A stretch of 64,000 nucleotides of DNA. It comes from Lophium mytilinum. Lineage: Eukaryota. Positions 1 through 64,000 of the stretch are shown one piece after another (within the stretch, counting starts at the first letter, position 1; the number at the start of each line of letters is the position of its first letter). The notes beneath the pieces are model-generated. The model ran no database searches. It was not told where the DNA came from and saw nothing but the letters and a program-made list of their open reading frames with translations. The stretch is taken from NCBI GenBank assembly GCA_010093605.1, contig MU004193.1, positions 1,123,520 through 1,187,519 of the forward strand. The letters are read 5' to 3'. Both the position numbers and the translations under genes were made by a program.

Positions 1-539
1 TGGTGGTAAATTCTTCATAAAGGGCAGGTAGCGTTGCGTTGAAGGCTGCGAAAAGGATCGAGGGGGTGGTGACGAGTGCTCCAAGAAGGACACGGAGAGC
101 GGCGACGAAAGCTCCAAAGATGACCGAGGAAGCGGCGACGAGGGGGGCCACGACGTGCCGATTGAGAAACGGGAGCGCGGAGAAGTATCCAACGATATGG
201 CCCTTGATGATGATGAAAGCGGCGAAAGAGGCGAGGAATTGGTCCATCTTCGCGCAGAAGCGGTCACGCTTTGCTGGGACTATAGCAGCGAAGCGGCAGA
301 AGAGGTAGGTGGCGGCGTGGAGGAAGATGTAGATGTTGAGGAATAAGATGAGCCAGTCTACGAGCCACAGCGTATGCTCAGGGTCCGCCAAGAAGTAAAT
401 ACCGGTGGTCTAAGTTTTGTTAGAAACGTTCAAATTGAACTGGTATCCCTGGAGGGCCTAAATCGTAACTTACGTCGAGGTCCTCTGCTGCCACGAACAT
501 AGCTTGGAGGGCGCTTCCGTACGAGACGTAGGCAGTCAT
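1..539 (-). CDS. Hypothetical multi-pass membrane protein, 5' part only (runs off the window start)
   Basis: Manual model: ATG at 539, exon 1 MTAYVSYGSALQAMFVAAEDLD, intron 473-410 (GTAAGT...CTAAC...TAG), then an open hydrophobic frame TTGIYFLADPEHTLWLVDWLILFLNIYIFLHAATYLF...VAASSVIFGAFVAALRVLLGALV to position 1. Family not recognised. Confidence 0.6.
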
Positions 540-1907
540 GATGATGAAGATTTTGACGTGATTTGAGAGCTTGAAGAAGATGAACTAGTCGAGACGACGC
601 AGCTTGAGGCCAGCTCAAGGAGAAAAGGCTACTGCAATTGAGATTTTGAAGGAAGTCAGAAAGTCAAGAGATGTAGCGCGGTATGAACGGTTTCAATGAG
701 ATGGAGGGAAGCTGAGAATATATAGTCGAAAGGTTTGGAAATCGCGCTAACACGCACAATACCTATTCAAATGTGACTATTATCGAGGCGGGAAGCCGAT
801 CGAAAGTGAAGTGGGAGGGTGGTGAAGTTTTTGAATGGGAGGACAATAGGATTATTGCTAGCGTGAATTGTCGATTCACCCTATTATCAGGTATACTACT
901 GTCAACCTCACAATACCGAGCACGCCCTTTTACCACTGTTTGGAATGCCTCCGTGGGTTCTCTAAATTGTAAGCCCGATGTCAAATTTGGTGCAATGGGA
1001 ATTGAGCTGCCCTTTGACCGGCCTGACGGCCGCCTATAAGGCTCCTCCCGACAGTGGTGTCTAGCTTCCAAGCGTGGCAGTCATTTAGTGGTTTTCCGGT
1101 GGTGCAATTTCTTTGCGAACGGATTTCAGACAGCTTTTGGGCGACGTTTGGCGTTTTGGTCAAGTGTTTGGAGGGCCCTAGGGTCAACATTACCGAGAGG
1201 AGCATGATGTCAAGTCCCTATAATCGTGAGTTAGGAGCGGAAATATAGAGCGCTTCAAGTCAACCCAATGACGAGTTACGTCACAATTGTAATCTGAACG
1301 AGGAGTGAGCTCTCGCCGATTTGACAAACCTGTAAACCAGCCGAGCGCCCCGCGGAGAATCATTCACTTCCCCCTAGGCCGCCAAAACATCCGACTTTAC
1401 GGTTCTCTCTCAACCAGCAAAACAAGTTTTCTTCGCAATTCTTTGGGTTCAGCCACAACTCTTACCCCGCTCGCTGAGAATTGTCGTTGCATGAGGCTTC
1501 TGCGCCCCAATCGCGCCAGCTCAACGCGTCCTCGTATTCATGCGCGGGATCGCGGCGTCAGGCGATAACGCGCCGAGTTCGCGTTGACTCATTGCCTGCC
1601 TGAAAGCACCGAGCAAGGGCCTTACACGTCCAATCGTGGACGAATACGCGCGCCTCAAAATGTGCTGAGGCCGTCATTGGAGAGAAGCGTGCGGAGAAGA
1701 CTTCATGATTAGTTATCTGGCTTTCAGAAGACGAAGTATGAAGGAGAGAGATGATGTATAAAGAGGTTGGGATGGAATGCGGCGAGGGAGGGACAAAGCC
1801 TTCGGATTGAGAGTCTCTGAACACCCAAGAAAATCACTGTCAGCCGATATTCGTCTCTACGCATAGAACTCCAGGCTTCCAAACGATAGTTCTTTACCTA
1901 GGTCAAC

Positions 1908-2640
1908 ATGTCTTCCGAACATCAAGCAGCCAGCATGCCCAGAGAAGGTGCCCTGTGCTGGGTTGAGTTCCTCGCTCATGACGTCCCAAAGCTCAAGGTA
2001 TGAGACTCGTCTATTGGGTCAGATTCGTGTCCAAATCTATGCTGTGAGCAACCCCTCGCAAGCTGACCTTTTCATGTCGAACAGGAATTCTATTCTGCTC
2101 TTTTTCCGAACTGGGACTTCAAGCCCAGCACCAAGGAATACAAGGCCGAAGATATCGCAATGGTATCCTTTGCGGGTGGATCCGGTAATTTGCCGTATAT
2201 GTCACGGAGCTGAGCGATTGATACTAATATAACGTATAGGACTGAGTGGCGGGATCCTCAAACTCCCAGCAGACTGCAACCGTGAAGAGCAGCCCAACGG
2301 CGTTGGAACCACATCGTACTTCCTCGTGGAGTCGATTGAGGAGGTACGTCGCTCATAGTCTGGTCAGGCTCATCGCCCCGTGCCTCTCCAAACCCCCGAA
2401 TTGCTCTGTTCGAGCCTTTTTTTTTTACCGTAGACATTTGCCTCGCAGTGCTCCGTGACATCGAACCATCGCTAATACGGTTATCACTAGATCAAACCTA
2501 GGGTTGAGAAACTCGGAGGCACTATGTGTCTCCCGAAGACGGAGCAGGGGAAAAGTGGATGGTTTGCAAACTTCAGAGATCCAGATGGGAACAGGTTCGG
2601 AGTCTATGAAGTCAATCGCGCTAACCTCAGTGAGAAGTGA
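1908..2640 (+). CDS. VOC superfamily (glyoxalase/bleomycin resistance-like) protein, 4 exons
   Basis: Spliced translation MSSEHQAASMPREGALCWVEFLAHDVPKLK/EFYSALFPNWDF...AGGS/GLSGGILKLP...TTSYFLVESIEE/IKPRVEKLGGTMCLPKTEQGKSGWFANFRDPDGNRFGVYE. It contains the typical VOC motifs WVEF...FY..LF.W and F.DPDGN.FG. Confidence 0.85.
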
Positions 2641-3547
2641 ATGGTTCCTATGGCGGGAAGTGATGACGGACCACAAGATGGTTCCTCGAAGAGCAGATTA
2701 TTGGTGTTCACTGCTGTTGGTGTTCGTCGATGTAAAGTTTGCACAGGAGATATCTGAAGCTAGGTGGTTTTGGGACAATGACCAGGTTAGGACTAGCGCC
2801 CTCGGGTCTTGTTATCGAATCCATCATTCACTCGCTCCGTTTCCAATTCTTCATCGCAGCCTTCACTGTACAGGCATGATGACGGCTATAGTACTTTTTT
2901 TCAACCGGTAGCTTCATTCTTTCGGTATTCGAATCATCCCGTATCTCGAGGAAATCTGTGACAGGTCTCCTGTAGCCAAGTGACTTTACACTGCCTTCAC
3001 GGCTACCTTGAACCTAGTCCTATGCACAGACGAGTGGTAGTCGAGTGTGAATATCAGCTACGCAGAAGACCTGACTGGAAGATGGACAGAGCAGTTGCAA
3101 TCGCTCCGATAAATTATATGTACAGACACGAGTAACCATGCTTTTTCTTCTTTAACATCCCTTTTCCCGTACCCCGGACCTAGCGTTCTCCTTCCTACCG
3201 GATTAAACGAAATCAGAACTATCTCCAAGCTGATTGCTGTACTGCTGTACTAAGCGACAGTTGTTCAATTGGTACAATCCCTTTCCTCAATAGCCAAAAC
3301 AAGGAAAGCGTTTACTGATACGGCTTACGTCATTCCGACCTCCATTCCAAATCTGAACCCGCAGAATCCTTGCTCGACGACACGGACGACTGTTATACCG
3401 CATCAAAAAATCAAGCCCATCCAAACAAACGTCGTTGGCTGATCCGTGCGGCCGAAGTGAGGGGTTCCCAAGCGGGCAAGTCCTGCGAGACCGGAGATCC
3501 ACTTTGTTTACGGATGAGGGGTCACGCGGTGACGTCCTGGGTGCTTT

Positions 3548-3555
3548 TATATAAA
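3548..3555 (+). promoter_or_regulatory. Probable TATA box of the GFA-like gene
   Basis: TATATAAA about 110 bp upstream of a Kozak-like CCGCCACCATG at 3658. Confidence 0.45.
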
Positions 3556-3657
3556 ACCCCCAGCTCACTCAGGTACTCCAATTCTCGGTAAACTGAGCAC
3601 CTTGATACCTGCGTCTATTCAATTCAACCAAAGAAAAACCTTGAAAAATCCGCCACC

Positions 3658-4127
3658 ATGGTAACCAAAGGAAGCTGCATGTGCTCGCAAATCGCGTATG
3701 AATTCAGCGGCGAGCCCGCGACCACCGCCCTCTGTCGTAAGCAATCCTCTAGCAAGACATACTGCTCGCTCCCCTACTAACAACCACCTGTACAGACTGC
3801 ACAGACTGCCAAAAATGGAGCGGCGCGGCATACACCGCCAACGTAGTCGTACCACGCAAAGACTTCTCCGTCACCAAGGGCACGCCCAAAACCTACGACG
3901 CCATCGGTGATTCAGGAAAGGTCAACAAGCATTTCTTCTGCGGCAATTGCGGCTCTTCGCTGTACACCGAGCTCGAGATCATGCCCGATGTCGCGTGTGT
4001 TAAGAGTGGGGGGCTCGATGGCGGCGCGGCCAACCATGAAGTCAAGGTTGAGTTCTATACAAAGGATCGCTTGGGGTACGCGAAGGAGGTACCTGGGGCG
4101 GATCAAGTGACGCAGTTTGGGCAATAG
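3658..4127 (+). CDS. GFA/Mss4-like (CENP-V/DUF636) zinc-binding protein, 2 exons
   Basis: MVTKGSCMCSQIAYEFSGEPATTALC/HCTDCQKWSGAAYT...KHFFCGNCGSSLY. The GxCxC...CHCxxCQK...FCxxCGS pattern is diagnostic. One GTAAG intron near 3737. Confidence 0.9.
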
Positions 4128-4656
4128 AAATGCAGGCTATCGCTAAGAAGACGGAGGCGGGAGGATAGTGTATATAGTGAAGAAGGTAGCTATCCCCATC
4201 GGGGAAGTGAGTCCAATACAACTCGATTGTTGCCTCTCTTTCATGTATGTATGTACCAGCCTAGAAGTCTGGTGAAACTGAGAATGTCGTGCCAACTCCA
4301 CCATTCAGCTCTCCCGCCATCGATTCTTCATTTTAGCGGCACCGTGAACGCACTTAATGCCCGATAATCCCCTCCCTCGTTTATATACCGAGCTCCTCAG
4401 AATTCAGCCTCACATGTGCCCATATCACCGCCACTCCCAGTCACCCCGCAAGGGAGACTTCTGATAGGCTTGCAGTGGCAGGAGGCGCCTGCAGGCAAAC
4501 CTCAGCCTTGCACCGCCCCCTCAGCACACGTGACTGCTTCACACGCTTCAGAAATCGCGCAGCAGCTAGAAACCACACTTCCTGGTTCTCTAGCACTACC
4601 TGAAACGTTGATTCCAGTTTGACATACCTTGCGAAATTCTCACTCCCGTCTGAGCC

Positions 4657-6963
4657 ATGGTCGTAGCATTTGGGTGGTCCGCTGGAGACATCGTCGCCGG
4701 GATCCGGGTCACGGTCAAAATATGCGAGGCTTTCAAAGAATCGGGCGGTGCTGCATCCAAGTATAAGCAAACAGTCGACTTTTTGGATGGCTTCAAGCTC
4801 ACGCTAGAGCACTTGAAGACCTACATCGATGGTAACCCGGCGGACAGTCATGCTTCCAGCATTTCCGACCAGATCGAGAAGATCAAAGTCCACTTCGAGT
4901 CATTCCAAAACGCTATCGAAAAGTACGAGAAGGCTTTGGGTGAAGCTTCAACCACGGGACTCGTCAAGAAGGTATCGAGGAAGATGAGATGGACTTTGAA
5001 AGAGATGTCTGGAGATGTGGATAATCTTAAAGCTGCTGTCATGCAGCCCTTACAGATTATCAACACACTTTTGTCGTTGCAGATGCTGTAAGTCTCACTC
5101 ATTGGCGTCATCCTATCACACGATTGATCCAAGCTAACGCGTTTTAGTGATTCTCTCGATAAGACGTCTAGCCAGCCCCTGAGCCCTGTTAATTGCCGGC
5201 AGTTGGTCGAGGCGATCCATCTCGCGGCCATGCCAGCCTGTCTAGAACAACATATTGTTCGCCTTCAGAGCGCGGTCGAAGGTCAAGCAACAACGGCGGA
5301 AGCTGCGAACACTCTGACTGTTCAGGAACTCGACTCTATTCGTGAGAAGATAACATCAGCGGAAGCAAGCATCTCCCAGCTCATTGTACCCAAAGACAGT
5401 GTTGCAATAACTCAAACGCTTGAAAAAGTTTCAACGATGGAAAAACGACTTGACATGATATCACAACAACTCGACAAATCCGAATTAGAGGCTCTAGCCA
5501 GAACTCAACAAAAGACAATCTTGGAACTACAAGCCTTTCTCGAAGCCACTGCGGAGGCGCATAGTCGCTCCTCCGAAAACTGCTCTGAAAACTATAGCGC
5601 AGAGTCTTCAGCCGAACCCGGGGCGCAGCCTTCCATTGAGAGTGCAGCGAAGTGGGTCAATATATTACTGTCTTCCATTGTAGCTCTAGGCGTCATCACA
5701 GGAGCCGTAGAAATGAATATATCTATATCTCCAATCGGCCGTACTAGAACACGGAGCAAGCAGCGATACGATAGCAGTATACAGCACGTCACTTCCCGAA
5801 GACATAGAATAATACCAAACCCTGGACCACGCATTACCACGACGAAAAAACGAGCCGCCGCAAAAGAGGATGACATCGACACCGAATCTAAGCGGCTTGA
5901 TGAATTTTGGAACATGAAACGAGCCAAAAGCCCTACACCAGATCACGAAGAAGCTGCAAAAGAGGACGACATCGACACCGAATCTGAGCGGCTTGATCAA
6001 ATATGGGCTCGGAAACGAGCCAAAAGACCTACACCAGATCACGAAGGAGCCGCAATTCGTCCTGGGCGAGGGGGCGGAGGAAGTACTTGGGAGCGAGCGA
6101 AACTGGCCGAAGTCGTGATGCTCTCCCCATGTTCCCTGGGAGGGGAGATGGAGGAAGTGCCTGGGAGCGAGCGAAACTGGGCACCCGATTCTCAATACTT
6201 TTTTTCGCCTTCCCCAAAGCTCCGGCAGGATAATTTTCAAGCAGGTGGATGGAGTACTCACGAGAGAGCGAAGCCAGGAGTCCTAGCGGCCCAGCATTGG
6301 GACGACGAAGCTCATTCAACAGCACCAGAGGCGCAGTCCCAGGAGGCTATCTGCCTGGCTTTTTGTCCCTCGCAGAACATGCAACCGACACCCATCGAAC
6401 TAAGTACTGCGAGCCAATACCCCATTTTTAACGATTCTACTGGATATCACTTCCTTTCTGACGGTCTGCCGTCCATGGGCTCCCAACCCTCCCCACCACG
6501 ATTCCCCCAGCCCCCTCCCGCACCCGCATACCCACGCAATCACATGACCCCCCTCCCTCCTTCTCTGCAGCCCTCTACCTCATCCCCTCGCCTCGCAACC
6601 GAACCGAGACCAACCGCCACCGCCGGCGCCAAAACTCTCCCACCACACTACCACCACCAGCCGAATCGCGGGGAAGTGGGTTGTGGACCACCGCGGGCCT
6701 ATATTAGCCGCAGCCCTAGCGGACGGAGTGCCTGGCGGGGGGACCTGGTGATGCAGGATAAAGTTCGCTCTCCCGCCGGCGAAGGGCCGATTGGCGAGAG
6801 GGGAGGGGTGGTCATGATGGCCTACCCACGGTCTTGGGAGGTGGGAGAGAGGGGAGAGGTGGAAGATGGTGGTTGGGAGAAGGATTACGAGATAGAGGTT
6901 GGAGAGGCGGCGGTCATGAGATGGGAGGAGAGGGGTTTGGGGTGTGATTCGCGAGGAGTTTGA
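4657..6963 (+). CDS. Protein with a fungal STAND-type N-terminal helical domain (SesA/HeLo-like), a coiled coil and a low-complexity repeat-containing tail
   Basis: N-terminus MVVAFGWSAGDIVAGIRVTVKICEAFKESGGAASKY matches the FG[FW]SxGD motif of fungal NLR N-terminal domains. Intron 5088-5147 joins ORF 4657 in frame to ORF 5203. No P-loop is visible. The 3' structure is uncertain. Confidence 0.6.
5857..6048 (+). repeat. In-frame 96-bp (32-aa) tandem duplication
   Basis: AAKEDDIDTESKRLDEFWNMKRAKSPTPDHEE followed by AAKEDDIDTESERLDQIWARKRAKRPTPDHEG; the DNA units start at 5857 and 5953. Confidence 0.9.
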
Positions 6964-9900
6964 GGAGGTGAGATGTGGAAGGGCCGACTATGGGAGTCTC
7001 GTCGAGCGAATGGGGTGAGGTACCGTAGGTGAGGTGGGCGTGGAGAGGAGCTAGGAGTTAGTGCTCGTCCTCTCGATAGTCGATGAGGCTATGCTGCTTT
7101 GCATCGCGGTTGCGAGCCTCAGGCTAGGGGAGACGCCACAATACACGTTAGACTTCGCAGGTGGCGGGGGTGTCCTTACGGGGTGAGGGGTTTCTGTATC
7201 TACAGTTTCAGATGAATATCATCGTTCGTATGAGTGGATGAGGCACTTCGTATGGGAAAGTCTAAAATATGGGAGGAAACTTGGTGTGATTGTGGTTGAT
7301 GAAAACTCACGTGCTTACTGGCACTACTCTCGGTGGGACTGTTGTTGTTTACTACGGACGCTGGTGCTTGGCGGTACATGTGTGTACATGTGAAGTCCAT
7401 TGGTACTTGCGCATATTGAATGACGAGGTGCTGGCGCATATATTGCCTGATACTGCCAAGGTGCCAAGGCTCCCTTTTGATAAAGATTCACATGCCTTCT
7501 AGGAAGTCTTACTACGAGAATTTCCACTTCTTCACCGGAACCGACACTTTCAATATCTCTTTCAGCAGTATCTTTAAAAGCTCGGGTTAGCATGTGAAGC
7601 GTAAGCAGTCCCTCGAATCACGAATAGCCTATCCCAACCCAAGCGCTCTAGACCCCTCCGAACATGCGCCAAACGAGGCGAAGTGGAGATCTCCCGCTGT
7701 TAGGATGCGCGGGGTAGGGGTGCTGTGGGTATGGTGTTATTGGCAGGATAGCGGGGCTGCTGTATTGGATATGCAGGATGCAGAGATTGGCATGTTGAAA
7801 TTCTGCGTATGCGAGGTAAGCTGGGAGTGCGTGCAGCTGTGTGTCCTTTTGCGATGAACATGCGTGATCGGGAGATGCCGGATGGGTGTGGTGGTGAGGG
7901 GCGGTGGGGATGCTGACGATTGTCCTGGTAGACTAGCGGTCTTAGGCAGTATGACCGAGGCAGAACCATGGCTCTTAATTGCTACAGTAATTTCACCGTT
8001 GATGGAGCTGGACTGGTTCAAACATTACGTGGGTAAATGGAATGGGTACTCATCTACAGCCTCTCTTTGTGTCCGGTGGTTACTCTCTAATACCAAGCCA
8101 CAAACTTACCTTATAAGGGAGCAGCTCCGAGCGCCTTTAGGGGGTAATAGCACCCTTCTAGCCAACCAGTCCTCGAGTTGCTTCTGTACTAACCCGGAAA
8201 AGAGCAATACCGGGATCGACTCAGTCTAGCGCTGGGTCACCGGACGCAAAGAAAGGCTGTATTACGCTTCTGTAATGTATGTCTCAGTGTAACGTTAGTT
8301 GAAAAGATAGGTTCAGTATCACACACCGTCAAACATACCCAGACGTTGAAGAAAACAGGTGTGGGGGCTTGGTCCAGCTCTACCTAGTTGAGGATCGCTG
8401 GATTAATGGTAACGGAGCCGCTGCGGGTCCCTACTAGGAATGGATGCAAGACCGTTGACAGGCGTACGGACGGTTCGCAGGGAAGGGGAGCGCTTCAAGC
8501 CAGGAGCGAAGAGAACCACTGGGGACGCGTCCAGGGCGTCAGGGGACCTGGTGCGGGGTTTCGGAAAGGCGGCCAGCTCCTGCGGTGTCGGTCCATCACG
8601 GAAGAGGCTTGATGCCGGGGCCATGTCCGGAGGCAGCGATTGATTGTGCCCGTGGCGCCCTGAGCTCTGGTAAAGTTGCCGAGCAGGCAACTGAAGTGAG
8701 ACGGTGTTGAGAGTCTATCGGGGGCTCACGCGAGCATCGATATCACTTGCCATATGTAGCCTGAATCCTGCTAGTCATGTAGCCCGGCGCTTGCATACGG
8801 GAAGCCCCAAACTAGGGGCGTTTGGTACGCATTTGGGTTCGTGCTTCGGTCTTGGTTTGGGACTGGTGATCGTCGACCTCGTGCTAATCCAGGGAATACG
8901 TGGCGTAATAGTACCCGGTCTACCCAGGTACAACTAACGCAATTGATACTGACAGCCGCTATATGATGCATAAGTCCGCAATGGTACATGGACGCATGTT
9001 CCCCACTGAATTCGCCCAGCGGAAATAGCTCTCGATTAGCATGTAGGAATTGACGAGGGTGAAGAGAATGGTGGATACAAGATGGCAAAGACATGACGGC
9101 TGTTTGTGCAAGCGAGCTGGCTACGTAATAGCACAGCGTATGAGCACGGAATTGAAGATTGTGTCGTTGTGGATCAGTCTGGATGTCAGGCGGGCGAGTT
9201 TGGAGAGTGGCGATTGATAAATCCTCTCACTCGAGGCTGTGATTGGCTGTCTTGAAAGTGGTAAATCAATCCAAGCCCCGATTTTCTCTTTTCAGTTGGT
9301 TAGATTGGTGTTGCGCCGCCAATGAGCTGCTCCCCAAGTAAGTGCCGAATTGGCGGGATTGATGTGTCTCGCGGGTGGTCTGGTGGTCGGTGGGAACTAC
9401 TCCGTATTTTGACTCGGAATGCCTGGTGCGGTGTCGGAACTCTTAAAGAATGCGAATGAGGCGATGGCAGCCGAAACTGAGGTTGCACCTGAGACATCAA
9501 AGGGTTTGGTACACAGTCTGCCGTTCTGTGATGCCCCCAACCCAATTTGAAGATCTGATTCGTGAGAGCGTCCTGAGACACGGGCTTACAAGGTCGTAGC
9601 ACTAGAGCTGACTGAAGGATAAGAGAGGCGATGGCTTGAATAGTAGCGCCTTGAGTCGGTGGCGAACACGCCTAATGAGAACGCAAGATCTGAGATTGGA
9701 TCGGGGGGAGGCACGAGGAGGATACCGTGGCGGACAGAAGGAACCCAGGCGGGTGGAATGTGGAAGACGTAACAACAGTACACCGGCAAGGCGCGTCGGA
9801 CATTCTTTTGGGCCAACGGCGTGGTTATGTGTGAGGTAGAGGGTGACTGAGTGACTTTGAGGGTTGAGTCTGTGACACCAGAGGTTAGATATGGCAGCCT

Positions 9901-12743
9901 GAGTGGTGGGATCAAAGTGACGGTGTGCCTCTGCTGGAGGTCCAATAATGAAGAGCTGTTGGATGCACGCGCGAGAGCTTCCAGACGAGGCGGAGTGATG
10001 TCCGCGGGTAGCACTACGCTGGTGCTGTGAGTTGCGGGAGATCATCCGGAGTCGTCTTTCCCAGCAGCGCGGCCGCTTCGGGTGCACACAGCACCCACAG
10101 CTCAGCGGACCGGCGAAAGCGAATAGTAGAGGAAAGGCAGGGACCAAGAACAGAGGCCTCGTTGCGTGGATCCACGTGGCGGCGCAGTGAAGCCGCGAAG
10201 ATGGCATCGAATGACACGCAGCAGCTCTCCCACACTTCAGACCGATGATGCGGTCCATCACCATTTCCGCAATGCTAGGCGCCCATTGGCCGTGCGACGA
10301 CACCAGCAGCCGGGGGGCTGGCGAGCGAGGGCCCGGCGCACGGCGGGCACAAACGTCTGCTCCGAGCCAAAAGAAAGCATTCGCCCGATGTGACGAGATG
10401 CGTCCACGTGCAGCTGCGGCGCAGAGAGCGACAGGGCTGCCCGTGTTGGAGTTGAACGCTGCGGCTCTTGCTGCGCTGTCGGGCGGTACTTGGGGGTACT
10501 TTGGGCCCGTTTGATAGCACTGAGGCCCCGTTGTGTCGCCATGGCCAGGGCGTGATTGGCACTCGCTCAGGCGGCCGCCTAATCTCCCTATCTTACCAAG
10601 CAAGTGGTATCGCAGCGGTTGGCGGTGGCAGAGGGGCCCCAGGTACGGAATCCTCGAGCCCTGCCGCTCACCGTTCAGCAAGGAGTGAGGTTGAGTGAAT
10701 GCATGGCCGATCTTGCGCTCGAGGGCCCAAAACGCCGCCTGGGCCTCGCGGTTCCCACTTTTCCCGTCTGGCATCCCCGAGCGCCAGATCGCCAGCTCCG
10801 GCAAAGTCAATCCAGGCGAGCTTGCTTGCCCTGAGGCCTGCGGCGCTGTATCGTGGAGTCGCGACAGCGCCAGGCGGGCGAACCTCGACGACGGCCTCCC
10901 ACAACAGGCCGCGATCCCCGGCTGTTCGCACCTGGTGGCCGCGAGCGACTTGCCGGCGCTGTGAGGCAGTGCTGATTCGCTGCAGGGGACGACATTGCCA
11001 GACGTCCGGGATTCTTAGCGGGCTGCAGTGGCGGATGGACAGTGTGCGATTGGCGCGCGGAGAGCCAGCCTTGAGGTACCAGCAGGGCTCTGCTGCATGG
11101 CCCCAAAGCTCCCGGGATGCAGAGGGGGCCGAACTGCACGCGTGCCCTCGCTGTTTCGAAAATAATGCCGCTCGCACCCAGCTTGGGAAGCCTCTGATTG
11201 CCCGGATTAAATTGCTCTGATATGCCGGCAACGGTGCTGATAGGTCCGGGGCGACGACTTTCGAGGCCAGGGAGTCGAATGCCGATGCGCTGGAGAGGCC
11301 GTTTTGTGTATTGGAGCAACGGTCGTTCACTGACGCCGGGGGATGTGATGAGTGATGAGCGATCACGTGCCTTCCTTACACTGCAACACCACATCGGGCG
11401 TTGAATACTGGCGATACCGCATTGGTCAGCAGGGCTAGGCTCCCGGATCGCAGCGCAGACCCAGGGTGTTCGTCCTCGATGGCGCCGTCAAGCCACGGGC
11501 ATGAGGCCCCCCCCACCTCGCGGCAGGCCTGCTTCAGCTGCCCAGCTCCACGCTGATACCGTACTGGCGCCCGGGGCCCACGGAGCGCAGCGCACTCCCT
11601 GTGGCGCGAGAGGGAACGCCCATGCCTCACCGTCGCGGCGTCGTCGTGGTCGCATGAAAGAGGCCCGCTTGAACGAGGAGAAGACGCACTCGAGACAATG
11701 GGCACTCCACCAGGGCAGCGAGCGCGATTGAGGCCCCGCAGGCTGAGGCGACGGTCACGCTAGATGCTGCTATCGCTGCACCAGGAGTCCGTCGACTGTG
11801 CGACCCTTGGTGGCCGCTGCTATCAGACAGACTCGCGCAGGGAAGCTCCGATGGGCTGCTTGCTGGGCGCGTTTTGGTTGCAAGTCTCGCAAGTCACCAC
11901 TCCAGCTCTCCCCCGTACCCCCAGGTCTCTCCCTCGCCTTTTGCCCCGTTCCCTCTGCCACGACCAGGACACCCACAGTCCCATTGCTGCCCACCACTCT
12001 GCCACCCCCTCCCGCGCTGAGCCGTCTGCCCCTCGCCGCTGGCTGCATGGGCTTATCATTGGTTTAAGCTTCTCAGCCTTCCGACAGCTGGCGCGAATTG
12101 TGGCCGCGACGACACCACCCACAGCCCTCTCCATCCCATTGGACTTCGCCGTTTTTGAGAGCGCGGGCCAGTGACCGGCGTCCTGGACAGGGCCGAGCGG
12201 CTAGCGGCGTCTCCAATCCCAAGTTCCCAAGCCCAAAGAGCCATCAGAGCCACCAGAGCCATCTTATCCGCCCGCGCGACCCTCACTGCCCATACCATAT
12301 CAGCCCGCCTGCATCCTCAACCTCCACCGCACACCACCGCGGACAGCCTCCCCGCCGCGACCCCCAGATCCCTCTTGCATCCTCATCCAGGTCGTCCAAG
12401 TCCCGCTGTGCGCTGCATTCGTGTGTCTGCCCGCTGCTGCCATTTGTTGGGCTGGCGTTGTGCGCATCCGTCGTTGACCTTGCGCCATCTCCACCCAGCT
12501 GCGTTGAGACCGCGCAGCACCATTCACGGATTATTCACGGATTGACGACCCCCGCCGCTCTAGAACCGCACACGTCGCCCTCGCGCTCGACAGAAGTTCC
12601 GCCCGTCGCCGCATCAAGCAGCATCGTCCTCGGCACATCTCGCCGTCCACGCCTCGAACGGCGCCGCCAGCCTCTTTGTCTCAGGCTCGCCCGTGACAGA
12701 AAACGGCCACGCAGAAAACGGCAGCGCCAGAACAAAGGGAAGC

Positions 12744-14504
12744 ATGGCCGGTGGGCCGAGTCCGAGCAGTACTAGCCCGTCCAACTTGTCCAACAGCAGC
12801 CCGTTCCTGCACGGCTCCTTCAGCTCTACATCCTCATCGCCGCCCAAGCACCCGTACTCCTCGCAGACCAAGATGACCGCCGACGCGTACTCCGGATCGC
12901 ATGGCTACAGCCTCCCCACGCCCATTGGCGACAGACGCGCGCTTGAGAAGAACATGTCGCTACTATCCTTCAGTGAACTCGAATCGAGCCCGGACTCGAA
13001 GGGCCCGCCCGCGATTTTCCTGCGCAAGCTGCCGAGCAGCAGCGATCGCGAGGCCGTGCGCAACATCCTGCTTTTCTCGCAAGACATGATCGACTGCGAG
13101 CTCGTCCCGTCGTCGAAATACCCCGAGGACAAGGGCTTCGCCTCCGCCGTCGCCCGATTCCGCTCCATCGAGGGCGCAAAGGAAGCCAGAAACTTGCTAA
13201 ACGGAAAGCGCAACGCCTCCAATGATGCCAATATCATCGTCGAACTGGTCCAGGACGGCCTCCCAGGAACCATCGGCTCGAGGAGGAACACCGTGGACAG
13301 CACCTCTACCCGCCAAGGATCCGTCTCCGCTGCGTCTGGCATCTCCTCCAACGGCCAGAACGGACGCCAGTCGTCGCGCTACAACGGCACATTCCAGCAC
13401 ATGGAGAAGATGTCCCCACCCAACGCAACCCCAGGTCTTGGCAACGGCGAATTTCCCGTGCAGAATTTATTTTCGCCCACGTCCCCCGTGAGCACGTCCT
13501 TCAACCATCGCAATCTCGGCAAGTCGGTCATCAATGATGAGGCCGACGATGAATCAGACGGCCTCCTCCAAGAGACAATCGGCTTTGCTACCGGCAGCCA
13601 GCAGTCCCAGGCGGCCATGCCTCGTCGAACCACCAATCCATCTATTCCAGTCTCTCGTTTCTCGGCCCTATCACTCAACACTAATGGCACTAATGGCATG
13701 ACTTCACCACCACTGCCGAACTACTCTTCTCCCCGATCGGGCGCACCAGTTCAGTCACCGAGCACGACGCTTTCCGCAATGTCGCCACATACGACTCCGT
13801 CTTCCTTGAATAATCTCGGACCTAATGCCAGTTATCAGCAATTTTCCCAGCATTTCCCTAGACACAACTATCCACCCGTTAATCCAGCGGACCAGAACCC
13901 TCCGTGTAACACTCTTTACGTCGGCAATTTGCCTATCGATACTTCTGAAGATGAGCTAAAAGCCATGTTCTCCAAGCAACGTGGATACAAAAGACTGTGT
14001 TTCCGCACCAAGCAAAACGGCCCCATGTGTTTCGTTGAATTCGAGGACATCTCGTTTGCGACCAAGGCCCTCAACGAACTTTACGGCCACCCACTGCATA
14101 ATAGTGTCAAAGGCGGGATACGCCTCAGCTTCTCTAAGAACCCACTCGGCGTCAGGACTGGCCAGCCCAGCAGCATGGGATGCGCTACGCCACTCCAACA
14201 GTCCTCTGTGATGCCCGGATTTGGTGGTAACGGTGGTAGCCTGACGCCTGGCTTCACTACTGCGACTGGCCCGCCGCCAGGGCTTTCCGTCCCACCCGGA
14301 CTTCAGACAGCCTCGGCTGTGCATACCAACGGAGCATCAAACTTTGGAATGTTTTCGAACGGAGGTTTTGGAGTCAGCCATAATGACATGTCTAGCCCGA
14401 TTAGAGCTCATACGCAGCCAATGGGCGGGCTTGCGACCAGTGTCGCAGGCAGTGCTTTTGGCGGTATGGGCGGTAGGTTCCCGACCTACATGATGGGAGG
14501 TTGA
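12744..14504 (+). CDS. WHI3: Whi3/Whi4/Scw1-family RNA-binding (RRM) protein
   Basis: Signature NPADQNPPCNTLYVGNLP...GYKRLCFRTKQNGPMCFVEFEDISFATKALNELYG...KGGIRLSFSKNPLGVR, plus a degenerate N-terminal RRM-like segment. First ATG at 12744; apparently intronless. Confidence 0.9.
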   Translation: MAGGPSPSSTSPSNLSNSSPFLHGSFSSTSSSPPKHPYSSQTKMTADAYSGSHGYSLPTPIGDRRALEKNMSLLSFSELESSPDSKGPPAIFLRKLPSSSDREAVRNILLFSQDMIDCELVPSSKYPEDKGFASAVARFRSIEGAKEARNLLNGKRNASNDANIIVELVQDGLPGTIGSRRNTVDSTSTRQGSVSAASGISSNGQNGRQSSRYNGTFQHMEKMSPPNATPGLGNGEFPVQNLFSPTSPVSTSFNHRNLGKSVINDEADDESDGLLQETIGFATGSQQSQAAMPRRTTNPSIPVSRFSALSLNTNGTNGMTSPPLPNYSSPRSGAPVQSPSTTLSAMSPHTTPSSLNNLGPNASYQQFSQHFPRHNYPPVNPADQNPPCNTLYVGNLPIDTSEDELKAMFSKQRGYKRLCFRTKQNGPMCFVEFEDISFATKALNELYGHPLHNSVKGGIRLSFSKNPLGVRTGQPSSMGCATPLQQSSVMPGFGGNGGSLTPGFTTATGPPPGLSVPPGLQTASAVHTNGASNFGMFSNGGFGVSHNDMSSPIRAHTQPMGGLATSVAGSAFGGMGGRFPTYMMGG

Positions 14505-16201
14505 ACGTGCGACGACATAGAAGCTTATGATGACATAGAAGCCTATGACGCCGTGACGCCTGACGATGCTACGTAGGAGTTTTGGGGAGCATTCGCCGGT
14601 CTCAGTGCGCATCGTTTCTTTCCTGTTCGTCTACTGTTGCGTTACATTCTGTCATTCCAATCATTGCGTGGTGTCTTGTTTTGGGTTTTTTTTGAGGGGG
14701 TTCTGTTTTCCTATTCGTTTCTTGTTCTGGCACGGGCATGGGTAATGGCGTGAAACTCCATCGAAGACGCTGTGTCTTTCCGGGGGTGGGCTCCGTTTCA
14801 AGCATACAGCGATGATTCCCCCTTGCGCGTTTTTTATTCTAGGGTTTTTTATTATTTTGCAAGGAGCTGGCTGGGCGCATTCCGGCGTCAAAGTTTGTCT
14901 GCGTTCTCCTTTCTTCACCAGTTAGGAGCATCCTTTGGGGTTGCATTTGCCTGTCGTTTCACTATTTGGTGTCTTTTCGAAGGGCAGGAAAAGTGTCTGG
15001 GACTCGCAAGGGAATTTTGTGCACATGGGAAACTACAGGACATGGAGGAAATTTGTGTTGGACTTCGCGGAATATGCCATTTTTTCGAATAGGATCTTGC
15101 TCTCCATTGTTTTGTTTCTTTTCTTTCCGCTTTCTTATTCGACTTTGGCTGACTTTGGCTGGCTTTGGCTGGGTCTTGTCGGTACACACTTCCTGTGGCA
15201 GGTTTCCAATTCGCTTTGGGTTAATTCATCTGGCACCGAACTTGTTTCATTCCAATCCGCTTTTGCACATATGGTATGGCGCTAGTAACATCGCGATATG
15301 AGTGCATTGCTGGATCGAAATCCAGGCTGAACAGAAGTTCTCGTCTTGTTCTTCGGTTGCATGGCGGTCGCTTATCTTGAGATCTCCTCTTTTCCGTCTC
15401 CATTTAGTTCAACGTCTTAGGGGAATAGGAGTCTGCACCTGCCCATCGGAGGAGTACTAGAGTCGCATCATACCATTGAGTGGGTGTTTGGAGTATGGTG
15501 CGATGATCCTGTCCTTACAGCATTTGGTTGTTCCTTTGGCATTTACTGGATTTTCACAGTTTCTCTCTCATTAGGGAGACGTTGGTCTTGTTGTAACAGC
15601 CTGCTAGCATTCAATCGGGGGGGCAATAGAAAACAATCATGTGTGGGGCTTCAGAAGAATAATCTTATGGCTGATCTGAAGTGAGTGATGTGAATTGTCG
15701 CGTCTTGCAAGAATCTAAGCAGTCTTATGGTTGCAAGGGTTTTCTTTTAATCTAAAGGAAGGCCACTAGAGTTCATCTGCTCAATATATATAATAGTCCA
15801 CAGCATCAATAAATGTAGTTTACTAAGTTGCCAACGTATGATTATACTGTAAAGATGTTACTGCTCCCAATCTTAGATGTCATCTCCAAAGGTATGTCGT
15901 TTCACTAAAAGTCCACCTTGATTTCCTCCGTGCTCTGCAAGCACCGATCGAAATCTACCCTAACACCTAGCATGAGTGCCTAGTTGACGTTGGTTGATTA
16001 GCGGAAACATGGTAGATCCTAGACACGTGACCATACCTTGGCAAACGAGCCGACCCAACTTCAATCGAAACTTTCATCCCAAAATCTACATCAACTCCCA
16101 GCCCCAATCATCACTCCAACCACCCACGCTTCTCGCCCGGCTCAATTGCCATTGTACTCACTCAACCCGCCCATGCGGTAACACATCTATCGTTCTCCAA
16201 G

Positions 16202-17617
16202 ATGCCGCCCCGGTTACGCCCCCGTACCTCTCTCCTCCCATCCCGTCCTCCCCCTACCGCCCGCCCACAATGCCTCCTCCTCCGCCCATCCCCATCACAC
16301 CGCCAGTTTTCACAATCCACACCACACTATGAGAAGGCGACGCGCATGCGGCGGAACATGTACAAGTGGATCAATGGCCCTGGGAAGGTCTTCCTCGAGC
16401 CCCTTCCAGGCTCGACGAATTACATGAGCGCGTACGATCGGGACGGGAACCTGCTCCGCGCACGGAAAGGGGGCGAGGGGGACGGCGCATCTGGCGCAGG
16501 GGAGGCGAAGCCGCTAGAAGAGGGCAAGCAGGCTGAAGACTCGGAACCCGCTAAGTCGGCGGAGGAAGAGCTGGAGAGCCTCGACGAAGCGGCTGTTGCG
16601 AAGAAGGAGGAGGACGCGGAGAAGCTAAAGGCTGCGCAGATTATGAATCTTCCGCCGGAGAGCAAGCAGGATCTGCAGCCGTTTCCGCTGAACGGGCAGT
16701 TTGTGAGCCAGCCGGTGCTGAGCGAGGAGCTGCGCGAGGCGATTTGGAAGAGGGTTATGAAGGATGGGGTGAGCTTGCCGACGGTTAGTGTGGAGTTCGG
16801 GGTTAGTAATGAGAGGGTTGGTGCGGTGGTGCGGTTGATGCAGATGGAGAAAGAGTGGATTGCCCAGGTATGTTTGAGATTTTCCTTTTTTTCCCTAACA
16901 CAACTCGATGCAATGATGAGACACAAAATATTTCGATTAGTCTTGAAGACACATACATGGTTAACAAATTTTTGCTATGCTCTTTCTGAAACGCATTCAA
17001 CCTTTCAATGATATCTATTGGCTTTTGGGGAGGGATCTTCACTAATGCTAGAGGATTCATAGGGCACACCGCTCGTCAAACCATATGCTCAGGCTGTTAT
17101 GGCTATGCTACCTAAGACCCCTTATGTTGCTAAGGGAGAGAACAAACGACCTGTCAATCACGAATCCATCAACGACCTCATCGTCCACCCGGCCACAAAA
17201 CAACAGCTGTTCGTACCCGTGTCCGAGTCTCGGCACTTCACGCGTGAGGACGCGGCGAAGGCGTTCCATCACACGCTCCTCTCCGCCGACGACCGTATTC
17301 CACATCCAGAACTCGTAGTGTCAGAGCGAGAAGCGCAGCTCGGGTTGTCGAATTCCGAGCGAATTGCAGCTGCGAGCGCCCGTATGCTCGCAGAAAGGCA
17401 ACGGAAGGCGGAGAAGGAAGCGAAGAGGAAGGAGTGGGAGGCGAAGACGATTACGAGAGTGCCGGGCAGGAGATGGGATTTCGTGTTCCAGGATATAAGT
17501 GTTGAGAGTGTGGGCAAAGATGGGAGGAGTGAGAAGGGCGTTGGCTGGAGATACGGCATACCACACGAAGACAGGAAGAGGGGGCAGGTCAAAATTCCCA
17601 CAAAGGTTGACGGTTAG
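16202..17617 (+). CDS. MRPS35: Mitochondrial small-subunit ribosomal protein mS45 (MRPS35/Bot1), 2 exons
   Basis: Arg-rich presequence ending RQFSQST, then PFPLNGQFVSQPVLSEELREAIW...VSVEFGVSNERVGAVVRL and GWRYGIPHEDRKRGQVKIP. Intron 16868-17062. Confidence 0.85.
16907..16997 (+). ncRNA. Intronic box C/D snoRNA (rRNA 2'-O-methylation guide)
   Basis: Box C ATGATGA at 16913-16919 and box D CTGA at 16986-16989, with a short terminal stem (ATGC/GCAT). TTCGATTAGTC precedes a D'-like TTGA and is antisense to LSU rRNA GACUAAUCGAA. GCTATGCTCTT precedes box D and is antisense to LSU AAGAGCAUAGC. It lies inside an unusually long 195-nt intron. Confidence 0.8.
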
Positions 17618-17982
17618 GGTGGTGTACCATATTACCAAGTTTTTTACACCTGGATATATCCAGTGCGTTGGTAGCGATTGTAGCATATACTGTAGGATTG
17701 TATCATATCGGCAGACACTGCCCTTCTTGCATCAATGTTTGGTTCTGTGGTTTTGATATTCACAATTGGTTCTCATGATGTACTCGAACACTAATGAAGG
17801 AAGCTCAACTTGGAGCTTGGCGCCATCTTGTCTTCCAATCGTCTTACGACCAATGCACCAAGCAGGTTTCATCTCATGACGGTGCCCTATAAGACGTCTA
17901 CAACTCGCTTCTAGTATACACGTGGTGCGCATTGAAGCACCACTTCTGCAATATGTGCCTTGACGGCCCAATGTGGGGCAAT

Positions 17983-18579
17983 CTAGCGATACTGCATTTT
18001 CTGGCCACCCCTCTTCTCCAATTTCTGTGACCTTTTACTGGCCCCGCCCTGGGGGACACCCGCACTGTCTGTCATGCCAGCCATGCCCCCCTTTGCGCCC
18101 ATGAATGTGGTATACGCCAGCCAGCCGGAATAGAGCGGGATGATAGCCTGTCTGTAATCAGCTTCTCAATCCTCAGAATTTCACCAGTCCCTGAAAATAC
18201 TTACCCACCACCACCAAGCCCAGTCTCCTAATACGGCCACCAGGATAGTGCATCCATACGTCCAGTATAGCACATCCCACATCCACTCTGTCAGCCCTTT
18301 CGCCTCGAGGTCATCGCCGCTCTTCTTTAGCTCCTTGCGTTCTCCGGCTCCTGCAGAGGCGTAGGTAGGGCGTCCGATGCGCTCGAACTGAAATTGGATG
18401 AAAGCCGCCGGTAGCCAAAGAAGAAGGTAAGTTATTAGGGATTTCCGCGTGAAGGAGCCGCGGAACAGGATGAGGCGCAATAGGAGATAGAAGGCATGAA
18501 CGGCGAGAGAGATGGACAAGGTGCGGTTGAGGATCTGGGTGTTGCGAGCCGCGAGGGTTTTGGCAGCTTTCTGGGCCAT
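17983..18579 (-). CDS. SND2: SRP-independent targeting protein Snd2/TMEM208 (DUF788), 2 exons
   Basis: MAQKAAKTLAARN...GDDLEAKGLTEWMWDVLYWT...WWWW/AIIPLYSGW...SKRSQKLEKRGGQKMQYR*. Intron donor at 18204. Confidence 0.88.
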
Positions 18580-19228
18580 GATGGCTGCGTTGAGGGGTGT
18601 GGTTGATCCGTGAGGGCGTGTTGTGGTGGGATATTTCGTCCTGCAGCTGTGTTTCCGGCTGGGAGACGGCCGTTTCTGCCATTCACCGCCTTCGACGCTG
18701 GAGGGCGTTACCACAACAATAGAGAGCGCGAACCGTCAACTTCAACCACACACTCCACGGCGCCTGCCCTCGACTCTGACACGACAGACATGCCCGCCAG
18801 CTGCAGCACTCCAACCCTCTGCCGTCCCCAGTGCTGAGAAGCCCTACCTTCGACTTTCTGCGCGGCTTGGCAATTAGCTTTGTCAAGCGTCCTCTCCACG
18901 CCGGGAGCGTCTATCCTCCAGAACCGCCGTCAAGAGCCCCCTCCCGCGTCTCGCCCTGGGCCTTGAGAACCGCATTCATGCACCATACCAGTGGACCTCT
19001 CTTCTCCCACCACGGTCTTGCTTTCTCTCAGGCATCGCGCCAACACTATTCACCAAGCTGTAGCACCGTCTAGGTGAAGTCCAACACTCTCTCACGAGAC
19101 CCGACAAACCCACACACCGACCGCGACACTGCTGGCCTGTCAAAAGGACCCTCACCGCCTCTTCTGGCCTTTCTATCTCTTTCTCGCCAGCCAGCTCCTG
19201 GCTTCGATCAAGCTACACCATCACAACA

Positions 19229-21936
19229 ATGCCGCCCTCAAATACCAGCATCGCAGCCCAGCTGCGCCAGCTGATCTACTACCACCTGGACAACGACCTC
19301 CTTGACAACGCCCTCTTCCTCGCCGGCCGTCTGCACGGATTAGAGCCACGCAGCCCCGAGGCAGCGCATCTGCTCGCTCTTTGCCACCTGCGCCTGGGCC
19401 GCTACAAGGGCGCTTACGACTACGCCCGCGACAAAGGCCTGCGGGGATCACATCTGGGGTGCGCGTATGTTTTTGCGCAGGCGTGTCTAGGGCTAGAGCG
19501 ACATGCAGATGGCATAGCAGCACTGGAGCGCGCGCGGGGCCTTTGGGGTGGACGAAATCATTGGAGTGAGTGCGACTTAAGCGCTAGAAAAGGCGGATAC
19601 GAGCTAGACAATAGCATACTAACATATGCGCAGACAAACATTCAGAGACCTCGAGACGACATTTGCCAGATGCGGCCGCTGTAAACTGCCTGCTGGGCAA
19701 GCTATGCAGAGCGCAGGGCGACATGAAGAAGGCGGTGGATTGCTATGTCGAGGCGCTTAAGCTGAATCCCTTTATGTGGGATGCCTACCTTGATCTGTGC
19801 GATACTGGTATGTGCCGCGTTTTCCACATTGATGTGCAGTCCTTGGCACCATCTGTTCAACAACCTGACGATCTAGGCGCTGCGGTACGGCCGTCGAACA
19901 TCTTCAAGATGACGCCAGAGATGCTAGCTTTTCTCTCTCACTCAGCAACGAATGGAACTGGAAACGGCTCCCCTCCGCAAATACCAGCTCATGAACCACC
20001 ACCTACTCGGGCGCAGTATGTTGCCACCCCCATGGGAAACGACCCTTTCAACCCTTCAATCCGCACCGGAACTGACATCGGACTCAATCTGGGCGGCTCT
20101 AATTTGTTATCAAAACTCAACGGAAACGTTGTCACTAATGGAAATGGAAATGGCTCTCATTACCCGGATCTGGAAACCCCTACTTCTAATGGACAAAATT
20201 ACGACGACGACGTGTTAATGGGCGATGTGGGCGGAGGACCTGTCATCAGTATTCCCGCGAACGAACCGCCGCAAGCTCCGCTACGGCGGCAAAGGACGAT
20301 GCAGCAATTCGCCTCGGATCCGGGCATGGAGGCGCCTAAAATGAAATCGATTACGACGAGACACAGGTTAAAACCTGGGTCAGATGATACAGGTTCAAGA
20401 GATGCAACGGAGATTCCAAGACCAGTTGGACAGACTAATCATAAGAGGACGATTTCAGGACATTCGGCGATGCATTCGAATCAGTCTTCGGCACAGTCGA
20501 ATGCTGCGTTGTCACTTGACCCAACTGCGGCGCCTCAACGTAGGAGTATTCGGCTGTTCAACCAGATCAAGGAGATCAAACCGTCGAGCATGAGGTCGGG
20601 TTCCTCTATAGCAGGACGGGATATTGAGTCCAAGGAGAGGAGAGAACTGAGGAAGGCAAAAGCCACAGGCACCAAAGGTCGAACTGGGTCCGCTTCTACT
20701 GTCGGAAGAGTTGTTAGTGGAAACCGGAAACCGGTCGAGCTCACGGATCATAATATGAAGGATTCAAGACCTGCGAGTGTGAACGCTGGAGCATTCCCAC
20801 CCAAGATGACCTCAATACCACCTCCGAACGACTCCACCCGAGAACGAGACCAAGAAGCACTGCAATGGCTATTGGACCTCCTCTCAAAACTTGGAACTGG
20901 ATACTACCACCTGAGCCGCTACCAATGCCAATCCGCTCTCGCCGCCTTCCTCTCCGTTCCAACGCCTCAACGAGAAACCCCATGGGTCCTCGCGCAAATC
21001 GGCAAAGCCCACTACGAGCGCTCCGCCTACGTCGAAGCCGAAGAAGTCTTCGCGCGCATCAAGAAGATTGCGCCCTCGCGCATGGACGACATGGAGGTAT
21101 ACTCCAACGTACTCTGGCAGCTGAAGAAGGAAACCGATCTCGCTTACCTCTCCCACGAGCTCATCGAGCAGGACCGCCTCTCTCCGCAGGCCTGGTGCGC
21201 TATTGGCAACTCGTTCTCGCTCCAGCGCCAGCACGACGAAGCTATCAAGTGCTTCAAGCGGTCCACGCAGCTGGATCCCCGGTTTGCGTACGCGTTCACG
21301 CTGCAAGGGCATGAGCACGTCGCGAATGAGGAGTTCGACAAGGCGCTGTTCGCATACCGGAGCGCGGTGGGTGCGGATGCGCGGCACTACAATGGCTGGT
21401 ACGGACTGGGACAGGTGTACGAGAAGATGGGGAAGTATGAAACGGCGGAGAAGCATTATCGGGCAGCGAGTCAGATCAACCCGACGAATGCGCTGTTGGC
21501 CGTTAGGATTGGTGCTGTAAGTTCTAAACTCTTCCCTCAAACTTCATCAAACTGTAAGAAACGAGTTTACTAACGATTGTTCCAGGTCCTCGACCGCCTC
21601 CGCAAAACCGACCTCGCCCTCCTGCAATATACACACGCGTGCGACCTCGACCCGCGCTCCAACCTCGCGCGCTTCCGCAAGGCGCAGGCGCTCATGAAGC
21701 TACACCACCCGCGTGAAGCGCTGACGGAACTCACGATTCTGAAGGACCTGGCGCCCGACGACGCAAATGTGCATTTTATGTTGGGCAGGTTGCATAAGAT
21801 GCTGAGAGATAAGCAGACGGCGATCCGCCATTTCACGATTGCGCTGAATCTGGATCCGAAAGCGGCGGGGCTGATTAAGGAGGCGATGGAGGGGTTGGAT
21901 GAGGAGGGGAGTGAGTGGAGTGAGGGGGAGCGGTGA
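19229..21936 (+). CDS. CDC27: Anaphase-promoting complex subunit 3 (Cdc27/BimA/Nuc2), TPR protein, 4 exons
   Basis: N-terminal QLRQLIYYHLDNDLLDNALFLAGRL and TPR block SPQAWCAIGNSFSLQRQHDEAIKCFKR...AYAFTLQGHEHVANEEFDKA...RHYNGWYGLG. Introns begin near 19567, 19809 and 21517. Confidence 0.95.
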
Positions 21937-24024
21937 TGTGAGAAAAGCGGGGAGAGGAGAGAGGAGAGAAGGGAGGGGGAGTTGTCTTGAAGTGTGAAGC
22001 GCTTTGAGCGAGCGGTCAGGCTTAGGCTTTATTCTTATGAGTATGGGATGAGATGAGGTTACTTTGGCGAGCGTGCGTTGCGTGTGTGGCGTGCTTCTTT
22101 CTGAGGTTTTGGCTTTTTGCGTGCATTGGGGCTGTTTTGATATGACATGGATGGCGTTTTTGGGGATGGGATACTTGGATTAGTGACTGAGAAAGGTGGT
22201 TGGCTGATGATGAGGATTTCGGGATGGGGATTGGCAATGGGCATGAGGGAAGCTGTATATTAGATAGCGGAACAGATGTGAGTCTTGCCTTTAACTGTCT
22301 CCGTGTGGCTGTGCTGCTTCGAGTGATTTGAGCGGTACTTCGCGAGGGAAGAAGGGGGTGGGCACGTGGTGAGTCAATATCCACGTGATGGATGCGTTGG
22401 CGCTAACAGAGACTAGGATTTCTTTCTATAAAAGTCGGTGATTTGGTAGAGTTTCTGGAAAGCAGAGGTTGGGAATTGGCAGGATCAACAGAGGATGTTC
22501 TCAGTCTCCATGGAGTGAAGTGGGAGTAAAACACACGACGTGTCGCCGTCATGGCTCTGCGGTATTTGGGTGGTGTTGCAAAAAGAAAAGCTGGTCATAT
22601 CCATGGCTGGGTGGAGGGGGAATTATGTGCAAAAAATGGGAGACACGTTCTTCGATGGAATCAGTGGAGAGTGGTGTGCAACATATATCCTTGACGAGAG
22701 TGATGGGGAGGGCATGACGGGAGGTAGTGATGGTGAGCAACATGGTAGAGAGACGTTGGAAAGGAATAGTAGGCTTACTGATGGTGGTGAGTCTATCGAC
22801 TTGCGGATCGAGAGCAGTGCTGAATCCTGAGGGGGTATCTAGTCGGAGTACGCGAAGGAGATCGTCAACATCTTTTGATTGTAAGTATGCTCAAGATCCT
22901 CCGCCATCAAGCGACTTCATCACTGATTTTCAGCACGCTCCCAATTTCATCAATCCATCATCACCCAACAAGCCAGCTTTTGCTCCATCGCATCTGTACA
23001 GTTGATGTCTTATTAGGCCCGCGCCAAACCGTCTACATTGAAGAGGGGTTATGGGACTTCTTGGGCGTGTCTTTATAGTAGAAGAAATCCGGGAGACTCT
23101 GAGCCGATCCGAGGTCAGGTGGTCTATTGGTCTTACTGCGGTAAGAGCGTTTCAAGGCAAGGAAAGCTCTAGTAAACAGCCACCAATTGAAACCCCAAAG
23201 TGCGTCCTTTCTTCACCTTTTCGCATTCTCAATCCCAAAGGGAAGTCCTCAGGCTGGATGTTCTTTGTTCCTTCCAGCTCGTCCTCACGAAGTCACGTAT
23301 CTTACTTTTGAACCGCACTAGGCACGTTGATTGAAATCTAGGCCCGCTGGCGTGCTCGTCCGCTCGGACATGTCTCAGATGGACCGTCTCATCGAACTCG
23401 TATATGCGGAACGCGATGGTCCGGTGGTACTCAGTCCGAGTTCCTCTAAGACCAATATATTTCGACGAATTTCTATCAACATCTTCTCAAAGGTGTTAGG
23501 TTATAACAATCACCTACCGCAATCAATGCTAGTAGCCAACTAGGGGGGCTTATGTATGTACATAATGTCGCGTCCCATCAATGTTTAGATGCTACGGCCT
23601 GCAATCTAAACAAAGGTACGCAAATAGCACCAGGGCTCTGCGTGCCTCTAATGCTATGGGCCAAAATCCTCCGATACCTTGATCAGACCTTCCACTAGAT
23701 TCAGTTGCATTGGTGCACAAGCTGCGAACTCGCTAAGCCACCTCACAGCACATTGTCTATCAGTACTCAGAAGGATAACTCGCAATCGCATACTCTTTTT
23801 AGATCCGAGTGGATACTCAACGTCCGTTGCATTGTTCATCTACAACACCACGTATACTCATGTGCCTACAATAACAATGCAGGAACATATATACGTTTCA
23901 ATACGCCGCTTCTTTTCACCGTTTTCTTCAAAGACATAACACTCCGAAATTCAAACTTGTCTCGGATCACATTTCAGCAAAACTGCCAACCCATTCCCGC
24001 CAAAGAGTATCGCGATCTGTAGGT

Positions 24025-24723
24025 ATGTCTTCCCAGGATGCACCCTCCAGCGAGAATGGGCCTTCTATTTCGTTGTCAGCGCCGGACCAAACACTCGCGG
24101 ATATACGTCAGTGGCGTGCTTCGCAGCGGCGGTCCTTCTTTGATCACATTGAGGAGGTCCAAGACAGACTACGGTTATCCGAAGACATTTACCGCGTTGA
24201 AGGTGTCCATTACCACCTAACTACCCCGGGCATTCGTGGGTTCGCCCCGATAGACGTTATCGCCAAGGCTGAACTAGCTGAAGCATTCGAATCAGCCATC
24301 TCGGTAGATGAGATACCACTCTTCGAGCCCTTCAGGCGTGCCCAAGACCTTCTCAGGCAAGCTCGAGCTGCATCGAATGTCAATATGGCCTTGGATCTTC
24401 CTGAGAAAGCGATGGATCTAGTGTTCGAAGCCCACGCTCAGGCAATTGAACTTTCCAAACGCATTTCCTGCTTGTCTGAATGGGTAGACGTGCTGAGAGA
24501 GACAGACATGGAATGGGCGGCCAACAACGCCGAGCATGCAATAGCTGTCGAGCAACGCAGAGGTGATTCCTTAGGCCTCCGCGAGGAAGACGTGGTCCAG
24601 AAGTGGGTGCGCTCTCTCCCAGAGACTTCAAAGCAACTCAAACTCGGACGTCCGATGAGCGATATCGTTGGGGACCAGTTTTCAATCGGGGAGGGGTTCG
24701 ATACTGATAGTGAAGAAGAGTGA
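24025..24723 (+). CDS. Hypothetical protein, tandem family X copy 1 (232 aa, intronless)
   Basis: Shares GVxYHxTT, PLF[ED]P.RRA and WVxxLPETxxQLxLxxP motifs and an acidic tail with the next two ORFs. Confidence 0.75.
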   Translation: MSSQDAPSSENGPSISLSAPDQTLADIRQWRASQRRSFFDHIEEVQDRLRLSEDIYRVEGVHYHLTTPGIRGFAPIDVIAKAELAEAFESAISVDEIPLFEPFRRAQDLLRQARAASNVNMALDLPEKAMDLVFEAHAQAIELSKRISCLSEWVDVLRETDMEWAANNAEHAIAVEQRRGDSLGLREEDVVQKWVRSLPETSKQLKLGRPMSDIVGDQFSIGEGFDTDSEEE

Positions 24724-25361
24724 GAATCTTCTGTCCTTGATGATATCGCTCTATCATAGCTGATAACGCCCTTTGAAGCACTGCGGCCACTCTAGCCAAA
24801 CCGAAAACTGCCAGCAGCCATGCTTCCGAATGAGTGGCTCAATCCATCGGAAAAATCGCGTGGGGAATTTCCCAGGATTCGTTCCCTTCTGTACACCACT
24901 TACAAATAGTATCAAAATGCTTGATGTATTAACAAATGAGACGAATTCTTCCCCACACCATGTCTTGTAAGTGCGCCGTTAAAATCCATTCCGTTGTACT
25001 GTAATTGAACCATAGCGTGTAGCCGATTTTCCAAAGCTCGAAGTCGCCGGGGCGATTCCGACTCCCTCTCTCCGTGAATGTGGGAGACTCCTCGAGCTCC
25101 GAATTCATGGGCTAGGCCGATTTCGCATTATGCATTCACATGAAAACCCTCTAGATCCACAATGGCATAAACGAATCCTGGCAGTGAATCTCCAACATCA
25201 TTCACTTTTAATGTTGTAGATATATATTCGTCTAACTACGCACTCCCCTTATTCTCATCATCTTCTGGTTGAAACGCTACCAGCGCCCCCATACCACCCT
25301 TTTCAACCACTTTTTAACAGAACATCTTGCACCTGGAAGCAACCCAGCCACACCAATCAGC

Positions 25362-26438
25362 ATGCCAACCCGTGCTACTCAGCTATCTGGGACTGGCTCG
25401 CCATCCACACCTGAGCTTCAAATCTCTCCGAGCCGTTCTCCCATCCCTACTACCCCAGTTCGCGGTCCAAACCCACGGGACAGGCAGACTTCTGAAGGTT
25501 CAGAAGATCCCCGGGACCTGGGATCTCCAATTCCCACCCATAATTCTGAAGCGGCTGCGGCCGCGACTGATTTGAATGCAGAGGACCAGACCACTACTTG
25601 TATCGAAGTCGTCGAAGCCCCTGGCAACACGATCGCAGAGGCCCTAGCTGACTTAAGAATTCTTGCTTTAGAGCAGCCACCCGTGACAGCTGAGGAAATC
25701 GAGATTCGACGGCTTGCTCGACGGCAACGAGATTGCAACACGTCATTGGGCAATCTGGGCATGCACCTAACGTCGATGGAAGACTTGTACCAAGACATCG
25801 GCGTCCGATACCATCTGACAACCGACATTGCTCGAAATGCAGCCCTCACTCGAGAAGCTCGTGATGTCCTTCGAAATGCCTTCTCCGGTGAGCCGCGGGC
25901 TTTGATGCCCCTCTGGGACAACCATCGTCGAGCTGTAGCGCACCATAACATCTTGCGCCATGCTCTCAAAGAGCAGATTGAAGACGAGGTGGTTTACTTC
26001 GCGCGGGTTTCTAGGCTCATGGAGCGAGCCGTGGAAGAGGGTGATACCTTCTATGGTCACTTGCAAGAGATGAAAGGGCTGGTGCACTACATTGAAGACA
26101 TTGAAGTTGAATTTGCAACTTCTGGTGGTCACCACCGCTTGCATCGCGCCATTGCTGACGCTAGGCGCAGTGAGGGCTATCTCGTAGATCTTCGAGTCCA
26201 TGCGTGGGTACGGGCGCTGCCAGAGACCCCGAGACAGTTGGCTCTAAGGCTCCCTCTAACGGAAATCATTCAGAATGTCTTTTGCCCTGACGAGAGGGAA
26301 CTCGTGTCAGGATCAGAGACATCTGACGATGTTTCTGGAGATGATTCTGAAGATGGCTCTGAAGACCGCTCTGAAAATGGTTCTGAGCATCAATCCGATA
26401 GTGAACCTGGTGAGAGCCGAATTTTTGAGTCTTCTTAG
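25362..26438 (+). CDS. Hypothetical protein, tandem family X copy 2
   Basis: GVRYHLTTDIARNAALTRE...AFSGEPR...WVRALPETPRQLALRLP and an acidic Ser/Asp/Glu tail. First ATG at 25362. Confidence 0.8.
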   Translation: MPTRATQLSGTGSPSTPELQISPSRSPIPTTPVRGPNPRDRQTSEGSEDPRDLGSPIPTHNSEAAAAATDLNAEDQTTTCIEVVEAPGNTIAEALADLRILALEQPPVTAEEIEIRRLARRQRDCNTSLGNLGMHLTSMEDLYQDIGVRYHLTTDIARNAALTREARDVLRNAFSGEPRALMPLWDNHRRAVAHHNILRHALKEQIEDEVVYFARVSRLMERAVEEGDTFYGHLQEMKGLVHYIEDIEVEFATSGGHHRLHRAIADARRSEGYLVDLRVHAWVRALPETPRQLALRLPLTEIIQNVFCPDERELVSGSETSDDVSGDDSEDGSEDRSENGSEHQSDSEPGESRIFESS

Positions 26439-26564
26439 AGCGGTCGCCCAGTCGTAAATCAAGAGCAAGTGGAGCGGCCATATGAAGCGAAAAGAATCAT
26501 CCCAAGATCTGATGGAAAGGTCTAATGTAGCGTTTGAAATATTTCACATACTACGATGATAGTC

Positions 26565-26741
26565 AGCGTGGTTAGTAAATCGTCCAATCCTCCATCTGAT
26601 TGATGACCAGTGTGTTAAAACTCCCCTTTGCAGTCNNNNNNNNNNNNNNNNNNNNNNNNNNNNNNNNNNNAGCGTGGTTAGTAAATCGTCCAATCCTCCA
26701 TCTGATTGATGACCAGTGTGTTAAAACTCCCCTTTGCAGTC
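26565..26741. other. 35-N assembly gap flanked by an exact 71-bp direct duplication
   Basis: 26565-26635 is identical to 26671-26741 on either side of the N run at 26636-26670. Confidence 0.95.
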
Positions 26742-27276
26742 AAATCAATCAATCCAAACCGTTGTCAATCCTCGATCCGCCTCTTTCACTCTTGTTTTAC
26801 CTAAATCGGAATACTTCATACTTTTTATGATCTTAGCTAGCAATCTTTCAATCTGTCTAACCAATCCGCACTATTATCCTGCCAATCCCATCTAATCTCT
26901 ATCTTGGTCCGGTCAGTCAAATCCAATTTGATGGCTAGCAATCAATCGGACGGTTTATCAACCACGCTGACGTTGAGAGTAGACTTAAGATTTTCTTAAT
27001 GGCATTGCCATATTCACATTGTGCATTCATATGCCATTGCAACATTCACTTTCGTACCCAATGCACTCCCTATAACACTGTAAATGATGGATTGAGCATT
27101 GTGTTCTTACGGTGGTTCACTCCCAGGCTTATATATTTCCATCTTCACGTCGCTCATTTCCTTTCTTCACCACTTTCAACCCAAACCGGCTTCCACCCAA
27201 CCTAGTATCAGTCAATCATAACATCCTCCAAAACACCATTGACCACACCAACACTAGCTCAACTCGACAAGCCGGC

Positions 27277-28398
27277 ATGCCGCTCCCCATCAACCCTCCA
27301 GGTACCCCATGGACCCGAATGCTTCCAGAGCCAGTCCCAATCCGTAACGCGCCACGTCGGCAACAAGCTGGCCGCCTGACTGGGCTGTTCAGGGACCGGG
27401 AGCAGATCTTTCAAGGACTTTTGAGCCACACTCGCCGCGAATTTACCACAAACCAGACTCCCCGAGAATTAGGTGGCGACGAGGGCTTCCGTCCGGATAA
27501 AGAGAATAAGGGGTTTCGCCCACCAGCTTGGCTCGTCCCTGAAGACTCGGAGCGCCCTTGGGAGATGGGGCCATTGGTCCTGACCTTGCTGCGTGAAGAT
27601 GGGGTGACTCCGGCCACGGTTGATATTGATGCAGGAGAGTCAACCACACACGGCCCCGAAGTCGAATCCTCGGCTGAGTGTGATCTCGAGTACTCGAACT
27701 CGATTAGCCATGCAGAAGTTGAGGTAACAGAGCTGGAGGAGGCATACATCGAGCTCGGCGTCATGTACCACCAGACCACCGATGCAGCTCGAAACACCTC
27801 GCTTAGTCGAGAGCAGCGCCGCACCTTGTCGACCGCCTTCAGCGGCCAGCCGCGGTCGGCGCACCCCCTCTTTGAACCCCTCCGCCGTGCCCAGAGCCTC
27901 TACAACGAGGCGCACCATGCCCATCATGAGGCTGACATGAGCGAAGAACACCGTGCTCGACTCGGTGACCTCCTGACGCGAGGTTCCCAGGAGGTGCAGG
28001 TGTTCAGGGAAGAAATCATAGCTCTCCACCAGCTCGTGACGTCCATTCGGGATGCCGACGCTGCCCTAGCATTTGGAGGGCGCGACCCGCTACTCCACCG
28101 CCGTGCCATGATGGCTCGACACCGTCCGGATGAGTATCTCGCGGATCCGCGGATCCGTGCGTGGGTTATGGCGCTCCCGGAGACGGCGAGGCAGCTGGAA
28201 CTGGGTGTTCCTCTTGCGCACGTGATCATCAGGGTGTTCGAACCTGGCGATGGACCGGCGGTTGATGATGTTCATGTTTGGCGTGGTCAGGATTCCCCTC
28301 CGATCCCTCGGAGCCATGAGTCTACTTCCGAGGATTCAGAATCTGATACTCATGAGAGCATGGAGTCTGATTCAGATGACAGCATGGACTCCTTGTAG
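27277..28398 (+). CDS. Hypothetical protein, tandem family X copy 3
   Basis: GVMYHQTTDAARNTSLSRE...AFSGQPR...WVMALPETARQLELGVP and an acidic tail. First ATG at 27277. Confidence 0.8.
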   Translation: MPLPINPPGTPWTRMLPEPVPIRNAPRRQQAGRLTGLFRDREQIFQGLLSHTRREFTTNQTPRELGGDEGFRPDKENKGFRPPAWLVPEDSERPWEMGPLVLTLLREDGVTPATVDIDAGESTTHGPEVESSAECDLEYSNSISHAEVEVTELEEAYIELGVMYHQTTDAARNTSLSREQRRTLSTAFSGQPRSAHPLFEPLRRAQSLYNEAHHAHHEADMSEEHRARLGDLLTRGSQEVQVFREEIIALHQLVTSIRDADAALAFGGRDPLLHRRAMMARHRPDEYLADPRIRAWVMALPETARQLELGVPLAHVIIRVFEPGDGPAVDDVHVWRGQDSPPIPRSHESTSEDSESDTHESMESDSDDSMDSL

Positions 28399-30069
28399 AT
28401 CAGCTTTGCAACCAGGACAAACAACTGCGTAGGTTGCGCCACACGAGTTGATAGGAAGATCTCATAGATAGATCAGACGCAGCGTTTCAGACATTCTAGA
28501 CGTTGTCTAAGTATTGGTAGAGACAAATACGCCGCGTTAGATAGCCATACGTGGCTAGATCTGCCGCGATGGCTAGCTTGTCATTCTCTTTCTAAAAGAT
28601 AACAATATAAAGGCCCCAAATGGGGTTATGAAAAGTACATTTTGACTTGAACATGATTGCACGTGACTGTATAAAAGATTGATCTCATAAACACTGATAA
28701 CAAGAAGAAAGATGGAGACTCATCCTATCACGAAGGATTCGCTTCTGAGGGATCGAGATTTAGTAGTTGGCAACCTTTCCATCACATCATTGGTTGCAAG
28801 CAGAACTAGATTGGTCCTGCCTAGCAGCAAGAAAAGCAAAAGCAGCTGCATCCAACCGGCGCAGGTGAATCTTGATTGTTCGCCCATCCCTCTCTAATGC
28901 GGCCGCCTGAAGCCCATGATCCACGATCCTGGGACCGTACGCATATCCAGCGAGAGAAGACGGGCTGCAGCGTTATCACGCTGCATGGATGACTCAAGCG
29001 CATCATGCTCATGCTCCACCTAGGAAGTATGTTGTGCAACTCTCCACTGGGATGTCGCGATGATAACCCACTACGAGTGACGGTGATAGCTGACTCATCT
29101 CCGGAAAGCGGGTAAGATCGGTGCCGGAATACAAGTTCCGGCGCGCTTTGAGGACTGGACGGCAATGGAGCCGGTAGGTATTGGGGAGTAGAGAGGGCTG
29201 AGAGGGTGGGAATGCGGCTCAAGTGCAGATGGTTCGACCTCGAGAGCACCTGACCATCACCGAGATGGACTAATATGCATGCACTAAGGCATCCCTGTAT
29301 AGCTGCATGCGTGTCGCTGTTTTAAGACCGGGAGAGAGATCGGGGGGCTTGGCGGATAAAGCAAAAAGGAGGGTTTTGGAGGGGCCAAATGATTCGTCGA
29401 TGGAGTTGGTAGATGTAGTTTGGAGGAGTTGGTAATTTTCGGCGACGTCCGGATTCCCGTCATCGAGGGCCTGTAAATATGGGGCGGATGTAGCATGCGG
29501 TACCGTCGAAGCAATGGGTGGTGTCTCGCCGGATAGCTACCTCGTTCCGCAGTATCCTTCGCAGTTCTGCGGATGGTTGGCAGGAGAAGTAAAATACTGC
29601 GATATAAAATTGCTGACACCGCTCTGAATTTTGCTCGAAGTTGACTTATTAGGCCAGCCTCGGCTGAAGTACTCAGGCTGGACCTCCTACTTGGTGCCCA
29701 ATCTTTGTTAGCACCTAAAATCCACCTGTGGTATCGCAAAGGTGTAAGAAAGCTTCTGCTTTGGTACTGTAGTCGTCTTGTTCGATCGCGACAAAACAGG
29801 TCTATGTCACTTAGGGAGATGTGAGACTGACAACGAGACGCCCAACGTAGCCGCAGCTCTGAATTATATAGCCCTTCGATAGTTGTGCTAGATGCCGAAT
29901 GTACAATAGAACGTAACCATATGATGTGAAAGATAACCGGGTATTCGCAATGAAAACATCAAGACACCATAATACACGTAATTGGAAGGGGTGCGCCGCC
30001 GTGACAAGGTGAAATAGGGTCAAAAGTGTAAAGTGACAAAACTTAACCGTACTCGCGAGGTGAAATGCT

Positions 30070-32082
30070 TTACGTTTTTTGCCGTACCGCCATCTTGGTG
30101 GTTCCAAAATCCATAACCTTGGATGACTGTCCTGGTTGGGACTTATGGCGAGAACGACCTCGTTTTTGCCTCTTGCGTCCGTCTGGAGCAGGTGCAATGG
30201 GGGCAGGCCTATCAGGCTGCACCGCGGGGGGCTGCTGCTCGACAGAGTCTTCTTCTATTGAGTCCGGCCCATATCTGACGTTAGCGAGATCTTTGGTGGC
30301 CAGATCGGTCCTCCACACGTCAAGCGCCATCTGCGCCCAAGCGGGGATACGCTCTCCTTGTGACGCTTCACCAACACTCCGCTCCAGCTCATACATCTCC
30401 CACGGAGAGATTCTGAGCTTATGAAGAATCCACATGTTGATGCGTTCACGAGTGCTTGTGAAATCGCGTAGATAGTCGCTCAGGGTAGACTGACTGCTAT
30501 GACCCTCATCCAGGAGGAGCAAGTCTCGCCCATCTCCCCAGACATTCCCATCATCATAGAAAGCTGGCTCTCCTTCGTGGATGGTTGTAAGGTCTCCAAT
30601 GCCTCGCAGACTGTCGGGCTGCGCCAAACGCCAGATATCTGGCGTTTGAAGATCAGGCGCAGTATATTCTAGAGGAATGCGGTCGTCCCCGGCCATGCCT
30701 TTCGGGACGTCTTCCGCCGTAAGAACGGTGCTTCGTCGCTCAGTACTTCGATGCTGAAGCTGCGGTAAGGCCGACGATTCTTGTTTACTATGAGACAGCG
30801 AACTCTCATACTCGGGTTCTTGGATCCCAGGCTTGAACCGAGGCATTTCGCCGACTTTGACGTTATCGCCAAGATAGGCGCCGTTGAGCATGGCGGCGTT
30901 TCTTGGTTCGCCCACAACCTCACCCACATGCGACTCTGATTCGAAGGATATGTCGGACATGTGCGTTGCCACCGTCGTATTACCAGTCTGCAACTTGAAG
31001 AAGTGGTTGAATTTGCGTTGCAACTCTTCGTATTGCTCCTTCAATTCCCATTCAGCTGCACCCAATTCGTTTTCAATCTGTTCGTAATCATCCTCAGCCG
31101 GACCAACAAGGTCACGGGATGATTGGGCTTTCTCGAATAGCTCTTCTAGTTTGGTGTCTGTGGAGGTAGTCCCACTAATCCATGATATGCGTAAAGCATC
31201 CATAAAGATTCTATCCTTATCAGACACGTTCTGCCGATGTATTCGCAATTCAGTTCGTTTCTCCTGAACTTGGACCCGAAGCCTGGTTATATGCTCTTGC
31301 TTTTGCACAAATTTTGATAGATCGTCCATGAACCGATCATATACTCTCTGGGCTGAAGGATTTACACGCGGTAATTCGGCATTGTCACTAGAGATGACCA
31401 TGTAGGTCATATCTAGAGGCTTGGGTGGACCTGGTGGGGGCGGTGGGGGGGGAGGAGGAGGAGGAGGCGGAGCTTCAGTCATGGTGACAGATTTGACAGA
31501 TCCTTCTGTCTTGGTTGGTGTGTTAGGCGGTGGAAAGTCTTCTGGAGGTGGAGGTGGAGGTGGGGCTGGATGAGGAAGTACAAGCGTATCCTGGGATGGA
31601 TCCATGTCTATATCAATGGGTGGAATGCCGTCGCCGCTCAACGGTTGCTCCCTCTCGTCATTCTGGAATTCATCAGGGGCGGCTGGCGGCTGGATCGCTG
31701 CTGGTGGAGGGTGTATGAGATGGAGGAGGGGGAGGGGTGGAGGAAATATTGGTGGTGGTAAAGCGTCATGAGGTGGAGACGTTAAGGTTGATTCTTCCTT
31801 CACTGGCTGTTGTTTCGGCGTTGCAGGACGTGAGTCTTCGCTGAAGTATTCTTCAGCAAAATGAACCTTGGCCCGTGCTGGCTTTGGCTTTGGCCCCGTC
31901 GCAAAATCACGACCCCGCGGTATAGTTTCGTCTTCCCCAATCGTGTTTGAGTCTGAAGTAATTTCTGAAGGTGGGAATGAAGCTTGGAGGGGCGCCTCAG
32001 AAGAGCTCTTTCGGGAACAGTCCTCGGACGACGGCGTGCTAGGCGCGCACGATTCGACAGACACGGAAGGGCTAGCCTCCAT
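30070..32082 (-). CDS. Coiled-coil partner protein CC1 (polyproline N-terminus), divergent from DUF6590 copy 1
   Basis: 670-aa intronless ORF with FMDALR...RDLVGPAEDDYE...AEWELKE and C-terminal STRERINMWILHKLRISPWE, motifs shared with CC2-CC4. Confidence 0.85.
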   Translation of the reverse strand: MEASPSVSVESCAPSTPSSEDCSRKSSSEAPLQASFPPSEITSDSNTIGEDETIPRGRDFATGPKPKPARAKVHFAEEYFSEDSRPATPKQQPVKEESTLTSPPHDALPPPIFPPPLPLLHLIHPPPAAIQPPAAPDEFQNDEREQPLSGDGIPPIDIDMDPSQDTLVLPHPAPPPPPPPEDFPPPNTPTKTEGSVKSVTMTEAPPPPPPPPPPPPPGPPKPLDMTYMVISSDNAELPRVNPSAQRVYDRFMDDLSKFVQKQEHITRLRVQVQEKRTELRIHRQNVSDKDRIFMDALRISWISGTTSTDTKLEELFEKAQSSRDLVGPAEDDYEQIENELGAAEWELKEQYEELQRKFNHFFKLQTGNTTVATHMSDISFESESHVGEVVGEPRNAAMLNGAYLGDNVKVGEMPRFKPGIQEPEYESSLSHSKQESSALPQLQHRSTERRSTVLTAEDVPKGMAGDDRIPLEYTAPDLQTPDIWRLAQPDSLRGIGDLTTIHEGEPAFYDDGNVWGDGRDLLLLDEGHSSQSTLSDYLRDFTSTRERINMWILHKLRISPWEMYELERSVGEASQGERIPAWAQMALDVWRTDLATKDLANVRYGPDSIEEDSVEQQPPAVQPDRPAPIAPAPDGRKRQKRGRSRHKSQPGQSSKVMDFGTTKMAVRQKT

Positions 32083-32730
32083 CTAACGAGCACGGGAGTC
32101 AGAAGTGGCCAGAATACCATTGCGATTACTTACGTCTTCCAGAGGCATGGTGGACGTCGACATCTGAGGCTGCTGCAAGTCCATTCACATCCCATGTTCG
32201 AGCCGCACAGCCAGACGTGGAGCGAACGGAACGGGCGCAAAAAAGGGGCAAAGAGCCAGCGGTTCAGCCAGCAAGAGCGCGGAATGAGAGAGATACGGCA
32301 TGAGCCAGAAAGCGACACGCTGTGGGCAGACCGCAACGGCAGACGGCGAGCCTTACATCGTGGTTGTGAGCGGTACGCCCCATTTAACGCGCCAGAGAGC
32401 TTTTGCGCGCTGTCCGGGATATTTTAGCGGCGGGAGCTTGATACAACGGATTGGGGCCAAAACAGGGGGCCAGCATGGCGGGCTCGGCTACGGCGACAAA
32501 TGACCAAGCGTCGATAACTGTAACGAAACCACATGCACGCTGTGCTGTCAGGACGCTTACCCTACTTATTACCGTGAGTGCCCCTCACTCAGACCAGCTG
32601 CTATGAGGCTCTTTGCTCGCCAGCGGTATTTGATTGCCCTCGTTCCAGCCCGAAAGGTTGCCGGCTGCTCCCCTAGGACATCCCCGCTGCTGGATGATCC
32701 ACCCCTCGTTTGGCCAACCATCATGTAAAT

Positions 32731-34354
32731 ATGTCTTCGAGCGTCTACTCGGCGTGGGTTTGGTCTCCAGAGCACCAGCGCCACTACTGTTACCGCTATG
32801 TGAACGGCCAAATCGAGTACCAGTGGTCAGGCCTCGCAACTGCCCAAGCGCAAGCAGCCGCGACAACATCGATACCGCAGACACCCCAGGGGACGAGGTG
32901 AGTGATAGTTTATATTATAGCCCTCGAATCTTTGATTGAAACCTTGTTACGGGCTGGAGCACTAGCTCTGCTAGTTGAATGGTTTTTGGAAGTTGTCGGG
33001 GGAGTTCGTTGCCTTGATCTCTTTGGTAGCCTCGTCCTCTCAGCAATGAAACTCCATACCCTTCAAGTCTAGCCCCAAGCACTCCCAACTTCCTCTGCTG
33101 ATCTCCACTATGCAGTGCTGTACCTCGCACAGTACCGACAATACCCTCGGCAGCCGCATCCTCGCCGGGAGCCACATCCTCAAGGACAAATACTTCCTCG
33201 GGAAAAAGGCCACAACCCAAGAAAGAGACTCCTATAGTGCAGGAAGAGAAAGATGACGACGAAGAAGATGAAAATGAGAGCGACGAAGAGGACGACGACG
33301 ATGATGATGACGAGGGTAGTGGAGCGAGGGAGGGAAGGCCGGCGCTTCAAGTATCATCTCAGGCGTACAGGCCAGTCGCAACCACAACGACCCAGCCCGG
33401 CCGGTCTCATAGTTACCAGTATGGAGCGCCCCAGCCTAACAGCTATCAATACGGAGGTGCCCAGTCTACCGCTGCTACATATGCGTCATCTGCAAACACC
33501 CCCTACGTCGCCCCCGCTTCGGCTCCCACGTCACCTCAGTACACCTTCCAACGTCCTCACACGGGTGCTTCTCAGACGGCTGTGCCACAAAAGCGGCAAA
33601 ACTCTTCCAATGGGGGAGGTCCAAACCATCGGCACATTAAAAGTACCGCGGAGGGTACCGAGTCAAAGGAAGAGTCGCTTGATCCTCGTACGTGGTTCCT
33701 GCACTCAACAGGTACCCTGACTGACCGTGTTAGGCTACAAAAGAGTATCCCTTCGGCACACATCGCAGTTTTTTTGTAGAGGAAGAGTCTTCAAGATGCT
33801 TTGGACCGAACCCGCTGGTGTCACTCCGGGGAAAACCCGCGGTTCTACCCATTTTAGTCTAATTAGGTTCAATGAGACGGCCTACTCTGAGATTCGTCGA
33901 TTTATTGTAATAAGTAACAAGGGAAAATACAGTCAGTGCATGTAAGTTTGAATGTGGTTTCTCACCCATCGTCAATCCCTTGTCAGAAACTATCTCACTT
34001 CCTCTCATTCGACCCAGTACGTATGAGACTAAGGCTAACAGTCATAGACCTATCCAAACATACCGTGGCCAGGGCGCTCGTAAGCAGGGGATTATAGTCA
34101 ATGATCACGCCTTGATCTATACTGGCGCCGAGAACGACGAACAACCGCAACTTCTTCCCGGCGAACGGATCACAAAACAACCTCTGCGCGTAGAGCCAAC
34201 GGGCCAGGAAACTCTCGAACCTGCCTCTCGGGTAAATTTTGGGAAGGTATACACCGTGGAACACAACGTCAAAGTGTTAGACGTTGGCGTTGTTGCTCCA
34301 CAGCACATATACCTCTTGATAAATTACTTCACCGACGCTGTGACTTCGGTGTAG
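32731..34354 (+). CDS. DUF6590-type protein copy 1 (N-terminal W/Y motif, acidic linker, MazF/PemK-like C-terminal domain)
   Basis: MSSSVYSAWVWSPEHQRHYCYRYVNGQIEYQW...LDP/YKRV...FFCRGRVFKMLWTEPAG...SEIRRFIVISNKGKYSQC/IPIQTYRGQG...HALIY...SRVNFGKVYTVEHNVKVLDVGVVAP. The structure of the middle exons is approximate. Confidence 0.85.
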
Positions 34355-36097
34355 ACGACAACATAGCGAGTAAAGGATGAGGAGAGAGGCAGGGGATCGA
34401 ATTTCGAATGCTTGACGCGCCACACACTAAGCAACATACGCTTAACTGGCATGTCTCGCTGAAGACACATTTGCACACCACGATGTGCGCGATCATATAC
34501 GAGCCGTAACCGCTTCGTGTTAGCCACGATACCGGGCGGCGTTCCTACGTCTTTTTGCTTCGCATCGTTTTTCTTATGACGATTCTTCTACGAACGCTGT
34601 CATCTAATATTTCCTTCGGCTTATCAGCCCGGCTTACTTGATTTTACCACGATGATGCGTCTGAATAATGCTCTTCGTAACGCATCTAATCTCAGCACGT
34701 CCCAGCGTTAGATAGCTCTTCATGTTTATTCTAATGCAATATAGTTCTCTTAAAGGTTATTATCTTTGAAAAACAAATGTTGGCTCTAAGTGCACTATGC
34801 TGATACTGGAGCTAGGATGGGAATTAAGGGTCTACCTAAGTGTGATTATAGTTGTGGGTCTTGACGGCCCGAGGCACGTGCCGCTGCCCCGCTACGGCCC
34901 GCCAAGTCGAGACTAGTCGATCGGCCCCACGTTTTACCGGCGTGACGGCCCACGCTAATTTTGACATTTCGCCCGACGCGACACCTCAGGAGTTCATCAC
35001 ATCTTCCATCTCATAATCATCACTGTTGTCCTCCAGTGTTTGAAACGGCTGTCTGCTCTCTTGCATGTTCTATGCATCTTTCTTCTTTACATAGACTGAA
35101 CATGTCTTGACCGACACTGCCGCGTCCAGTCTACAAAGAGACGAGGTGCATATCCCCATACAAACCGGGCGACATGCAACTTCGATGATCGCAAGCCCTA
35201 CCGACCCAGCGGACTCCCCTGCCGCTAGCTTTGCATAAAGTCCTCGCTGTTTTAACAGCAAGTCTTACTAAGGAAAAGAAGGCAACAAATGAGGCTGAGG
35301 CTGAAATTAAGAAGGCATAGGTTCGGGCACCGAGTGGCCGAAGGAACAAATACAGGATCCGGCGTGAGCCTTCTCGTACTCTCGCGGTCAGAGAACACGG
35401 CTAGGCTAACGCGTTGTTTCGGATCCCGGGCGTAGAAGTCCGCCAATGATGGCAGCGAGGGGAAGTATTATGTTCAACAAACATTGGTACTCGCGGTCCT
35501 TGATCGGTACTGTAATCGCTAGTAGATACGCAGAGAGCTATGTGAATGCTAAGCTTATCTTTAATTATCTTAGGAAAGTAGGAAAAGAGCGGCCGTTGCT
35601 GAAAGGAAACCGTCCACCGAAGGGAGCAGCCTGGAAATGGCCTCCGGAGCTCTCTTCGCCAAGACGCTCTGAATGAATCAACCAAGTCGTAAACTGTCAC
35701 GTGACCAGGAAATCCGTCGGACTGGAAAACCTATCAAGCGATCGAATGTCGATCGAACCCGTCCTAGAAAAGCATAGCACAGTAGGAAAAGATGCGCAAA
35801 TCGAGCCAAACAAAAGGGATTGTATCCAAACGAGCGTAAATCATGCGTTTGTAACAAAGTTAAAATCCTTTCGGATTACGAACCTCATGTACAAGACTTC
35901 GAATGAGTCTCGTACAGAGCCGTATAAAATACGAAACATGCTTACGGTGTGAAACACGTGCTCATACAAAGACTTGCCGCTCGCAGGCGTTCGACGAACG
36001 CGGGTATGTTCCGCGAGCGAGGTCAAACAAACTGGGAACGGCGATCTCTCAAGGTAGCAAATTGCGGAAGAACAAGTGGGCCTTATCGAGATCCGAC

Positions 36098-38490
36098 TCA
36101 GCCTAGCCATCTTTGCGAACCGTATTCCGAATTCCTTCTCTTCCCTCCTTCATTTCGTCTTGCGTGCTCTCTCTCTCCTCCTATCACTCTCGTGTCTTGT
36201 TTTTGTCTCCTGTGCGGTCGCTCTGGTTCCTTGCCGGAGTGCTGTTCATCTTTCACATTGTTTCCAAGTGCCAAAGTCGAGGAGGCTTCGCTTGCTTCCG
36301 GGTCATTGCCATCATCCATCGGAGTATCTTCGGGTTCTATCGATCCTCCGGACTGTGCCGGGTAGTTCAATTGCCATTGCTCCGCGGGGCGTGTATTTCC
36401 TCTAGGCCGTGGTTGCTGATTGCTCTGTGAACTTGTCCCCATCGCCGCCTCGAATTCAGATCCTCTCCTTTTAGTTTGGTGAGTCTGAAACGCTTGCTCT
36501 TGTGCACCAGATGATGCCAGAGACTGAGGATACACCGGACGGGATGGATAAGCGGACGATGATGCCGGTGTCGATCCCCCAAGGGCATACGGTGGTTTTA
36601 TGGTGGACCCCAACACTGAGGGTTGCTGATACGGTGAAAGCTGGCCTTCAGCAGGTTGATATGCTCTCTCTGTGGATGATCCAGCATTGAGCTCTTTTGG
36701 AGCGCTACTTATGTTCGACCCAAAAGTGCCGCGCGAGGCTCCTACCACAGATCCCCAGTTCAAGGCTGGTTGGTGTGGCGAAGGCTGACTCTCCGTAGCC
36801 TGATGGTCTGCGAATATTGATGAACGAGTGTTGACATCGTTATCGGTAGCAATCTTTGTGTTACTTTTCTGATTCGTACTGTAATCAGACGAAGTCCTTG
36901 CTGGCCTATCCCGCCGCGGGGCGGTAGAGTCGGATTTACAGGCGTTCATGAACTGGTAAACGAGGGCTCGCTCCGAGTTTTTATGCACCTTCCCAAAATG
37001 CCGTACCTTCACATTGTGCTGGACGGTGTACACTTGGTCAAAGTTTATTCGAGACATCGGATCGAGTTTTTCCCAATGAGGGTCCGGCACAACACGAATA
37101 GCATCACCTAGTGGCAGTCGGTTTCTCTGGGTCATCTCTTCAGGCCTTAGTGGCGGGACAGTATCACCAGTATAGATGATGGCATGTCGACTTCTTTGCT
37201 TATCACCAGTGACACCCCGGCCTTCATATGTCTGGATGGGGAGGCACCAGCAGCAGTTACTGCGCATCTTGACGACGACAAACCAGCGGATTTTGACGAA
37301 GAATTTCTCCCCAAATCTCTTCGACTCAGCAAGGTTTTGTGCCGAGACTTCGTGGGCGGAGATCGTCATAGAAGCGGCTCGCTCTGCTACCGGCTCAGGC
37401 CAAAGAACTCGGAATACTTGGCCTACGAGGAAGTAATGATCCCCCTTTGGCTGGACACAGAAACCTAATTGTGTTAGAAAGTTGACTGAAACAGAATGGC
37501 TTAGTCCGACAATATCTTACGAGGATCTAATCGCTCGACTCGCCCAACGGTACCGGCAATCACCTCCGTGTCTACGTCGTCCACGTCTGGTCCCTCTTCT
37601 CTTTGACTAGGCATGGGTGGCGCATTCTGGATTTCTGTGGTACGGGAAGAAGTATCTATTGTCCTTCCCAAGGTCGACGGAGCTTGGCTCGAGCTCTGCA
37701 TTGGAGGTGCGTGGTACGCATTTTGGGCCGGAGAGGCGTCGTGCGAAATGTGGTTCGCGTTTGCGTAGTATGAAATCTGACTTGGATTCGAGCTCTGGAC
37801 TCGCATAGTTTGCGGTTGGCCATTCGTCAAGGGTGGGCTCATGGCCCCGGTGTTGCTAGAAAGATAAGGGGCATGCTGGGCCCAAGGAGAGTACTGAACA
37901 GAGTTCTGACCCATCTGGTACGGGTTCCAGTGGTTGGCCGCAACTGGACGATATGGCTGACCACCAGAGGCTGCATGGTATTCCGGCCCAATTCGTAAGA
38001 GAGAGTGTTGAGCTATGGTTGAGTTTAACGTGTGTGTTTGGCCAAACCCTCTCTCATTCGGTTGTGGTTGAACAGCATATATGCCACCGCTTGTGGTCCC
38101 ATTATCGATTGGAGCTTGTTCGAGGGTCGGAGTCAGCTGCGAAGTAGTCTGTGAGTTGCTTGACTCCACAACTGAAGGGGATGAATGCAGCTGATTGGCA
38201 GACGAGTTTTCTGCACTGTCTTCAAAATGTCTTTGGGGGTTACTGATACTCTATAGATTAGCCTCCAGTGCTGATTCCGCATCGAAGCATCGTCTTGGCG
38301 GGGCATATTGAACTCACTGATTGTTTGGACCGGTAGTGGCACCTGTTGCAGAAATTTGAGTGGTATTGAGTTCTGTACTCGCTCTAAAAATCCAGCTACT
38401 GCTTCCCGTATCGTAGTACCGATAATCATGGTATCTCTCGTCCCATATCCATTCCGGCGGCGGTGGTGGTTCTCCCTGAGGCGGTGCCAT
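36098..38490 (-). CDS. DUF6590-type protein copy 2 (with a long disordered C-terminal extension)
   Basis: MAPPQGEPPPPPEWIWDERYHDYRYYD...ERLDP/RFCVQPKGDHYFLVGQVFRVLWPEP...KIRWFVVVKMRSNCCWCLPIQTYEGRG...HAIIY...SRINFDQVYTVQHNVKVRHFGKV. Introns at about 38317-38243 and 37520-37465. Confidence 0.85.
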
Positions 38491-39210
38491 AATGGCGCAT
38501 TGGCCGGCCCTGGTCACTTTTGTACGTATGCAGTCGCCATCAGTTTTATGTAAGTTCCTCTGTCAAGGATGGTAATGATGGGGACGGGTCGATGAGGGGA
38601 TTGGTCCAGCAAACAGAGCCTCATGATGTCGACTTGTACGTATGATTCGTCCGTTCCTTTGGCCAGCGAAGTCGACAGCCCCGGCAAACCCTGGTAAAGA
38701 CTGGTTTCCAAGTCTAGCCTGCCTCGCTTACTGATAATGCAAGCAGCGGAGGACGCGGGCGAGAACCACATTGATTGCCCTGTGATCCCGGTGGTACGTT
38801 TGTGGCGCCTCCTTTGCAGAAACAGGGCGGGCAACCCTTCTTTTAAGCATGCAGTGTCCTTCACACCAAAACTCGACTTGGTGTGCCTTCGACTGTTAGC
38901 CGTCGCCTACTTATGGACCTGGTAAAGCAGGAGCCGGTCGGTACTGAAGTCGTCTCGGCCAGCGGATATGACATTTTTACTGAACTTTCGTAAGTTTTCT
39001 TCGGCTCAGTAATTTTTGCTCCAAGTTCTAACTATATGAAGACTGCAATCATCAGTTCACCACTCCCCTTTACTACTCTCATCCGAGACACTCGATGCAA
39101 GAGGTCAGCTGGACCTCGGCTCTAGACCCTCGTTCCAAAATAGAAGGCTTGAGCTATGCGAAGGATCGCCGAACAATGCCTCTGCCGCATTTGACCAAGC
39201 CTCCTCAGCC

Positions 39211-40551
39211 TTGCTGCAAACGCAAGCGCCGTCCCCTCAAGAACATTATCAACAACACTCAAATGGGAATACATTGTACCAGATTTCCACTGGATCGCCG
39301 GAAACATCATCACAACTGCCAAAGAGGAGCACCTCTAGGCAAACCATGCCAAACAGCCTTCCACCGAGCAAAAGGTGGATCAGAGCACAACCACGCGTGG
39401 CTCGTTGGAGGGACAAAGTCTTGACTGCACGTGTTCGGAATAAAGAGCAAAGGAGGATATGTTCGCAGCAAAGGCAGCACTGCCATGGTCTCCAATGGCG
39501 GCTCACGAATAATCTCCAGACAGCACTGGAAGCCCTTGTACAAACGAAGGACCCGGAAAGCCTCAAAAAAGGTTTCCAAGGTCTTCAGCGATTGTGCGCA
39601 GAAGTGGGCGTGTTAATGAATGGATTGGAGGCTGAAAACGTGCAAGTAGATGCACAGGAAGACCATCTTTCTGATCTGGAATACCGTTTCGGAAAAAAAG
39701 AAGATGACCTCTTCCGCCACTTGGACATTGCATTACTCGGCGGCGACACGCAATATGAGAGCACAGATTCATTCTCCGACAGTAGCTCTAGTATATCGAG
39801 CTACGATTCCCCTGAAACCGAGATCCACCCTCTTCTCAAAGAACTTTATTCAAGGATGGGAGACCGAAACATCTATAAGGACCGCCGGATCGATTTCGAG
39901 ATGCGGCTTCAGCACGACGTCGAAGATCGCGAGACCCTTCGTGGAGAAGGGAAAGAAGTCAGCACCGATGAGGAGTTCTACCGCACGCGACTACCGGAGC
40001 AGTTACGAATACAATATGATCTGTCCCAAGCACGCGAAGATGTTCGACGGCTTAGGCAGTTATGCTTCAATGAGGGTATCGAGGTTGAGCACATCGTTGA
40101 GGACGACGACGATGGATCAGCTTTTGATGCTCATTCTGAAGTGTTCTCAGCGCCCGTGGATCTGGAACATTCTACAAAACCCTCGACTACGGACTGGTGC
40201 CCTCCGCAAGCATCTCGATCTTTTAGCAGTATATCACCCGGGGTAATCAATAGCTTCGTAAATACCCGCGAGCGTGTCAGGAAGTGGTTAGCCGATGCCC
40301 CTATGGTAGAACCAGCGCTCGAAGCACCCGCAATTCAAGCAATATCCAAGGACCAGAGTTGGGTCAAGCTAGTGCGAGCACCATGGCCATCAAAGGAGGC
40401 TCTACAAGGCGGGATCTCTGGCTACGATGCACCTGACTGGATCCAGCCCGCGCAAGCCCAGCTCTCCAAATCGGCACCTTACATTCGAACCCCGTCGACT
40501 GAAGCCTACGACAACCCTCCACGAGGAGGACGCACATGCAGTTCCTCGTGA
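39211..40551 (+). CDS. Coiled-coil partner protein CC2, divergent from DUF6590 copy 2
   Basis: 446-aa ORF with LSDLEYRFGKKEDDLF (compare EWRFIEAEDDFY in CC4) and NTRERVRKWL (compare STRERINMWI in CC1). The true start is uncertain: first in-frame ATG at 39346, possible upstream exon near 39095. Confidence 0.75.
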   Translation: MLQTQAPSPQEHYQQHSNGNTLYQISTGSPETSSQLPKRSTSRQTMPNSLPPSKRWIRAQPRVARWRDKVLTARVRNKEQRRICSQQRQHCHGLQWRLTNNLQTALEALVQTKDPESLKKGFQGLQRLCAEVGVLMNGLEAENVQVDAQEDHLSDLEYRFGKKEDDLFRHLDIALLGGDTQYESTDSFSDSSSSISSYDSPETEIHPLLKELYSRMGDRNIYKDRRIDFEMRLQHDVEDRETLRGEGKEVSTDEEFYRTRLPEQLRIQYDLSQAREDVRRLRQLCFNEGIEVEHIVEDDDDGSAFDAHSEVFSAPVDLEHSTKPSTTDWCPPQASRSFSSISPGVINSFVNTRERVRKWLADAPMVEPALEAPAIQAISKDQSWVKLVRAPWPSKEALQGGISGYDAPDWIQPAQAQLSKSAPYIRTPSTEAYDNPPRGGRTCSSS

Positions 40552-42999
40552 ATCTGCAGTACCCATGTGACTCCAGAGTGGTCCAATGTTAACCTTGTGC
40601 TTTCAGCTCAACCAATTCTATCTCATATGTATCCCTTCGGTCGGTTTTGGCGTGGCGCGTTGCATTTCAGCCCCACGATAAGGCAATACTAATGCTATTT
40701 GACAGACGTCGCGAGTTGTTTTGTAGTAATTAGACGAAGCCCTTGCGAACATGGTCTTGTTTTCTAGTTCTATCCCTTGTAGCAAACGCATATTATACCC
40801 CCTTGTTGGACACCTTTCGGTCATGCTGTGAACTTCCTTTCCTGCCTTTCAACTGCGTCCTTCTCCCTTTAGAAACCTCTCTCGTATTAAGCGCGTGCGG
40901 CTCAAAATTCATATACCCAAGCTCAACTGATAAGAGATGACATCTCTTCATACACTAGTGGTGAATATCGTGATCTCATTCGTCAGCCGGTGAACCACTT
41001 CAGCCTGTAAGCCAACGCTGCAGCCGCCTCGCATATCTCGTGATTCCGTTGGTCCGTGAACCCTAGAACGCGGGGTGTTTCTGCGTTATGGACAGGTCTC
41101 TTGACCAATTAATGTACCGTAAATAGTGAGGCGTGCGAGAGACCGTGACACAGCCTTCATGTACACAGCCCCCCAATCTCCGAATTCTCTATTCGCCAAC
41201 ATCCTGGCGAATGCGGTTCAGAGCAGGTTTCATTTTAATATCATCCCGCTCTGCTCGCCTAATGCTGATGCAGACCCGCGACCTGACACTGGTATTGGAA
41301 ATACTGTGACAGTGCAGCACGGGATGGGTGGGAGCAGGCCAGCACACTCTTGCGTGATTGTGGTGGAGAGGTGCAGTTCCAAGCAGGGATACTCCAAGAA
41401 GCACGCGACTTTGCATGGGCCCGTCCGACGGGGCGGGACGGGGCGTGGGAGAGTGGGTCTCTAAGTTGATGTGGCTGATTTAGGTCCAGATGGATATTCG
41501 CACGGACGTCCGACTGGTTGGCAAGGAAGCTACGTAATGTATCAAATACTAGTCAAATAAGGATACCTGCATTTATGACAACTTCAGTCTCCCGGGTAAC
41601 TTCATGTAGGCTCCAGTCAGATGAAGGCAAACGAGGGCGCTTCAGCCCGCTTTGTCCTACGTGCGACCGCGTACCGTGTCATCTCCGTGTCTTGATGCGA
41701 CGACTCGTATCACCCGCGTAGGAGCCCTGTCCCCATCTCTTCTCGGAAACTTCTCACCGATGAGAGGGAACTGAGCTGTCAGACAGGTCTATAACTCATT
41801 TGATTAATGTGATCAGATCAAGACGGGACTTTGCAAAAGTCAGCGTTGCGCGTTAGCCCTCCGCGGCCCGGAAGATGGAGATGATGCGTACAAGCATAGC
41901 TGCTGCAGCCTTGATGCATTTCCCCAGAGCTATTGGAGGCAACTTTACGTCTTGAACAGCATAACTTTCGGATTAGTCATTGGTCGTGGATTTCATGAGT
42001 TGCGGTGAGACGAATTAGTCGCCTTCTGAGGCTGAAATGCAATAAAGGGAAATGAATGGTCGCGTATCGAAAGGTTGCTCTTGACGATTGGAGGGTGAAT
42101 GGGGCTTCCTGGTGCTCCGAGGCCTGCCCCTTTTGATGCCAAGCAGCCCCAGTCATACCTGGGCTGCTGGCACCAGTAGGCAGAAGGCAACCACCTCAAG
42201 GTCATTCGCGAAGGCTGAGGAGGTCCAGGTGCAGATGTTGCTCCATGTTTCGCGCCCAACCTTAACGCCATCGGTAGGAGCGTTGACTAATATCTCCCGT
42301 GCAGCCACGGCGTTTTGTGCCGTGTCAGCGTGTTGCTGCTCTAAGACGGTGAACCGAGACACCGATTGGAATGCACGGGGCCAAGGTTGTCTCAAGATAT
42401 CCAATCCTTGCTTAGGTACAGTGAGAGATCATATTAGACAATCTGCTGATCTACCTGTAATGGCAATATACCTTTGCGGTCAGGCTGTAGTGAGGTGAAT
42501 AGTACCATAATATTCTGTACTGAAATATGCATAACGCGTACCTGAAATCCTAGCAGTTATCTTCGAGGCCAGTTCCGGGAGCAATCATCGACTACCCGCA
42601 TACGCTCTCAAAACAATTGTTGCTCTGTCGAGATGCTTCTACGCAATCATGTCAACTGGAGATCTGGAAACCACATGATCCCGAAATAGATCCACCATCA
42701 TATATCCATTCTCATTGTTCTTCCAGTACGAAGGCCCTTAGTATTCCTGTCGAATCGTGAATAACACCGGATAGATGACGGGGGCAGTGATAGGATACCA
42801 TCGTGAAAGTGCTGATTGCAAAGAACATCACAAACATATAGGACGGGGATGGGAGATTGCGAACCTAACAACATTCGGACTACCTCATAGTAACCCTAAA
42901 AACTCAACGATGCTGATCCCATCGTCCGACATTGGATGAGCGGGCTTTTGACTTCGGCAAGCATAGCTGAATCAAGTTGGCCCTCTCGAAGACTCAACA

Positions 43000-45066
43000 T
43001 CACCGAGAGGGCCGATCCGGCTTCCTGGCGTGTGGAGCGAGGTTTCCGATGCCAATTTCACTGTGTGCCCGTCGGCGATGCGGGTTCAGAGGCACCAATC
43101 TATATGGTTGCAGCACCTCTTCAAGTGGTATAAACTCAAGAGGTGACGGTGATCGAGACAGACGGTAGTCAACTGTTTCAGGTGGACTAGGTACATCGTG
43201 GCTTGGCTCATTGACTGTGGGTATGCCTGCTACTGTATTCTCAGGATCCAGCGGAGGAGTTCGAGGCTGTCTATCCCGGTGCCAAGAGCCATCGTACGTC
43301 GCAAGATACTCTGCCACCGCGCGTTCTTGTTTCGGACCTCCTGGCTCAGACTGTGGCCTGGTTCTGCCTGGCCGTTCATTGGGGAATAGGGTTCGGTGAC
43401 TCTGAATTGCTTCTTCGATCTCAGCAAGAGCCGTTTCGTGGCTTCGAACTACGACATCTGGGTAAGTTTCTTGCGTGGGTGTGATTCCTGGAGATGATGC
43501 CGGGGATTCTTGGTCTACTTCGTCGGATATTACTTTTGTTTTACAATGTGGCCAGTGAAGACAAGATGCTTCCATTACTGGAGATGGTTGGCAAGAATCT
43601 TTCAGCGGAAGGGGTGGTGGTAGACTGATCGCTGAATCTGCAAGCATCTGTGGGTCGTTGATGACAGGATGTTCCACAGCGTGGCCTCCTGACTGATCTT
43701 GCGGCTCTGTCAGGGAGATAGCAGGTTCATTCAGGGGAAGTACCGCCGTCAAATCTTCCGAAACTTCATCATATAAATCCGCGGTGCTGGCTAGAAAGGC
43801 AACATCGGGTCTTCCCTCGGTTACAGTTTTCCTAGTAACAGATCCCACGGCGTGCGCAGTTTGATGAGATGCCGACGGACTTTCTAAATGTTCATGAAGC
43901 AGGGGACTGCTTGTTATGTCATCATTCCAGTGTTTGACGATCTGCAGCCATGAATCTTCATCGAGATTTTCAGTCCTGAGACTCTTGAGGAGGGTCTTGA
44001 ACCGCGTCCATTCGAGAGGGGATTCATGGAGGCTCTCCAGCATCCAAATGCCAATACGCTGTTTGACGCTTGAAAAGTCACTGACTAGATTCGATACCGC
44101 ACTGTCGGTCCACGCTCGACTGGAACTTGGCCTGGTCGGCAATGCTCTCTGACTGAAGATGTACAAAGGGTCCGACGCTCGTCGTTCGACATTTGGATTA
44201 TGTCCCTCGGTGTACATTTGCTGCTTCCAGCGCTGCAGTTCATTTTCTGCCGCTATCAACCGATCAAGGATTATGCTAGCTCGCTCATAGAACTCTCTCA
44301 AATATCGCTCGGTCTCTGGTGGCGTTGAGAATTCGGCCAACATTCGCAATCGGCGCTCTTCCATGTGTCCAACCTCTTCTTCCCGAAATTTGTTGAATTG
44401 AGCTGTGAGCTTTCCAACTTCTGCAAGAGCAGACAAAAATCCTTGGTTGATTATATCGTTGTTGGTCTCCGGCATCACCACCTCGGTAGTCGGCGGTTGT
44501 GGTGGTGAAGATGATGCGGACGGAGGTTGGGCTGGTCGATCGTCATTCGGAGCAAGTCGTTCACGTAAGGGCTTGAGAACCTGTTCCTCAAATAAATCCA
44601 GAGCGTCCATATCATAGAACTCATTTTCCTTTTCGAGCATTTCCCATTCAGAGATATTGAAGATCCTATCATCTTGCATACTGTCATCCTCGGTTTTGCC
44701 TATGTCATCCCGTAACTCTTGGACAAGCTGGTATTGCTCCTGAAGTTCAGGAGGAAATATCTCATTCCTCGTTATGTAAAGGCGTCGAAGGCTTTTCATG
44801 AACTCCGCTTCAGCATCTCCAGCCTTGAGCCGCTTTTTCCGGATAGCACCATCGGTTAAGCGAAGATTGACCCGTCCTTGGACTACCCCTTCTCTCATTT
44901 GTAGCAGAATCCTTTGTTGGTCTTGGAAAAGGCGTAAGAATTTACGGACCAGTTCGAGCAAATACTCCTCTTCGTTTGGTAGAGGCTTTGGACTCGCTTC
45001 TAGCCTTGTGTCTTGCTGAGAAGAACGCTGAGGAGGACGCAAGTCCGGATTCGGGTCTCTCGACAT
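43000..45066 (-). CDS. Coiled-coil partner protein CC3, divergent from DUF6590 copy 3
   Basis: AEAEFMKSLR...VQELRDDIGKTEDD...SEWEMLEKENEFY...FNKFREEEV...RRASDP...KQRIGIWMLESLHESPLEWTRFK. First ATG at 45066. Confidence 0.85.
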   Translation of the reverse strand: MSRDPNPDLRPPQRSSQQDTRLEASPKPLPNEEEYLLELVRKFLRLFQDQQRILLQMREGVVQGRVNLRLTDGAIRKKRLKAGDAEAEFMKSLRRLYITRNEIFPPELQEQYQLVQELRDDIGKTEDDSMQDDRIFNISEWEMLEKENEFYDMDALDLFEEQVLKPLRERLAPNDDRPAQPPSASSSPPQPPTTEVVMPETNNDIINQGFLSALAEVGKLTAQFNKFREEEVGHMEERRLRMLAEFSTPPETERYLREFYERASIILDRLIAAENELQRWKQQMYTEGHNPNVERRASDPLYIFSQRALPTRPSSSRAWTDSAVSNLVSDFSSVKQRIGIWMLESLHESPLEWTRFKTLLKSLRTENLDEDSWLQIVKHWNDDITSSPLLHEHLESPSASHQTAHAVGSVTRKTVTEGRPDVAFLASTADLYDEVSEDLTAVLPLNEPAISLTEPQDQSGGHAVEHPVINDPQMLADSAISLPPPLPLKDSCQPSPVMEASCLHWPHCKTKVISDEVDQESPASSPGITPTQETYPDVVVRSHETALAEIEEAIQSHRTLFPNERPGRTRPQSEPGGPKQERAVAEYLATYDGSWHRDRQPRTPPLDPENTVAGIPTVNEPSHDVPSPPETVDYRLSRSPSPLEFIPLEEVLQPYRLVPLNPHRRRAHSEIGIGNLAPHARKPDRPSR

Positions 45067-45900
45067 AGTAGGCTTTGTTGTGGCGTGAGGAGTAGTGGGC
45101 ACTTCGCTCTCCTGTGGACATTTCCGGATAATATACGGCGGCCGAAAGCGCGGTCCGACCGGTGTCACTTGAAAGTTTCAGTGCTGAGACAGGAGACGGA
45201 GAAGAACAGGCAGGTTAAAACGAACGTTGATATGGTCCACGGTTATGCTATGTCCCGAGCTCTGCAATGTGTAAGACTGAAGATCGATGTGTTGAGTTTA
45301 GCGGAGGGTGTTGCAATGGACAGCCCTTACATGGTCGCAATTTTGACGCGCCTGAGCTTGGCACGCGCAAGGTGATAACCGCGCTATTTATTACCTTGCA
45401 AAATGAAACAAATGAAAGCATTCCACTTGGTAGCGGCGGAGGGATTAAGGCAACCGTGCGTAAAGGGCTCGACCAAGCTAATTGCGGTGCACGAGCATGC
45501 ACCCAGCCGGGCGAGCAACGGGGGGCCCTCAATCGGTGAAGGCGATCGAACGAGGCGCTGGTGCGTCCCCCATAATCCGAAGGGTGGCACGCCTAAGTGT
45601 GAATCCCTGCGCCATACTAAAGCGGCGTTCGACCCGTGCGGTACGCACCAACCGCCTGGGATTGGGCCTGGGGCATTATGCATGGCGCATAACTCATAAC
45701 CCCTCCTTGTTACTTGCATGCAGCATTCAGACAGGGTGAAAGTGGGGAAGATGGACAATCGCTGCAGCGTAGAATAGCTCGTGATAGAAATGCGGCTCTG
45801 CGAGCGCTACGCTGGCAGCCACCGAGGTGTGGACAGGAACGTGGCCCGTATAAGAATGCCTCCCCCAACCGTGTGAAACCTGTCTAGATAGCAATCAAGC

Positions 45901-47159
45901 ATGGCTTCCAATAGCAACCCATGGGTCTGGAGCGAGGAATATAGGCGATACTACTGTATCTCTTATGATGAAGAGTGTAATTGTACCGACCTGAAGCAAC
46001 GTGTGGGCTCACTGACAGTCCAAGCAAACCCCGTGTACATTTGGCAAGATGTCACACCTAGTGTAGCACCCACCCCTACCTCACTCGGTATAGCAAGCAA
46101 TACTGCAACCGCTACGCAGCGTGCGTTTTCTGACATGTAGCGACAATTTGAATGTACTAATCAGCTCAGGCCCCCCTCCGCAGACTTGGGCCTATGGAAG
46201 CCATCCTACAAGCCACGCCGCAGTCAACACAACGACAAATGCTGTATACAGCACACCCACGGAGGGTGCAAATGATCCACGGCGACGCGATTCAGTGATG
46301 ACTAGTAAGCTACTCACTTGTAATGATGTTATAATTGAACCGTCTACGTTTAGATCATTGAAGTGAACTGACATGGATCACTCAGAAAAAGCACCGGACT
46401 TGGGCAACCATATCAAGGGGACGAATGGAGACTTCGAGGAGCTAGATTCAAGTATGACCCTGGATGACTGAATATCGCATAGCACTAACAACTGCAGGCT
46501 ATTCTGTAAGGAAGGATGGCAAGAGATTTTTCAAAAGAGGAACAGTAAGACCTTTCCCATAGTTGATTGGACCTCGGCTTATTAGTTTTTACAGCTCTTC
46601 TCGGTCCTGTTTAGTGAAGGCATGGGAGAAACGCAAAAAATGCAGGACAACGAGAATGTCACTACGGTCAAATACGGTGGGAAGGTGTTTACACAGATAC
46701 GCCGATTTGGTAAGGCGTGTTCCTGGACAGAGCTCCCCGTATAAATTTAACAGTTCACCAGTTGTCGTGGCAGAACGTGAGGGGTTCTGCTATGCGTGGT
46801 ACGTTTAGAGATTCTCATGTACCCATTCAACCGTTTTTTAACAAATCGAATACAGTCCAGTCTTCACGTACACCGGTCGTGGGACCCTGAAACCGGGCTG
46901 TCGGCCGTGGGAGCATGCCGTCATATACTACAGCACGTTGCAATCTCCCATAACTCTCGATGGCGAGAACCAGATGAAGAATTCTCCCATCGGGGTGAAA
47001 CCAGAGCCTACCGAAACGAGGCCATTGAGTACCGCCTCCCGTGTACAATTCGGGAAAGTGTACCCCATTGATCACAATGTCAAGGTGAAACTTCTCGGGA
47101 AAGTCATAACTGAGCACATGGGAAGGTTGATCGCCTACTATAAAAATGAGCTCGATTGA
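45901..47159 (+). CDS. DUF6590-type protein copy 3 (compact, many introns)
   Basis: MASNSNPWVWSEEYRRYYCISYD...ELDS/YSVRKDGKRFFKRGT/LFSVLFSEG...TQIRRF/VVVAEREGFCYAC/PVFTYTGRGTLKPGCRPWEHAVIYY...SRVQFGKVYPIDHNVKVKLLGKV...LIAYYKNELD*. Confidence 0.85.
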
Positions 47160-47924
47160 TTCGTCGTCGACGCGCGCATCCTGGACAACCGATCATACGT
47201 GGGACGCCAGCTCAACACTGGAGAGATTAGCTTCAACACCTCTCCCTATTCCTTTTGTTTACAATTACGTGAGCTTCATACCTTGAAGCTCGGTGGCACC
47301 ACCAAGAAGGACCTCTATTTCTCGTTCGATAAGAAGCGCACTTGATATTCAACCCAAATTGTCGATGATGATACTAGACAAGACCCCCATTTCGTTCTTT
47401 GAAGTTATATGATGTAGTTTTCCCTTGTTTATGACAGACTGGAACCTCTCGTAGTCTACTTCACTCTGAGTAAGCGTGTTCGGACTTGTATGCTGTGCGT
47501 TTTATTTCGACATCCACTGTCTTTACTCGTGTGAACATCGTAAAGAGATAATGAAGACATCTGACTTCTTCGAACTATGGTCGTCTAACATCATCTAGAT
47601 AGAGACGAGCGTCACAGGTACTCTACTAGATAGACGTAAGATACGAGTCAGAGCGAAGGACCGGCTGAGTAATCTGATGTAAGGAGCCTTCGTGGCAGAG
47701 ACTTATAGACTAGCAGAATATATTCAAAGGAGTCGTGGGCTCCGCAAATGATGATGAGCTGCTGGCATACTGGTGCAAAACTTTTCAGATTTTCTTTCAG
47801 TGTTTAGTACTACTACCAAAATAGAATAGCGTCTTGGCAGACCGAAATAATACCGAAAATATAGGAGAAATGACCGTATCCCGACTAGCATGCTCCCTCC
47901 GAGGCCTTCTTCTGGCGCCATTTT

Positions 47925-49679
47925 CTACGTCAGCCACTCTACCTCCCTTTCTAATGGCTCGATGACGTTGGCGTAGATTCCATTTCGTGTCTCAGCATCG
48001 TCCAGCCTCACACTCTGACCCCCCTGCACCCAAGTTAGGTCCAAACAAGCTTCAACTGAGGAACGGTATGGCGACGCATCCATTTTCTTGACAATACGAT
48101 CCGCGACTATCAAATTAAGGTTGTCCTCGGTAGCGGCCGTCAGATTCGAGCGCTCCTGCGTGCTCCGCCAACACTCGATTGGCTTTTCGTTATGTATCTC
48201 GATAAGAAGAATGCCCAGAGTGAGAATATTGGAGTTCGGATGGAACACTCCGGAATTTGGTTGTCCGACTTGCCTTGCGGGGCTCTCAAATCTAGTCGAA
48301 AGGTATGGTCTCGTATAATCTGGCTCGTTTTGGAGGTTGACGAAAAACGAGAGATTGCTCTTGTTCCATCCGCGGCTAAGCCATGGACTATCATGAAAAA
48401 GAAGAAGCGAGTAGGAACATATCAACGCAAGTCTGCGCTTTTCTAATGGTCCCATCTTTGCATTTTCAACCAGTAGTTCCCCTAGGGATATTGGTTTTTG
48501 TGGCTCGAGTAAGTTGTGGATCCGTCGAGGTTTAGGGGCCAATCTCCAAAGAGACTGCTGTCCGTTGATGTCTTCCATGAGAATGCGGAGCCTGAAGTCT
48601 CTCAAGCCCATTTTCAATGCGTCACAAACTCTTTGGAGCCTAGTTTCGTCGTCGGCTCGCGGTATACTGTTCCCAAATTAGTCAGGTTAGAACTCCATCA
48701 GCCTCAAAATGTACGCTTACCTGGCCGAGCAGACTGACACAGTCCCTTCTTGCCAACAGTGCGCGCTGTTCTGTGAAGAAGTTGTGGTGATGAAGAAGTC
48801 AAGGTCTACGACGTCGGCGTTCAAGTTTGCCGAAGCTTCCTGGACGTAAATGCAGAATCTGGCTTCATGTCCTCCGTTGCAGGTACACTTCCACGAGCGA
48901 GCAAACGCATCATACAACTTTCTTGTTAGTAGCCGGGCTGGCGCAGAAGGGCTTGTGAGTGCGAGGAAAAACCCGCTTTTTCCCTGAGTGTGTTCACTAT
49001 GTCGGCGCCCCATAAGAGGCAGAACATGTGTCTGAGATCCTACTTTCTCAATGAGATCTCTCAATCTCTGATTCCTGAGTTTCAATCTCTGCAAGCAATC
49101 ATTGCGATGATTCTTTTTTCTGAAAAAGTGGAATCTTTCCATGAAATTGCTTTTCGTTCTCTTTGTTTCTCTTTCCAAGGCGAAGCCTTTCAACTTTTCA
49201 TACATTTCGGATTCTTCCTACAGCCACTTAGTACGTAAGACTCAGAAGAGTTGTTCCTGACTAACCAAGTCTTTGTTGGCAACGTATGTCATTTGGTTCT
49301 TGAGGAGCTGAGCCAGGAGTTGCACGATTCTTTTTGACGTTGTGCTAAATTTGTTGAACGCAGCCTCCGAACCAAAGTAACGGCGAAGACGCTTCTCCAC
49401 TTCTGAGTTTTGAATCCAGTCATCCAGCTTCAACGCAGAGGCAGGACGATATTGTCCCGGGGAATCCGAAATAGCTCTAGATATCTCTGCAACGTGCTCT
49501 CCTAGCTCACTTATTTCCCAGTAAAATTCGTCGTAGAAGTCGCTAAGGCTCGCATTACGGCGAGATTTTAAAGAAACATTAAGAACTGTGTCCACTCCAT
49601 CCGAGTACGCTTTCCCAGCCTCGATAAAAAGTGGCAGCAGCGCAAGGACAAGACCGGCACACTCGACTCCCGTAACCAT
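47925..49679 (-). CDS. HeLo-like N-terminal domain plus C-terminal pseudokinase-like (DUF7580-type) protein, 3 exons
   Basis: MVTGVECAGLVLALLPLFIEA is a HeLo-like hydrophobic N-terminal helix. The C-terminus reads RRLALICSYSLLLFHDSPWLSRGWNKSNLSFF...PYLS...NILTLGILLIEI...YRSSVEACL. It joins ORFs 49242-49679, 48717-49205 and 47925-48617. Confidence 0.75.
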
Positions 49680-50280
49680 GGCGATATCTCAGAGGTAGCA
49701 ATTGGAGTGCAATGATTCGAAAGGCTTGTCGAACTTGATTTTGTGTCTCACTAAAGATTCAGCTGCTTGTGTCTTGGGTCGTTGAAATAAAAAAGCTCGC
49801 GGTTCTTGAGGGGTCAAGAGTTCTAGTGGGGTCACCGCCAATCATCAAGACCTTCCGGTGAAGGATGTTCCGGTGAGTGCTGCGACTGACCGAGGATAGG
49901 AATCTCTAAGAGCGTCCGGTGAAAAGCAATAAGCTTGACGATTCCAGAGAGCGCCCTGGGAAAAATCCATCATTACTAGATCTATATCGAAACATAAATA
50001 GTACGTCACCCGCTGCTCTGCTGTACCCCATCACCTTGCTATAAGTCGCAAGATTGAGTGCAGTTTACCCCGCACTAGAAAAAGCAAATGAGTGCACGTC
50101 TCAGCATTTTCTATCACCGACCCAGCATTGCAGATTCTAATGCTTGTCGAGGCTTAGTTTACATTTCTTGCAACGCTTTGGTAAGATCTTTTCAATTTAG
50201 CCTCTAAGTACTACTATCGAACTTTTAGAGAGACATTCCATGCCCTGTTGAGGTTCAAGCTCCAAGAATCTCTTCTCAGC

Positions 50281-53204
50281 ATGGACACAGTAAAGTTCGA
50301 AAACGATGCAAGAATCAGCACTTCTACGGAGCAACTACACTACGACAATTTCATATCTATACAAACTGCTGCGAATCATTGCGCTAGTATCTTCACTAGC
50401 TCAAGAGCAATATCTATTCGACAGGAGTGCCCAAAAGGGATACTAGTCGACTTCGAAACCCAATGCAGTCGATTCAAGATTTGGGCATGCGGTCTCGATA
50501 TCTCTTTCAGTCAAGTTAAGGCGGAGCAGCTGAGTGAAGAGCGGCTTAAGACTGAGAGTAAGTGCGAAACCGATGAAGTCGTTGCCCATCTGCTTCGAAG
50601 GCTCGCCGGAAAGCTCCTTGCATTTTTGGCATCACCTTTGGATACTCAAGCCCGACCTGAAGAGCAGTCAAGCCAGGCCGGAAATAACGCAGAATCAACG
50701 AGTCCATGTTCTTCGGTGTCCTCTCTGGTGCTTGAATCGGATGCAGAATCTTCCGACTCAGATGATTCACCCCCAGACTCCGCAACACTCCGGACAAACC
50801 TTGCTCGCCGGCATCCTCTACTGGTAGATGCTGATAATATCATCACGCGTCTCTATCGCTTCAATGCTATTACCAGGATATACACAGCACACGGTGAGCA
50901 CCAAAGGTCTCCTCAGCATGTTGGGGCTGATCAACAGTACCCTGACCCACCGGGTTTCCAGTTGCTTGTCGAAAACGACGTTCTGAGGAGTAGTCCCCGC
51001 CTGCAACATTTGCCAGCTTTGCAGGAGCGTATTGTTCGCGCAGCTCTTCACCGGGACAGAAGAATTCGTGGTTGGAAACCCCATGAACAGGAGCCTCTTG
51101 AAGCTGATGCCTCGGAAACTGAGATACCTCCAGCAGGACCAGAAGATTGTCTTGGGATTCCACATATGCCGCAACCTATCAGGCCAAGTTCATCGGAAGC
51201 TCAATGTCCTATTTGCTCCAAAACCTTTAATCACGGGCTTGAAGAAAATCGGAATACGGGAAAATGGTGGAGGTAATGTGTTAATCGCCGCTTGAGTTTC
51301 AGTCCTTCTACTAATCTAACTGGGTAATTATAGGTCCCATGTTATGGAAGATCTAGAACCATACGTCTGCCTATTTGAGGAGTGCCCTATGGAGTATCAA
51401 GCTTTTCGGACTATCGCTGATTGGATAAATCACATGGCGTGGCAGCATACCACGTTCTACTCCTGCCAGTTTGGCGGCCACGAGAATGTATTCTTCCTCA
51501 GCCGGAAAGCATTCGAGTGTCATCTAACGCAAGATCATCTTGATAACATCCCTAAAGGAAAAATTGACCATATCATCTCAAAAGGCCTCCGGCCGGCCCC
51601 GGATCTGATAACAGTGCTCGTGGCCAAAGCAGATCTGACGACACATGCCCTTCTCGATCACGTGTCCTTGTGTCCCTTTTGCTATATCGGATTGAGTATA
51701 TTCGGCTTTCCCTTGAATGTAGAAGCAAATGGTACTGCAATCTCACTAATTCCATCTGCGCTACATTTGAAAGTACAAGACCACGTTGCTGCTCACCTAG
51801 AATCCATTGCGCTGCTTTCGTTAAAAAAAACGAGGACCGTACCCTCCTACCCTTGATCATTCGGTGTCTAAAGCAGCCAATTCGCGAACTCTGGAAGATT
51901 CATGGCCCGCCGCATCAAATGCGCCCATGAATGCATCCACAGATGCGCAGGCCACATCCCAGCCAACAACGCTCTTCCGTCAAAGATCCGCTGAACCTGC
52001 GCATCCACCGAATGCTAGTCATTTGGAATCTGGTGTCATTACATCATCAGATGTAGAACCCGCTGCACATGCACAAAGGCAAATGGCTTCGCAGCCAGCG
52101 TCATCCTCTTATCATCCGGCCTCGAACTCTTCTGCACAAAATACCGGCCTGTCCATGTCGCTCACCAATGCTTGGACATCCGAGACTTCTAACGCGAATG
52201 TGTGGACTTGGAGCGAGCCTTACCAGAACTATTACCGCGTCTCTTGGGACTCGAAAGGTAGTATCACTATGTGAAGTTAAGGATGCGTTGTTCACTAATT
52301 ACGATGCAGGCGCTCCAATATACCACTGGGCCGAAATAAAACCTACCATTTCAAGTCCGGTGAACCCAGCGAGTTTGGTATCTTTGCCTGCAAAGGGTAG
52401 GTCGACTTCCCTTTATGTTGAGTACTCGTTCTTTCAGATATTCTATCAATGCCGTTACGTTTCCAGAAACTGACAAGCCATAGATGAAAGCAAGGCTGCA
52501 AATGTTAGCAGTGGAACGCTCAGTAACGCAGAATTACTTGACTCGAGTGGGTTTATTACCGTAGACTCAAACATGTTGTTGCTAATTGCTACAAGGCTAC
52601 AGACTCCAAGCTTCTAGGTTCTTTAGGAAAGGAAGGGTAATTTACCCTGTAAGCAGCCTTAGTTTGGTAATACTATTGACGCAACTCTGTAGATGTTCTC
52701 AGTTCTTTCCACTGTCGGTGATACCGCACCTAAAACAGACAAGGAGAGCGGGTATGGTAGTGTAGTTCGGCACCAAACGACTACGGCGGCGCAAATTCTC
52801 CGATTAGTCTCCGTCGATAACAAAAACGAGGTGTGTTATGCCTGGTAAGTTTCACACGATACTCATCACGGTGAGACGCTGATAATGATAGTCGTATCTC
52901 TACATACGGAAAACGAGGTACCCTCGGAGAAGGGTGCCAACCTAGCCAGCATGCCATTATCTACTACGTTGGGCGTCAGGATCCTATCCTTCTGGAAGGA
53001 GAAATGGGAATAAAGAAAAACCCAATTGGAGTCACACCTATGGAAGGCGACTCCTCGCTATCAAAGATGCACGTTGCTTCGCGCCTTAACTTCGGAGATG
53101 TGTATCAGATAGAGCACAACGTGAAAGTAAAAGATCTCGGGAAGGTCATCGACGAAGACATGTCGTACCTGATTGCCTACTACGAGCAGGGAAGAAAGGG
53201 ATAA
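50281..53204 (+). CDS. C2H2 zinc-finger protein fused to W/Y motif and DUF6590 copy 4; frame broken at an A8 run (51823-51830)
   Basis: RFKIWACGL...IITRLYRF...CPICSKTF...WR/SHVMEDLEPYVCLFEEC...WINHM...CPFC...HVAAHLESIALLSL. Removing one A continues the frame to WTWSEPYQNYYRVSWD...LLDS/YRLQASRFFRKGR/MFSVL...CYAC/RISTYGKRGT...HAIIYY...SRLNFGDVYQIEHNVKVKDLGKV. Could instead be a pseudogene or two genes. Confidence 0.7.
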
Positions 53205-53987
53205 TGTGACTCATGCTCTACACGGTCATGGAAATTGAGGATTAAACACTAAGCGCAGTTCAATGTTGACCTAAATGTCTTGATTTAAAGTGATGGTGAG
53301 TTATTGAAAGCTTCCGGCTGTATCGATTTGAAACTCGAGGCTGCTAAATAGTTCATATACCGATTTCGTTATTTAATTGCGTCACTGAGACAATAGTCCT
53401 CTTGTCACAAGCGGATTCAAACGGCAGAACTTTATACCATGACTCTAGCAAGACACTGCGTGGCCTGATTAACGACCGGAGGGAGTGAAGTGCCCGGGAA
53501 CGCAGCACGCTACAAGCTATAACGTAACGATAGTATGCTTCCAAAATATGGTTAAACAATTGATTGGAATCCACTCAATCCCCTTTAATAGAAGTCCTGT
53601 AACTTGAAGGATCCCTATGCGATGTTCCTATGCTTGCATTGCGATCAGACAACAGCAGGAATGGCTTCACACGGGCCGGGCGCTTCGCTGGCGAATAGGG
53701 CTATGGCTTAGAACTAGTATTTTCACCAGCCGCGACTTCATTGGTGTGCACGCGCGAGTGGCACAAGCCACATGCAATGCTGGGCAGATTTACGTTCTAG
53801 CCTGCAACGAAACCCACGTAGACGTCTGCGTCCAGAGTGCCCACTGTGCACACACTCTGCTCTGGTGATGTCAAGTCCGAGACCTATTGGCTTTTGATGC
53901 ATACGGCGTTTTTCGAAGAACCCTGTTTTCTGCTGTCCATGCCGGCGTCCCCGAGCTGCTCTCACTCATTCAAAGCCTGGGGCAGTC

Positions 53988-55904
53988 ATGTCGACAGATC
54001 GAGGTCCAATTGCAGACCTACCAGAGGAACTTTGCGGCGATACTTCTGATGTCCGTCCAAACCGGCCTTACCTTCCAAACTTCTCTAGCGTGTGTCGTCA
54101 TAAGGACTGTCATCTTTCTCAACACAAGGACCGTCATTTCCATCGCAAGTACCGTCAACATCTAGAGAACGTGCAGAGGAGGCATGAACAGCTCGCGCAG
54201 TCAAGAGAACGAATAGTCATCGAGCGAGTGGAAACCCGATCTATATTGCAATCGATTCGTCCGCACCGAGAGAGAGCTGGAAACCTCGAGGCTTCATTTG
54301 TGACGAGGCTGAGACAATTCTGTGCGCGGCAAGCCAGTGTTCTTCCTCCGGATATTGACGCACTGTACCAAGAGGTTCAAGAAGCACGAGACACGATTGG
54401 TAAACTCGAAGATGACTTTATCGAAGCCCAGAAGTCGTATAATGCCTCTGAATGGCGGTTCATCGAAGCAGAGGATGATTTCTATCAGTATGATATTCTA
54501 GAAGATCTCCCAGAGACTAGCGACGAGGGCAGTATTAGCGACAGCGCACGTGGAGAGCCTACAACTTCACTCGTCATAACCCAACCAGTCGCTAAAGCTA
54601 TGATGGAAAGACTTTCCCGCGATCTCGTAAGCAATACGATAGAAAAGCGCCAGCTCAACGATCAGTTCAATGACTTCCGGGAGGAAGAAGTTGTACCAAT
54701 GGATGAACAAGAACTACGGTTACTTGCCGACTTTTCAACTCCGCGGAGGATAGAGGAGGAAAAGGACTTATTTCAACAAGCAGCAAACGTGGTTATCGAG
54801 AAACTCGTTGCTGTCGATGTCAGAGAAAGAAATCTAAGGCAAGAAATGCTCAGTATCGCCCACTCCTCCATGGCCCTTAGTCGCCGAGCTTCGGATCCTC
54901 CGAGATCGACTATGATGCCTTCACCAACTTCAAACATCGAGGCAATCTCACGCGAGATGAATGAAAGCAACTTGGCTGTGTATGGCCACGACCGCATAAG
55001 TAATAGAAAGAGAGTGGGCCAATGGATACTTGATACTATGGAGACGTCATCTCTTGAGAAAGCTCGATTCAAGCACTTTCTCCGCAGTGCAAACAATGAG
55101 GAGTTTGATGAGTCCATCTTTGAGCAGATCTTGATTCAGCGTTGGATGGATGGGAGCTCTAGTAGTTCAGCAAGTCGCACTGGCCAAGACGGCCCGATGT
55201 GGCACAGAAGCGTTGCGAGAAGTGAGTCTATGGAGGCAAAGAGAGAAGAATATGAGCCTTCGGAGACTCTGATGTCCAGACATGCAAAGAGCACATGGAC
55301 ACCGCCCATCTCCGTCAAATTTGCCTCACCACCCCATCACCAACTAGAGCTCAGAAACACAACACCGGAAAATATGGAAAGCTCTGATCATACGAGCAAT
55401 CTCTCTACAAATGACCGACACATAAGTCAAGACAAGACTACCATCGATCGCCCTAACCCCACGCTAGACTTTCATCAACATGCCTACGAATTACGTATCC
55501 AGCCTGAGAGATCTAGTGATCGGCCTCGATCAGATCTAGGGGATATCGGTGACGCTGGGAACGTCACTTTCGATCTGATTCTACCCAACTCATCCGCGAA
55601 CGTTGAGACCTCGTCTACCACCCAATACCGGTACAATGAGCCTTTGCGAGCTCCTCCGCCAATGATCACCGAGAACATCAGAGGCGCCCACCAGCTATTC
55701 ACATATACCATCAACAGACCATCTCCAAGTCCACCGCTTACAATGGCGTCTAGCGCTTCAGTCGTAGTTAATATCTCACGATCTGCTTCACCAATGAGCG
55801 ATGGTATTGAGCCACATGAATTACGGCGATGCCCCAGAGGAGATCTACCGCTTGCAAGGTCTGCATCCCACCGAAGATCTCGGAGTGAAAGCAACGCTTG
55901 CTAG
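53988..55904 (+). CDS. Coiled-coil partner protein CC4, in tandem downstream of DUF6590 copy 4
   Basis: LEASFVTRLR...VQEARDTIGKLEDD...SEWRFIEAEDDFY...FNDFREEEV...RRASDP...RKRVGQWILDTMETSSLEKARFK. Clearly paralogous to CC3. Confidence 0.85.
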   Translation: MSTDRGPIADLPEELCGDTSDVRPNRPYLPNFSSVCRHKDCHLSQHKDRHFHRKYRQHLENVQRRHEQLAQSRERIVIERVETRSILQSIRPHRERAGNLEASFVTRLRQFCARQASVLPPDIDALYQEVQEARDTIGKLEDDFIEAQKSYNASEWRFIEAEDDFYQYDILEDLPETSDEGSISDSARGEPTTSLVITQPVAKAMMERLSRDLVSNTIEKRQLNDQFNDFREEEVVPMDEQELRLLADFSTPRRIEEEKDLFQQAANVVIEKLVAVDVRERNLRQEMLSIAHSSMALSRRASDPPRSTMMPSPTSNIEAISREMNESNLAVYGHDRISNRKRVGQWILDTMETSSLEKARFKHFLRSANNEEFDESIFEQILIQRWMDGSSSSSASRTGQDGPMWHRSVARSESMEAKREEYEPSETLMSRHAKSTWTPPISVKFASPPHHQLELRNTTPENMESSDHTSNLSTNDRHISQDKTTIDRPNPTLDFHQHAYELRIQPERSSDRPRSDLGDIGDAGNVTFDLILPNSSANVETSSTTQYRYNEPLRAPPPMITENIRGAHQLFTYTINRPSPSPPLTMASSASVVVNISRSASPMSDGIEPHELRRCPRGDLPLARSASHRRSRSESNAC

Positions 55905-56363
55905 GAGGATATCTTTCTCGAGCCTAACCGGAAACCTCGATTAGAAAGACCATAACTTGGACCGCTTGGCCGTGAGGCCTAGGACAACCATTTATAGCTC
56001 GATGTATATAGCGGCAAGCCTCTTCCGATCCCAGAAGATATTTGAGACTTCATGTTGATCAACCACCTGCAAAGATTTTGCCAGCAGCGGGGCTTCACTT
56101 GGTTTAGAATATAAGATCATATTCTTATTCTTCTCATGGCTGGTGCGATTCTCAACCTGGCTGTCTTAGATTAAAAAATCTAGTCGAGCGTAAATCTCGA
56201 TAGAAACCTGCAAAGCTGAAAACACTGTGCATAAACTGAAGTCCGAGCTCTGTGGAGCAATCACGTGAAGATATCTTGGCAGAGCTTGGCATCGCTGGTA
56301 AGAAAAAAAATCCAATCTTGACCTCAGCAGAAATCAACACAGCCTCAAACACCACCCGTCAAG

Positions 56364-58308
56364 ATGAAACGAAAACTCAACGAAGAAGACGTTCCGGAGG
56401 AGGTACGGTCTGCGCCAGCTATGAAATCAGGCTCGAAATTCGAAACGTTGCATCTTGATCCTCGTCTCATGCGCGGGATTCAAGCGCAATCATGGGCAGA
56501 GCCGACGAAAGTGCAATTGGAGGCTATTCCACTAGCTCTGTATGGCCTCTCATTTAAAATTGATCCTACTCAAGCTGACAGTATGTAGTGAAGGGAAAGA
56601 TATCCTCGCGCGATCCTCGACTGGCACTGGGAAAACCGCCGCCTACCTTCTACCCGTACTCGAGAAGATCCTCCGCAGCAAAACAACATCCACCCAGCGA
56701 CAGGTCACGGCACTCATACTTGTCCCGACTCGGGAGCTGGCTGGGCAGGTTGCAAAGGTCACGGAGTCGCTTGCGGCGTTCTGTGGACAAGACATACGCG
56801 TGGAGAATATCGCACGGAAAGAGGATGATAACGTACAACGTCAACGCTTGGCAAACTTCCCGGATATTGTTGTGTCTACTCCGGGTAGAGTGTCGGCCAA
56901 CTTGAACAATGGTGCGCTCTCTCTCGATCACCTGGCATACCTGGTTATCGATGAAGCGGACTTAGTTATGAGCTTTGGACACGAAAGCGATCTTGAAAAC
57001 ATCTCCAAGTCTTTTCCGAAGGGTGTCCAGTGCTTCCTCATGAGTGCTACTCTAGCTTCCGATCTGGACACACTGAAAGGCTTGTTCTGTCGGGATCCGG
57101 TCATTCTGGAGCTGGACGATGACGAGAAGGATGCTGCTGGTGTCACTCAATTCGTTGCGCGATGCAAAGAGGACGAAAAGTTTCTGCTGGTCTATGTTAT
57201 GTTCAAGCTGAACTTGATCAAGGGGAAGGTAATCATTTTCGTGGGGGACATCGATCGATCATACCGACTAAAGCTATTTCTGGAGCAGTTCGGCGTCAAG
57301 AGCGCGGTCCTGAATTCTGAACTACCAGTCGCCTCTCGCCTACATATCGTGGAACAGTTTAACAAGAGCTTGTATGAGATCCTCATTGCTAGCGATGAGA
57401 ACGAAGTTCTCGGGAACGAAGGACGAAAGAAGAAGAGTAACAAGGTGGATGAAGCGGAGGAAGAGGTGGACAAGGAGGGCGAACCAAGCAAGGCAGCCGA
57501 TCCCGTAGATGTTCCAGCAGATGACGATCATGACGCAGAAAAGGACACTACAAATGGCAACGCAACTGAAAAGTCTGGGCCGCCACAGAAGAAGAGGAAA
57601 GGACCAAAGCTCGACAAAGACGCCGGCGTGAGCAGAGGTCTCGACTTCCGTAACATCGCCTGTGTCCTCAACTTCGATCTTCCAACGAGCTCCAAATCAT
57701 ACACTCACCGAATCGGACGAACAGCACGCGCGGGACAGACCGGTATGGCGCTGTCATTTGTCGTTCCCAAAGAGCACTACCGAAAGCATCGCCCAACCAC
57801 TTTCCCGTCCACTGAGCACGATGAAGAGGTCATGGCGAAAATTGTCGCATCCCAGGAGAAAAAGGGGAAGTCTGTTTTGCCTTACAACTTCGACAACGAA
57901 CGTCTAGATTATTTCCGATACCGATTCGCGTCCGCCCTGAAAGCTGTGACTCGGATAGCCGTGAGAGAAGCTAGGGTGCGGGAGTTGAGGATCGAGCTCT
58001 TGACCAGCGACAAGCTCAAGAGGCATTTCGAAGAGAACCCTGAGCTGAAACAGCAACTGAGGCACGACGGCGAGCTCAGAGCTGTGAGGTTGCAACCACA
58101 CTTGAAGCACGTTCCCGATTACCTTCTACCCGGAGGCACGCAGGCTGCTCAAGATAACGTCGGGTTCATTGGGATGGGTAAAGCGAACGAGAATCGGATT
58201 CGAAAAGCAAGAATGCAAAACAAGGCTCGTGGTAAAGGGAGGAAGCCTGGAGGGAGGAACGCAGATCCACTGAAAACATTCAATGCGAAGGGGCGTGGGA
58301 AAAAATGA
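56364..58308 (+). CDS. DBP9: ATP-dependent DEAD-box RNA helicase Dbp9 (DDX56), 2 exons
   Basis: TGTGKT, PTRELA, DEAD, SAT, SRGLDF and [10 protein letters not shown] motifs, plus Dbp9-specific LKRHFEENP...LRHD...HLKHVPDYL...DPLKTF. Intron 56540-56588. Confidence 0.95.
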
Positions 58309-58596
58309 GTCTCTCATGACGGTAGATGAAAATATAATCAGGCAATACCCGATCCTTTGTCTACACATTGCATCCACTTGAAAGATAGGTGCCATATGAG
58401 TGCCTCTTCTAGACGCCGCTATAACAGCAAACATGCCCCGACACCTGTTCAAGCCCGCATGAGCACCGATAATGATAATAGAAAGAATAACCAAAACCCA
58501 GACTACAGAACCCAGACCGCAAATCCCAAATCTCTCCTAGCCTCGAAGAATGCCTTCTCACCATCTCGGCCATCTCTCTCCCCCTTTCTACGCTCC

Positions 58597-59784
58597 CTAC
58601 CCCATCCTCAATCCCCCACTCCCCTTCCCCCTCACCACAGCCATATCCACCCCCTCCTCCCGAAACGCGGCTTTCAAGTCCCGCCCCAGCGCCTCGTTCC
58701 CCGCAACCAACTCCCCGAACTCCCTCTCCTTCGCCAACCGCGAAAACCCCTCCATAACCACCTCAACACACGCCTTCCTCAGCTCATCGTGGGTAGTTGG
58801 CTGGCTGGACGGAAGCGTATACACGAAGCCGACCCCCTTCACCACCCCGTCAACCCCGACCTCCTCTTCCCCCCTTACCCGCGCCCTCCGCGCCCGCGCC
58901 ATAATATGCGCGCACGCGGCGCGGAAGTTCGCCACAGCGTGTGTGATGAGGCCCGGGACGGCGAAGTGCAAGGCGGTGTGGTAGACGCGCGCGTGCCACT
59001 CTGGCGGTGCCATGACGGGAGCGTGCGCGGCGGTGTGCGCGATAAGGGCGTGGTAGATGGGGGTGTAGGAGCGGGCGTAGAGGAAGGAGAGGAGGGCGCG
59101 GATGGACCAGCTCCAGTAGCCCTCCAACCTAAGGGTGGTGAGAGACGAGTTAGGTTCGAGAGCGTGCGCGAACCATTGCGATTGCGAGCAGAGGATTATC
59201 TTGTGGGCGGGCGTGGAGTGCGGGCCGTAGTGGAGTGATATGTCCGTGAAGGTTGGGTCGACGAGGAATCTGGGAGGGGGGTTAGTGGAGGAGGTGGGGG
59301 GGAGATGGTGGGATGGAAGTTACCTGTGTAGATTGGGCCCGGGGATTTCGACGAGGGTGTCATTCGTGACGGGAGGTTGGCTAGGGGGCGCTCTGGGAGC
59401 TGCATTCGGGACGGCTCTAGGGGGCGTATGAGCTCGCAGTGGGACGCCCTCCTTCTCCGCCGGCTGGAGATCTCTGAGAGGTGCTCTAGGAGCTAGACCT
59501 GGGATAGCTCTAAGAGGTTTCCGAGCGAGTGGATGTCCTTCTGGCCACGGGGAGGGAAGTCCGCGAGCCCGAGGAGATGGAGGAACGTGGTCCACGTAAT
59601 ACTTATTTCGGGAAGCTCTGAAATCTGGTCTAGTAACTGCATTTGGCACCGCTTTAGGAGGGGTCGGAGCGGGCGGTAGGACGCCATCCACATTCTCCTC
59701 TAGTTGTAGAGAGAACAAAGAGGCCTCAGGAGCCGGGCCTTCGGGGGTGTGGCTGCGAGAAGTCTCTAGCTGTGGTCGTGACAT
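58597..59784 (-). CDS. BTB/POZ domain protein with a Pro-rich N-terminus, 2 exons
   Basis: After an intron at about 59323-59271: FLVDPTFTDISLHYGPHSTPAHKIILCSQSQWFAHAL...IRALLSFLY...HARVYHTALHFAVPGL, the typical fungal BTB pattern. Confidence 0.8.
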
Positions 59785-61405
59785 GATGGTATGTGGATTT
59801 GGTGGATGTTGTGGTTGGTTTATTGGCGGGAGGTTCGTTTGAGGGTGTGGAAAGACAGTTTGTCGTTATAAGAATACAACTTATATTAGAATTGAAGGTA
59901 AAGTAGATATTCACTCCTTCTCAGAATGACATGCCCGGCGGGTGGGCGTGCATGAAAGAAGATTCTAGGCTGCAAAATTGACACTAAGCTTGCTATCATT
60001 GATAGGCTGATATTAGAATAGAGAATGATTTGTGAAGCTGATCCTATAACACTCGAACGCAACAGATCTTCCATCTTGTCTCAAGTCTGCTAACCTATCT
60101 GGAGCACGATCAAAATGTGCTCTGGAAGCGAGTTTGTTGACGAGGTATGAGGGATAGAATTGCCGACATACATGTGTGAGTGTCATATCAGCCCTTGGCT
60201 CCGTCTTTTATTTGCTGGGAGGAGGGACGAGGAGAACGAGCCCGCTTGACCTTGTGAGTACCATCCCCAAGTCTCAACTCGTGCTGAACGCGTGATGCCC
60301 ACATCTACCATTTTAGGCGCATGATAAGTGTTTACTATTTTACCCCGAAATGGCTCTATAACTCCTTTAAGTCCTTTCTGTGTTTGAAACCTTGAAGACG
60401 AGAGGATGCAGGAGCGAAGAAGTATGGTCATAACTGCGCAATGTGCTCGCGCTGTCATAAAACTTAGTGAAGATCAAAAGGAAGACGAAGCCCGAATGTT
60501 CACTAGATTGGAAGATCTTAACGTGTCCAAAAATATGAGCTCCTACTTTTGATACGCCCTTGTACTCATCTCCTTCCGAAATGAGTAGAAAGCCACATCC
60601 AACCTTCGTACTGAACGAAAGAAATCAAATCGAAACATAAGTCGTAGAAAACCGAGAAGAGTGACTAGGATGCAGATAGTCTATGAACTAATACCACAGA
60701 TACGCGGATGATAGACCATAAAGACCATCACAATACTGACCTGGCAGAATAACACCTCTTCAGTCGAAACCCCGCGGAGCTCGCCGTCTAGATCGCCAAA
60801 GACACGGCTCGCTTCCAAAGCTGCTGATCAGGAGGTACACCACTCACACACTATTCAAAGTTAATCAGCAGCAGACCCTGTGCCGACGTCAATGACGAAG
60901 CATCCCGATCCCAACATCGGCATGACAATCGGCATGAATCAGACATCGGGGTACACTCGGGACAGAGCAAAGGGTCTTAACGCCATAGTGTGATGTACTT
61001 TGATAGTATGATAGAATAGCGCCGATAAACATCTGCCGGTGGTTCTGTGGGAATTCTCTGACGTCGGCGGATTCCACGGTGTCACTGGTGTAGGCGATGA
61101 TGGCGATTCGCAGAAGCAAGGCGGTGGGGATGGGATTATAATGCGTGGACAGTAATTGGCTGGCCACCACGCGTCGAGATGCACGGGAATTGGAAATAGA
61201 GCTGGAGGTGTGTGCACGGGCCGCGTATGACCCTTGTTCTGAAGTCTAGTTCATCAACGTCATGGATGCCGGACTAACTGTAGAGGCAAAACGTGGGGTA
61301 TATAAATTCGAGTGCACCGTTATGACAACCACTCCTTTCATACCCCAATTGCTTCAGCCCAATTATCTCCTACCCACTAAACACATCTTATATCTACTCA
61401 TAAAT

Positions 61406-63094
61406 ATGTCGCAACACGTCGCATCCGGCAAGAGCGGCGACATGTCTCGCAACTACATCGAAGACCGCGCTGCTAAGTCCCAGGACACTCTTTACACCAC
61501 GAGCAATGGCGCCCCATACCCTCACCCATACGAGGCTCAGCGAGCTGGCACGAATGGACCTCTCCTACTTCAAGACTTCCACCTAGTCGACCTTCTCTCC
61601 CACTTCGACCGCGAGAGAATCCCAGAGCGTGTCGTTCACGCAAAAGGCAGCGGTGCCCATGGCTTCTACAAGACCACAAACCCTTTGGATGACCTGTCCT
61701 GTGCAGACATCTTCCAAGCTGGCAAGGAATGTCCCATCACCGTCCGTTTCTCCACCGTGGGAGGCGAGTCTGGGTCCCACGACTGCGCTCGCGATCCTCG
61801 AGGCTTCTCGGTCAAGTTCCGCACTGACGAGGGCAACTGGGATGTGGTGGCAAACAACACCCCCGTCTTCTTCCTAAGAGACCCAGCGAAGTTCCCACAC
61901 TTCATCCACACTCAGAAGCGTAACCCTGCCACCCATCTCACCCACGCAGACGACTCAACCGTCTTCTGGGACTACCTCTCGCAAAATCCTGAGTCGATCC
62001 ATCAAGTTATGATCCTCATGGGCGATCGTGGCATCCCAGATGGCTACCGCTTCATGCACGGATACTACGGACACACGATGAAGCTGGTCAACAAGTCTGG
62101 CGAGTGGGTGTACTGCCAGATGCACTTCAAGTCGAAGCAAGGGACCAAGTTCATCACTCAGGCCGACTCGGCAAGCAAGTCTCCCGACCACTCTCAAAAG
62201 GACCTCTTCTTTGCTATCGAGAATGGTGATTTCCCTTCCTGGGACGTCGAGGTGCAGACAATGACAGCAAAGGAGGCCGAGGAGCTCTGGGAGAAGCAGA
62301 AGATCAATGTATTCGATCTGACCCACGTCTGGCCGCAGAAGCAGTTCCCTCGCCGCAAGGTTGGAGAGTTTACGCTCAATGAGAACGCCAAGAACTACTT
62401 CGCCGAGATCGAGCAGGTTACATTCAACCCATCGCATTTGGTGCCGGGTATTGAGCCATCAGCGGATCCAGTGCTGCAGTCGCGGCTGTTCAGTTACCCC
62501 GACACCCACCGCCACCGCGTTGGCCCCAACTACCAGCAACTTCCAGTCAACGCACCTCGCGTACCCTACCGCATGGCCAACTTCCAGCGCGATGGAGCCA
62601 TGTCTTTCTACAATCAGGGCTCCCGGCCAAACTACCTGTCCTCAATTGAGCCCATCTCTTTCCGCAACCGGACGGTTGATCTCAATAAGACCCACGGTAG
62701 CTTCACCGGCGACGCTGTGACGTTCCTATCGGAGATCCGACCCGAGGATTTCAACGGCCCGCGAGCGCTGTGGGAGAAGGTGTTTGATGACGGTGCGAAA
62801 GAGCGTTTCGTTGGCAATGTGTCGGGCCACATGGCGAACTGCACGGACAAGGAGATCATCAAGCGCCAGATTGGTATCTTCCGCGAAGTGTCAGATGACC
62901 TAGCGACTCGCTTGGAGAAGGCGACGGGCGTCAAGGGGTATCCGGGCATTGCGAACTTGAAGTTCAACGGGACGCACAACGGTATGGCGAGTGACAGCAG
63001 CTTGAGGGCTGCGAATGGTATCAAGGATGTTGTCCATAATGACAACCCGAATGGCGCGCCCATTAGCGGGACTCACAAGGGTATCACTGCCTAA
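61406..63094 (+). CDS. Monofunctional small-subunit heme catalase
   Basis: FDRERIPERVVHAKGSGA (distal His motif), RFSTVGGESGS, RDPRGF, and SRLFSYPDTHRHR (proximal Tyr motif). TATATAAA near 61299; ATG at 61406. Confidence 0.97.
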   Translation: MSQHVASGKSGDMSRNYIEDRAAKSQDTLYTTSNGAPYPHPYEAQRAGTNGPLLLQDFHLVDLLSHFDRERIPERVVHAKGSGAHGFYKTTNPLDDLSCADIFQAGKECPITVRFSTVGGESGSHDCARDPRGFSVKFRTDEGNWDVVANNTPVFFLRDPAKFPHFIHTQKRNPATHLTHADDSTVFWDYLSQNPESIHQVMILMGDRGIPDGYRFMHGYYGHTMKLVNKSGEWVYCQMHFKSKQGTKFITQADSASKSPDHSQKDLFFAIENGDFPSWDVEVQTMTAKEAEELWEKQKINVFDLTHVWPQKQFPRRKVGEFTLNENAKNYFAEIEQVTFNPSHLVPGIEPSADPVLQSRLFSYPDTHRHRVGPNYQQLPVNAPRVPYRMANFQRDGAMSFYNQGSRPNYLSSIEPISFRNRTVDLNKTHGSFTGDAVTFLSEIRPEDFNGPRALWEKVFDDGAKERFVGNVSGHMANCTDKEIIKRQIGIFREVSDDLATRLEKATGVKGYPGIANLKFNGTHNGMASDSSLRAANGIKDVVHNDNPNGAPISGTHKGITA

Positions 63095-64000
63095 AGGTGG
63101 CATAGATTTGGCCTTTAAAAGGGAAGCTGGAAGTGCAATGACTAGATGATGACTGTATTTATAACGAAAAGGAAATGGTATACCAGGATGAATACATCTC
63201 GTAGTGAATGTCGAACAATATCATAGAACAATTTCATACCCAGACCAAGTTGAAGAGCACTCCCTACCAATTATGCCTGGTTACAATGCTGTGCCACCGC
63301 TGTACACTTCCACACCTTGACACACGCTTGAGGAGGATGTAGCGATTAGCTAGTCACATCCGCCTTGCAGCTAATCTCATTCAGCTAGTAGGGTTACAAA
63401 GGGTGGTTCAAAGTTCAATGAGGAGCTCTTCGCCTGGGCAGGCTAAATGGTGACACTGGATAGCGTAACGGAAGGTGACAGCGGTGACTGGCTGGAGCCT
63501 CATGGTGCAGGCGCCGGGAAAGAGGAGCTTTCAGTCGGGATGGGAAAGCCGAACGCTAACCTCCTTCTAATCAGTCATCACGTGCAGATCTGTAATTGCT
63601 TTCGCGCGCTCTCTTGCACCGTCATTGCCATCCAAGCGACGTCTCCAGCTCCCCTATTTCTGTCGCCCACAACGTCCACCACGAGCCATAATCACCCTCT
63701 GATGTTCCCGCTTCGTGTCTCTCTGGCAGGTAGCCCCCTCTCCCACCAACATCGCCTCCCTCTAGCCCCATCGCCATGAGTTTGCCGCCCTTGGTAGAGA
63801 TGGTGGTCTGTGCGGAAGGAAGCAGCCCACCGTAGTCTACGGCGGGCGGCACCGGCTTTTGTGTCGCGTCTTTTCGCACCAATACTCGAGTTGCTTCTCC
63901 TCACCACCATTGACCCCCCATACACGACACCCACACCGAAGCCCAGCCCGTACCATGCTTCTCGCCTTTCACTTCGCCTACGTCCGTCGTCCAATCTCTC

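Follow-up and report, generated by a model that had tools for sequence, protein, structure and literature searches.

Several linked gene pairs of eukaryotes are known as toxin-antidote or fungal cell-death systems, among them peel-1/zeel-1, wtf, Spok, het-Q gasdermin/protease and het-S/nwd2, with rapid turnover and polymorphism in the drivers and het loci described so far. A conserved head-to-head layout is also familiar from the divergent histone pairs (H2A-H2B and H3-H4), in which it secures the joint expression of cooperating proteins. In E. coli MazF, we take Arg29 (R29) and Thr52 (T52) to be the catalytic residues. Here we describe a fungal locus that recalls these systems in different respects. 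We examined positions 30,070 to 55,904 of a 64,000-nt window, that is, the whole stretch of Lophium mytilinum DNA that was analysed (contig MU004193.1 of assembly GCA_010093605.1). The window contains four DUF6590 genes (D1 to D4), each with a neighbour from a coiled-coil family (CC1 to CC4), and a tblastn search with D2 over its full length returned exactly four copies, D1 to D4. A literature search found no paper on the DUF6590/coiled-coil pairing. The features are arranged as follows.

30070..32184, minus strand: CC1, subfamily A, 687 aa; exon 1 from the ATG at 32184 to 32134, intron 32083-32133, exon 2 30070-32082
32185..32730, no strand: pair-1 spacer between the CC1 and D1 start codons, 546 bp
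32731..34354, plus strand: D1, DUF6590 gene, 417 aa; exons 32731-32895, 33114-33687, 33734-33941 and 34048-34354
36098..38490, minus strand: D2, DUF6590 gene, about 755 aa; predicted sense introns 38249-38317 and 37465-37520
38491..38912, no strand: pair-2 spacer between the D2 and CC2 start codons, 422 bp
38913..40551, plus strand: CC2, subfamily B, 528 aa; coding exons 38913-38989 and 39042-40551, with leader exons upstream
43000..45066, minus strand: CC3, subfamily A, a single ORF of 688 aa; gene covered by a contig of run X1
45067..45900, no strand: pair-3 spacer between the CC3 and D3 start codons, 834 bp; both ATGs checked
45901..47159, plus strand: D3, DUF6590 gene, 8 exons, 291 aa
52083..53204, plus strand: D4, DUF6590 gene; start uncertain, with in-frame ATGs at 52083 and 52155; last exon 52896-53204
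53988..55904, plus strand: CC4, subfamily A, 638 aa; in tandem, 783 bp past the stop of D4

Pairs 1 to 3 are head-to-head and pair 4 is a tandem in which D4 precedes CC4, exactly as the initial annotation had oriented them. The start codons it had proposed are ATG at 32082, 32731, 38490, 45066, 45901 and 53988, and TTG at 39211; spliced contigs moved the starts of CC1 and CC2 to the ATGs at 32184 and 38913, respectively. These contigs come from one public run (X1) and cover pairs 1 to 3. The CC1 intron, which reads CT..AC on the plus strand and belongs to the minus strand, is skipped in an X1 contig, and it is because of this intron and the in-frame ATG at 32184 that the D1/CC1 spacer measures 546 bp. 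Similarly, the D2/CC2 spacer measures 422 bp because of the CC2 introns at 38693-38745 and 38990-39041 (contig joints 38692>38746 and 38989>39042) and the ATG at 38913. In D1, an acidic stretch precedes the domain, the frame is open from ATG to stop, and three GT..AG introns are skipped in the contig. The D2 sense gene model is a prediction only, and places the entire DUF6590 domain within a single exon (36827-37462). For D3, five introns were taken from contigs (45977-46024, 46121-46169, 46305-46385, 46452-46497 and 46545-46594) and two were predicted (46710-46761 and 46799-46855), the best-scoring open model reaching a DUF6590 HMM score of 140. Exon-like tblastn matches of the D3 model place an N-terminal motif exon of D4 at about 52188-52256 and the first half of its domain at about 52693-52842. 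A DUF7580 gene sits between pairs 3 and 4, and the other genes of the window are ordinary ones, encoding a DEAD-box helicase, a catalase, an RRM protein and a TPR protein.

The X1 contigs contain sense splice forms, with introns skipped, of D1, CC1, CC2 and D3. Across D2 they reveal a spliced antisense RNA, with plus-strand introns at 37433-37494 and 38151-38256 defined by contig joints, and none of the 15 joints listed corresponds to a D2 sense splice form. The D2/CC2 spacer is transcribed within the CC2 leader. One contig passes through the D1/CC1 spacer with introns of both strands, and this 546-bp spacer is presumed to be a shared bidirectional control region. The three spacers have no k-mer in common beyond chance.

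The assignment of the four D genes to DUF6590, already made from the letters alone, is borne out by Pfam: against PF20233, whose gathering score is 27 bits, D1 scored 98.4 bits (E-value 5.3e-28 for the exon 33914-34354, plus strand), D2 148.8 (1.6e-43 for 36098-37516, minus), D3 94.6 (7.5e-27 for 46842-47159, plus) and D4 92.1 (4.6e-26 for 52875-53204, plus). The neighbours likewise belong to one coiled-coil family, as had been claimed. An HMM of 149 database relatives, from which the window proteins were left out, matched CC1 (223.5 bits), CC2 (68.3 bits, E 4e-23), CC3 (238.3 bits) and CC4 (224.9 bits), the best of 200 shuffles of CC2 reaching 4.8 bits. This large Ascomycota family has no Pfam model; it counts 824 representatives at E<=1e-3, and 408 when the threshold is E<=1e-10. 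CC1, CC3 and CC4 form subfamily A, and CC2 belongs to subfamily B, whose HMM it matches with 98.1 bits (E 3e-28). By BLASTP, CC3 and CC4 are clearly related (6e-48, 33% identity over 353 aa), CC1 and CC3 less so (7e-10), and CC2 and CC3 gave no significant match (0.38). CC proteins are 450-690 aa long and have long disordered tails and a Trp-rich motif that is conserved in their C-terminal part; in the AF2 model of the CC3 core (pLDDT 79), a small helical end accompanies two long helical hairpins. Searches of the CC proteins gave no Pfam domain, DNA-binding or otherwise, and no specific structural match. D proteins span 290-755 aa and carry long low-complexity arms. The named matches of both families are from ascomycetes only, and the two families look lineage-restricted.

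We then asked what the DUF6590 domain resembles. The AF2 model of the D2 domain (pLDDT 85.1, pTM 0.81) has the SH3-like barrel with C-terminal helix of MazF and CcdB. Eleven chains matched it with Z>=8, and each of them is a MazF, CcdB or Kid toxin (Z 9.7-8.1, rmsd 2.3-3.2 over 89-106 aligned residues); ToxN, CptN and AbiQ gave Z 7.4-5.0, and unrelated chains at most 4.8. Among the Foldseek matches listed, the top ones are MazF-family toxins (MazF, MoxT and YdcE), CptN being at rank 48. Among D proteins, only one Pfam model is matched more often than PemK_toxin (PF02452), which 4 of 37 match at E<=10 (best E 4e-4). The best match (L060:9911-10531) aligns residues 61-179 on profile positions 5-105 of 109 with 21.0 bits; none of the 37 D proteins reaches the cut-off of 23.1 bits, and D2 of the window has no PF02452 match. 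Read by eye, the D motifs GRVFxVLWxEP, RRFVVV and CxCLPIxTY follow the same order as GDLIWVDFDP, HRPAVVL and CLCVPCTT of MazF. At a profile-profile probability of only 5-7%, hhalign of D against E. coli MazF anchors only CxCLPIxTY, on CLCVPCTTQ, with T77 opposite T53 and not T52. In D2 domain numbering, R58, Y78, H92, S136 and N149 are conserved in at least 90% of the 37 D proteins; T77 is conserved in at least 90% of one alignment of 15 sequences (A4) and invariant in another (A5). The label MazF-like given at the outset is upheld by the fold match and the near-threshold PemK_toxin match. The DUF6590 domain is a distant MazF/PemK/CcdB-fold domain, with sequence-specific RNA cleavage (endoribonuclease activity) as its most likely function.

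We surveyed 69 metagenomic loci picked for DUF6590 alone, a sample in which every CC is ascertained through D, and found that both the linkage and the head-to-head layout recur outside the window. All 14 distinct non-window CC-A genes are divergent to a D gene within 2.3 kb, and permutation of this linkage gave 3.9 on average and 10 at most, none of 5000 runs reaching 14. Subfamily B, to which CC2 belongs, is likewise found head-to-head with DUF6590 genes, and 35 of the 38 CC gene copies in these D-chosen loci have a divergent D. The pairing is real, old, recurrent and beyond chance. When both subfamilies are counted, a CC lies within 3 kb of 25 of the 39 distinct non-window D genes that have at least 3.5 kb upstream. 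The remaining 14 of these well-flanked genes have no detectable CC within 3 kb, and the description of the system as obligate consequently fails for D. Such D genes sit uneasily with the idea of D as a toxin dependent on an antidote linked to it. D genes also occur in arrays, as in one locus (L003) with 7 of them in 20 kb.

The order and orientation of pairs 1 to 3 recur in two other organisms (L014 and L017); the three-pair cluster is therefore old. Pairs 1 to 3 are old paralogues, and pair 4 alone looks like a local duplicate, being nearest to pair 3 (55% identity for D and 31% for CC). The idea of a local amplification thus survives for pair 4 and has to be given up for the other three. The same partner family has been kept through deep divergence and through the inverted arrangement of pair 4, as first noted from the sequence. 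Within a given pair, CC is the faster-evolving member, with identities of 66% for D versus 46% for CC, 44% versus 35% and 55% versus 31%. Distances of D and CC are correlated (Mantel r 0.31, p 0.0024), the nearest neighbour is the same for both in 14 of 18 pairs, and partner type clusters on the D tree (5 changes for label A, where shuffled labels need 11.2 on average and none of 500 shuffles did as well). These patterns indicate that D and CC lineages diversify together, so that each D would have its own cognate CC.

Our preferred reading, which we hold tentatively and place somewhat short of probable, is that the unit is a toxin-antitoxin-like effector/regulator pair, in which a D nuclease of MazF fold may be restrained or directed by its cognate CC. 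The two-gene module itself is an old one of filamentous ascomycetes and occurs four times in the region, D and CC usually lying head-to-head over a shared stretch of 0.4-0.85 kb. The CC protein would bind its own D and restrain or direct the nuclease, acting as its putative neutralising partner; D set free would cut RNA, and the cell would be arrested or die. Against this reading, the synteny of the three-pair cluster across organisms at 44-66% D identity fits a role in the host more readily than an addiction element of the selfish kind. We also considered a fuller and rather unlikely version, in which filamentous ascomycetes would possess a chromosomal, vertically conserved MazF-derived toxin-antitoxin-like system made of clustered insulated pairs of a MazF-fold RNase and a coiled-coil antidote or sensor, the antidote gene having a long leader that also crosses the toxin gene in antisense, as is the case at D2/CC2.

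The same pairing could serve an obligate complex with no toxicity at all, CC being a scaffold or targeting subunit and D an RNA-binding or RNA-processing subunit of an ordinary regulated machine whose balanced co-expression is kept by linkage, much as in the divergent histone pairs. This is possible, if on the unlikely side. The deep synteny of the three-pair cluster, the ordinary genes in the rest of the window, the many D genes without CC, the large, helical and scaffold-like CC and the long low-complexity regions of D all suit it; however, every solved structure with Z>=8 to the D fold is a toxin. Moreover, diverged paralogous pairs side by side, partner-specific co-diversification and a fast-evolving partner are what insulated effector/inhibitor pairs typically show and would be unusual in a housekeeping complex, and the families look lineage-restricted, with named matches in ascomycetes only.

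Alternatively, one could imagine a conflict system, either a selfish toxin-antidote element (spore killer) or an allorecognition or regulated cell-death locus, with D as the killer and CC as antidote or recognition component. The initial annotation had pointed in this direction by comparing the pairs with het-S/nwd2 and gasdermin-protease modules. The domains of D and CC lend no support to that comparison: a Pfam search of D1 to D4 and CC1 to CC4 found no HET, HeLo, NLR (NACHT/NB-ARC), gasdermin or protease domain, and the sole link is one relative (P0011) in which a HET domain (5.4e-13) is fused to DUF6590. The D arrays, the quick divergence of CC and the DUF7580 gene between pairs 3 and 4 would agree with such a locus, yet pair types and cluster order are kept across organisms, and we consider it improbable. 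It is more improbable still that the genes share no more than a bidirectional promoter or overlapping transcription units, with products that do not cooperate. The spacers are indeed short (422-834 bp) and transcribed, and spliced antisense RNA crosses D2; however, no sequence motif is common to the three spacers, the partner family is kept through deep divergence, the inversion of pair 4 and 35 of 38 CC copies, and a shared promoter is not enough to account for D and CC diversifying together across many pair types.

If we now return to the described systems, the D/CC unit resembles the divergent histone pairs in being head-to-head over a short shared region; its proteins are unrelated to histones, and the D/CC pairs, unlike those, are multi-copy, fast-evolving and apparently lineage-restricted. 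With the eukaryotic toxin-antidote and fungal cell-death pairs it has in common tight linkage, several diverged copies and a possible effector and regulator; it differs from them in having no common domains and in pair types that are conserved across organisms and not strain-specific. The fold of D is related to that of the type III proteins ToxN, CptN and AbiQ, more weakly than to MazF, and the antisense or overlapping RNA at D2/CC2 loosely recalls RNA-level control; unlike in type III systems, the D genes are not flanked by a repeat-RNA antitoxin array and the partner is a protein. The bacterial MazF toxins, in turn, differ from D, which is eukaryotic and intron-bearing and has long low-complexity arms and an extra conserved His, Ser and Asn. 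Unlike in type II operons, the D and CC genes are divergent, and the partner is not of the MazE, Kis or CcdA type: with two long helical hairpins over 450-690 aa and no AbrB, RHH or other Pfam domain, CC is not the small labile protein, made up of a DNA-binding fold and a tail that binds the toxin, by which a type II antitoxin is recognised. Like MazE, Kis and CcdA, CC nevertheless adjoins a MazF-fold gene and evolves faster than its partner. D itself is like the MazF/PemK/Kid/CcdB type II toxins (PF02452, PF01845) in its fold, over about 100 of 105-118 residues, in the nearly full-length PemK_toxin match of one D protein and the same motif order, and in having a co-evolving partner gene next to it. 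In the window the two genes of a pair are 0.4-0.85 kb apart, head-to-head in three cases and in tandem in one. The D/CC unit is thus a good candidate for a eukaryotic toxin-antitoxin-like system; if it is one, it might act as an abortive-infection or stress-arrest switch, for instance against mycoviruses, and would represent the first family of MazF-type toxin/partner modules in eukaryotes.

The genes of the window are fungal and intron-bearing, and two families among them concern us here: the DUF6590 (PF20233) genes D1 to D4, "D" being used for any gene or protein of that family, and the coiled-coil partner genes CC1 to CC4 adjoining them, head-to-head in pairs 1 to 3 and in tandem behind D4 in pair 4.

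33914-34354, plus strand: D1, DUF6590 match in the last exon (Pfam, E 5.3e-28)
36098-37516, minus strand: D2, DUF6590 match (Pfam, E 1.6e-43), the entire domain within one exon
46842-47159, plus strand: D3, DUF6590 match (Pfam, E 7.5e-27)
52875-53204, plus strand: D4, DUF6590 match (Pfam, E 4.6e-26)
30070-32082, minus strand: CC1, long ORF adjoining D1, without Pfam match
39040-40551, plus strand: CC2, long ORF adjoining D2, without Pfam match
43000-45066, minus strand: CC3, long ORF adjoining D3, without Pfam match
53988-55904, plus strand: CC4, long ORF adjoining D4, without Pfam match

The conserved DUF6590 residues are retained in all four D genes, none of which looks like a pseudogene, and a tblastn search of the window with D2 returned these four alone, with no fifth copy. 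The gene models were corrected with the contigs of X1, the sole public sequencing run found with window DNA. Its 18 contigs on 30000-49999 each match the window with an identity of 99% or more and omit at least 15 short stretches bearing canonical intron ends; we therefore regard the run as cDNA-like, its labelling as RNA being a guess.

32731 (ATG) to 34354 (stop), plus strand: D1, open frame of 417 aa, contig introns 32896-33113, 33688-33733 and 33942-34047
32184 (in-frame ATG), minus strand: CC1, 687 aa, contig intron 32083-32133
38913 (ATG), plus strand: CC2, 528 aa, contig introns 38693-38745 and 38990-39041
D3, plus strand: open model of 291 aa, five contig introns and two predicted, DUF6590 HMM score 140
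D2, minus strand: about 755 aa, a sense model by prediction only
D4, plus strand: conserved exons located through homology to D3, outside the contig-covered 30000-49999

The initial annotation had CC2 start at about 39211, where the codon is TTG; the ATG at 38913 replaces it. From the corrected models, the start-to-start spacers measure 546 bp in pair 1, 422 bp in pair 2 and 834 bp in pair 3, and CC4 starts 783 bp past the D4 stop. A promoter motif common to the three spacers was rejected, a single shared 8-mer (0.2 expected, shuffle maximum 2) not being significant. Some contigs report the opposite strand. Within minus-strand D2 (region 35436-39042) they lack two plus-strand GT..AG introns, 37433-37494 and 38151-38256, which overlap both predicted D2 sense introns, and the CC2-exon contig appears, from piece lengths, to extend back to 38257, across the D2 start codon and exon 1. 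D2 thus seems to be crossed by a spliced antisense RNA, which may be a long leader of CC2; no D2 sense splice form occurs among the 15 of 18 contig joints listed. Likewise, a minus-strand intron (CT..AC, 47218-47281, region 46675-47341) lies just past the D3 stop, a 121-aa minus-strand ORF (46827-47192) is antisense to the last D3 exon, and some minus-strand transcript overlaps or abuts the D3 3' end.

The description of D as MazF-like in the initial annotation is borne out by its predicted fold. The D2 domain was modelled with AF2 on a 37-sequence alignment (pLDDT 85.1, pTM 0.81), and the model was compared with the solved structures of 48,161 representative chains. Each of the 11 chains that reached Z 8 was a MazF, CcdB or Kid toxin, at Z 9.7-8.1 and rmsd 2.3-3.2 over 89-106 aligned residues of 94-118; CptN, ToxN and AbiQ, toxins of type III, scored Z 7.4-5.0, and unrelated chains came from Z 4.8 down. 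The best Foldseek matches listed for the D model were MazF-family toxins too, with weak E-values (best 5.6e-3). At the profile level, PemK_toxin was the second most frequent Pfam match among 37 D proteins (4/37, best E 4e-4), and the D gene at 9911-10531 of metagenomic locus L060 covers its positions 5-105 of 109 at 21.0 bits, below the cut-off of 23.1. The D profile matched only acidic low-complexity segments among PDB sequences, and NCBIfam gave no relevant match. Alignment with E. coli MazF and ChpB was weak (hhalign probability 5-7%), the sole anchor being CxCLPIxTY on MazF CLCVPCTTQ; by eye, three D motifs keep the order of MazF GDLIWVDFDP, HRPAVVL and CLCVPCTT. R29 and T52 have catalytic roles in MazF; putative equivalents of them in D are only a lead. 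Five residues, R58, Y78, H92, S136 and N149, are kept by 90% or more of the 37 D proteins, a pattern that would suit an active site.

The partner proteins are more diverged. CC3 and CC4 are clear homologues (BLASTP E 6e-48, 33% over 353 aa) and CC1 is related to CC3 (E 7e-10); by the same method a relationship of CC2 to CC3 is not detectable (E 0.38). A word-index database search with CC3 gave no match. A full HMMER scan with the CC1/CC3/CC4 core profile found 824 cluster representatives at E<=1e-3, of which 408 reach E<=1e-10 and 29 reach E<=1e-30; in the ESM Atlas the family consists of ascomycete "hypothetical proteins", without Pfam families. An HMM was built from 149 of the 150 matches listed, leaving out the window's own CC4 record. 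Because CC2 matches this HMM of relatives (68.3 bits, E 4e-23) far above its shuffles (4.8 bits at best in 200), CC1 to CC4 are all members of one large family. The AF2 model of the CC3 core (pLDDT 79) shows a pair of long helical hairpins, at residues 3-70/77-142 and 174-214/221-257, together with a small helical end bearing the conserved Trp-rich motif of the family; Foldseek related it only to generic long-helix proteins (best E 0.058).

Upstream of apparently solo D genes we found a recurrent ORF family, cluster 0 (n=15, 161-562 aa, mostly at least 400 aa). One member matches the CC HMM at 2.5e-11, and hhalign aligns the two families with a probability of 95% (E 3e-8), against 0.1-0.4% for two control clusters. 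The cluster 0 HMM scores CC2 at 98.1 bits (E 3e-28), more than the first HMM does, and CC2 so bridges the two. We name CC1, CC3 and CC4 subfamily A, and CC2 with cluster 0 subfamily B. Adjacency to D is built in for the 15 members found among ORFs upstream of D; outside this discovery set, the head-to-head geometry recurs in loci L001, L010, L023, L030 and L052. For the solo D genes still left, a third partner family upstream was rejected, clusters 1 and 2 being unrelated to CC (hhalign 0.1-0.4%). Replacement of CC in solo D by an acidic tail in cis, as initial counts had it (1/16 paired vs 20/51 unpaired), was overturned once subfamily B was found: tails with at least 13 Asp/Glu per 30 residues after DUF6590 occur in 7/12 B-paired, 2/16 A-paired and 5/18 solo proteins, and so go with B-paired D, not with solo D. 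In window D1 an acidic run precedes the domain (33102-33779, weak Prothymosin match). All four window D proteins open with a Trp/Tyr-rich motif, W.W[SD]...Y[YC] (32731-32800, 38420-38490, 45901-45976 and 52188-52256), also seen upstream of 9/50 other D genes examined, paired and solo alike; as a mark of pairing, the N-terminal W.W[SD]..Y[YC] motif was rejected (7/17 paired vs 6/37 unpaired).

Linkage was measured in 69 metagenomic loci picked solely for a DUF6590 relative, with at most 10 kb of flank per side, by scanning six-frame ORFs with the CC and D HMMs. Counting the window with the loci, there are 113 D genes, 74 of them distinct at 95% identity, and 23 CC genes by the first HMM, in 18 distinct clusters of which 14 are non-window. 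Each of the 14 distinct CC genes outside the window is head-to-head with a D gene, 1.4-2.1 kb separating the edges of the HMM matches. When every CC was put at a random position and strand inside its own locus, the mean was 3.9 and the maximum 10, and 14 was attained in none of 5000 runs; the pairing is non-random. With both subfamilies counted, 25 of the 39 distinct non-window D genes having at least 3.5 kb upstream have a CC within 3 kb, divergent in 20; the remaining five belong to dense arrays in which the nearest CC faces a different D. The other 14/39 have no detectable CC. Conversely, of the CC copies whose 5' flank extends for at least 2.5 kb, 35 of 38 (not deduplicated, window included) have a divergent D within 3 kb, the exceptions being one gene of L003/L005, seen twice, and window CC4. 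From these counts, nearly every CC gene in this sample, which was ascertained through D, has a D beside it; the converse does not always hold. The word "obligate" in the initial annotation is thus not supported for D. No D-CC fusion occurred among 29 D proteins examined.

The two families have also diversified together. Over 18 distinct pairs, D and CC distances are correlated (Mantel r 0.31, p 0.0024), and in 14/18 the nearest relatives of D and CC fall in the same other pair. On a maximum-likelihood tree from a quick search with 68 D domains (the careful search being incomplete, and 6/74 distinct genes with an extracted domain below 120 aa, including window D3 and D4, being left out), label A requires 5 changes, where shuffling gives 11.2 on average (as few in 0/500 shuffles), and all labels together 24 against 36.4 (0/200). 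The label "no partner" is scattered (14 changes, equally low in 225/500 shuffles), which suggests repeated loss or missed partners. Loci L014 and L017 each carry three pairs matching the window pair types, with the following identities.

Window pair 1 and its L014/L017 counterpart: D 66%, CC 46%
Window pair 2 and its counterpart: D 44%, CC 35%
Window pairs 3/4 and their counterpart: D 45-49%, CC 23-25%

CC divergence exceeds D divergence in all pair comparisons. Read in reverse, both loci have the order and orientation of the window, CC1<>D1, D2<>CC2, CC3<>D3; because this arrangement recurs, the three-pair cluster must be old. Similar alternating clusters with a central B-type pair occur in L007, L051 and L055. 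Pair 4 is nearest to pair 3 (D 55%, CC 31%), with one gene turned round, and it alone resembles a later local copy. Local amplification, which the initial annotation had assumed for all four, may thus apply to pair 4, but not to pairs 1 to 3.

The DNA around the cluster is ordinary and gene-dense rather than a repeat-rich island; the flanks (1-30000 and 56000-64000) carry these genes:

12564-14504: RRM protein
16031-17617: Bot1p
19615-21573: TPR protein
56536-58308: DEAD-box helicase
61250-63094: catalase

Between pairs 3 and 4 is a DUF7580 gene (47925-49688, minus strand; Pfam 1.4e-27 on 47925-48677), with ORFs upstream of it at 48717-49217 and 49242-49688 without Pfam match; antisense to it, one contig leaves out an intron of plus-strand type at about 48686-48759. 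Directly upstream of D4 (50185-51856, plus strand), two ORFs have C2H2-zinc-finger-like Cys/His patterns, with no Pfam match above noise; similarity of one to P0170, a C2H2+DUF6590 protein, was not significant. Elsewhere, L003 (1-20516, near-copy L005) holds seven DUF6590 and three CC-B genes in 20 kb, a dense array that is partly decaying, given the very long tree branches of some D copies. Several DUF6590 proteins of 1000-1600 aa carry no other Pfam domain.

What could such pairs do? From the families, the MazF-type fold, the old oriented linkage, the co-diversification with a faster partner and the splice forms of D1, CC1, CC2 and D3, we tentatively propose, with somewhat less than even confidence, that CC would bind its cognate D and would restrain or direct its nuclease activity in the manner of a toxin-antitoxin system. 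Against this stand the facts that CC is unlike any classical antitoxin and that a third of well-flanked D genes have no detectable CC; the deep synteny, moreover, would suit a host function. Predicted complexes of the D2 domain with the CC2 core scored 0.41, 0.51 and 0.51, and a control of CC2 with an unrelated protein 0.64, so that these scores speak neither for nor against binding. The main alternative, a non-toxic heteromeric complex of D and CC, is somewhat less likely in our estimation. A selfish-element or allorecognition role appears improbable, gaining slightly from an Elasticomyces elasticus protein (P0011, LTR15_008050) in which a HET domain (5.4e-13) is fused to DUF6590 at the C-terminal end; the same 1.03-Mb contig encodes a second DUF6590 protein, P0168 (LTR15_008043), at a distance of seven locus tags. 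That the linkage is mere promoter sharing is a shade more improbable again, and would leave the co-diversification unexplained.

In the literature searched (subscription-only papers and supplements lying outside its scope), we found no mention of "DUF6590" or "PF20233", nor any account of MazF-like proteins as a fungal family or of the D/CC pairing, including in passages of PMC2446400 and PMC11156358; within that scope, the pairing stands as new, as first supposed. DUF6590, a large ascomycete family, gains a fold assignment to the MazF toxin superfamily and a defined, co-evolving partner family named in no database. The linkage rule, head-to-head pairs often grouped as three alternating pairs per cluster and kept across organisms, is clear, so that a question of long standing, whether eukaryotic chromosomes carry bacterial-type, toxin-antitoxin-like effector/inhibitor pairs, can now be tested directly with a few constructs. 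Should D be an RNase restrained by CC, the pairs would open up a class of growth-arrest or immunity switches new to fungi and would supply natural sets of orthogonal pairs; should D not be toxic, they would be a new conserved two-protein complex of fungal RNA biology. To our knowledge, MazF-type toxin-antitoxin modules are regarded as prokaryotic. D/CC resembles the MazF-superfamily systems in joining an effector of that superfamily to a linked, co-evolving partner; it differs from them in being eukaryotic and divergently transcribed, in its clusters of alternating pairs and in its new partner family.

Follow-up and report, generated by a model that had tools for sequence, protein, structure and literature searches.

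Head-to-head DUF6590 and coiled-coil genes in Lophium mytilinum: a recurrent ascomycete gene pair with a predicted MazF/PemK fold

The window analysed here, a 64,000-nt stretch of a Lophium mytilinum contig, holds four DUF6590 genes (D1-D4), four genes for coiled-coil proteins (CC1-CC4), a DUF7580 gene, a zinc-finger gene and a DEAD-box helicase gene, the last of which we take, as a name only, to be DBP9-like (Table 1). The pairs D1-CC1, D2-CC2 and D3-CC3 are arranged head-to-head, with starts 605-856 bp apart (835 bp for D3/CC3), and no DNA similarity remains between pairs. Unlike these, D4 ends 784 bp before CC4 on the same strand, in a tail-to-head arrangement. CC3, D3, D4 and CC4 are all covered by spliced or RNA-like contigs: CC3 is spanned by a single contig of the RNA-like run X3, and five D3 joints are listed from that run. 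The antisense transcript over D3 has its intron at 47218-47281, with a CT..AC joint, and its longest ATG ORF is 46 aa.

Table 1. Genes and features of the cluster, in positions of the 64,000-nt window
Feature	Position	Strand	Evidence or remark
CC1, class-1 coiled-coil partner gene	30070..32082	(-)	single ORF; family profile E 1e-83; tree
D1, class-1 DUF6590 (predicted MazF-fold) gene, head-to-head with CC1	32731..34354	(+)	Pfam; gene model
D1 domain-region introns	33688-33733, 33942-34047	(+)	gene model
D2, class-2 DUF6590 gene, head-to-head with CC2	36098..38490	(-)	Pfam E 1.6e-43; structure model
D2 intron after LDP	37465-37520	(-)	
CC2, class-2 partner gene	39095..40551	(+)	profile-profile match to class 3
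CC2 start codon, two candidates	39095 or 39346	(+)	
CC3, class-3 partner gene, head-to-head with D3	43000..45066	(-)	BLAST; tree; RNA-like contig
D3, class-3 DUF6590 gene, N-terminal Trp/Tyr-rich tag	45901..47159	(+)	Pfam; splice joints
D3 domain introns	46452-46497, 46545-46594, 46710-46761, 46799-46855	(+)	
Antisense spliced transcript across D3 last exon	46761..47631	(-)	one run X3 contig
DUF7580 gene, head-to-head with zinc-finger gene	47925..49679	(-)	Pfam E 1.4e-27; splice joint 48682-48757
Zinc-finger gene, helical N-terminal part and C2H2-type zinc finger	50281..51856	(+)	start uncertain
A8 run, zinc-finger frame to D4 frame	51823..51830	(+)	
D4, degenerate class-3 DUF6590, first ATG 51927	51825..53204	(+)	Pfam; contigs
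D4 introns	52547-52595, 52637-52692, 52845-52891	(+)	
CC4, class-3 partner gene, without head-to-head D gene	53988..55904	(+)	
DEAD-box helicase gene, main exon	56536..58308	(+)	Pfam

D1-D4 match Pfam DUF6590 (PF20233) with 92-149 bits against a curated cut-off of 27; a literature search found no paper naming this domain. The structure model of D2 (pLDDT 86.7) exhibits a MazF/PemK fold: a fold search over 48,161 chains gave a best Z of 10.4 (rmsd 2.2, 95 aligned residues), and the chains at Z of at least 8 are all MazF, Kid or CcdB (11/11). By this predicted fold, taken for the whole family from the D2 model alone, the D domains are members of the MazF/PemK superfamily. PemK-like proteins are also the best viral matches. 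Sequence comparisons give fainter signals: a weak Pfam PemK match (E 0.027) in one of 15 D homologues and, as a lead only, a remote copy falling in a PemK cluster at 0.89. The MazF/PemK profile PF02452 has no match in this genome, the D profile retrieves no solved structure by sequence search and nothing relevant in NCBIfam, and the 42 matches of the D pattern in prokaryote genomes include none that was confirmed and no close prokaryotic source. An Arg is conserved in 93 of 99 D domains and a Thr in 94; the catalytic pair of MazF is Arg and Thr, according to the accessible part of PMC10893535. The D Thr aligns one residue beyond E. coli Thr52, in an hhalign match of the D profile to E. coli MazF that is itself non-significant (probability 0.6%). 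The 21 conserved D positions are all present in the copies C2 and C5, located outside the window. In other proteins DUF6590 is found in fusion with domains of kinase, TPR, ankyrin and caspase-like type. To note, the N-terminal tag of D3, which we take to resemble WW domains, has no match to Pfam WW.

CC1-CC4 constitute one unnamed ascomycete coiled-coil family of 450-700 aa proteins, predicted to be all-helical, with no Pfam match at cut-off and only generic coiled coils in fold searches. CC2 has no significant BLAST match to CC3 or CC1 and is connected to class 3 by profile-profile comparison (probability 99%, E 1.5e-18). Within the 43 Mb genome, CC-family matches are confined to this cluster. 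A complex prediction of two D3 with CC3 residues 45-425, run with alignments unused, scored 0.00 and counts neither way.

The order CC1<->D1, D2<->CC2, CC3<->D3 recurs in other fungi, with orthologues of 45-65% identity and the DEAD-box helicase gene as an anchor of the cluster. The full order is present in metagenome loci L055, L059 and L061; of 28 metagenome loci, 5 have the helicase gene on the downstream side of D, and CC is head-to-head with D in 11 of the 12 that have at least 1.4 kb of upstream sequence, the exception being L071, without CC upstream. In genomes of the Dothideomycetes Lindgomyces, Neocucurbitaria and Lepidopterella, the gene numbers of D and CC adjoin; overall, head-to-head linkage is maintained in about 8 of 9 distinct sampled lineages, for all three classes. 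Trees of 18 D/CC pairs agree on three well-supported clades, and D class equals CC class in every pair (18/18), which supports an ancient duplication of the module. The earlier note had proposed that pairs duplicated as units and co-evolved. For the three old classes the congruent trees and the recurring cluster order support such duplication, with partner fidelity. The Mantel correlation of D with CC (r 0.64, p 1e-4) does not prove co-evolution, since kin share labels; likewise, congruence that comes from shared descent and linkage does not amount to evidence of molecular co-evolution. A second, remote family of DUF6590-like genes, on contigs C10 and C16, is head-to-head with a helical partner of its own in 6 of 7 cases. 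Homology of these partners to CC (probabilities 1.5% and 8.8%), or to three ORFs at 23.9-28.4 kb of the window, is not demonstrated.

The fourth pair behaves differently, and here the duplication proposal is not borne out: D4 belongs to a zinc-finger cassette, lies tail-to-head with CC4 and is set apart in D trees, and its introns are ancestral. CC3 and CC4 are indeed closest to each other (33% identity over 353 aa, E 6e-48, versus E 5e-10 and 2e-8 against CC1), sharing a motif at 44320-44397 and 54666-54743, respectively, and RRASDP at 44167-44184 and 54882-54899. The matching claim for D3 and D4 holds among the four D domains of the window (46% identity versus 32-45% for the other compared pairs) but not genome-wide, D3 being nearer to C7 (62%) and C2 (59%) than to D4 (46%). 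All four D genes have the phase-1 intron after LD[P/S], and the introns listed for D3 and D4 are seen in spliced contigs of run X3. Those said to mark D3 and D4 are more widespread: the CYAC intron has a counterpart of equal phase at the aligned codon in D1 and in paralogues C2, C5 and C7, the FFxxGx intron is found in all three paralogues from outside the window, including the D2-like C5, and PIGV and CY[AT]C are both also present in C2 and C7. As read from the aligned genes, the introns common to D3 and D4 are ancestral states and not specific to these two. Taken alone, the D4/CC4 claim comes down to a common question of tandem duplication.

D4 is the frameshifted, degenerate tail of the zinc-finger gene in a DUF7580<->zinc-finger cassette, the frame switching at the A8 run directly after the closing motif of the zinc-finger family. 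This gene is of the DUF7580-partner family (E 1.5e-15 with a profile made from other loci), with an intron joint at 51270-51332, and its DUF7580 neighbour presumably resembles a HeLo-like and kinase-like protein, HeLo-like at its N-terminus. The idea that the A8 run is misassembled finds no support: no indel appears in run X3 or in DNA runs X1 and X2, the latter two possibly being the source of this very DNA. D4 is a class-3 member on a long branch, without the conserved Glu and Arg (Leu occupies the Arg column). CC4 is without a head-to-head D partner, probably through loss, so that D4-CC4 would be at best a module's relic and no longer functional.

Old co-duplication of D4 and CC4 is compatible with the trees. 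The two may have originated in one event that copied CC3<->D3 in inverted orientation, in the mirrored manner of pairs 1 and 2, after which the DUF7580/zinc-finger cassette would have been inserted, the block inverted and D4 decayed; the evidence for this history is evenly poised. The CC3/CC4 split is younger than the Lepidopterella divergence (95/94), and a D clade of equal age including D4 (D3, D4, C2, C7 and the Mytilinidion protein) costs just 2.1 log-likelihood units (AU p 0.39); a clade of D3 and D4 alone is likewise not rejected (AU p 0.14). D4 is a long-branched class-3 gene close to CC4, and a single inversion of about 47.9-53.2 kb would make it convergent with D3. Conversely, the best D trees place D3 with C7, C2 and the Mytilinidion protein, apart from D4 (supports 99/89 and 94/85), and the introns lend co-duplication no support. 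For a D3/D4 split that matches the CC3/CC4 split, the best tree disagrees, while AU tests (p 0.11-0.39) do not reject it. Mytilinidion can be read both ways. In M. resinicola, around BDZ99DRAFT_526596-526599, the CC4 orthologue and a D3-like gene are two gene numbers apart, leaving room for an unseen D4 orthologue in between, but no D4 orthologue occurs among the 83 matches of a search including the last exon of D4. Its D protein is 67% like D3 and 46% like D4 beside a CC4-type neighbour (AU p 1.7e-7 against CC3), a combination also readable as a partner swap.

Four of the seven canonical D copies in this genome are without a head-to-head CC. The D3 paralogues C7 and C2 are on other contigs with no CC gene alongside; in C5 and C7 the D domain is the C-terminal part of a zinc-finger protein paired with a DUF7580 gene, and C2 probably has the same context. 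Either CC is not needed by these copies, or it acts in trans, or the domain is restrained by fusion.

The reading we put forward, at roughly even chances, is that of an old ascomycete D-CC module in which D is a MazF-like RNase restrained by a co-transcribed CC, D4-CC4 being a relic. D, with its predicted MazF/PemK fold, and the all-helical CC, transcribed head-to-head, make up an ancient two-gene unit that duplicated as such into three classes, early in Dothideomycetes, and stayed beside the helicase gene. D would most likely be a single-strand RNA endonuclease that does harm unless bound, and CC, expressed from the promoter region common to both, would most likely bind or guard it. If CC were lost, mismatched or cleaved, D would be set free and growth would stop, in the manner of a type II toxin-antitoxin pair or of a non-self or defence response of fungi. 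D domains have also been put to use in the absence of CC, at the C-terminus of zinc-finger proteins whose genes pair with DUF7580 genes (C5, C7 and probably C2), where they would act as effectors. Several observations count against a toxin: synteny kept for so long and the retention of three classes suggest a conserved role in the cell rather than a selfish element, CC is far larger than MazE, and D occurs CC-free both in this genome and at L071.

The chief functional alternative is that D and CC, the latter as scaffold, form a conserved complex without toxicity that binds or processes RNA in development or meiosis, the linkage reflecting a shared promoter. This is a reasonable but less probable account. 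It draws on the stable synteny next to a housekeeping helicase, the identity among orthologues, the contig coverage of CC3, D3, D4 and CC4, and the non-RNase roles of the MazF fold, CcdB being among the D2 matches. It sits poorly with the repeated duplication, the transfer of the domain to proteins of zinc-finger, kinase, TPR and caspase-like type and the tandem arrays of the second family, all typical of conflict systems as known from fungal immunity work. A poison-antidote meiotic driver or heterokaryon-incompatibility locus, by which strains with different D/CC alleles would kill spores or fused cells, is unlikely. Tightly linked two-gene units, a fast-diverging partner and the adjacent DUF7580 cassette with its presumably HeLo-like N-terminus would suit it, but runs X1-X3 contain no second allele, and this locus is anchored in position, drivers usually being patchy. 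It is very improbable that D and CC have no functional link and were merely carried along by tandem or inverted duplications: shared descent alone yields matching trees and CC-free D copies exist, but the head-to-head arrangement persists across lineages and classes despite the lost DNA similarity, and the second family has the same layout with a partner of undemonstrated CC homology.

Under the restrained-RNase reading, the module resembles bacterial MazEF, PemIK and Kis-Kid (PF02452) in its predicted toxin fold, in a tightly linked second gene and, perhaps, in the conserved Arg and Thr on corresponding strands. It differs in that D genes are eukaryotic and intron-bearing, with a domain of about 150 residues carrying insertions and long disordered arms, and in that CC is a large, divergently transcribed coiled-coil protein, whereas a MazE-type antitoxin is small, DNA-binding and encoded in an operon. 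The tight linkage of type II systems is seen in pairs 1-3 and in the metagenome loci, and not in D4-CC4. Fungal two-gene incompatibility loci include het-c/pin-c, vic6/pix6 and het-B. Such loci likewise have adjacent effector and partner genes. The accessible part of PMC12881547, on these and on HeLo-like/kinase proteins, has no mention of MazF, and neither D nor CC has HET, NLR or gasdermin domains. The killer-plasmid-derived toxin clusters of Pezizomycotina are, like this one, old intron-bearing nuclear clusters; in the accessible part of PMC13556262 they hold a ribonuclease with its immunity factor and a chitinase carrier, and are secreted, whereas the D-CC cluster is without chitinase and its nuclease candidate is of MazF fold.

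MazF/PemK toxins are treated as prokaryotic, and the search found no paper describing a fungal MazF-fold D with a CC partner. A more tentative extension is that filamentous ascomycetes carry chromosomal MazF-derived toxin-antidote modules, with an active mRNA interferase neutralised class-specifically by the head-to-head CC and further held down by antisense RNA. The interferase would also serve as the lethal part of immune proteins of zinc-finger, kinase, TPR and caspase-like type, making the whole a type II toxin-antitoxin system of eukaryotes that feeds into cell death in fungi. A conserved, expressed fungal family with the MazF fold and a dedicated linked partner would mean either an RNase branch of fungal regulated cell death or a toxin that has been domesticated. 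With it, DUF6590 and an unnamed family of at least 830 proteins (50% clustering) would for the first time have a function open to testing, and the partner classes, three in number, together with the copies lacking a partner and the degenerate D4, offer a ready specificity matrix.

Contig C13 of a fungal genome (43 Mb, 49 contigs) holds the window; the named organisms most closely related to it are Dothideomycetes, Mytilinidion and Lepidopterella for example. It carries four DUF6590 genes (D1 to D4), all passing the Pfam cut-off, and four coiled-coil partner genes (CC1 to CC4), none matching a Pfam family at cut-off. In pairs 1-3 (D1/CC1, D2/CC2, D3/CC3) the genes stand head-to-head, 605-856 bp separating their starts; D4 and CC4, unlike these, are arranged tail-to-head. 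CC2 genuinely belongs to the CC family, though remotely: its class matches class 3 at a probability of 99%. Genome-wide, CC-family matches are confined to this cluster. Three canonical D genes lie outside the window, on contigs C2, C5 and C7, and a search of about 10 kb of flank on each side of them found no CC.

Coordinates of the features described (L, fetched loci; C, contigs)
Feature	Location	Coordinates	Strand, order or further loci
D/CC cluster	window	30-56 kb	CC1(-) D1(+) D2(-) CC2(+) CC3(-) D3(+) DUF7580(-) zinc-finger(+) D4(+) CC4(+), then DEAD-box helicase
Tandem helical ORFs	window	23875-28398	+
D3 second exon	window	46019-46059	
Match of D3 second exon	L021	about 600-700	
Spliced contigs, D3 last exon	window	46761-47631	-
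Spliced contigs, D4 last exon	window	53083-53169	-
DUF7580/zinc-finger locus	window	47925-51856	also L016, L019, L027-L033, L035, L037
A8 run	window	51823-51830	
AT-rich insert in C2 gene	L014	5600-10000	also L015, L025
Protein-kinase gene	L055	14556-16277	
Remote-family array	C16	about 1238000-1249500	C16 and C10 arrays: L023, L024, L050-L053, L085
Remote-family arrays	C10	about 262000-276500; 650000-660000	

The main interest lies in the MazF-fold module. When an AlphaFold2 model of the D2 domain (29 sequences, pLDDT 86.7) was compared with 48,161 chains, all 11 with a Z of at least 8 were MazF, Kid or CcdB (best Z 10.4, rmsd 2.2, 95 aligned). Foldseek also placed MazF chains at the top, none at E 0.001 or better. 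MazF catalysis is described as employing an Arg and a Thr (PMC10893535); in D, the Arg of K/Q-I-R is conserved in 93/99 sequences and the Thr of P-I-x-T in 94/99. D aligns with E. coli MazF below significance, and in this alignment the Thr falls one residue later. Over 21 conserved columns, D1 and D3 show one conservative deviation each and D4 deviates at four, Glu and Arg among them. The CC4 model (pLDDT 65) comprises two long helical hairpins, a small helical end and disordered arms. Tandem double DUF6590 domains, resembling a single-chain MazF dimer, occur in P0182, P0183, P0186, P0187 and P0201.

Neither 'DUF6590' nor 'DUF7580' occurs in any of the openly accessible papers searched, nor does PemK together with fungal genomes, gene transfer and endoribonuclease. 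Titles and abstract openings retrieved with MazF or PemK and fungal terms contain nothing on a fungal family; looking for the terms within PMC12258605 and PMC9815663 turned up neither MazF nor PemK, and within PMC12881547 no MazF. The link between DUF6590 and the MazF fold may already be on record in subscription papers or database clan notes.

The D/CC module exists beyond this genome. A metagenome scan yielded 28 loci, 16 too short and 12 in which the sequence upstream of D reaches 1.4 kb or more; a CC lies head-to-head with D in 11 of these 12, the exception being L071, with no CC upstream. With near-duplicates merged, this corresponds to about eight of nine lineages. Of the 11 CC, 8 were recovered by a CC profile whose construction took no account of neighbouring genes; those of L058, L068, L069 and the second pair of L081 came from a class-2 profile that the others had served to train. 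The order CC1-D1-D2-CC2-CC3 is repeated in L055, L059 and L061, and a DEAD-box helicase follows D in 5/28 loci. Just past CC1 of L055 lies a protein-kinase gene; kinase-DUF6590 fusions exist too (P0212, P0238). Named records point the same way; of 30 CC representatives considered, they are those that carry a name and have a D match for comparison. By record number, CC 304533 adjoins D 304534 in Lindgomyces, a D2-type (107400) and a CC1-type gene (107420) occur in Neocucurbitaria, and CC2-type OCK85581 and CC1-type OCK85584 in Lepidopterella; class-3 D and CC lie on same-length contigs in Lepidopterella and Byssothecium.

Eighteen D/CC pairs were compared (4 from the window, 11 metagenomic, 3 deduced from record numbering; the near-duplicates L058, L061 and L069 omitted). 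The trees of the two families agree: three identical clades hold 18/18 pairs, and the single clash with strong support falls within class 3. D and CC are thereby shown to have stayed linked since ancient duplications, which is no demonstration of molecular co-evolution. The proposal of the earlier note that pairs duplicated as units is right for the module in general; for D4/CC4 it is unproven and historical at best.

The observation of the earlier note is confirmed in part. Its CC motifs lie at the places it gives, and CC3 and CC4 are indeed mutual best paralogues (33%, E 6e-48). D3 and D4 are nearest among the four window D domains (46%), but genome-wide D3 is closer to C7 (62%) and C2 (59%). 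The intron after LD[P/S] is present in D1-D4; those after FFxxGx and 'CYAC', taken as marks of D3 and D4, extend well beyond them. The former also occurs in all three D genes of C2, C5 and C7, the latter in D1, C2, C5 and C7 at identical codon and phase, and D2 alone lacks both. The sole narrow-range intron, after RRF, is common to D3 and C7, not D4.

In the D trees (99 domains, 16/115 two-domain or short rows having been dropped; and a second, careful tree of 36), D3, C7 and Mytilinidion P0185 form a clade (99/89), joined by C2 (94/85) and then by Lepidopterella-type P0190 (87/88). D4, on a branch of 0.77, falls outside this group; AU tests rejected none of D3+D4 (p 0.14), D4+P0185 (p 0.11) and D3+D4+C2+C7+P0185 (p 0.39). 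In the CC trees the CC3 lineage is sister to the CC4 lineage, with Lepidopterella outside (98/93; 95/94). The Mytilinidion CC is CC4-type (a CC3 placement has AU p 1.7e-7), and its number stands two genes away from that of a D3-type gene, on a same-length contig. If these two are partners, they are in conflict; if an unseen D4 orthologue sits between them, the spacing fits co-duplication.

The D4 frame starts at an A8 run that directly follows the motif with which the zinc-finger gene closes, a motif that continues in frame into DUF6590 at C5 and C7. The A8 run is unaltered in DNA runs X1 and X2, which may themselves have supplied the present sequence, and in X3, an RNA-like run from another study. 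One spliced X3 contig covers the zinc-finger intron and the first D4 intron, a two-gene contig not amounting to proof of a single transcript. DUF7580 genes face zinc-finger genes in 12 of 15 loci examined, out of 18 Pfam matches, and these pairs are a second undescribed head-to-head system. The zinc-finger genes carry variable C-terminal domains (ankyrin, kinase, DUF6590). The C2 DUF6590 gene is broken by an AT-rich insert of about 10-12 kb (GC 0.15-0.39), probably a decayed repeat; its link with DUF7580 is therefore a putative one.

Beyond the fold, gene layout, conservation and splicing shown for D and CC, D would most likely be an RNase that damages the cell producing it when CC does not restrain it, and its release might serve defence, non-self response or development. 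That D is harmful and guarded by CC, the leading reading, we judge an evenly balanced proposition; DUF6590 also occurs on kinase, TPR, ankyrin and caspase-like proteins, a reuse that fits an effector role. The stable genomic position of the cluster and the intact D copies without CC are also compatible with a non-toxic role, which seems less likely.

Three helical ORFs in tandem, paralogues at 27-32% identity, lie immediately left of CC1; they have neither Pfam match nor D partner, and homology to the helical partners on C10 and C16 was sought and not established. On those contigs, arrays of remote DUF6590-like genes face a second family of helical partners, head-to-head in 6/7 cases; two of eight remote members exceed the Pfam cut-off, three match weakly and three have no match. 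A Trp/Tyr-rich N-terminal tag occurs in 34/111 D proteins scanned (11 of the 34 being seeds). The second exon of D3 shares 35/41 bases with L021 on another contig, in what seems to be the C-terminal tag encoded by the D2-like gene on C5, a hint that the tag moves from gene to gene. Spliced minus-strand contigs, from X3 only, overlap the last exon of D3 and that of D4, which suggests that antisense RNAs run over their MazF-fold exons.

Follow-up and report, generated by a model that had tools for sequence, protein, structure and literature searches.

A head-to-head pseudokinase and zinc-cluster gene pair in Lophium mytilinum, a member of a widespread ascomycete family of putative defence modules

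The locus described here consists of two divergently transcribed genes, A and B, in a 64,000-nt stretch of Lophium mytilinum DNA (the window, within which all positions are counted). On balance, we consider it to belong to a family of defence or cell-death modules, widespread in ascomycetes, that consist of two genes placed head to head and are built on a scaffold other than an NLR, in which one gene would encode a sensor with an exchangeable tail and the other an executor. Gene A combines a helical N-terminus with a pseudokinase in an MLKL-like architecture, gene B consists of a conserved core (helical bundle, hairpin and zinc cluster) followed by a swappable C-terminal tail, and both genes remain linked and share their line of descent. 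The family matters more than the window copy, which is one worn member of it.

Linkage of the two genes

The start codons of gene A (49679, minus strand) and gene B (50281, plus strand) are 601 nt apart, confirming the divergent pair described in the initial annotation, and the interval between them (49680..50280) is presumed to be a shared promoter region. (A bacterial promoter scan was set aside as irrelevant, since the organism is a fungus.) In the same genome, 12 of the 18 matches to DUF7580 (PF24476), the domain of gene A, face a full zinc-core gene, and two further matches face a gene with the helical N-terminal part of B only. Conversely, 12 of the 14 zinc-core loci found in this genome are paired; the other two are transcription-factor-like and have no bundle. 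Among the metagenome loci, 43 have 2600 nt or more of upstream sequence, and every one of these has a divergent DUF7580-type gene (38 by motif and 5 by ORF reading); they form a redundant set of roughly 28 distinct loci, picked with motifs of one subfamily. Relatives of A and B have consecutive accessions in three other species. Loci L089 and L103 have a tandem rather than a head-to-head arrangement. The linkage of DUF7580 and zinc-finger genes is systematic, and the case that the initial annotation named as a refutation, genes unlinked elsewhere, was checked and does not apply. A complex prediction for one intact metagenome pair (L065, A 1–594 with B 4–405) reached 0.31 against a mark of 0.34, in a run without alignments or folded controls.

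The gene pair family is widespread in fungi and apparently undescribed: a literature search, with most subscription journals outside its coverage, found no account of the pair, of DUF7580, of DUF6590 or of acuF-like genes. Parts of the B core could figure in the table of non-canonical domains in PMC12258605 or, in S1 Text of PMC9815663, among the N-termini left without annotation. According to PMC13412767, PF26082 (zf-C2H2_AcuF) is, like HET, among the most copy-variable families of a Neurospora pangenome.

An MLKL-like pseudokinase facing a bundle and zinc-cluster scaffold

Gene A encodes an intact product of 550 residues, modeled as three minus-strand exons with predicted introns at 49218–49265 and 48667–48720. 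Neither intron figures in the list of splice joints of RNA contig X3, which covers all joints but one, and we attach no weight to their absence. Exon 1 (49266..49679) encodes a hydrophobic N-terminal helix and a helical domain that are MLKL/HeLo-like in position, and protein P0001 is continuous across the junction. It is followed by exon 2 (48721..49217), with linker helices and a degenerate kinase N-lobe carrying a CxCxxxH motif, and by exon 3 (47925..48666), the DUF7580 pseudokinase C-lobe, assigned by Pfam, fold match and motif register. DUF7580 was matched at E = 1.4e-27 (97.7 bits) in exon 3 and at E = 5.7e-35 (121.9 bits) in the whole protein P0001, against a Pfam cut-off of 27. Structure comparison of the predicted model, in which the C-lobe has a pLDDT of 70–90, indicated a kinase-like fold (Z = 9.8 to TNNI3K, 8.4 to AtMLKL3 and 7.9 to MLKL), and all of the listed top rows were kinases or pseudokinases. 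Foldseek gave no match at E ≤ 0.001 for the model of either A or B, and PDB sequence searches with profiles returned just weak centrin, Dps-like and IRAK4/BRAF rows, the last at E = 0.03 or worse. The HRD register reads SRG and the DFG register STR, as placed by profile alignment of gene A to HeLo-kinase paralogs and of the family to IRAK4; the catalytic motifs are lost. A kinase fold with no catalytic Asp makes the gene A protein MLKL-like. Like A, MLKL and the plant MLKLs have a helical N-terminus and a kinase-fold C-terminus; however, DUF7580 is far more degenerate, and the likeness is one of architecture and fold, with N-terminal 4HB homology a mere possibility.

The DUF7580 assignment of the initial annotation was confirmed, its HeLo-like N-terminus was not: a Pfam search of the exons and of P0001 gave no HeLo, HELL, Goodbye or SesA match to the N-terminus of A, which also did not align to the N-termini of HeLo-kinase proteins (profile of three sequences). 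Among A-type N-termini, one of 34 rows matched HeLo (E = 0.022). The exon 1 part is helical in the model, with a pLDDT mostly below 50, and A, unlike B, has a conserved hydrophobic first helix. Profile alignment relates DUF7580 itself to the kinase portion of the HeLo-kinase paralogs (probability 92%). Its Atlas neighbours comprise clusters with HeLo on 27–75% of members, which we take as a lead only, and fusions of DUF7580 to an S8 peptidase or PNP_UDP; at L105, a zinc gene is faced by a DUF7580 gene with an S8 exon after it. A Pfam search found neither NB-ARC nor NACHT in gene A or in the B core. Opposite gene A, a GT..AG intron on the plus strand (48686..48759) appears as a joint in RNA contig X3, and spliced antisense RNA covers gene A (one contig, one run).

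Gene B is on the plus strand. By family model and alignment, its exon 1 (50281..51272) encodes a predicted four-helix bundle, a helical hairpin and the first Cys pair, and its exon 2 (51334..51856), beyond an intron (51273–51333) seen in the RNA contig, encodes an acuF-like C2H2-type zinc cluster with Cys/His ligands. Exon 2 matches the core of L026 (E = 5.9e-12), whose relatives carry PF26082, and its zinc ligands align with those of relatives. Exon 1 is eroded compared to its closest relatives (29% to P0154), with a changed GN-LG motif and two alignment stretches, of about 30 and about 20 columns, deleted. The predicted bundle is most similar to NLR CC and MLKL 4HB domains (Z = 11.0 to Sw-5b, 10.9 to Rx-CC with an rmsd of 2.9 over 105 residues, and 8.5 to MLKL), at values below 13 that may be generic. 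HeLo was weakly matched in three of 37 B rows and in P0157. With a bundle, and weak matches to HeLo, on the B side as well, the roles of A and B could be reversed.

The zinc fingers of the B family are C2H2-like, and there are several tails of the chromatin or transcription type, as might be expected if the pair served signalling or transcription outside defence, with B as a zinc-finger regulator and A as its pseudokinase scaffold. We give this explanation little credence, because A has no catalytic kinase, because at least 12 paralogous pairs carry unrelated tails, and because the family is associated with HET, NB-ARC/NACHT, S8 and PNP domains and varies in copy number.

Exchangeable tails and the D4 domain

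The tails of B include Macro, kinase, bromodomain, Rsc7, PHD, ankyrin, NB-ARC, HET, hydrolase and DUF6590 domains, with further pieces assigned to PAH, SH3, GYF, CBM21, BAG, TPR (with NB-ARC), alpha/beta hydrolase and Rua1_C. In eight paralogs from the same genome, a single open frame covers both the tail domain and a portion of the zinc cluster. Variable domains are confined to B, the additions seen on A being enzymes (S8 and PNP_UDP). Some tails are found in more than one class (DUF6590 in this genome as well as in Fusarium, Rua1_C with ankyrin in this genome as well as in a lichen fungus), which suggests selection on the tails. Against a paired receptor, at least one clade, that with the Macro tail, has been conserved in many Dothideomycetes, which is less typical of a receptor with fast turnover, and many tails (HET, hydrolase, DUF6590 with its Arg intact) are effectors rather than decoys.

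In the window pair, a run of eight A (51823..51830) marks the exact end of the conserved B core and separates the frames of core and tail. Spliced at its RNA-supported introns, gene B stops at 51854–51856, eight codons past the run, giving 504 residues, and P0150 ends at the same stop. The frame of the tail domain, D4, starts at the run, differs from that of B, comprises 362 codons, and is still open and spliced. Its first part (51825..52546) encodes a linker rich in Ser and Ala and a W-x-W-S-x-x-Y/H-x-x-Y-Y motif that also occurs in the neighbouring D3. The D4 N-half (52596..52844) and C-half (52892..53204) follow, all on the plus strand. Introns in the first part (52258–52309 and 52397–52483) and before and in the N-half (52547–52595 and 52637–52692) were seen in the RNA contig; a further intron (52845–52891) separates the two halves.

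The letters of the A8 run are identical, with no indel, in two DNA assemblies (X1 and X2) and in the spliced RNA contig X3, ruling out an assembly error. X1 and X2 are one sample, which may be the source of the sequence, and X3, not on record as RNA but taken as such on the grounds of its GT..AG joints, is nearly identical at the DNA level; none of the three therefore represents an independent allele. An intron that would rescue the frame was likewise rejected: the sequence offered no good frame-restoring candidate, and X3 has no intron between 51334 and 52257. The run could be a slippage switch between a tail-less and a tailed sensor.

The C-half of D4 is conserved, matches DUF6590 (PF20233; E = 4.6e-26, 92 bits, above the Pfam cut-off) and retains the Thr of the PxxT position, while the N-half exon (52693–52844) gave no PF20233 match at E ≤ 10. 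The motif changes reported initially were all confirmed: ILRL (52795–52806) has Leu (CTC) where D3 has Arg (CGC), CYAC (at 52834) is followed by RISTY instead of the PVFTY of D3, and the Glu of the TEP/PEP/SEG motif is missing. The first change falls in a column with Arg in 14 of 15 aligned N-halves and Leu in D4 alone. D3 (45901..47160, plus strand) is a stand-alone DUF6590 of the same subfamily, with Arg and Pro intact, and is likely to represent the source lineage of the captured tail. The C-half of D4 is 48–52% identical to three D3-type paralogs; a recent duplication of D3 is ruled out by the 52% identity and the absence of one intron.

The DUF6590 fold resembles that of the PemK/MazF endoribonucleases (TM scores of 0.51–0.52 by query and 0.64–0.71 by target for the relative P0136, both sides being predicted models), although no sequence-level match was found. 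The conserved Arg and Thr are spaced 19 residues apart in DUF6590, compared to 23 for Arg25/Thr48 of MazF (PMC10893535), and from its position in the motif, rather than from superposition, the DUF6590 Arg may correspond to the catalytic Arg of MazF. D4 lacks this Arg and is out of frame; RNase activity of DUF6590 would be a prediction from the fold.

These results bear on the proposal of a zinc-finger protein carrying an inactive DUF6590 decoy. The zinc cluster and the degenerate N-half stand, but B stops before the domain and does not carry it in frame. In a small, opportunistic survey of six fused DUF6590 domains, five (L027, L029, P0062, P0064 and P0145) retain the Arg, so that its loss is not typical of fusions. 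The closest relatives of the window pair bear tails other than DUF6590, and this, with the frame of D4 and the erosion of exon 1, leaves an inactive decoy as the coupler of the pair unsupported. As for D4 being a decaying pseudogene, the frameshift is real, yet the frame beyond it is open and spliced. With D4 cut off and the B core eroding, the window copy probably combines an intact executor gene with a sensor that has gone out of use.

The Arg-intact fusions could also point to reversed or mixed roles, in which B would carry the effector, either its bundle or a tail (MazF-like RNase, HET, hydrolase, NLR or kinase), and A, as a regulator or antidote of the pseudokinase type, would keep B inactive and detect the trigger; in that case D4 would be a toxin domain that lost its activity and was shed. 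The HET, alpha/beta hydrolase and NB-ARC/TPR tails, the similarity of the B bundle to NLR CC and MLKL 4HB domains, and the decay of B next to a gene A that is intact, as for an antidote outliving its toxin, are consistent with such roles. We regard them as unlikely, though worth keeping in view, since many tails come from housekeeping proteins without known toxicity (Rsc7, bromodomain, PAH, PHD, SH3, GYF, CBM21, BAG), the hydrophobic first helix and the S8/PNP fusions belong to A, and the bundle scores may be generic.

Distinctly unlikely, in our view, is a selfish toxin–antidote or allorecognition system, with A as a constitutive poison and B as its allele-specific antidote, persisting by addiction, drive or vegetative incompatibility. 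The tails would be mostly passengers, captured by read-through into adjoining genes, and D4 does seem to derive from the adjoining DUF6590 array; tight linkage and co-descent, the two paralogs that retain only the helical part of B, and an antisense RNA that could silence A would also fit. However, A is intact and B eroded, a combination not to be expected of an addiction module with an active A, and the recurrence of tails points to selection.

A proposed sensor and executor pair

In the module we favour, A and B would share a promoter, and the B core would be the dedicated partner of the A pseudokinase. The tail would serve as the input, be it a bait that copies a host protein, a sensor made of repeats or a toxin domain that was captured. 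A disturbance of the tail would switch B, which would release the N-terminal helical domain of A to damage membranes, or activate an enzyme fused to A. In the window pair, the tail would be a captured D3-type DUF6590 with a MazF-like fold, whose N-half degenerated with its frame kept open; a later frameshift would have cut D4 off from B, whose core is eroding. The sensor/effector pair with an integrated domain suggested by the initial annotation gains strong support in gene order and architecture, well beyond this locus, but the inactive DUF6590 as its coupler is not supported.

Head-to-head pairs of sensor and helper NLRs are known in plants, including RRS1/RPS4, RGA4/RGA5 and Pik. Such pairs, as presented in PMC12258605, resemble A and B in that the genes diverge across a short interval and that one partner is conserved while the other has a variable domain copied from host proteins, but neither core gene here has an NB-ARC/NACHT or LRR, NB-ARC being just one of the tails of B. 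The same source describes sensor/helper-type NLR pairs as rare: in Sordariales they account for 13 of the 225 clusters with two NLRs. The wheat R3NLR/R3AK pair (bioRxiv 10.64898/2026.08.07.743466) also joins an MLKL-type protein to a second gene; there the partner is an NLR, whereas here it is a bundle and zinc-cluster scaffold. The fungal HeLo/HELL executors (HET-S, HELLP) and HeLo-kinase proteins (PMC10197012 and PMC9815663) have clustered receptor and executor genes, as here, but the activator in our pair is not an NLR, A has no HeLo Pfam match, and no amyloid motif was noticed in passing.

Cell-death executors are known in fungi; receptors that monitor host proteins for attack are largely not. 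The family supplies at least a dozen head-to-head pairs in one genome, on a scaffold different from NLRs. It places the orphan Pfam families DUF7580, zf-C2H2_AcuF and DUF6590 in a context open to testing, and from it one would predict an MLKL-like pathway in fungi whose genetic partner is defined. Paralog pairs that are intact or have single exons allow direct tests, for which the window copy is poorly suited. More tentatively, and with somewhat less than even confidence, we suggest that ascomycetes own a second, NLR-independent class of paired intracellular immune receptors, in which a bundle and zinc scaffold with domains captured from chromatin, kinase, trafficking and toxin genes controls a dedicated head-to-head MLKL-like pseudokinase executor. 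If this were true, the catalogue of tails would map the fungal proteins under attack from antagonists, whether bacteria, viruses or other fungi.

A divergent gene pair repeated across Lophium mytilinum

The Lophium mytilinum genome is fungal, 43.4 Mb in size, and contains 18 matches to DUF7580 (PF24476), 17 of them above the cut-off. At 12 of the 18 (the window, L021–L029, L031 and L034), the DUF7580 gene (gene A) faces a full zinc-core gene (gene B) across a short interval, and at two (L030 and L032) it faces a gene with the helical N-terminal part only. The remaining four (L033, L035, L036 and L037), three of HeLo-kinase type and one a short remnant, have no facing zinc-core gene. Twelve of the 14 zinc-core loci are paired, and the other two resemble ordinary transcription factors. 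Chance pairing would amount to ≈0.0006 per DUF7580 gene (12 genes × 4 kb × one half/43.4 Mb), a figure that treats copies as independent, which they are not, since pairs duplicate as units. Two HeLo-kinase-type genes lie opposite a kinase-WD40 gene and a Rho-like GTPase ORF (L037:4904–9440 and L035:440–4658), possibly the same pair logic with other partners.

The domains following the zinc core (the tail) differ from copy to copy. By Pfam, the tails in this genome are NB-ARC, DUF7779 and TPR; Rsc7/Swp82; kinase, bromodomain and SH3; two Macro and PAH; ankyrin and DUF6590; Rua1_C and ankyrin; DUF6590; kinase and HET; and PHD (below cut-off). The Pfam search found no domain in the L022 and L023 tails. 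In eight genes the zinc cluster and the first tail domain lie in one open frame; the domains after it were assigned by exon order on the same strand. Among the matches listed (120 of 128) in a search with the core of L026, a paralog, the tails included Macro, kinase, ankyrin, TPR, WD40, SH3, NB-ARC, NACHT, BAG, bromodomain, Rua1_C and DUF6590, along with accessions that we take to be HMG, RGS, FHA, NmrA, HSF and RRM.

Of 256 loci in a metagenome scan, 80 were retained; 37 of these were too short and were dropped, and the count rests on the 43 that had 2600 nt or more of upstream sequence. All 43, many of them redundant, had an opposite-strand DUF7580-type gene, recognized by a conserved-helix motif ≈1.7–2.4 kb upstream (38 loci) or by ORF reading (5). 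Among the dropped loci, the motif was on the opposite strand at L061 and L068, and upstream on the same strand at L088, L089, L103 and L110; the two of these four that were read out, L089 (334–3505) and L103 (496–5942), are head-to-tail pairs. At L105, a zinc gene lies opposite a DUF7580 ORF that has an S8 peptidase exon after it. Relatives of the window pair bear accession numbers that follow one another in three other species, Aspergillus undulatus (KAL4931108/109), A. pseudoustus (KAL2846942/943) and Dendryphion nanum (KAH7136154/155). None of their gene B tails is DUF6590: they comprise an alpha/beta hydrolase, a short tail and a 1913-aa protein with no match in a Pfam search. The two genes are long-standing partners, and the tail has been swapped. 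Linkage, co-descent, architecture and tail exchange of the pair are established.

The two genes at the window locus

Gene A (minus strand) consists of three exons, 49679–49266, 49217–48721 and 48666–47925, giving an open 550-aa protein with DUF7580 as its sole Pfam match. Both junctions are also used by the database protein P0001, which lacks 14 internal residues. An AlphaFold model from a 15-sequence alignment was poor overall (pLDDT 50.9), with values mostly of 70–90 at residues ≈350–536, and both fold searches matched it to kinases and pseudokinases (Foldseek best E 1.5e-3; VIA Z 9.8 for TNNI3K, 8.4 for AtMLKL3 and 7.9 for MLKL, differences within 1 being ties). Because SRG occupies the HRD position and STR the DFG position, as aligned to HeLo-kinase paralogs and, for the family profile, to IRAK4, gene A encodes a pseudokinase. 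Its hydrophobic first helix is conserved across the family. The HeLo profile matched one of 34 family rows, weakly, and Atlas clusters linked to gene A carry HeLo on 27–75% of members, which we treat as a lead only. A spliced antisense RNA across gene A (48686–48759; one contig, RNA run X3) may bear on how an intact gene A is tolerated.

Gene B (plus strand, ATG at 50281) has six introns observed in X3: 51273–51333, 52258–52309, 52397–52483, 52547–52595, 52637–52692 and 52845–52891. Spliced accordingly, the frame stops at 51854–51856 (504 aa), just beyond the conserved zinc-cluster end, and the linker and DUF6590 occupy a separate 362-codon frame, shifted at an A8 run (51823–51830). The two DNA assemblies read the same, and one spliced contig runs through 51332–52255 with no interruption or difference. 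Contigs of this kind do not establish that one transcript spans the region, and no run represents an independent allele. The core-DUF6590 fusion is therefore probably ancestral and now broken in this genome. Compared with the closest relatives, exon 2 keeps the ligands (42% to the database protein P0154); exon 1, at 29%, shows a changed GN-LG/SAD-R motif and is missing two stretches that include a conserved Ser/Ala motif. Gene B of this locus is likely to be non-functional as a tailed sensor. P0019, a relative, was modeled from 36 sequences (pLDDT 73.6) with an N-terminal four-helix bundle that best matched Sw-5b SD (Z 11.0) and Rx-CC (10.9), then unrelated bundles, AtMLKL3 (8.7), MLKL (8.5) and HET-S (6.9), a likeness that may be generic for bundles.

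The DUF6590 tail and its surroundings

The pair sits inside an array of DUF6590 genes, four of which account for the PF20233 matches in the window. The motif losses initially read in D4, the degenerate DUF6590 of gene B, were exact: the codons CGC/TTT/CCA of D3, the neighboring stand-alone copy, are CTC/TTA/CGT in D4. The Arg is kept in 14 of 15 aligned DUF6590 N-halves. A DUF6590 relative (not D4 itself) matched PemK/MazF models; MazF depends on an Arg and a Thr separated by 23 residues, according to PMC10893535, and the spacing in DUF6590 is 19. Calling the Arg catalytic is a reasonable inference from motif position. The expectation that fused DUF6590s preferentially lose it did not hold: five of six zinc-core fusions keep it (paralogs L027, deduced from exon order, and L029; proteins P0062, P0064 and P0145), and D4 alone has lost it. 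Loss of the Glu is not diagnostic, because L027 lacks it too. The D4 C-half is 48–52% identical to three D3-type paralogs (D3 versus the other two, 58–63%). That the frame is still open and splices correctly despite such divergence would suggest prolonged constraint, broken only recently.

On contig C7, the DUF6590 of the zinc gene (L027:4780–5560) belongs to the D3 type (C-half 63%, common intron positions), and appears to be a second capture from that subfamily. Stand-alone DUF6590 genes also diverge from long genes whose products are probably coiled-coil. This head-to-head arrangement occurs three times in the window (30070–34354, 36098–40551 and 43000–47160) and twice on contig C16 (L040:2727–10000), where the DUF6590s are more distant. 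Given the MazF-like fold, these look like a second, toxin-antitoxin-like pair family. A paralog of the D3 partner (43000–45177) follows D4 on the same strand (53898–55904; 33% over 353 aa), and a third, weak match to these paralogs lies at 30070–32082. Spliced antisense RNAs (CT..AC joints, X3) cross the D3 and D4 3′ ends (46761–47631, 52495–52560 and 53083–53169). A short motif, W-x-W-S-x-E/P-x-x-x-Y-Y-R...P-I/V-Y-x-W, accompanies DUF6590 genes (window 52200–52330 and 45920–46050; L029:5030–5100; L032:7230–7320), at L032 fused ahead of a B-type helical bundle. Elsewhere in the window, three tandem orphan ORFs (23875–28398; 282, 400 and 436 aa) share a 'YH-TT...AF-G...W...LPET-RQL' pattern and had no Pfam match, and a gene at 4654–6963 has a weak SesA-like N-terminus (E 0.004), with no NTPase domain seen. 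Adjoining the DUF6590 gene on contig C2, L039:6100–6900 is AT-rich, full of stops and resembles a RIP-mutated repeat.

Possible roles of the pair

Binding, toxicity, direction of control and trigger are what we infer for the pair. We lean slightly towards gene B as an input module and gene A as an MLKL-like executor, because the hydrophobic first helix and the enzyme fusions belong to gene A, and the variable, often housekeeping-derived tail to gene B. A reversal of the two roles is distinctly less probable. A toxin-antidote or allorecognition module is unlikely, and signaling outside defense more unlikely still.

The input–executor reading shares its logic with plant pairs that are arranged head-to-head and carry integrated domains and, as far as the available description goes, with the wheat NLR/MLKL pair, but neither the A nor the B core is an NLR. 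In the portions available, head-to-head NLRs are described as rare in Sordariales (PMC12258605), HeLo/MLKL-like effectors are treated without a B-type partner among them (PMC10197012 and PMC9815663), and PF26082, zf-C2H2_AcuF, is among highly copy-variable families (PMC13412767). Our literature search of main texts returned no paper naming DUF7580 or DUF6590. For the sensor-decoy/effector pair proposed in the initial annotation, both the observation and its interpretation hold in part: the local decoy account is weak, but the locus exposes what is apparently a previously undescribed family of paired genes.
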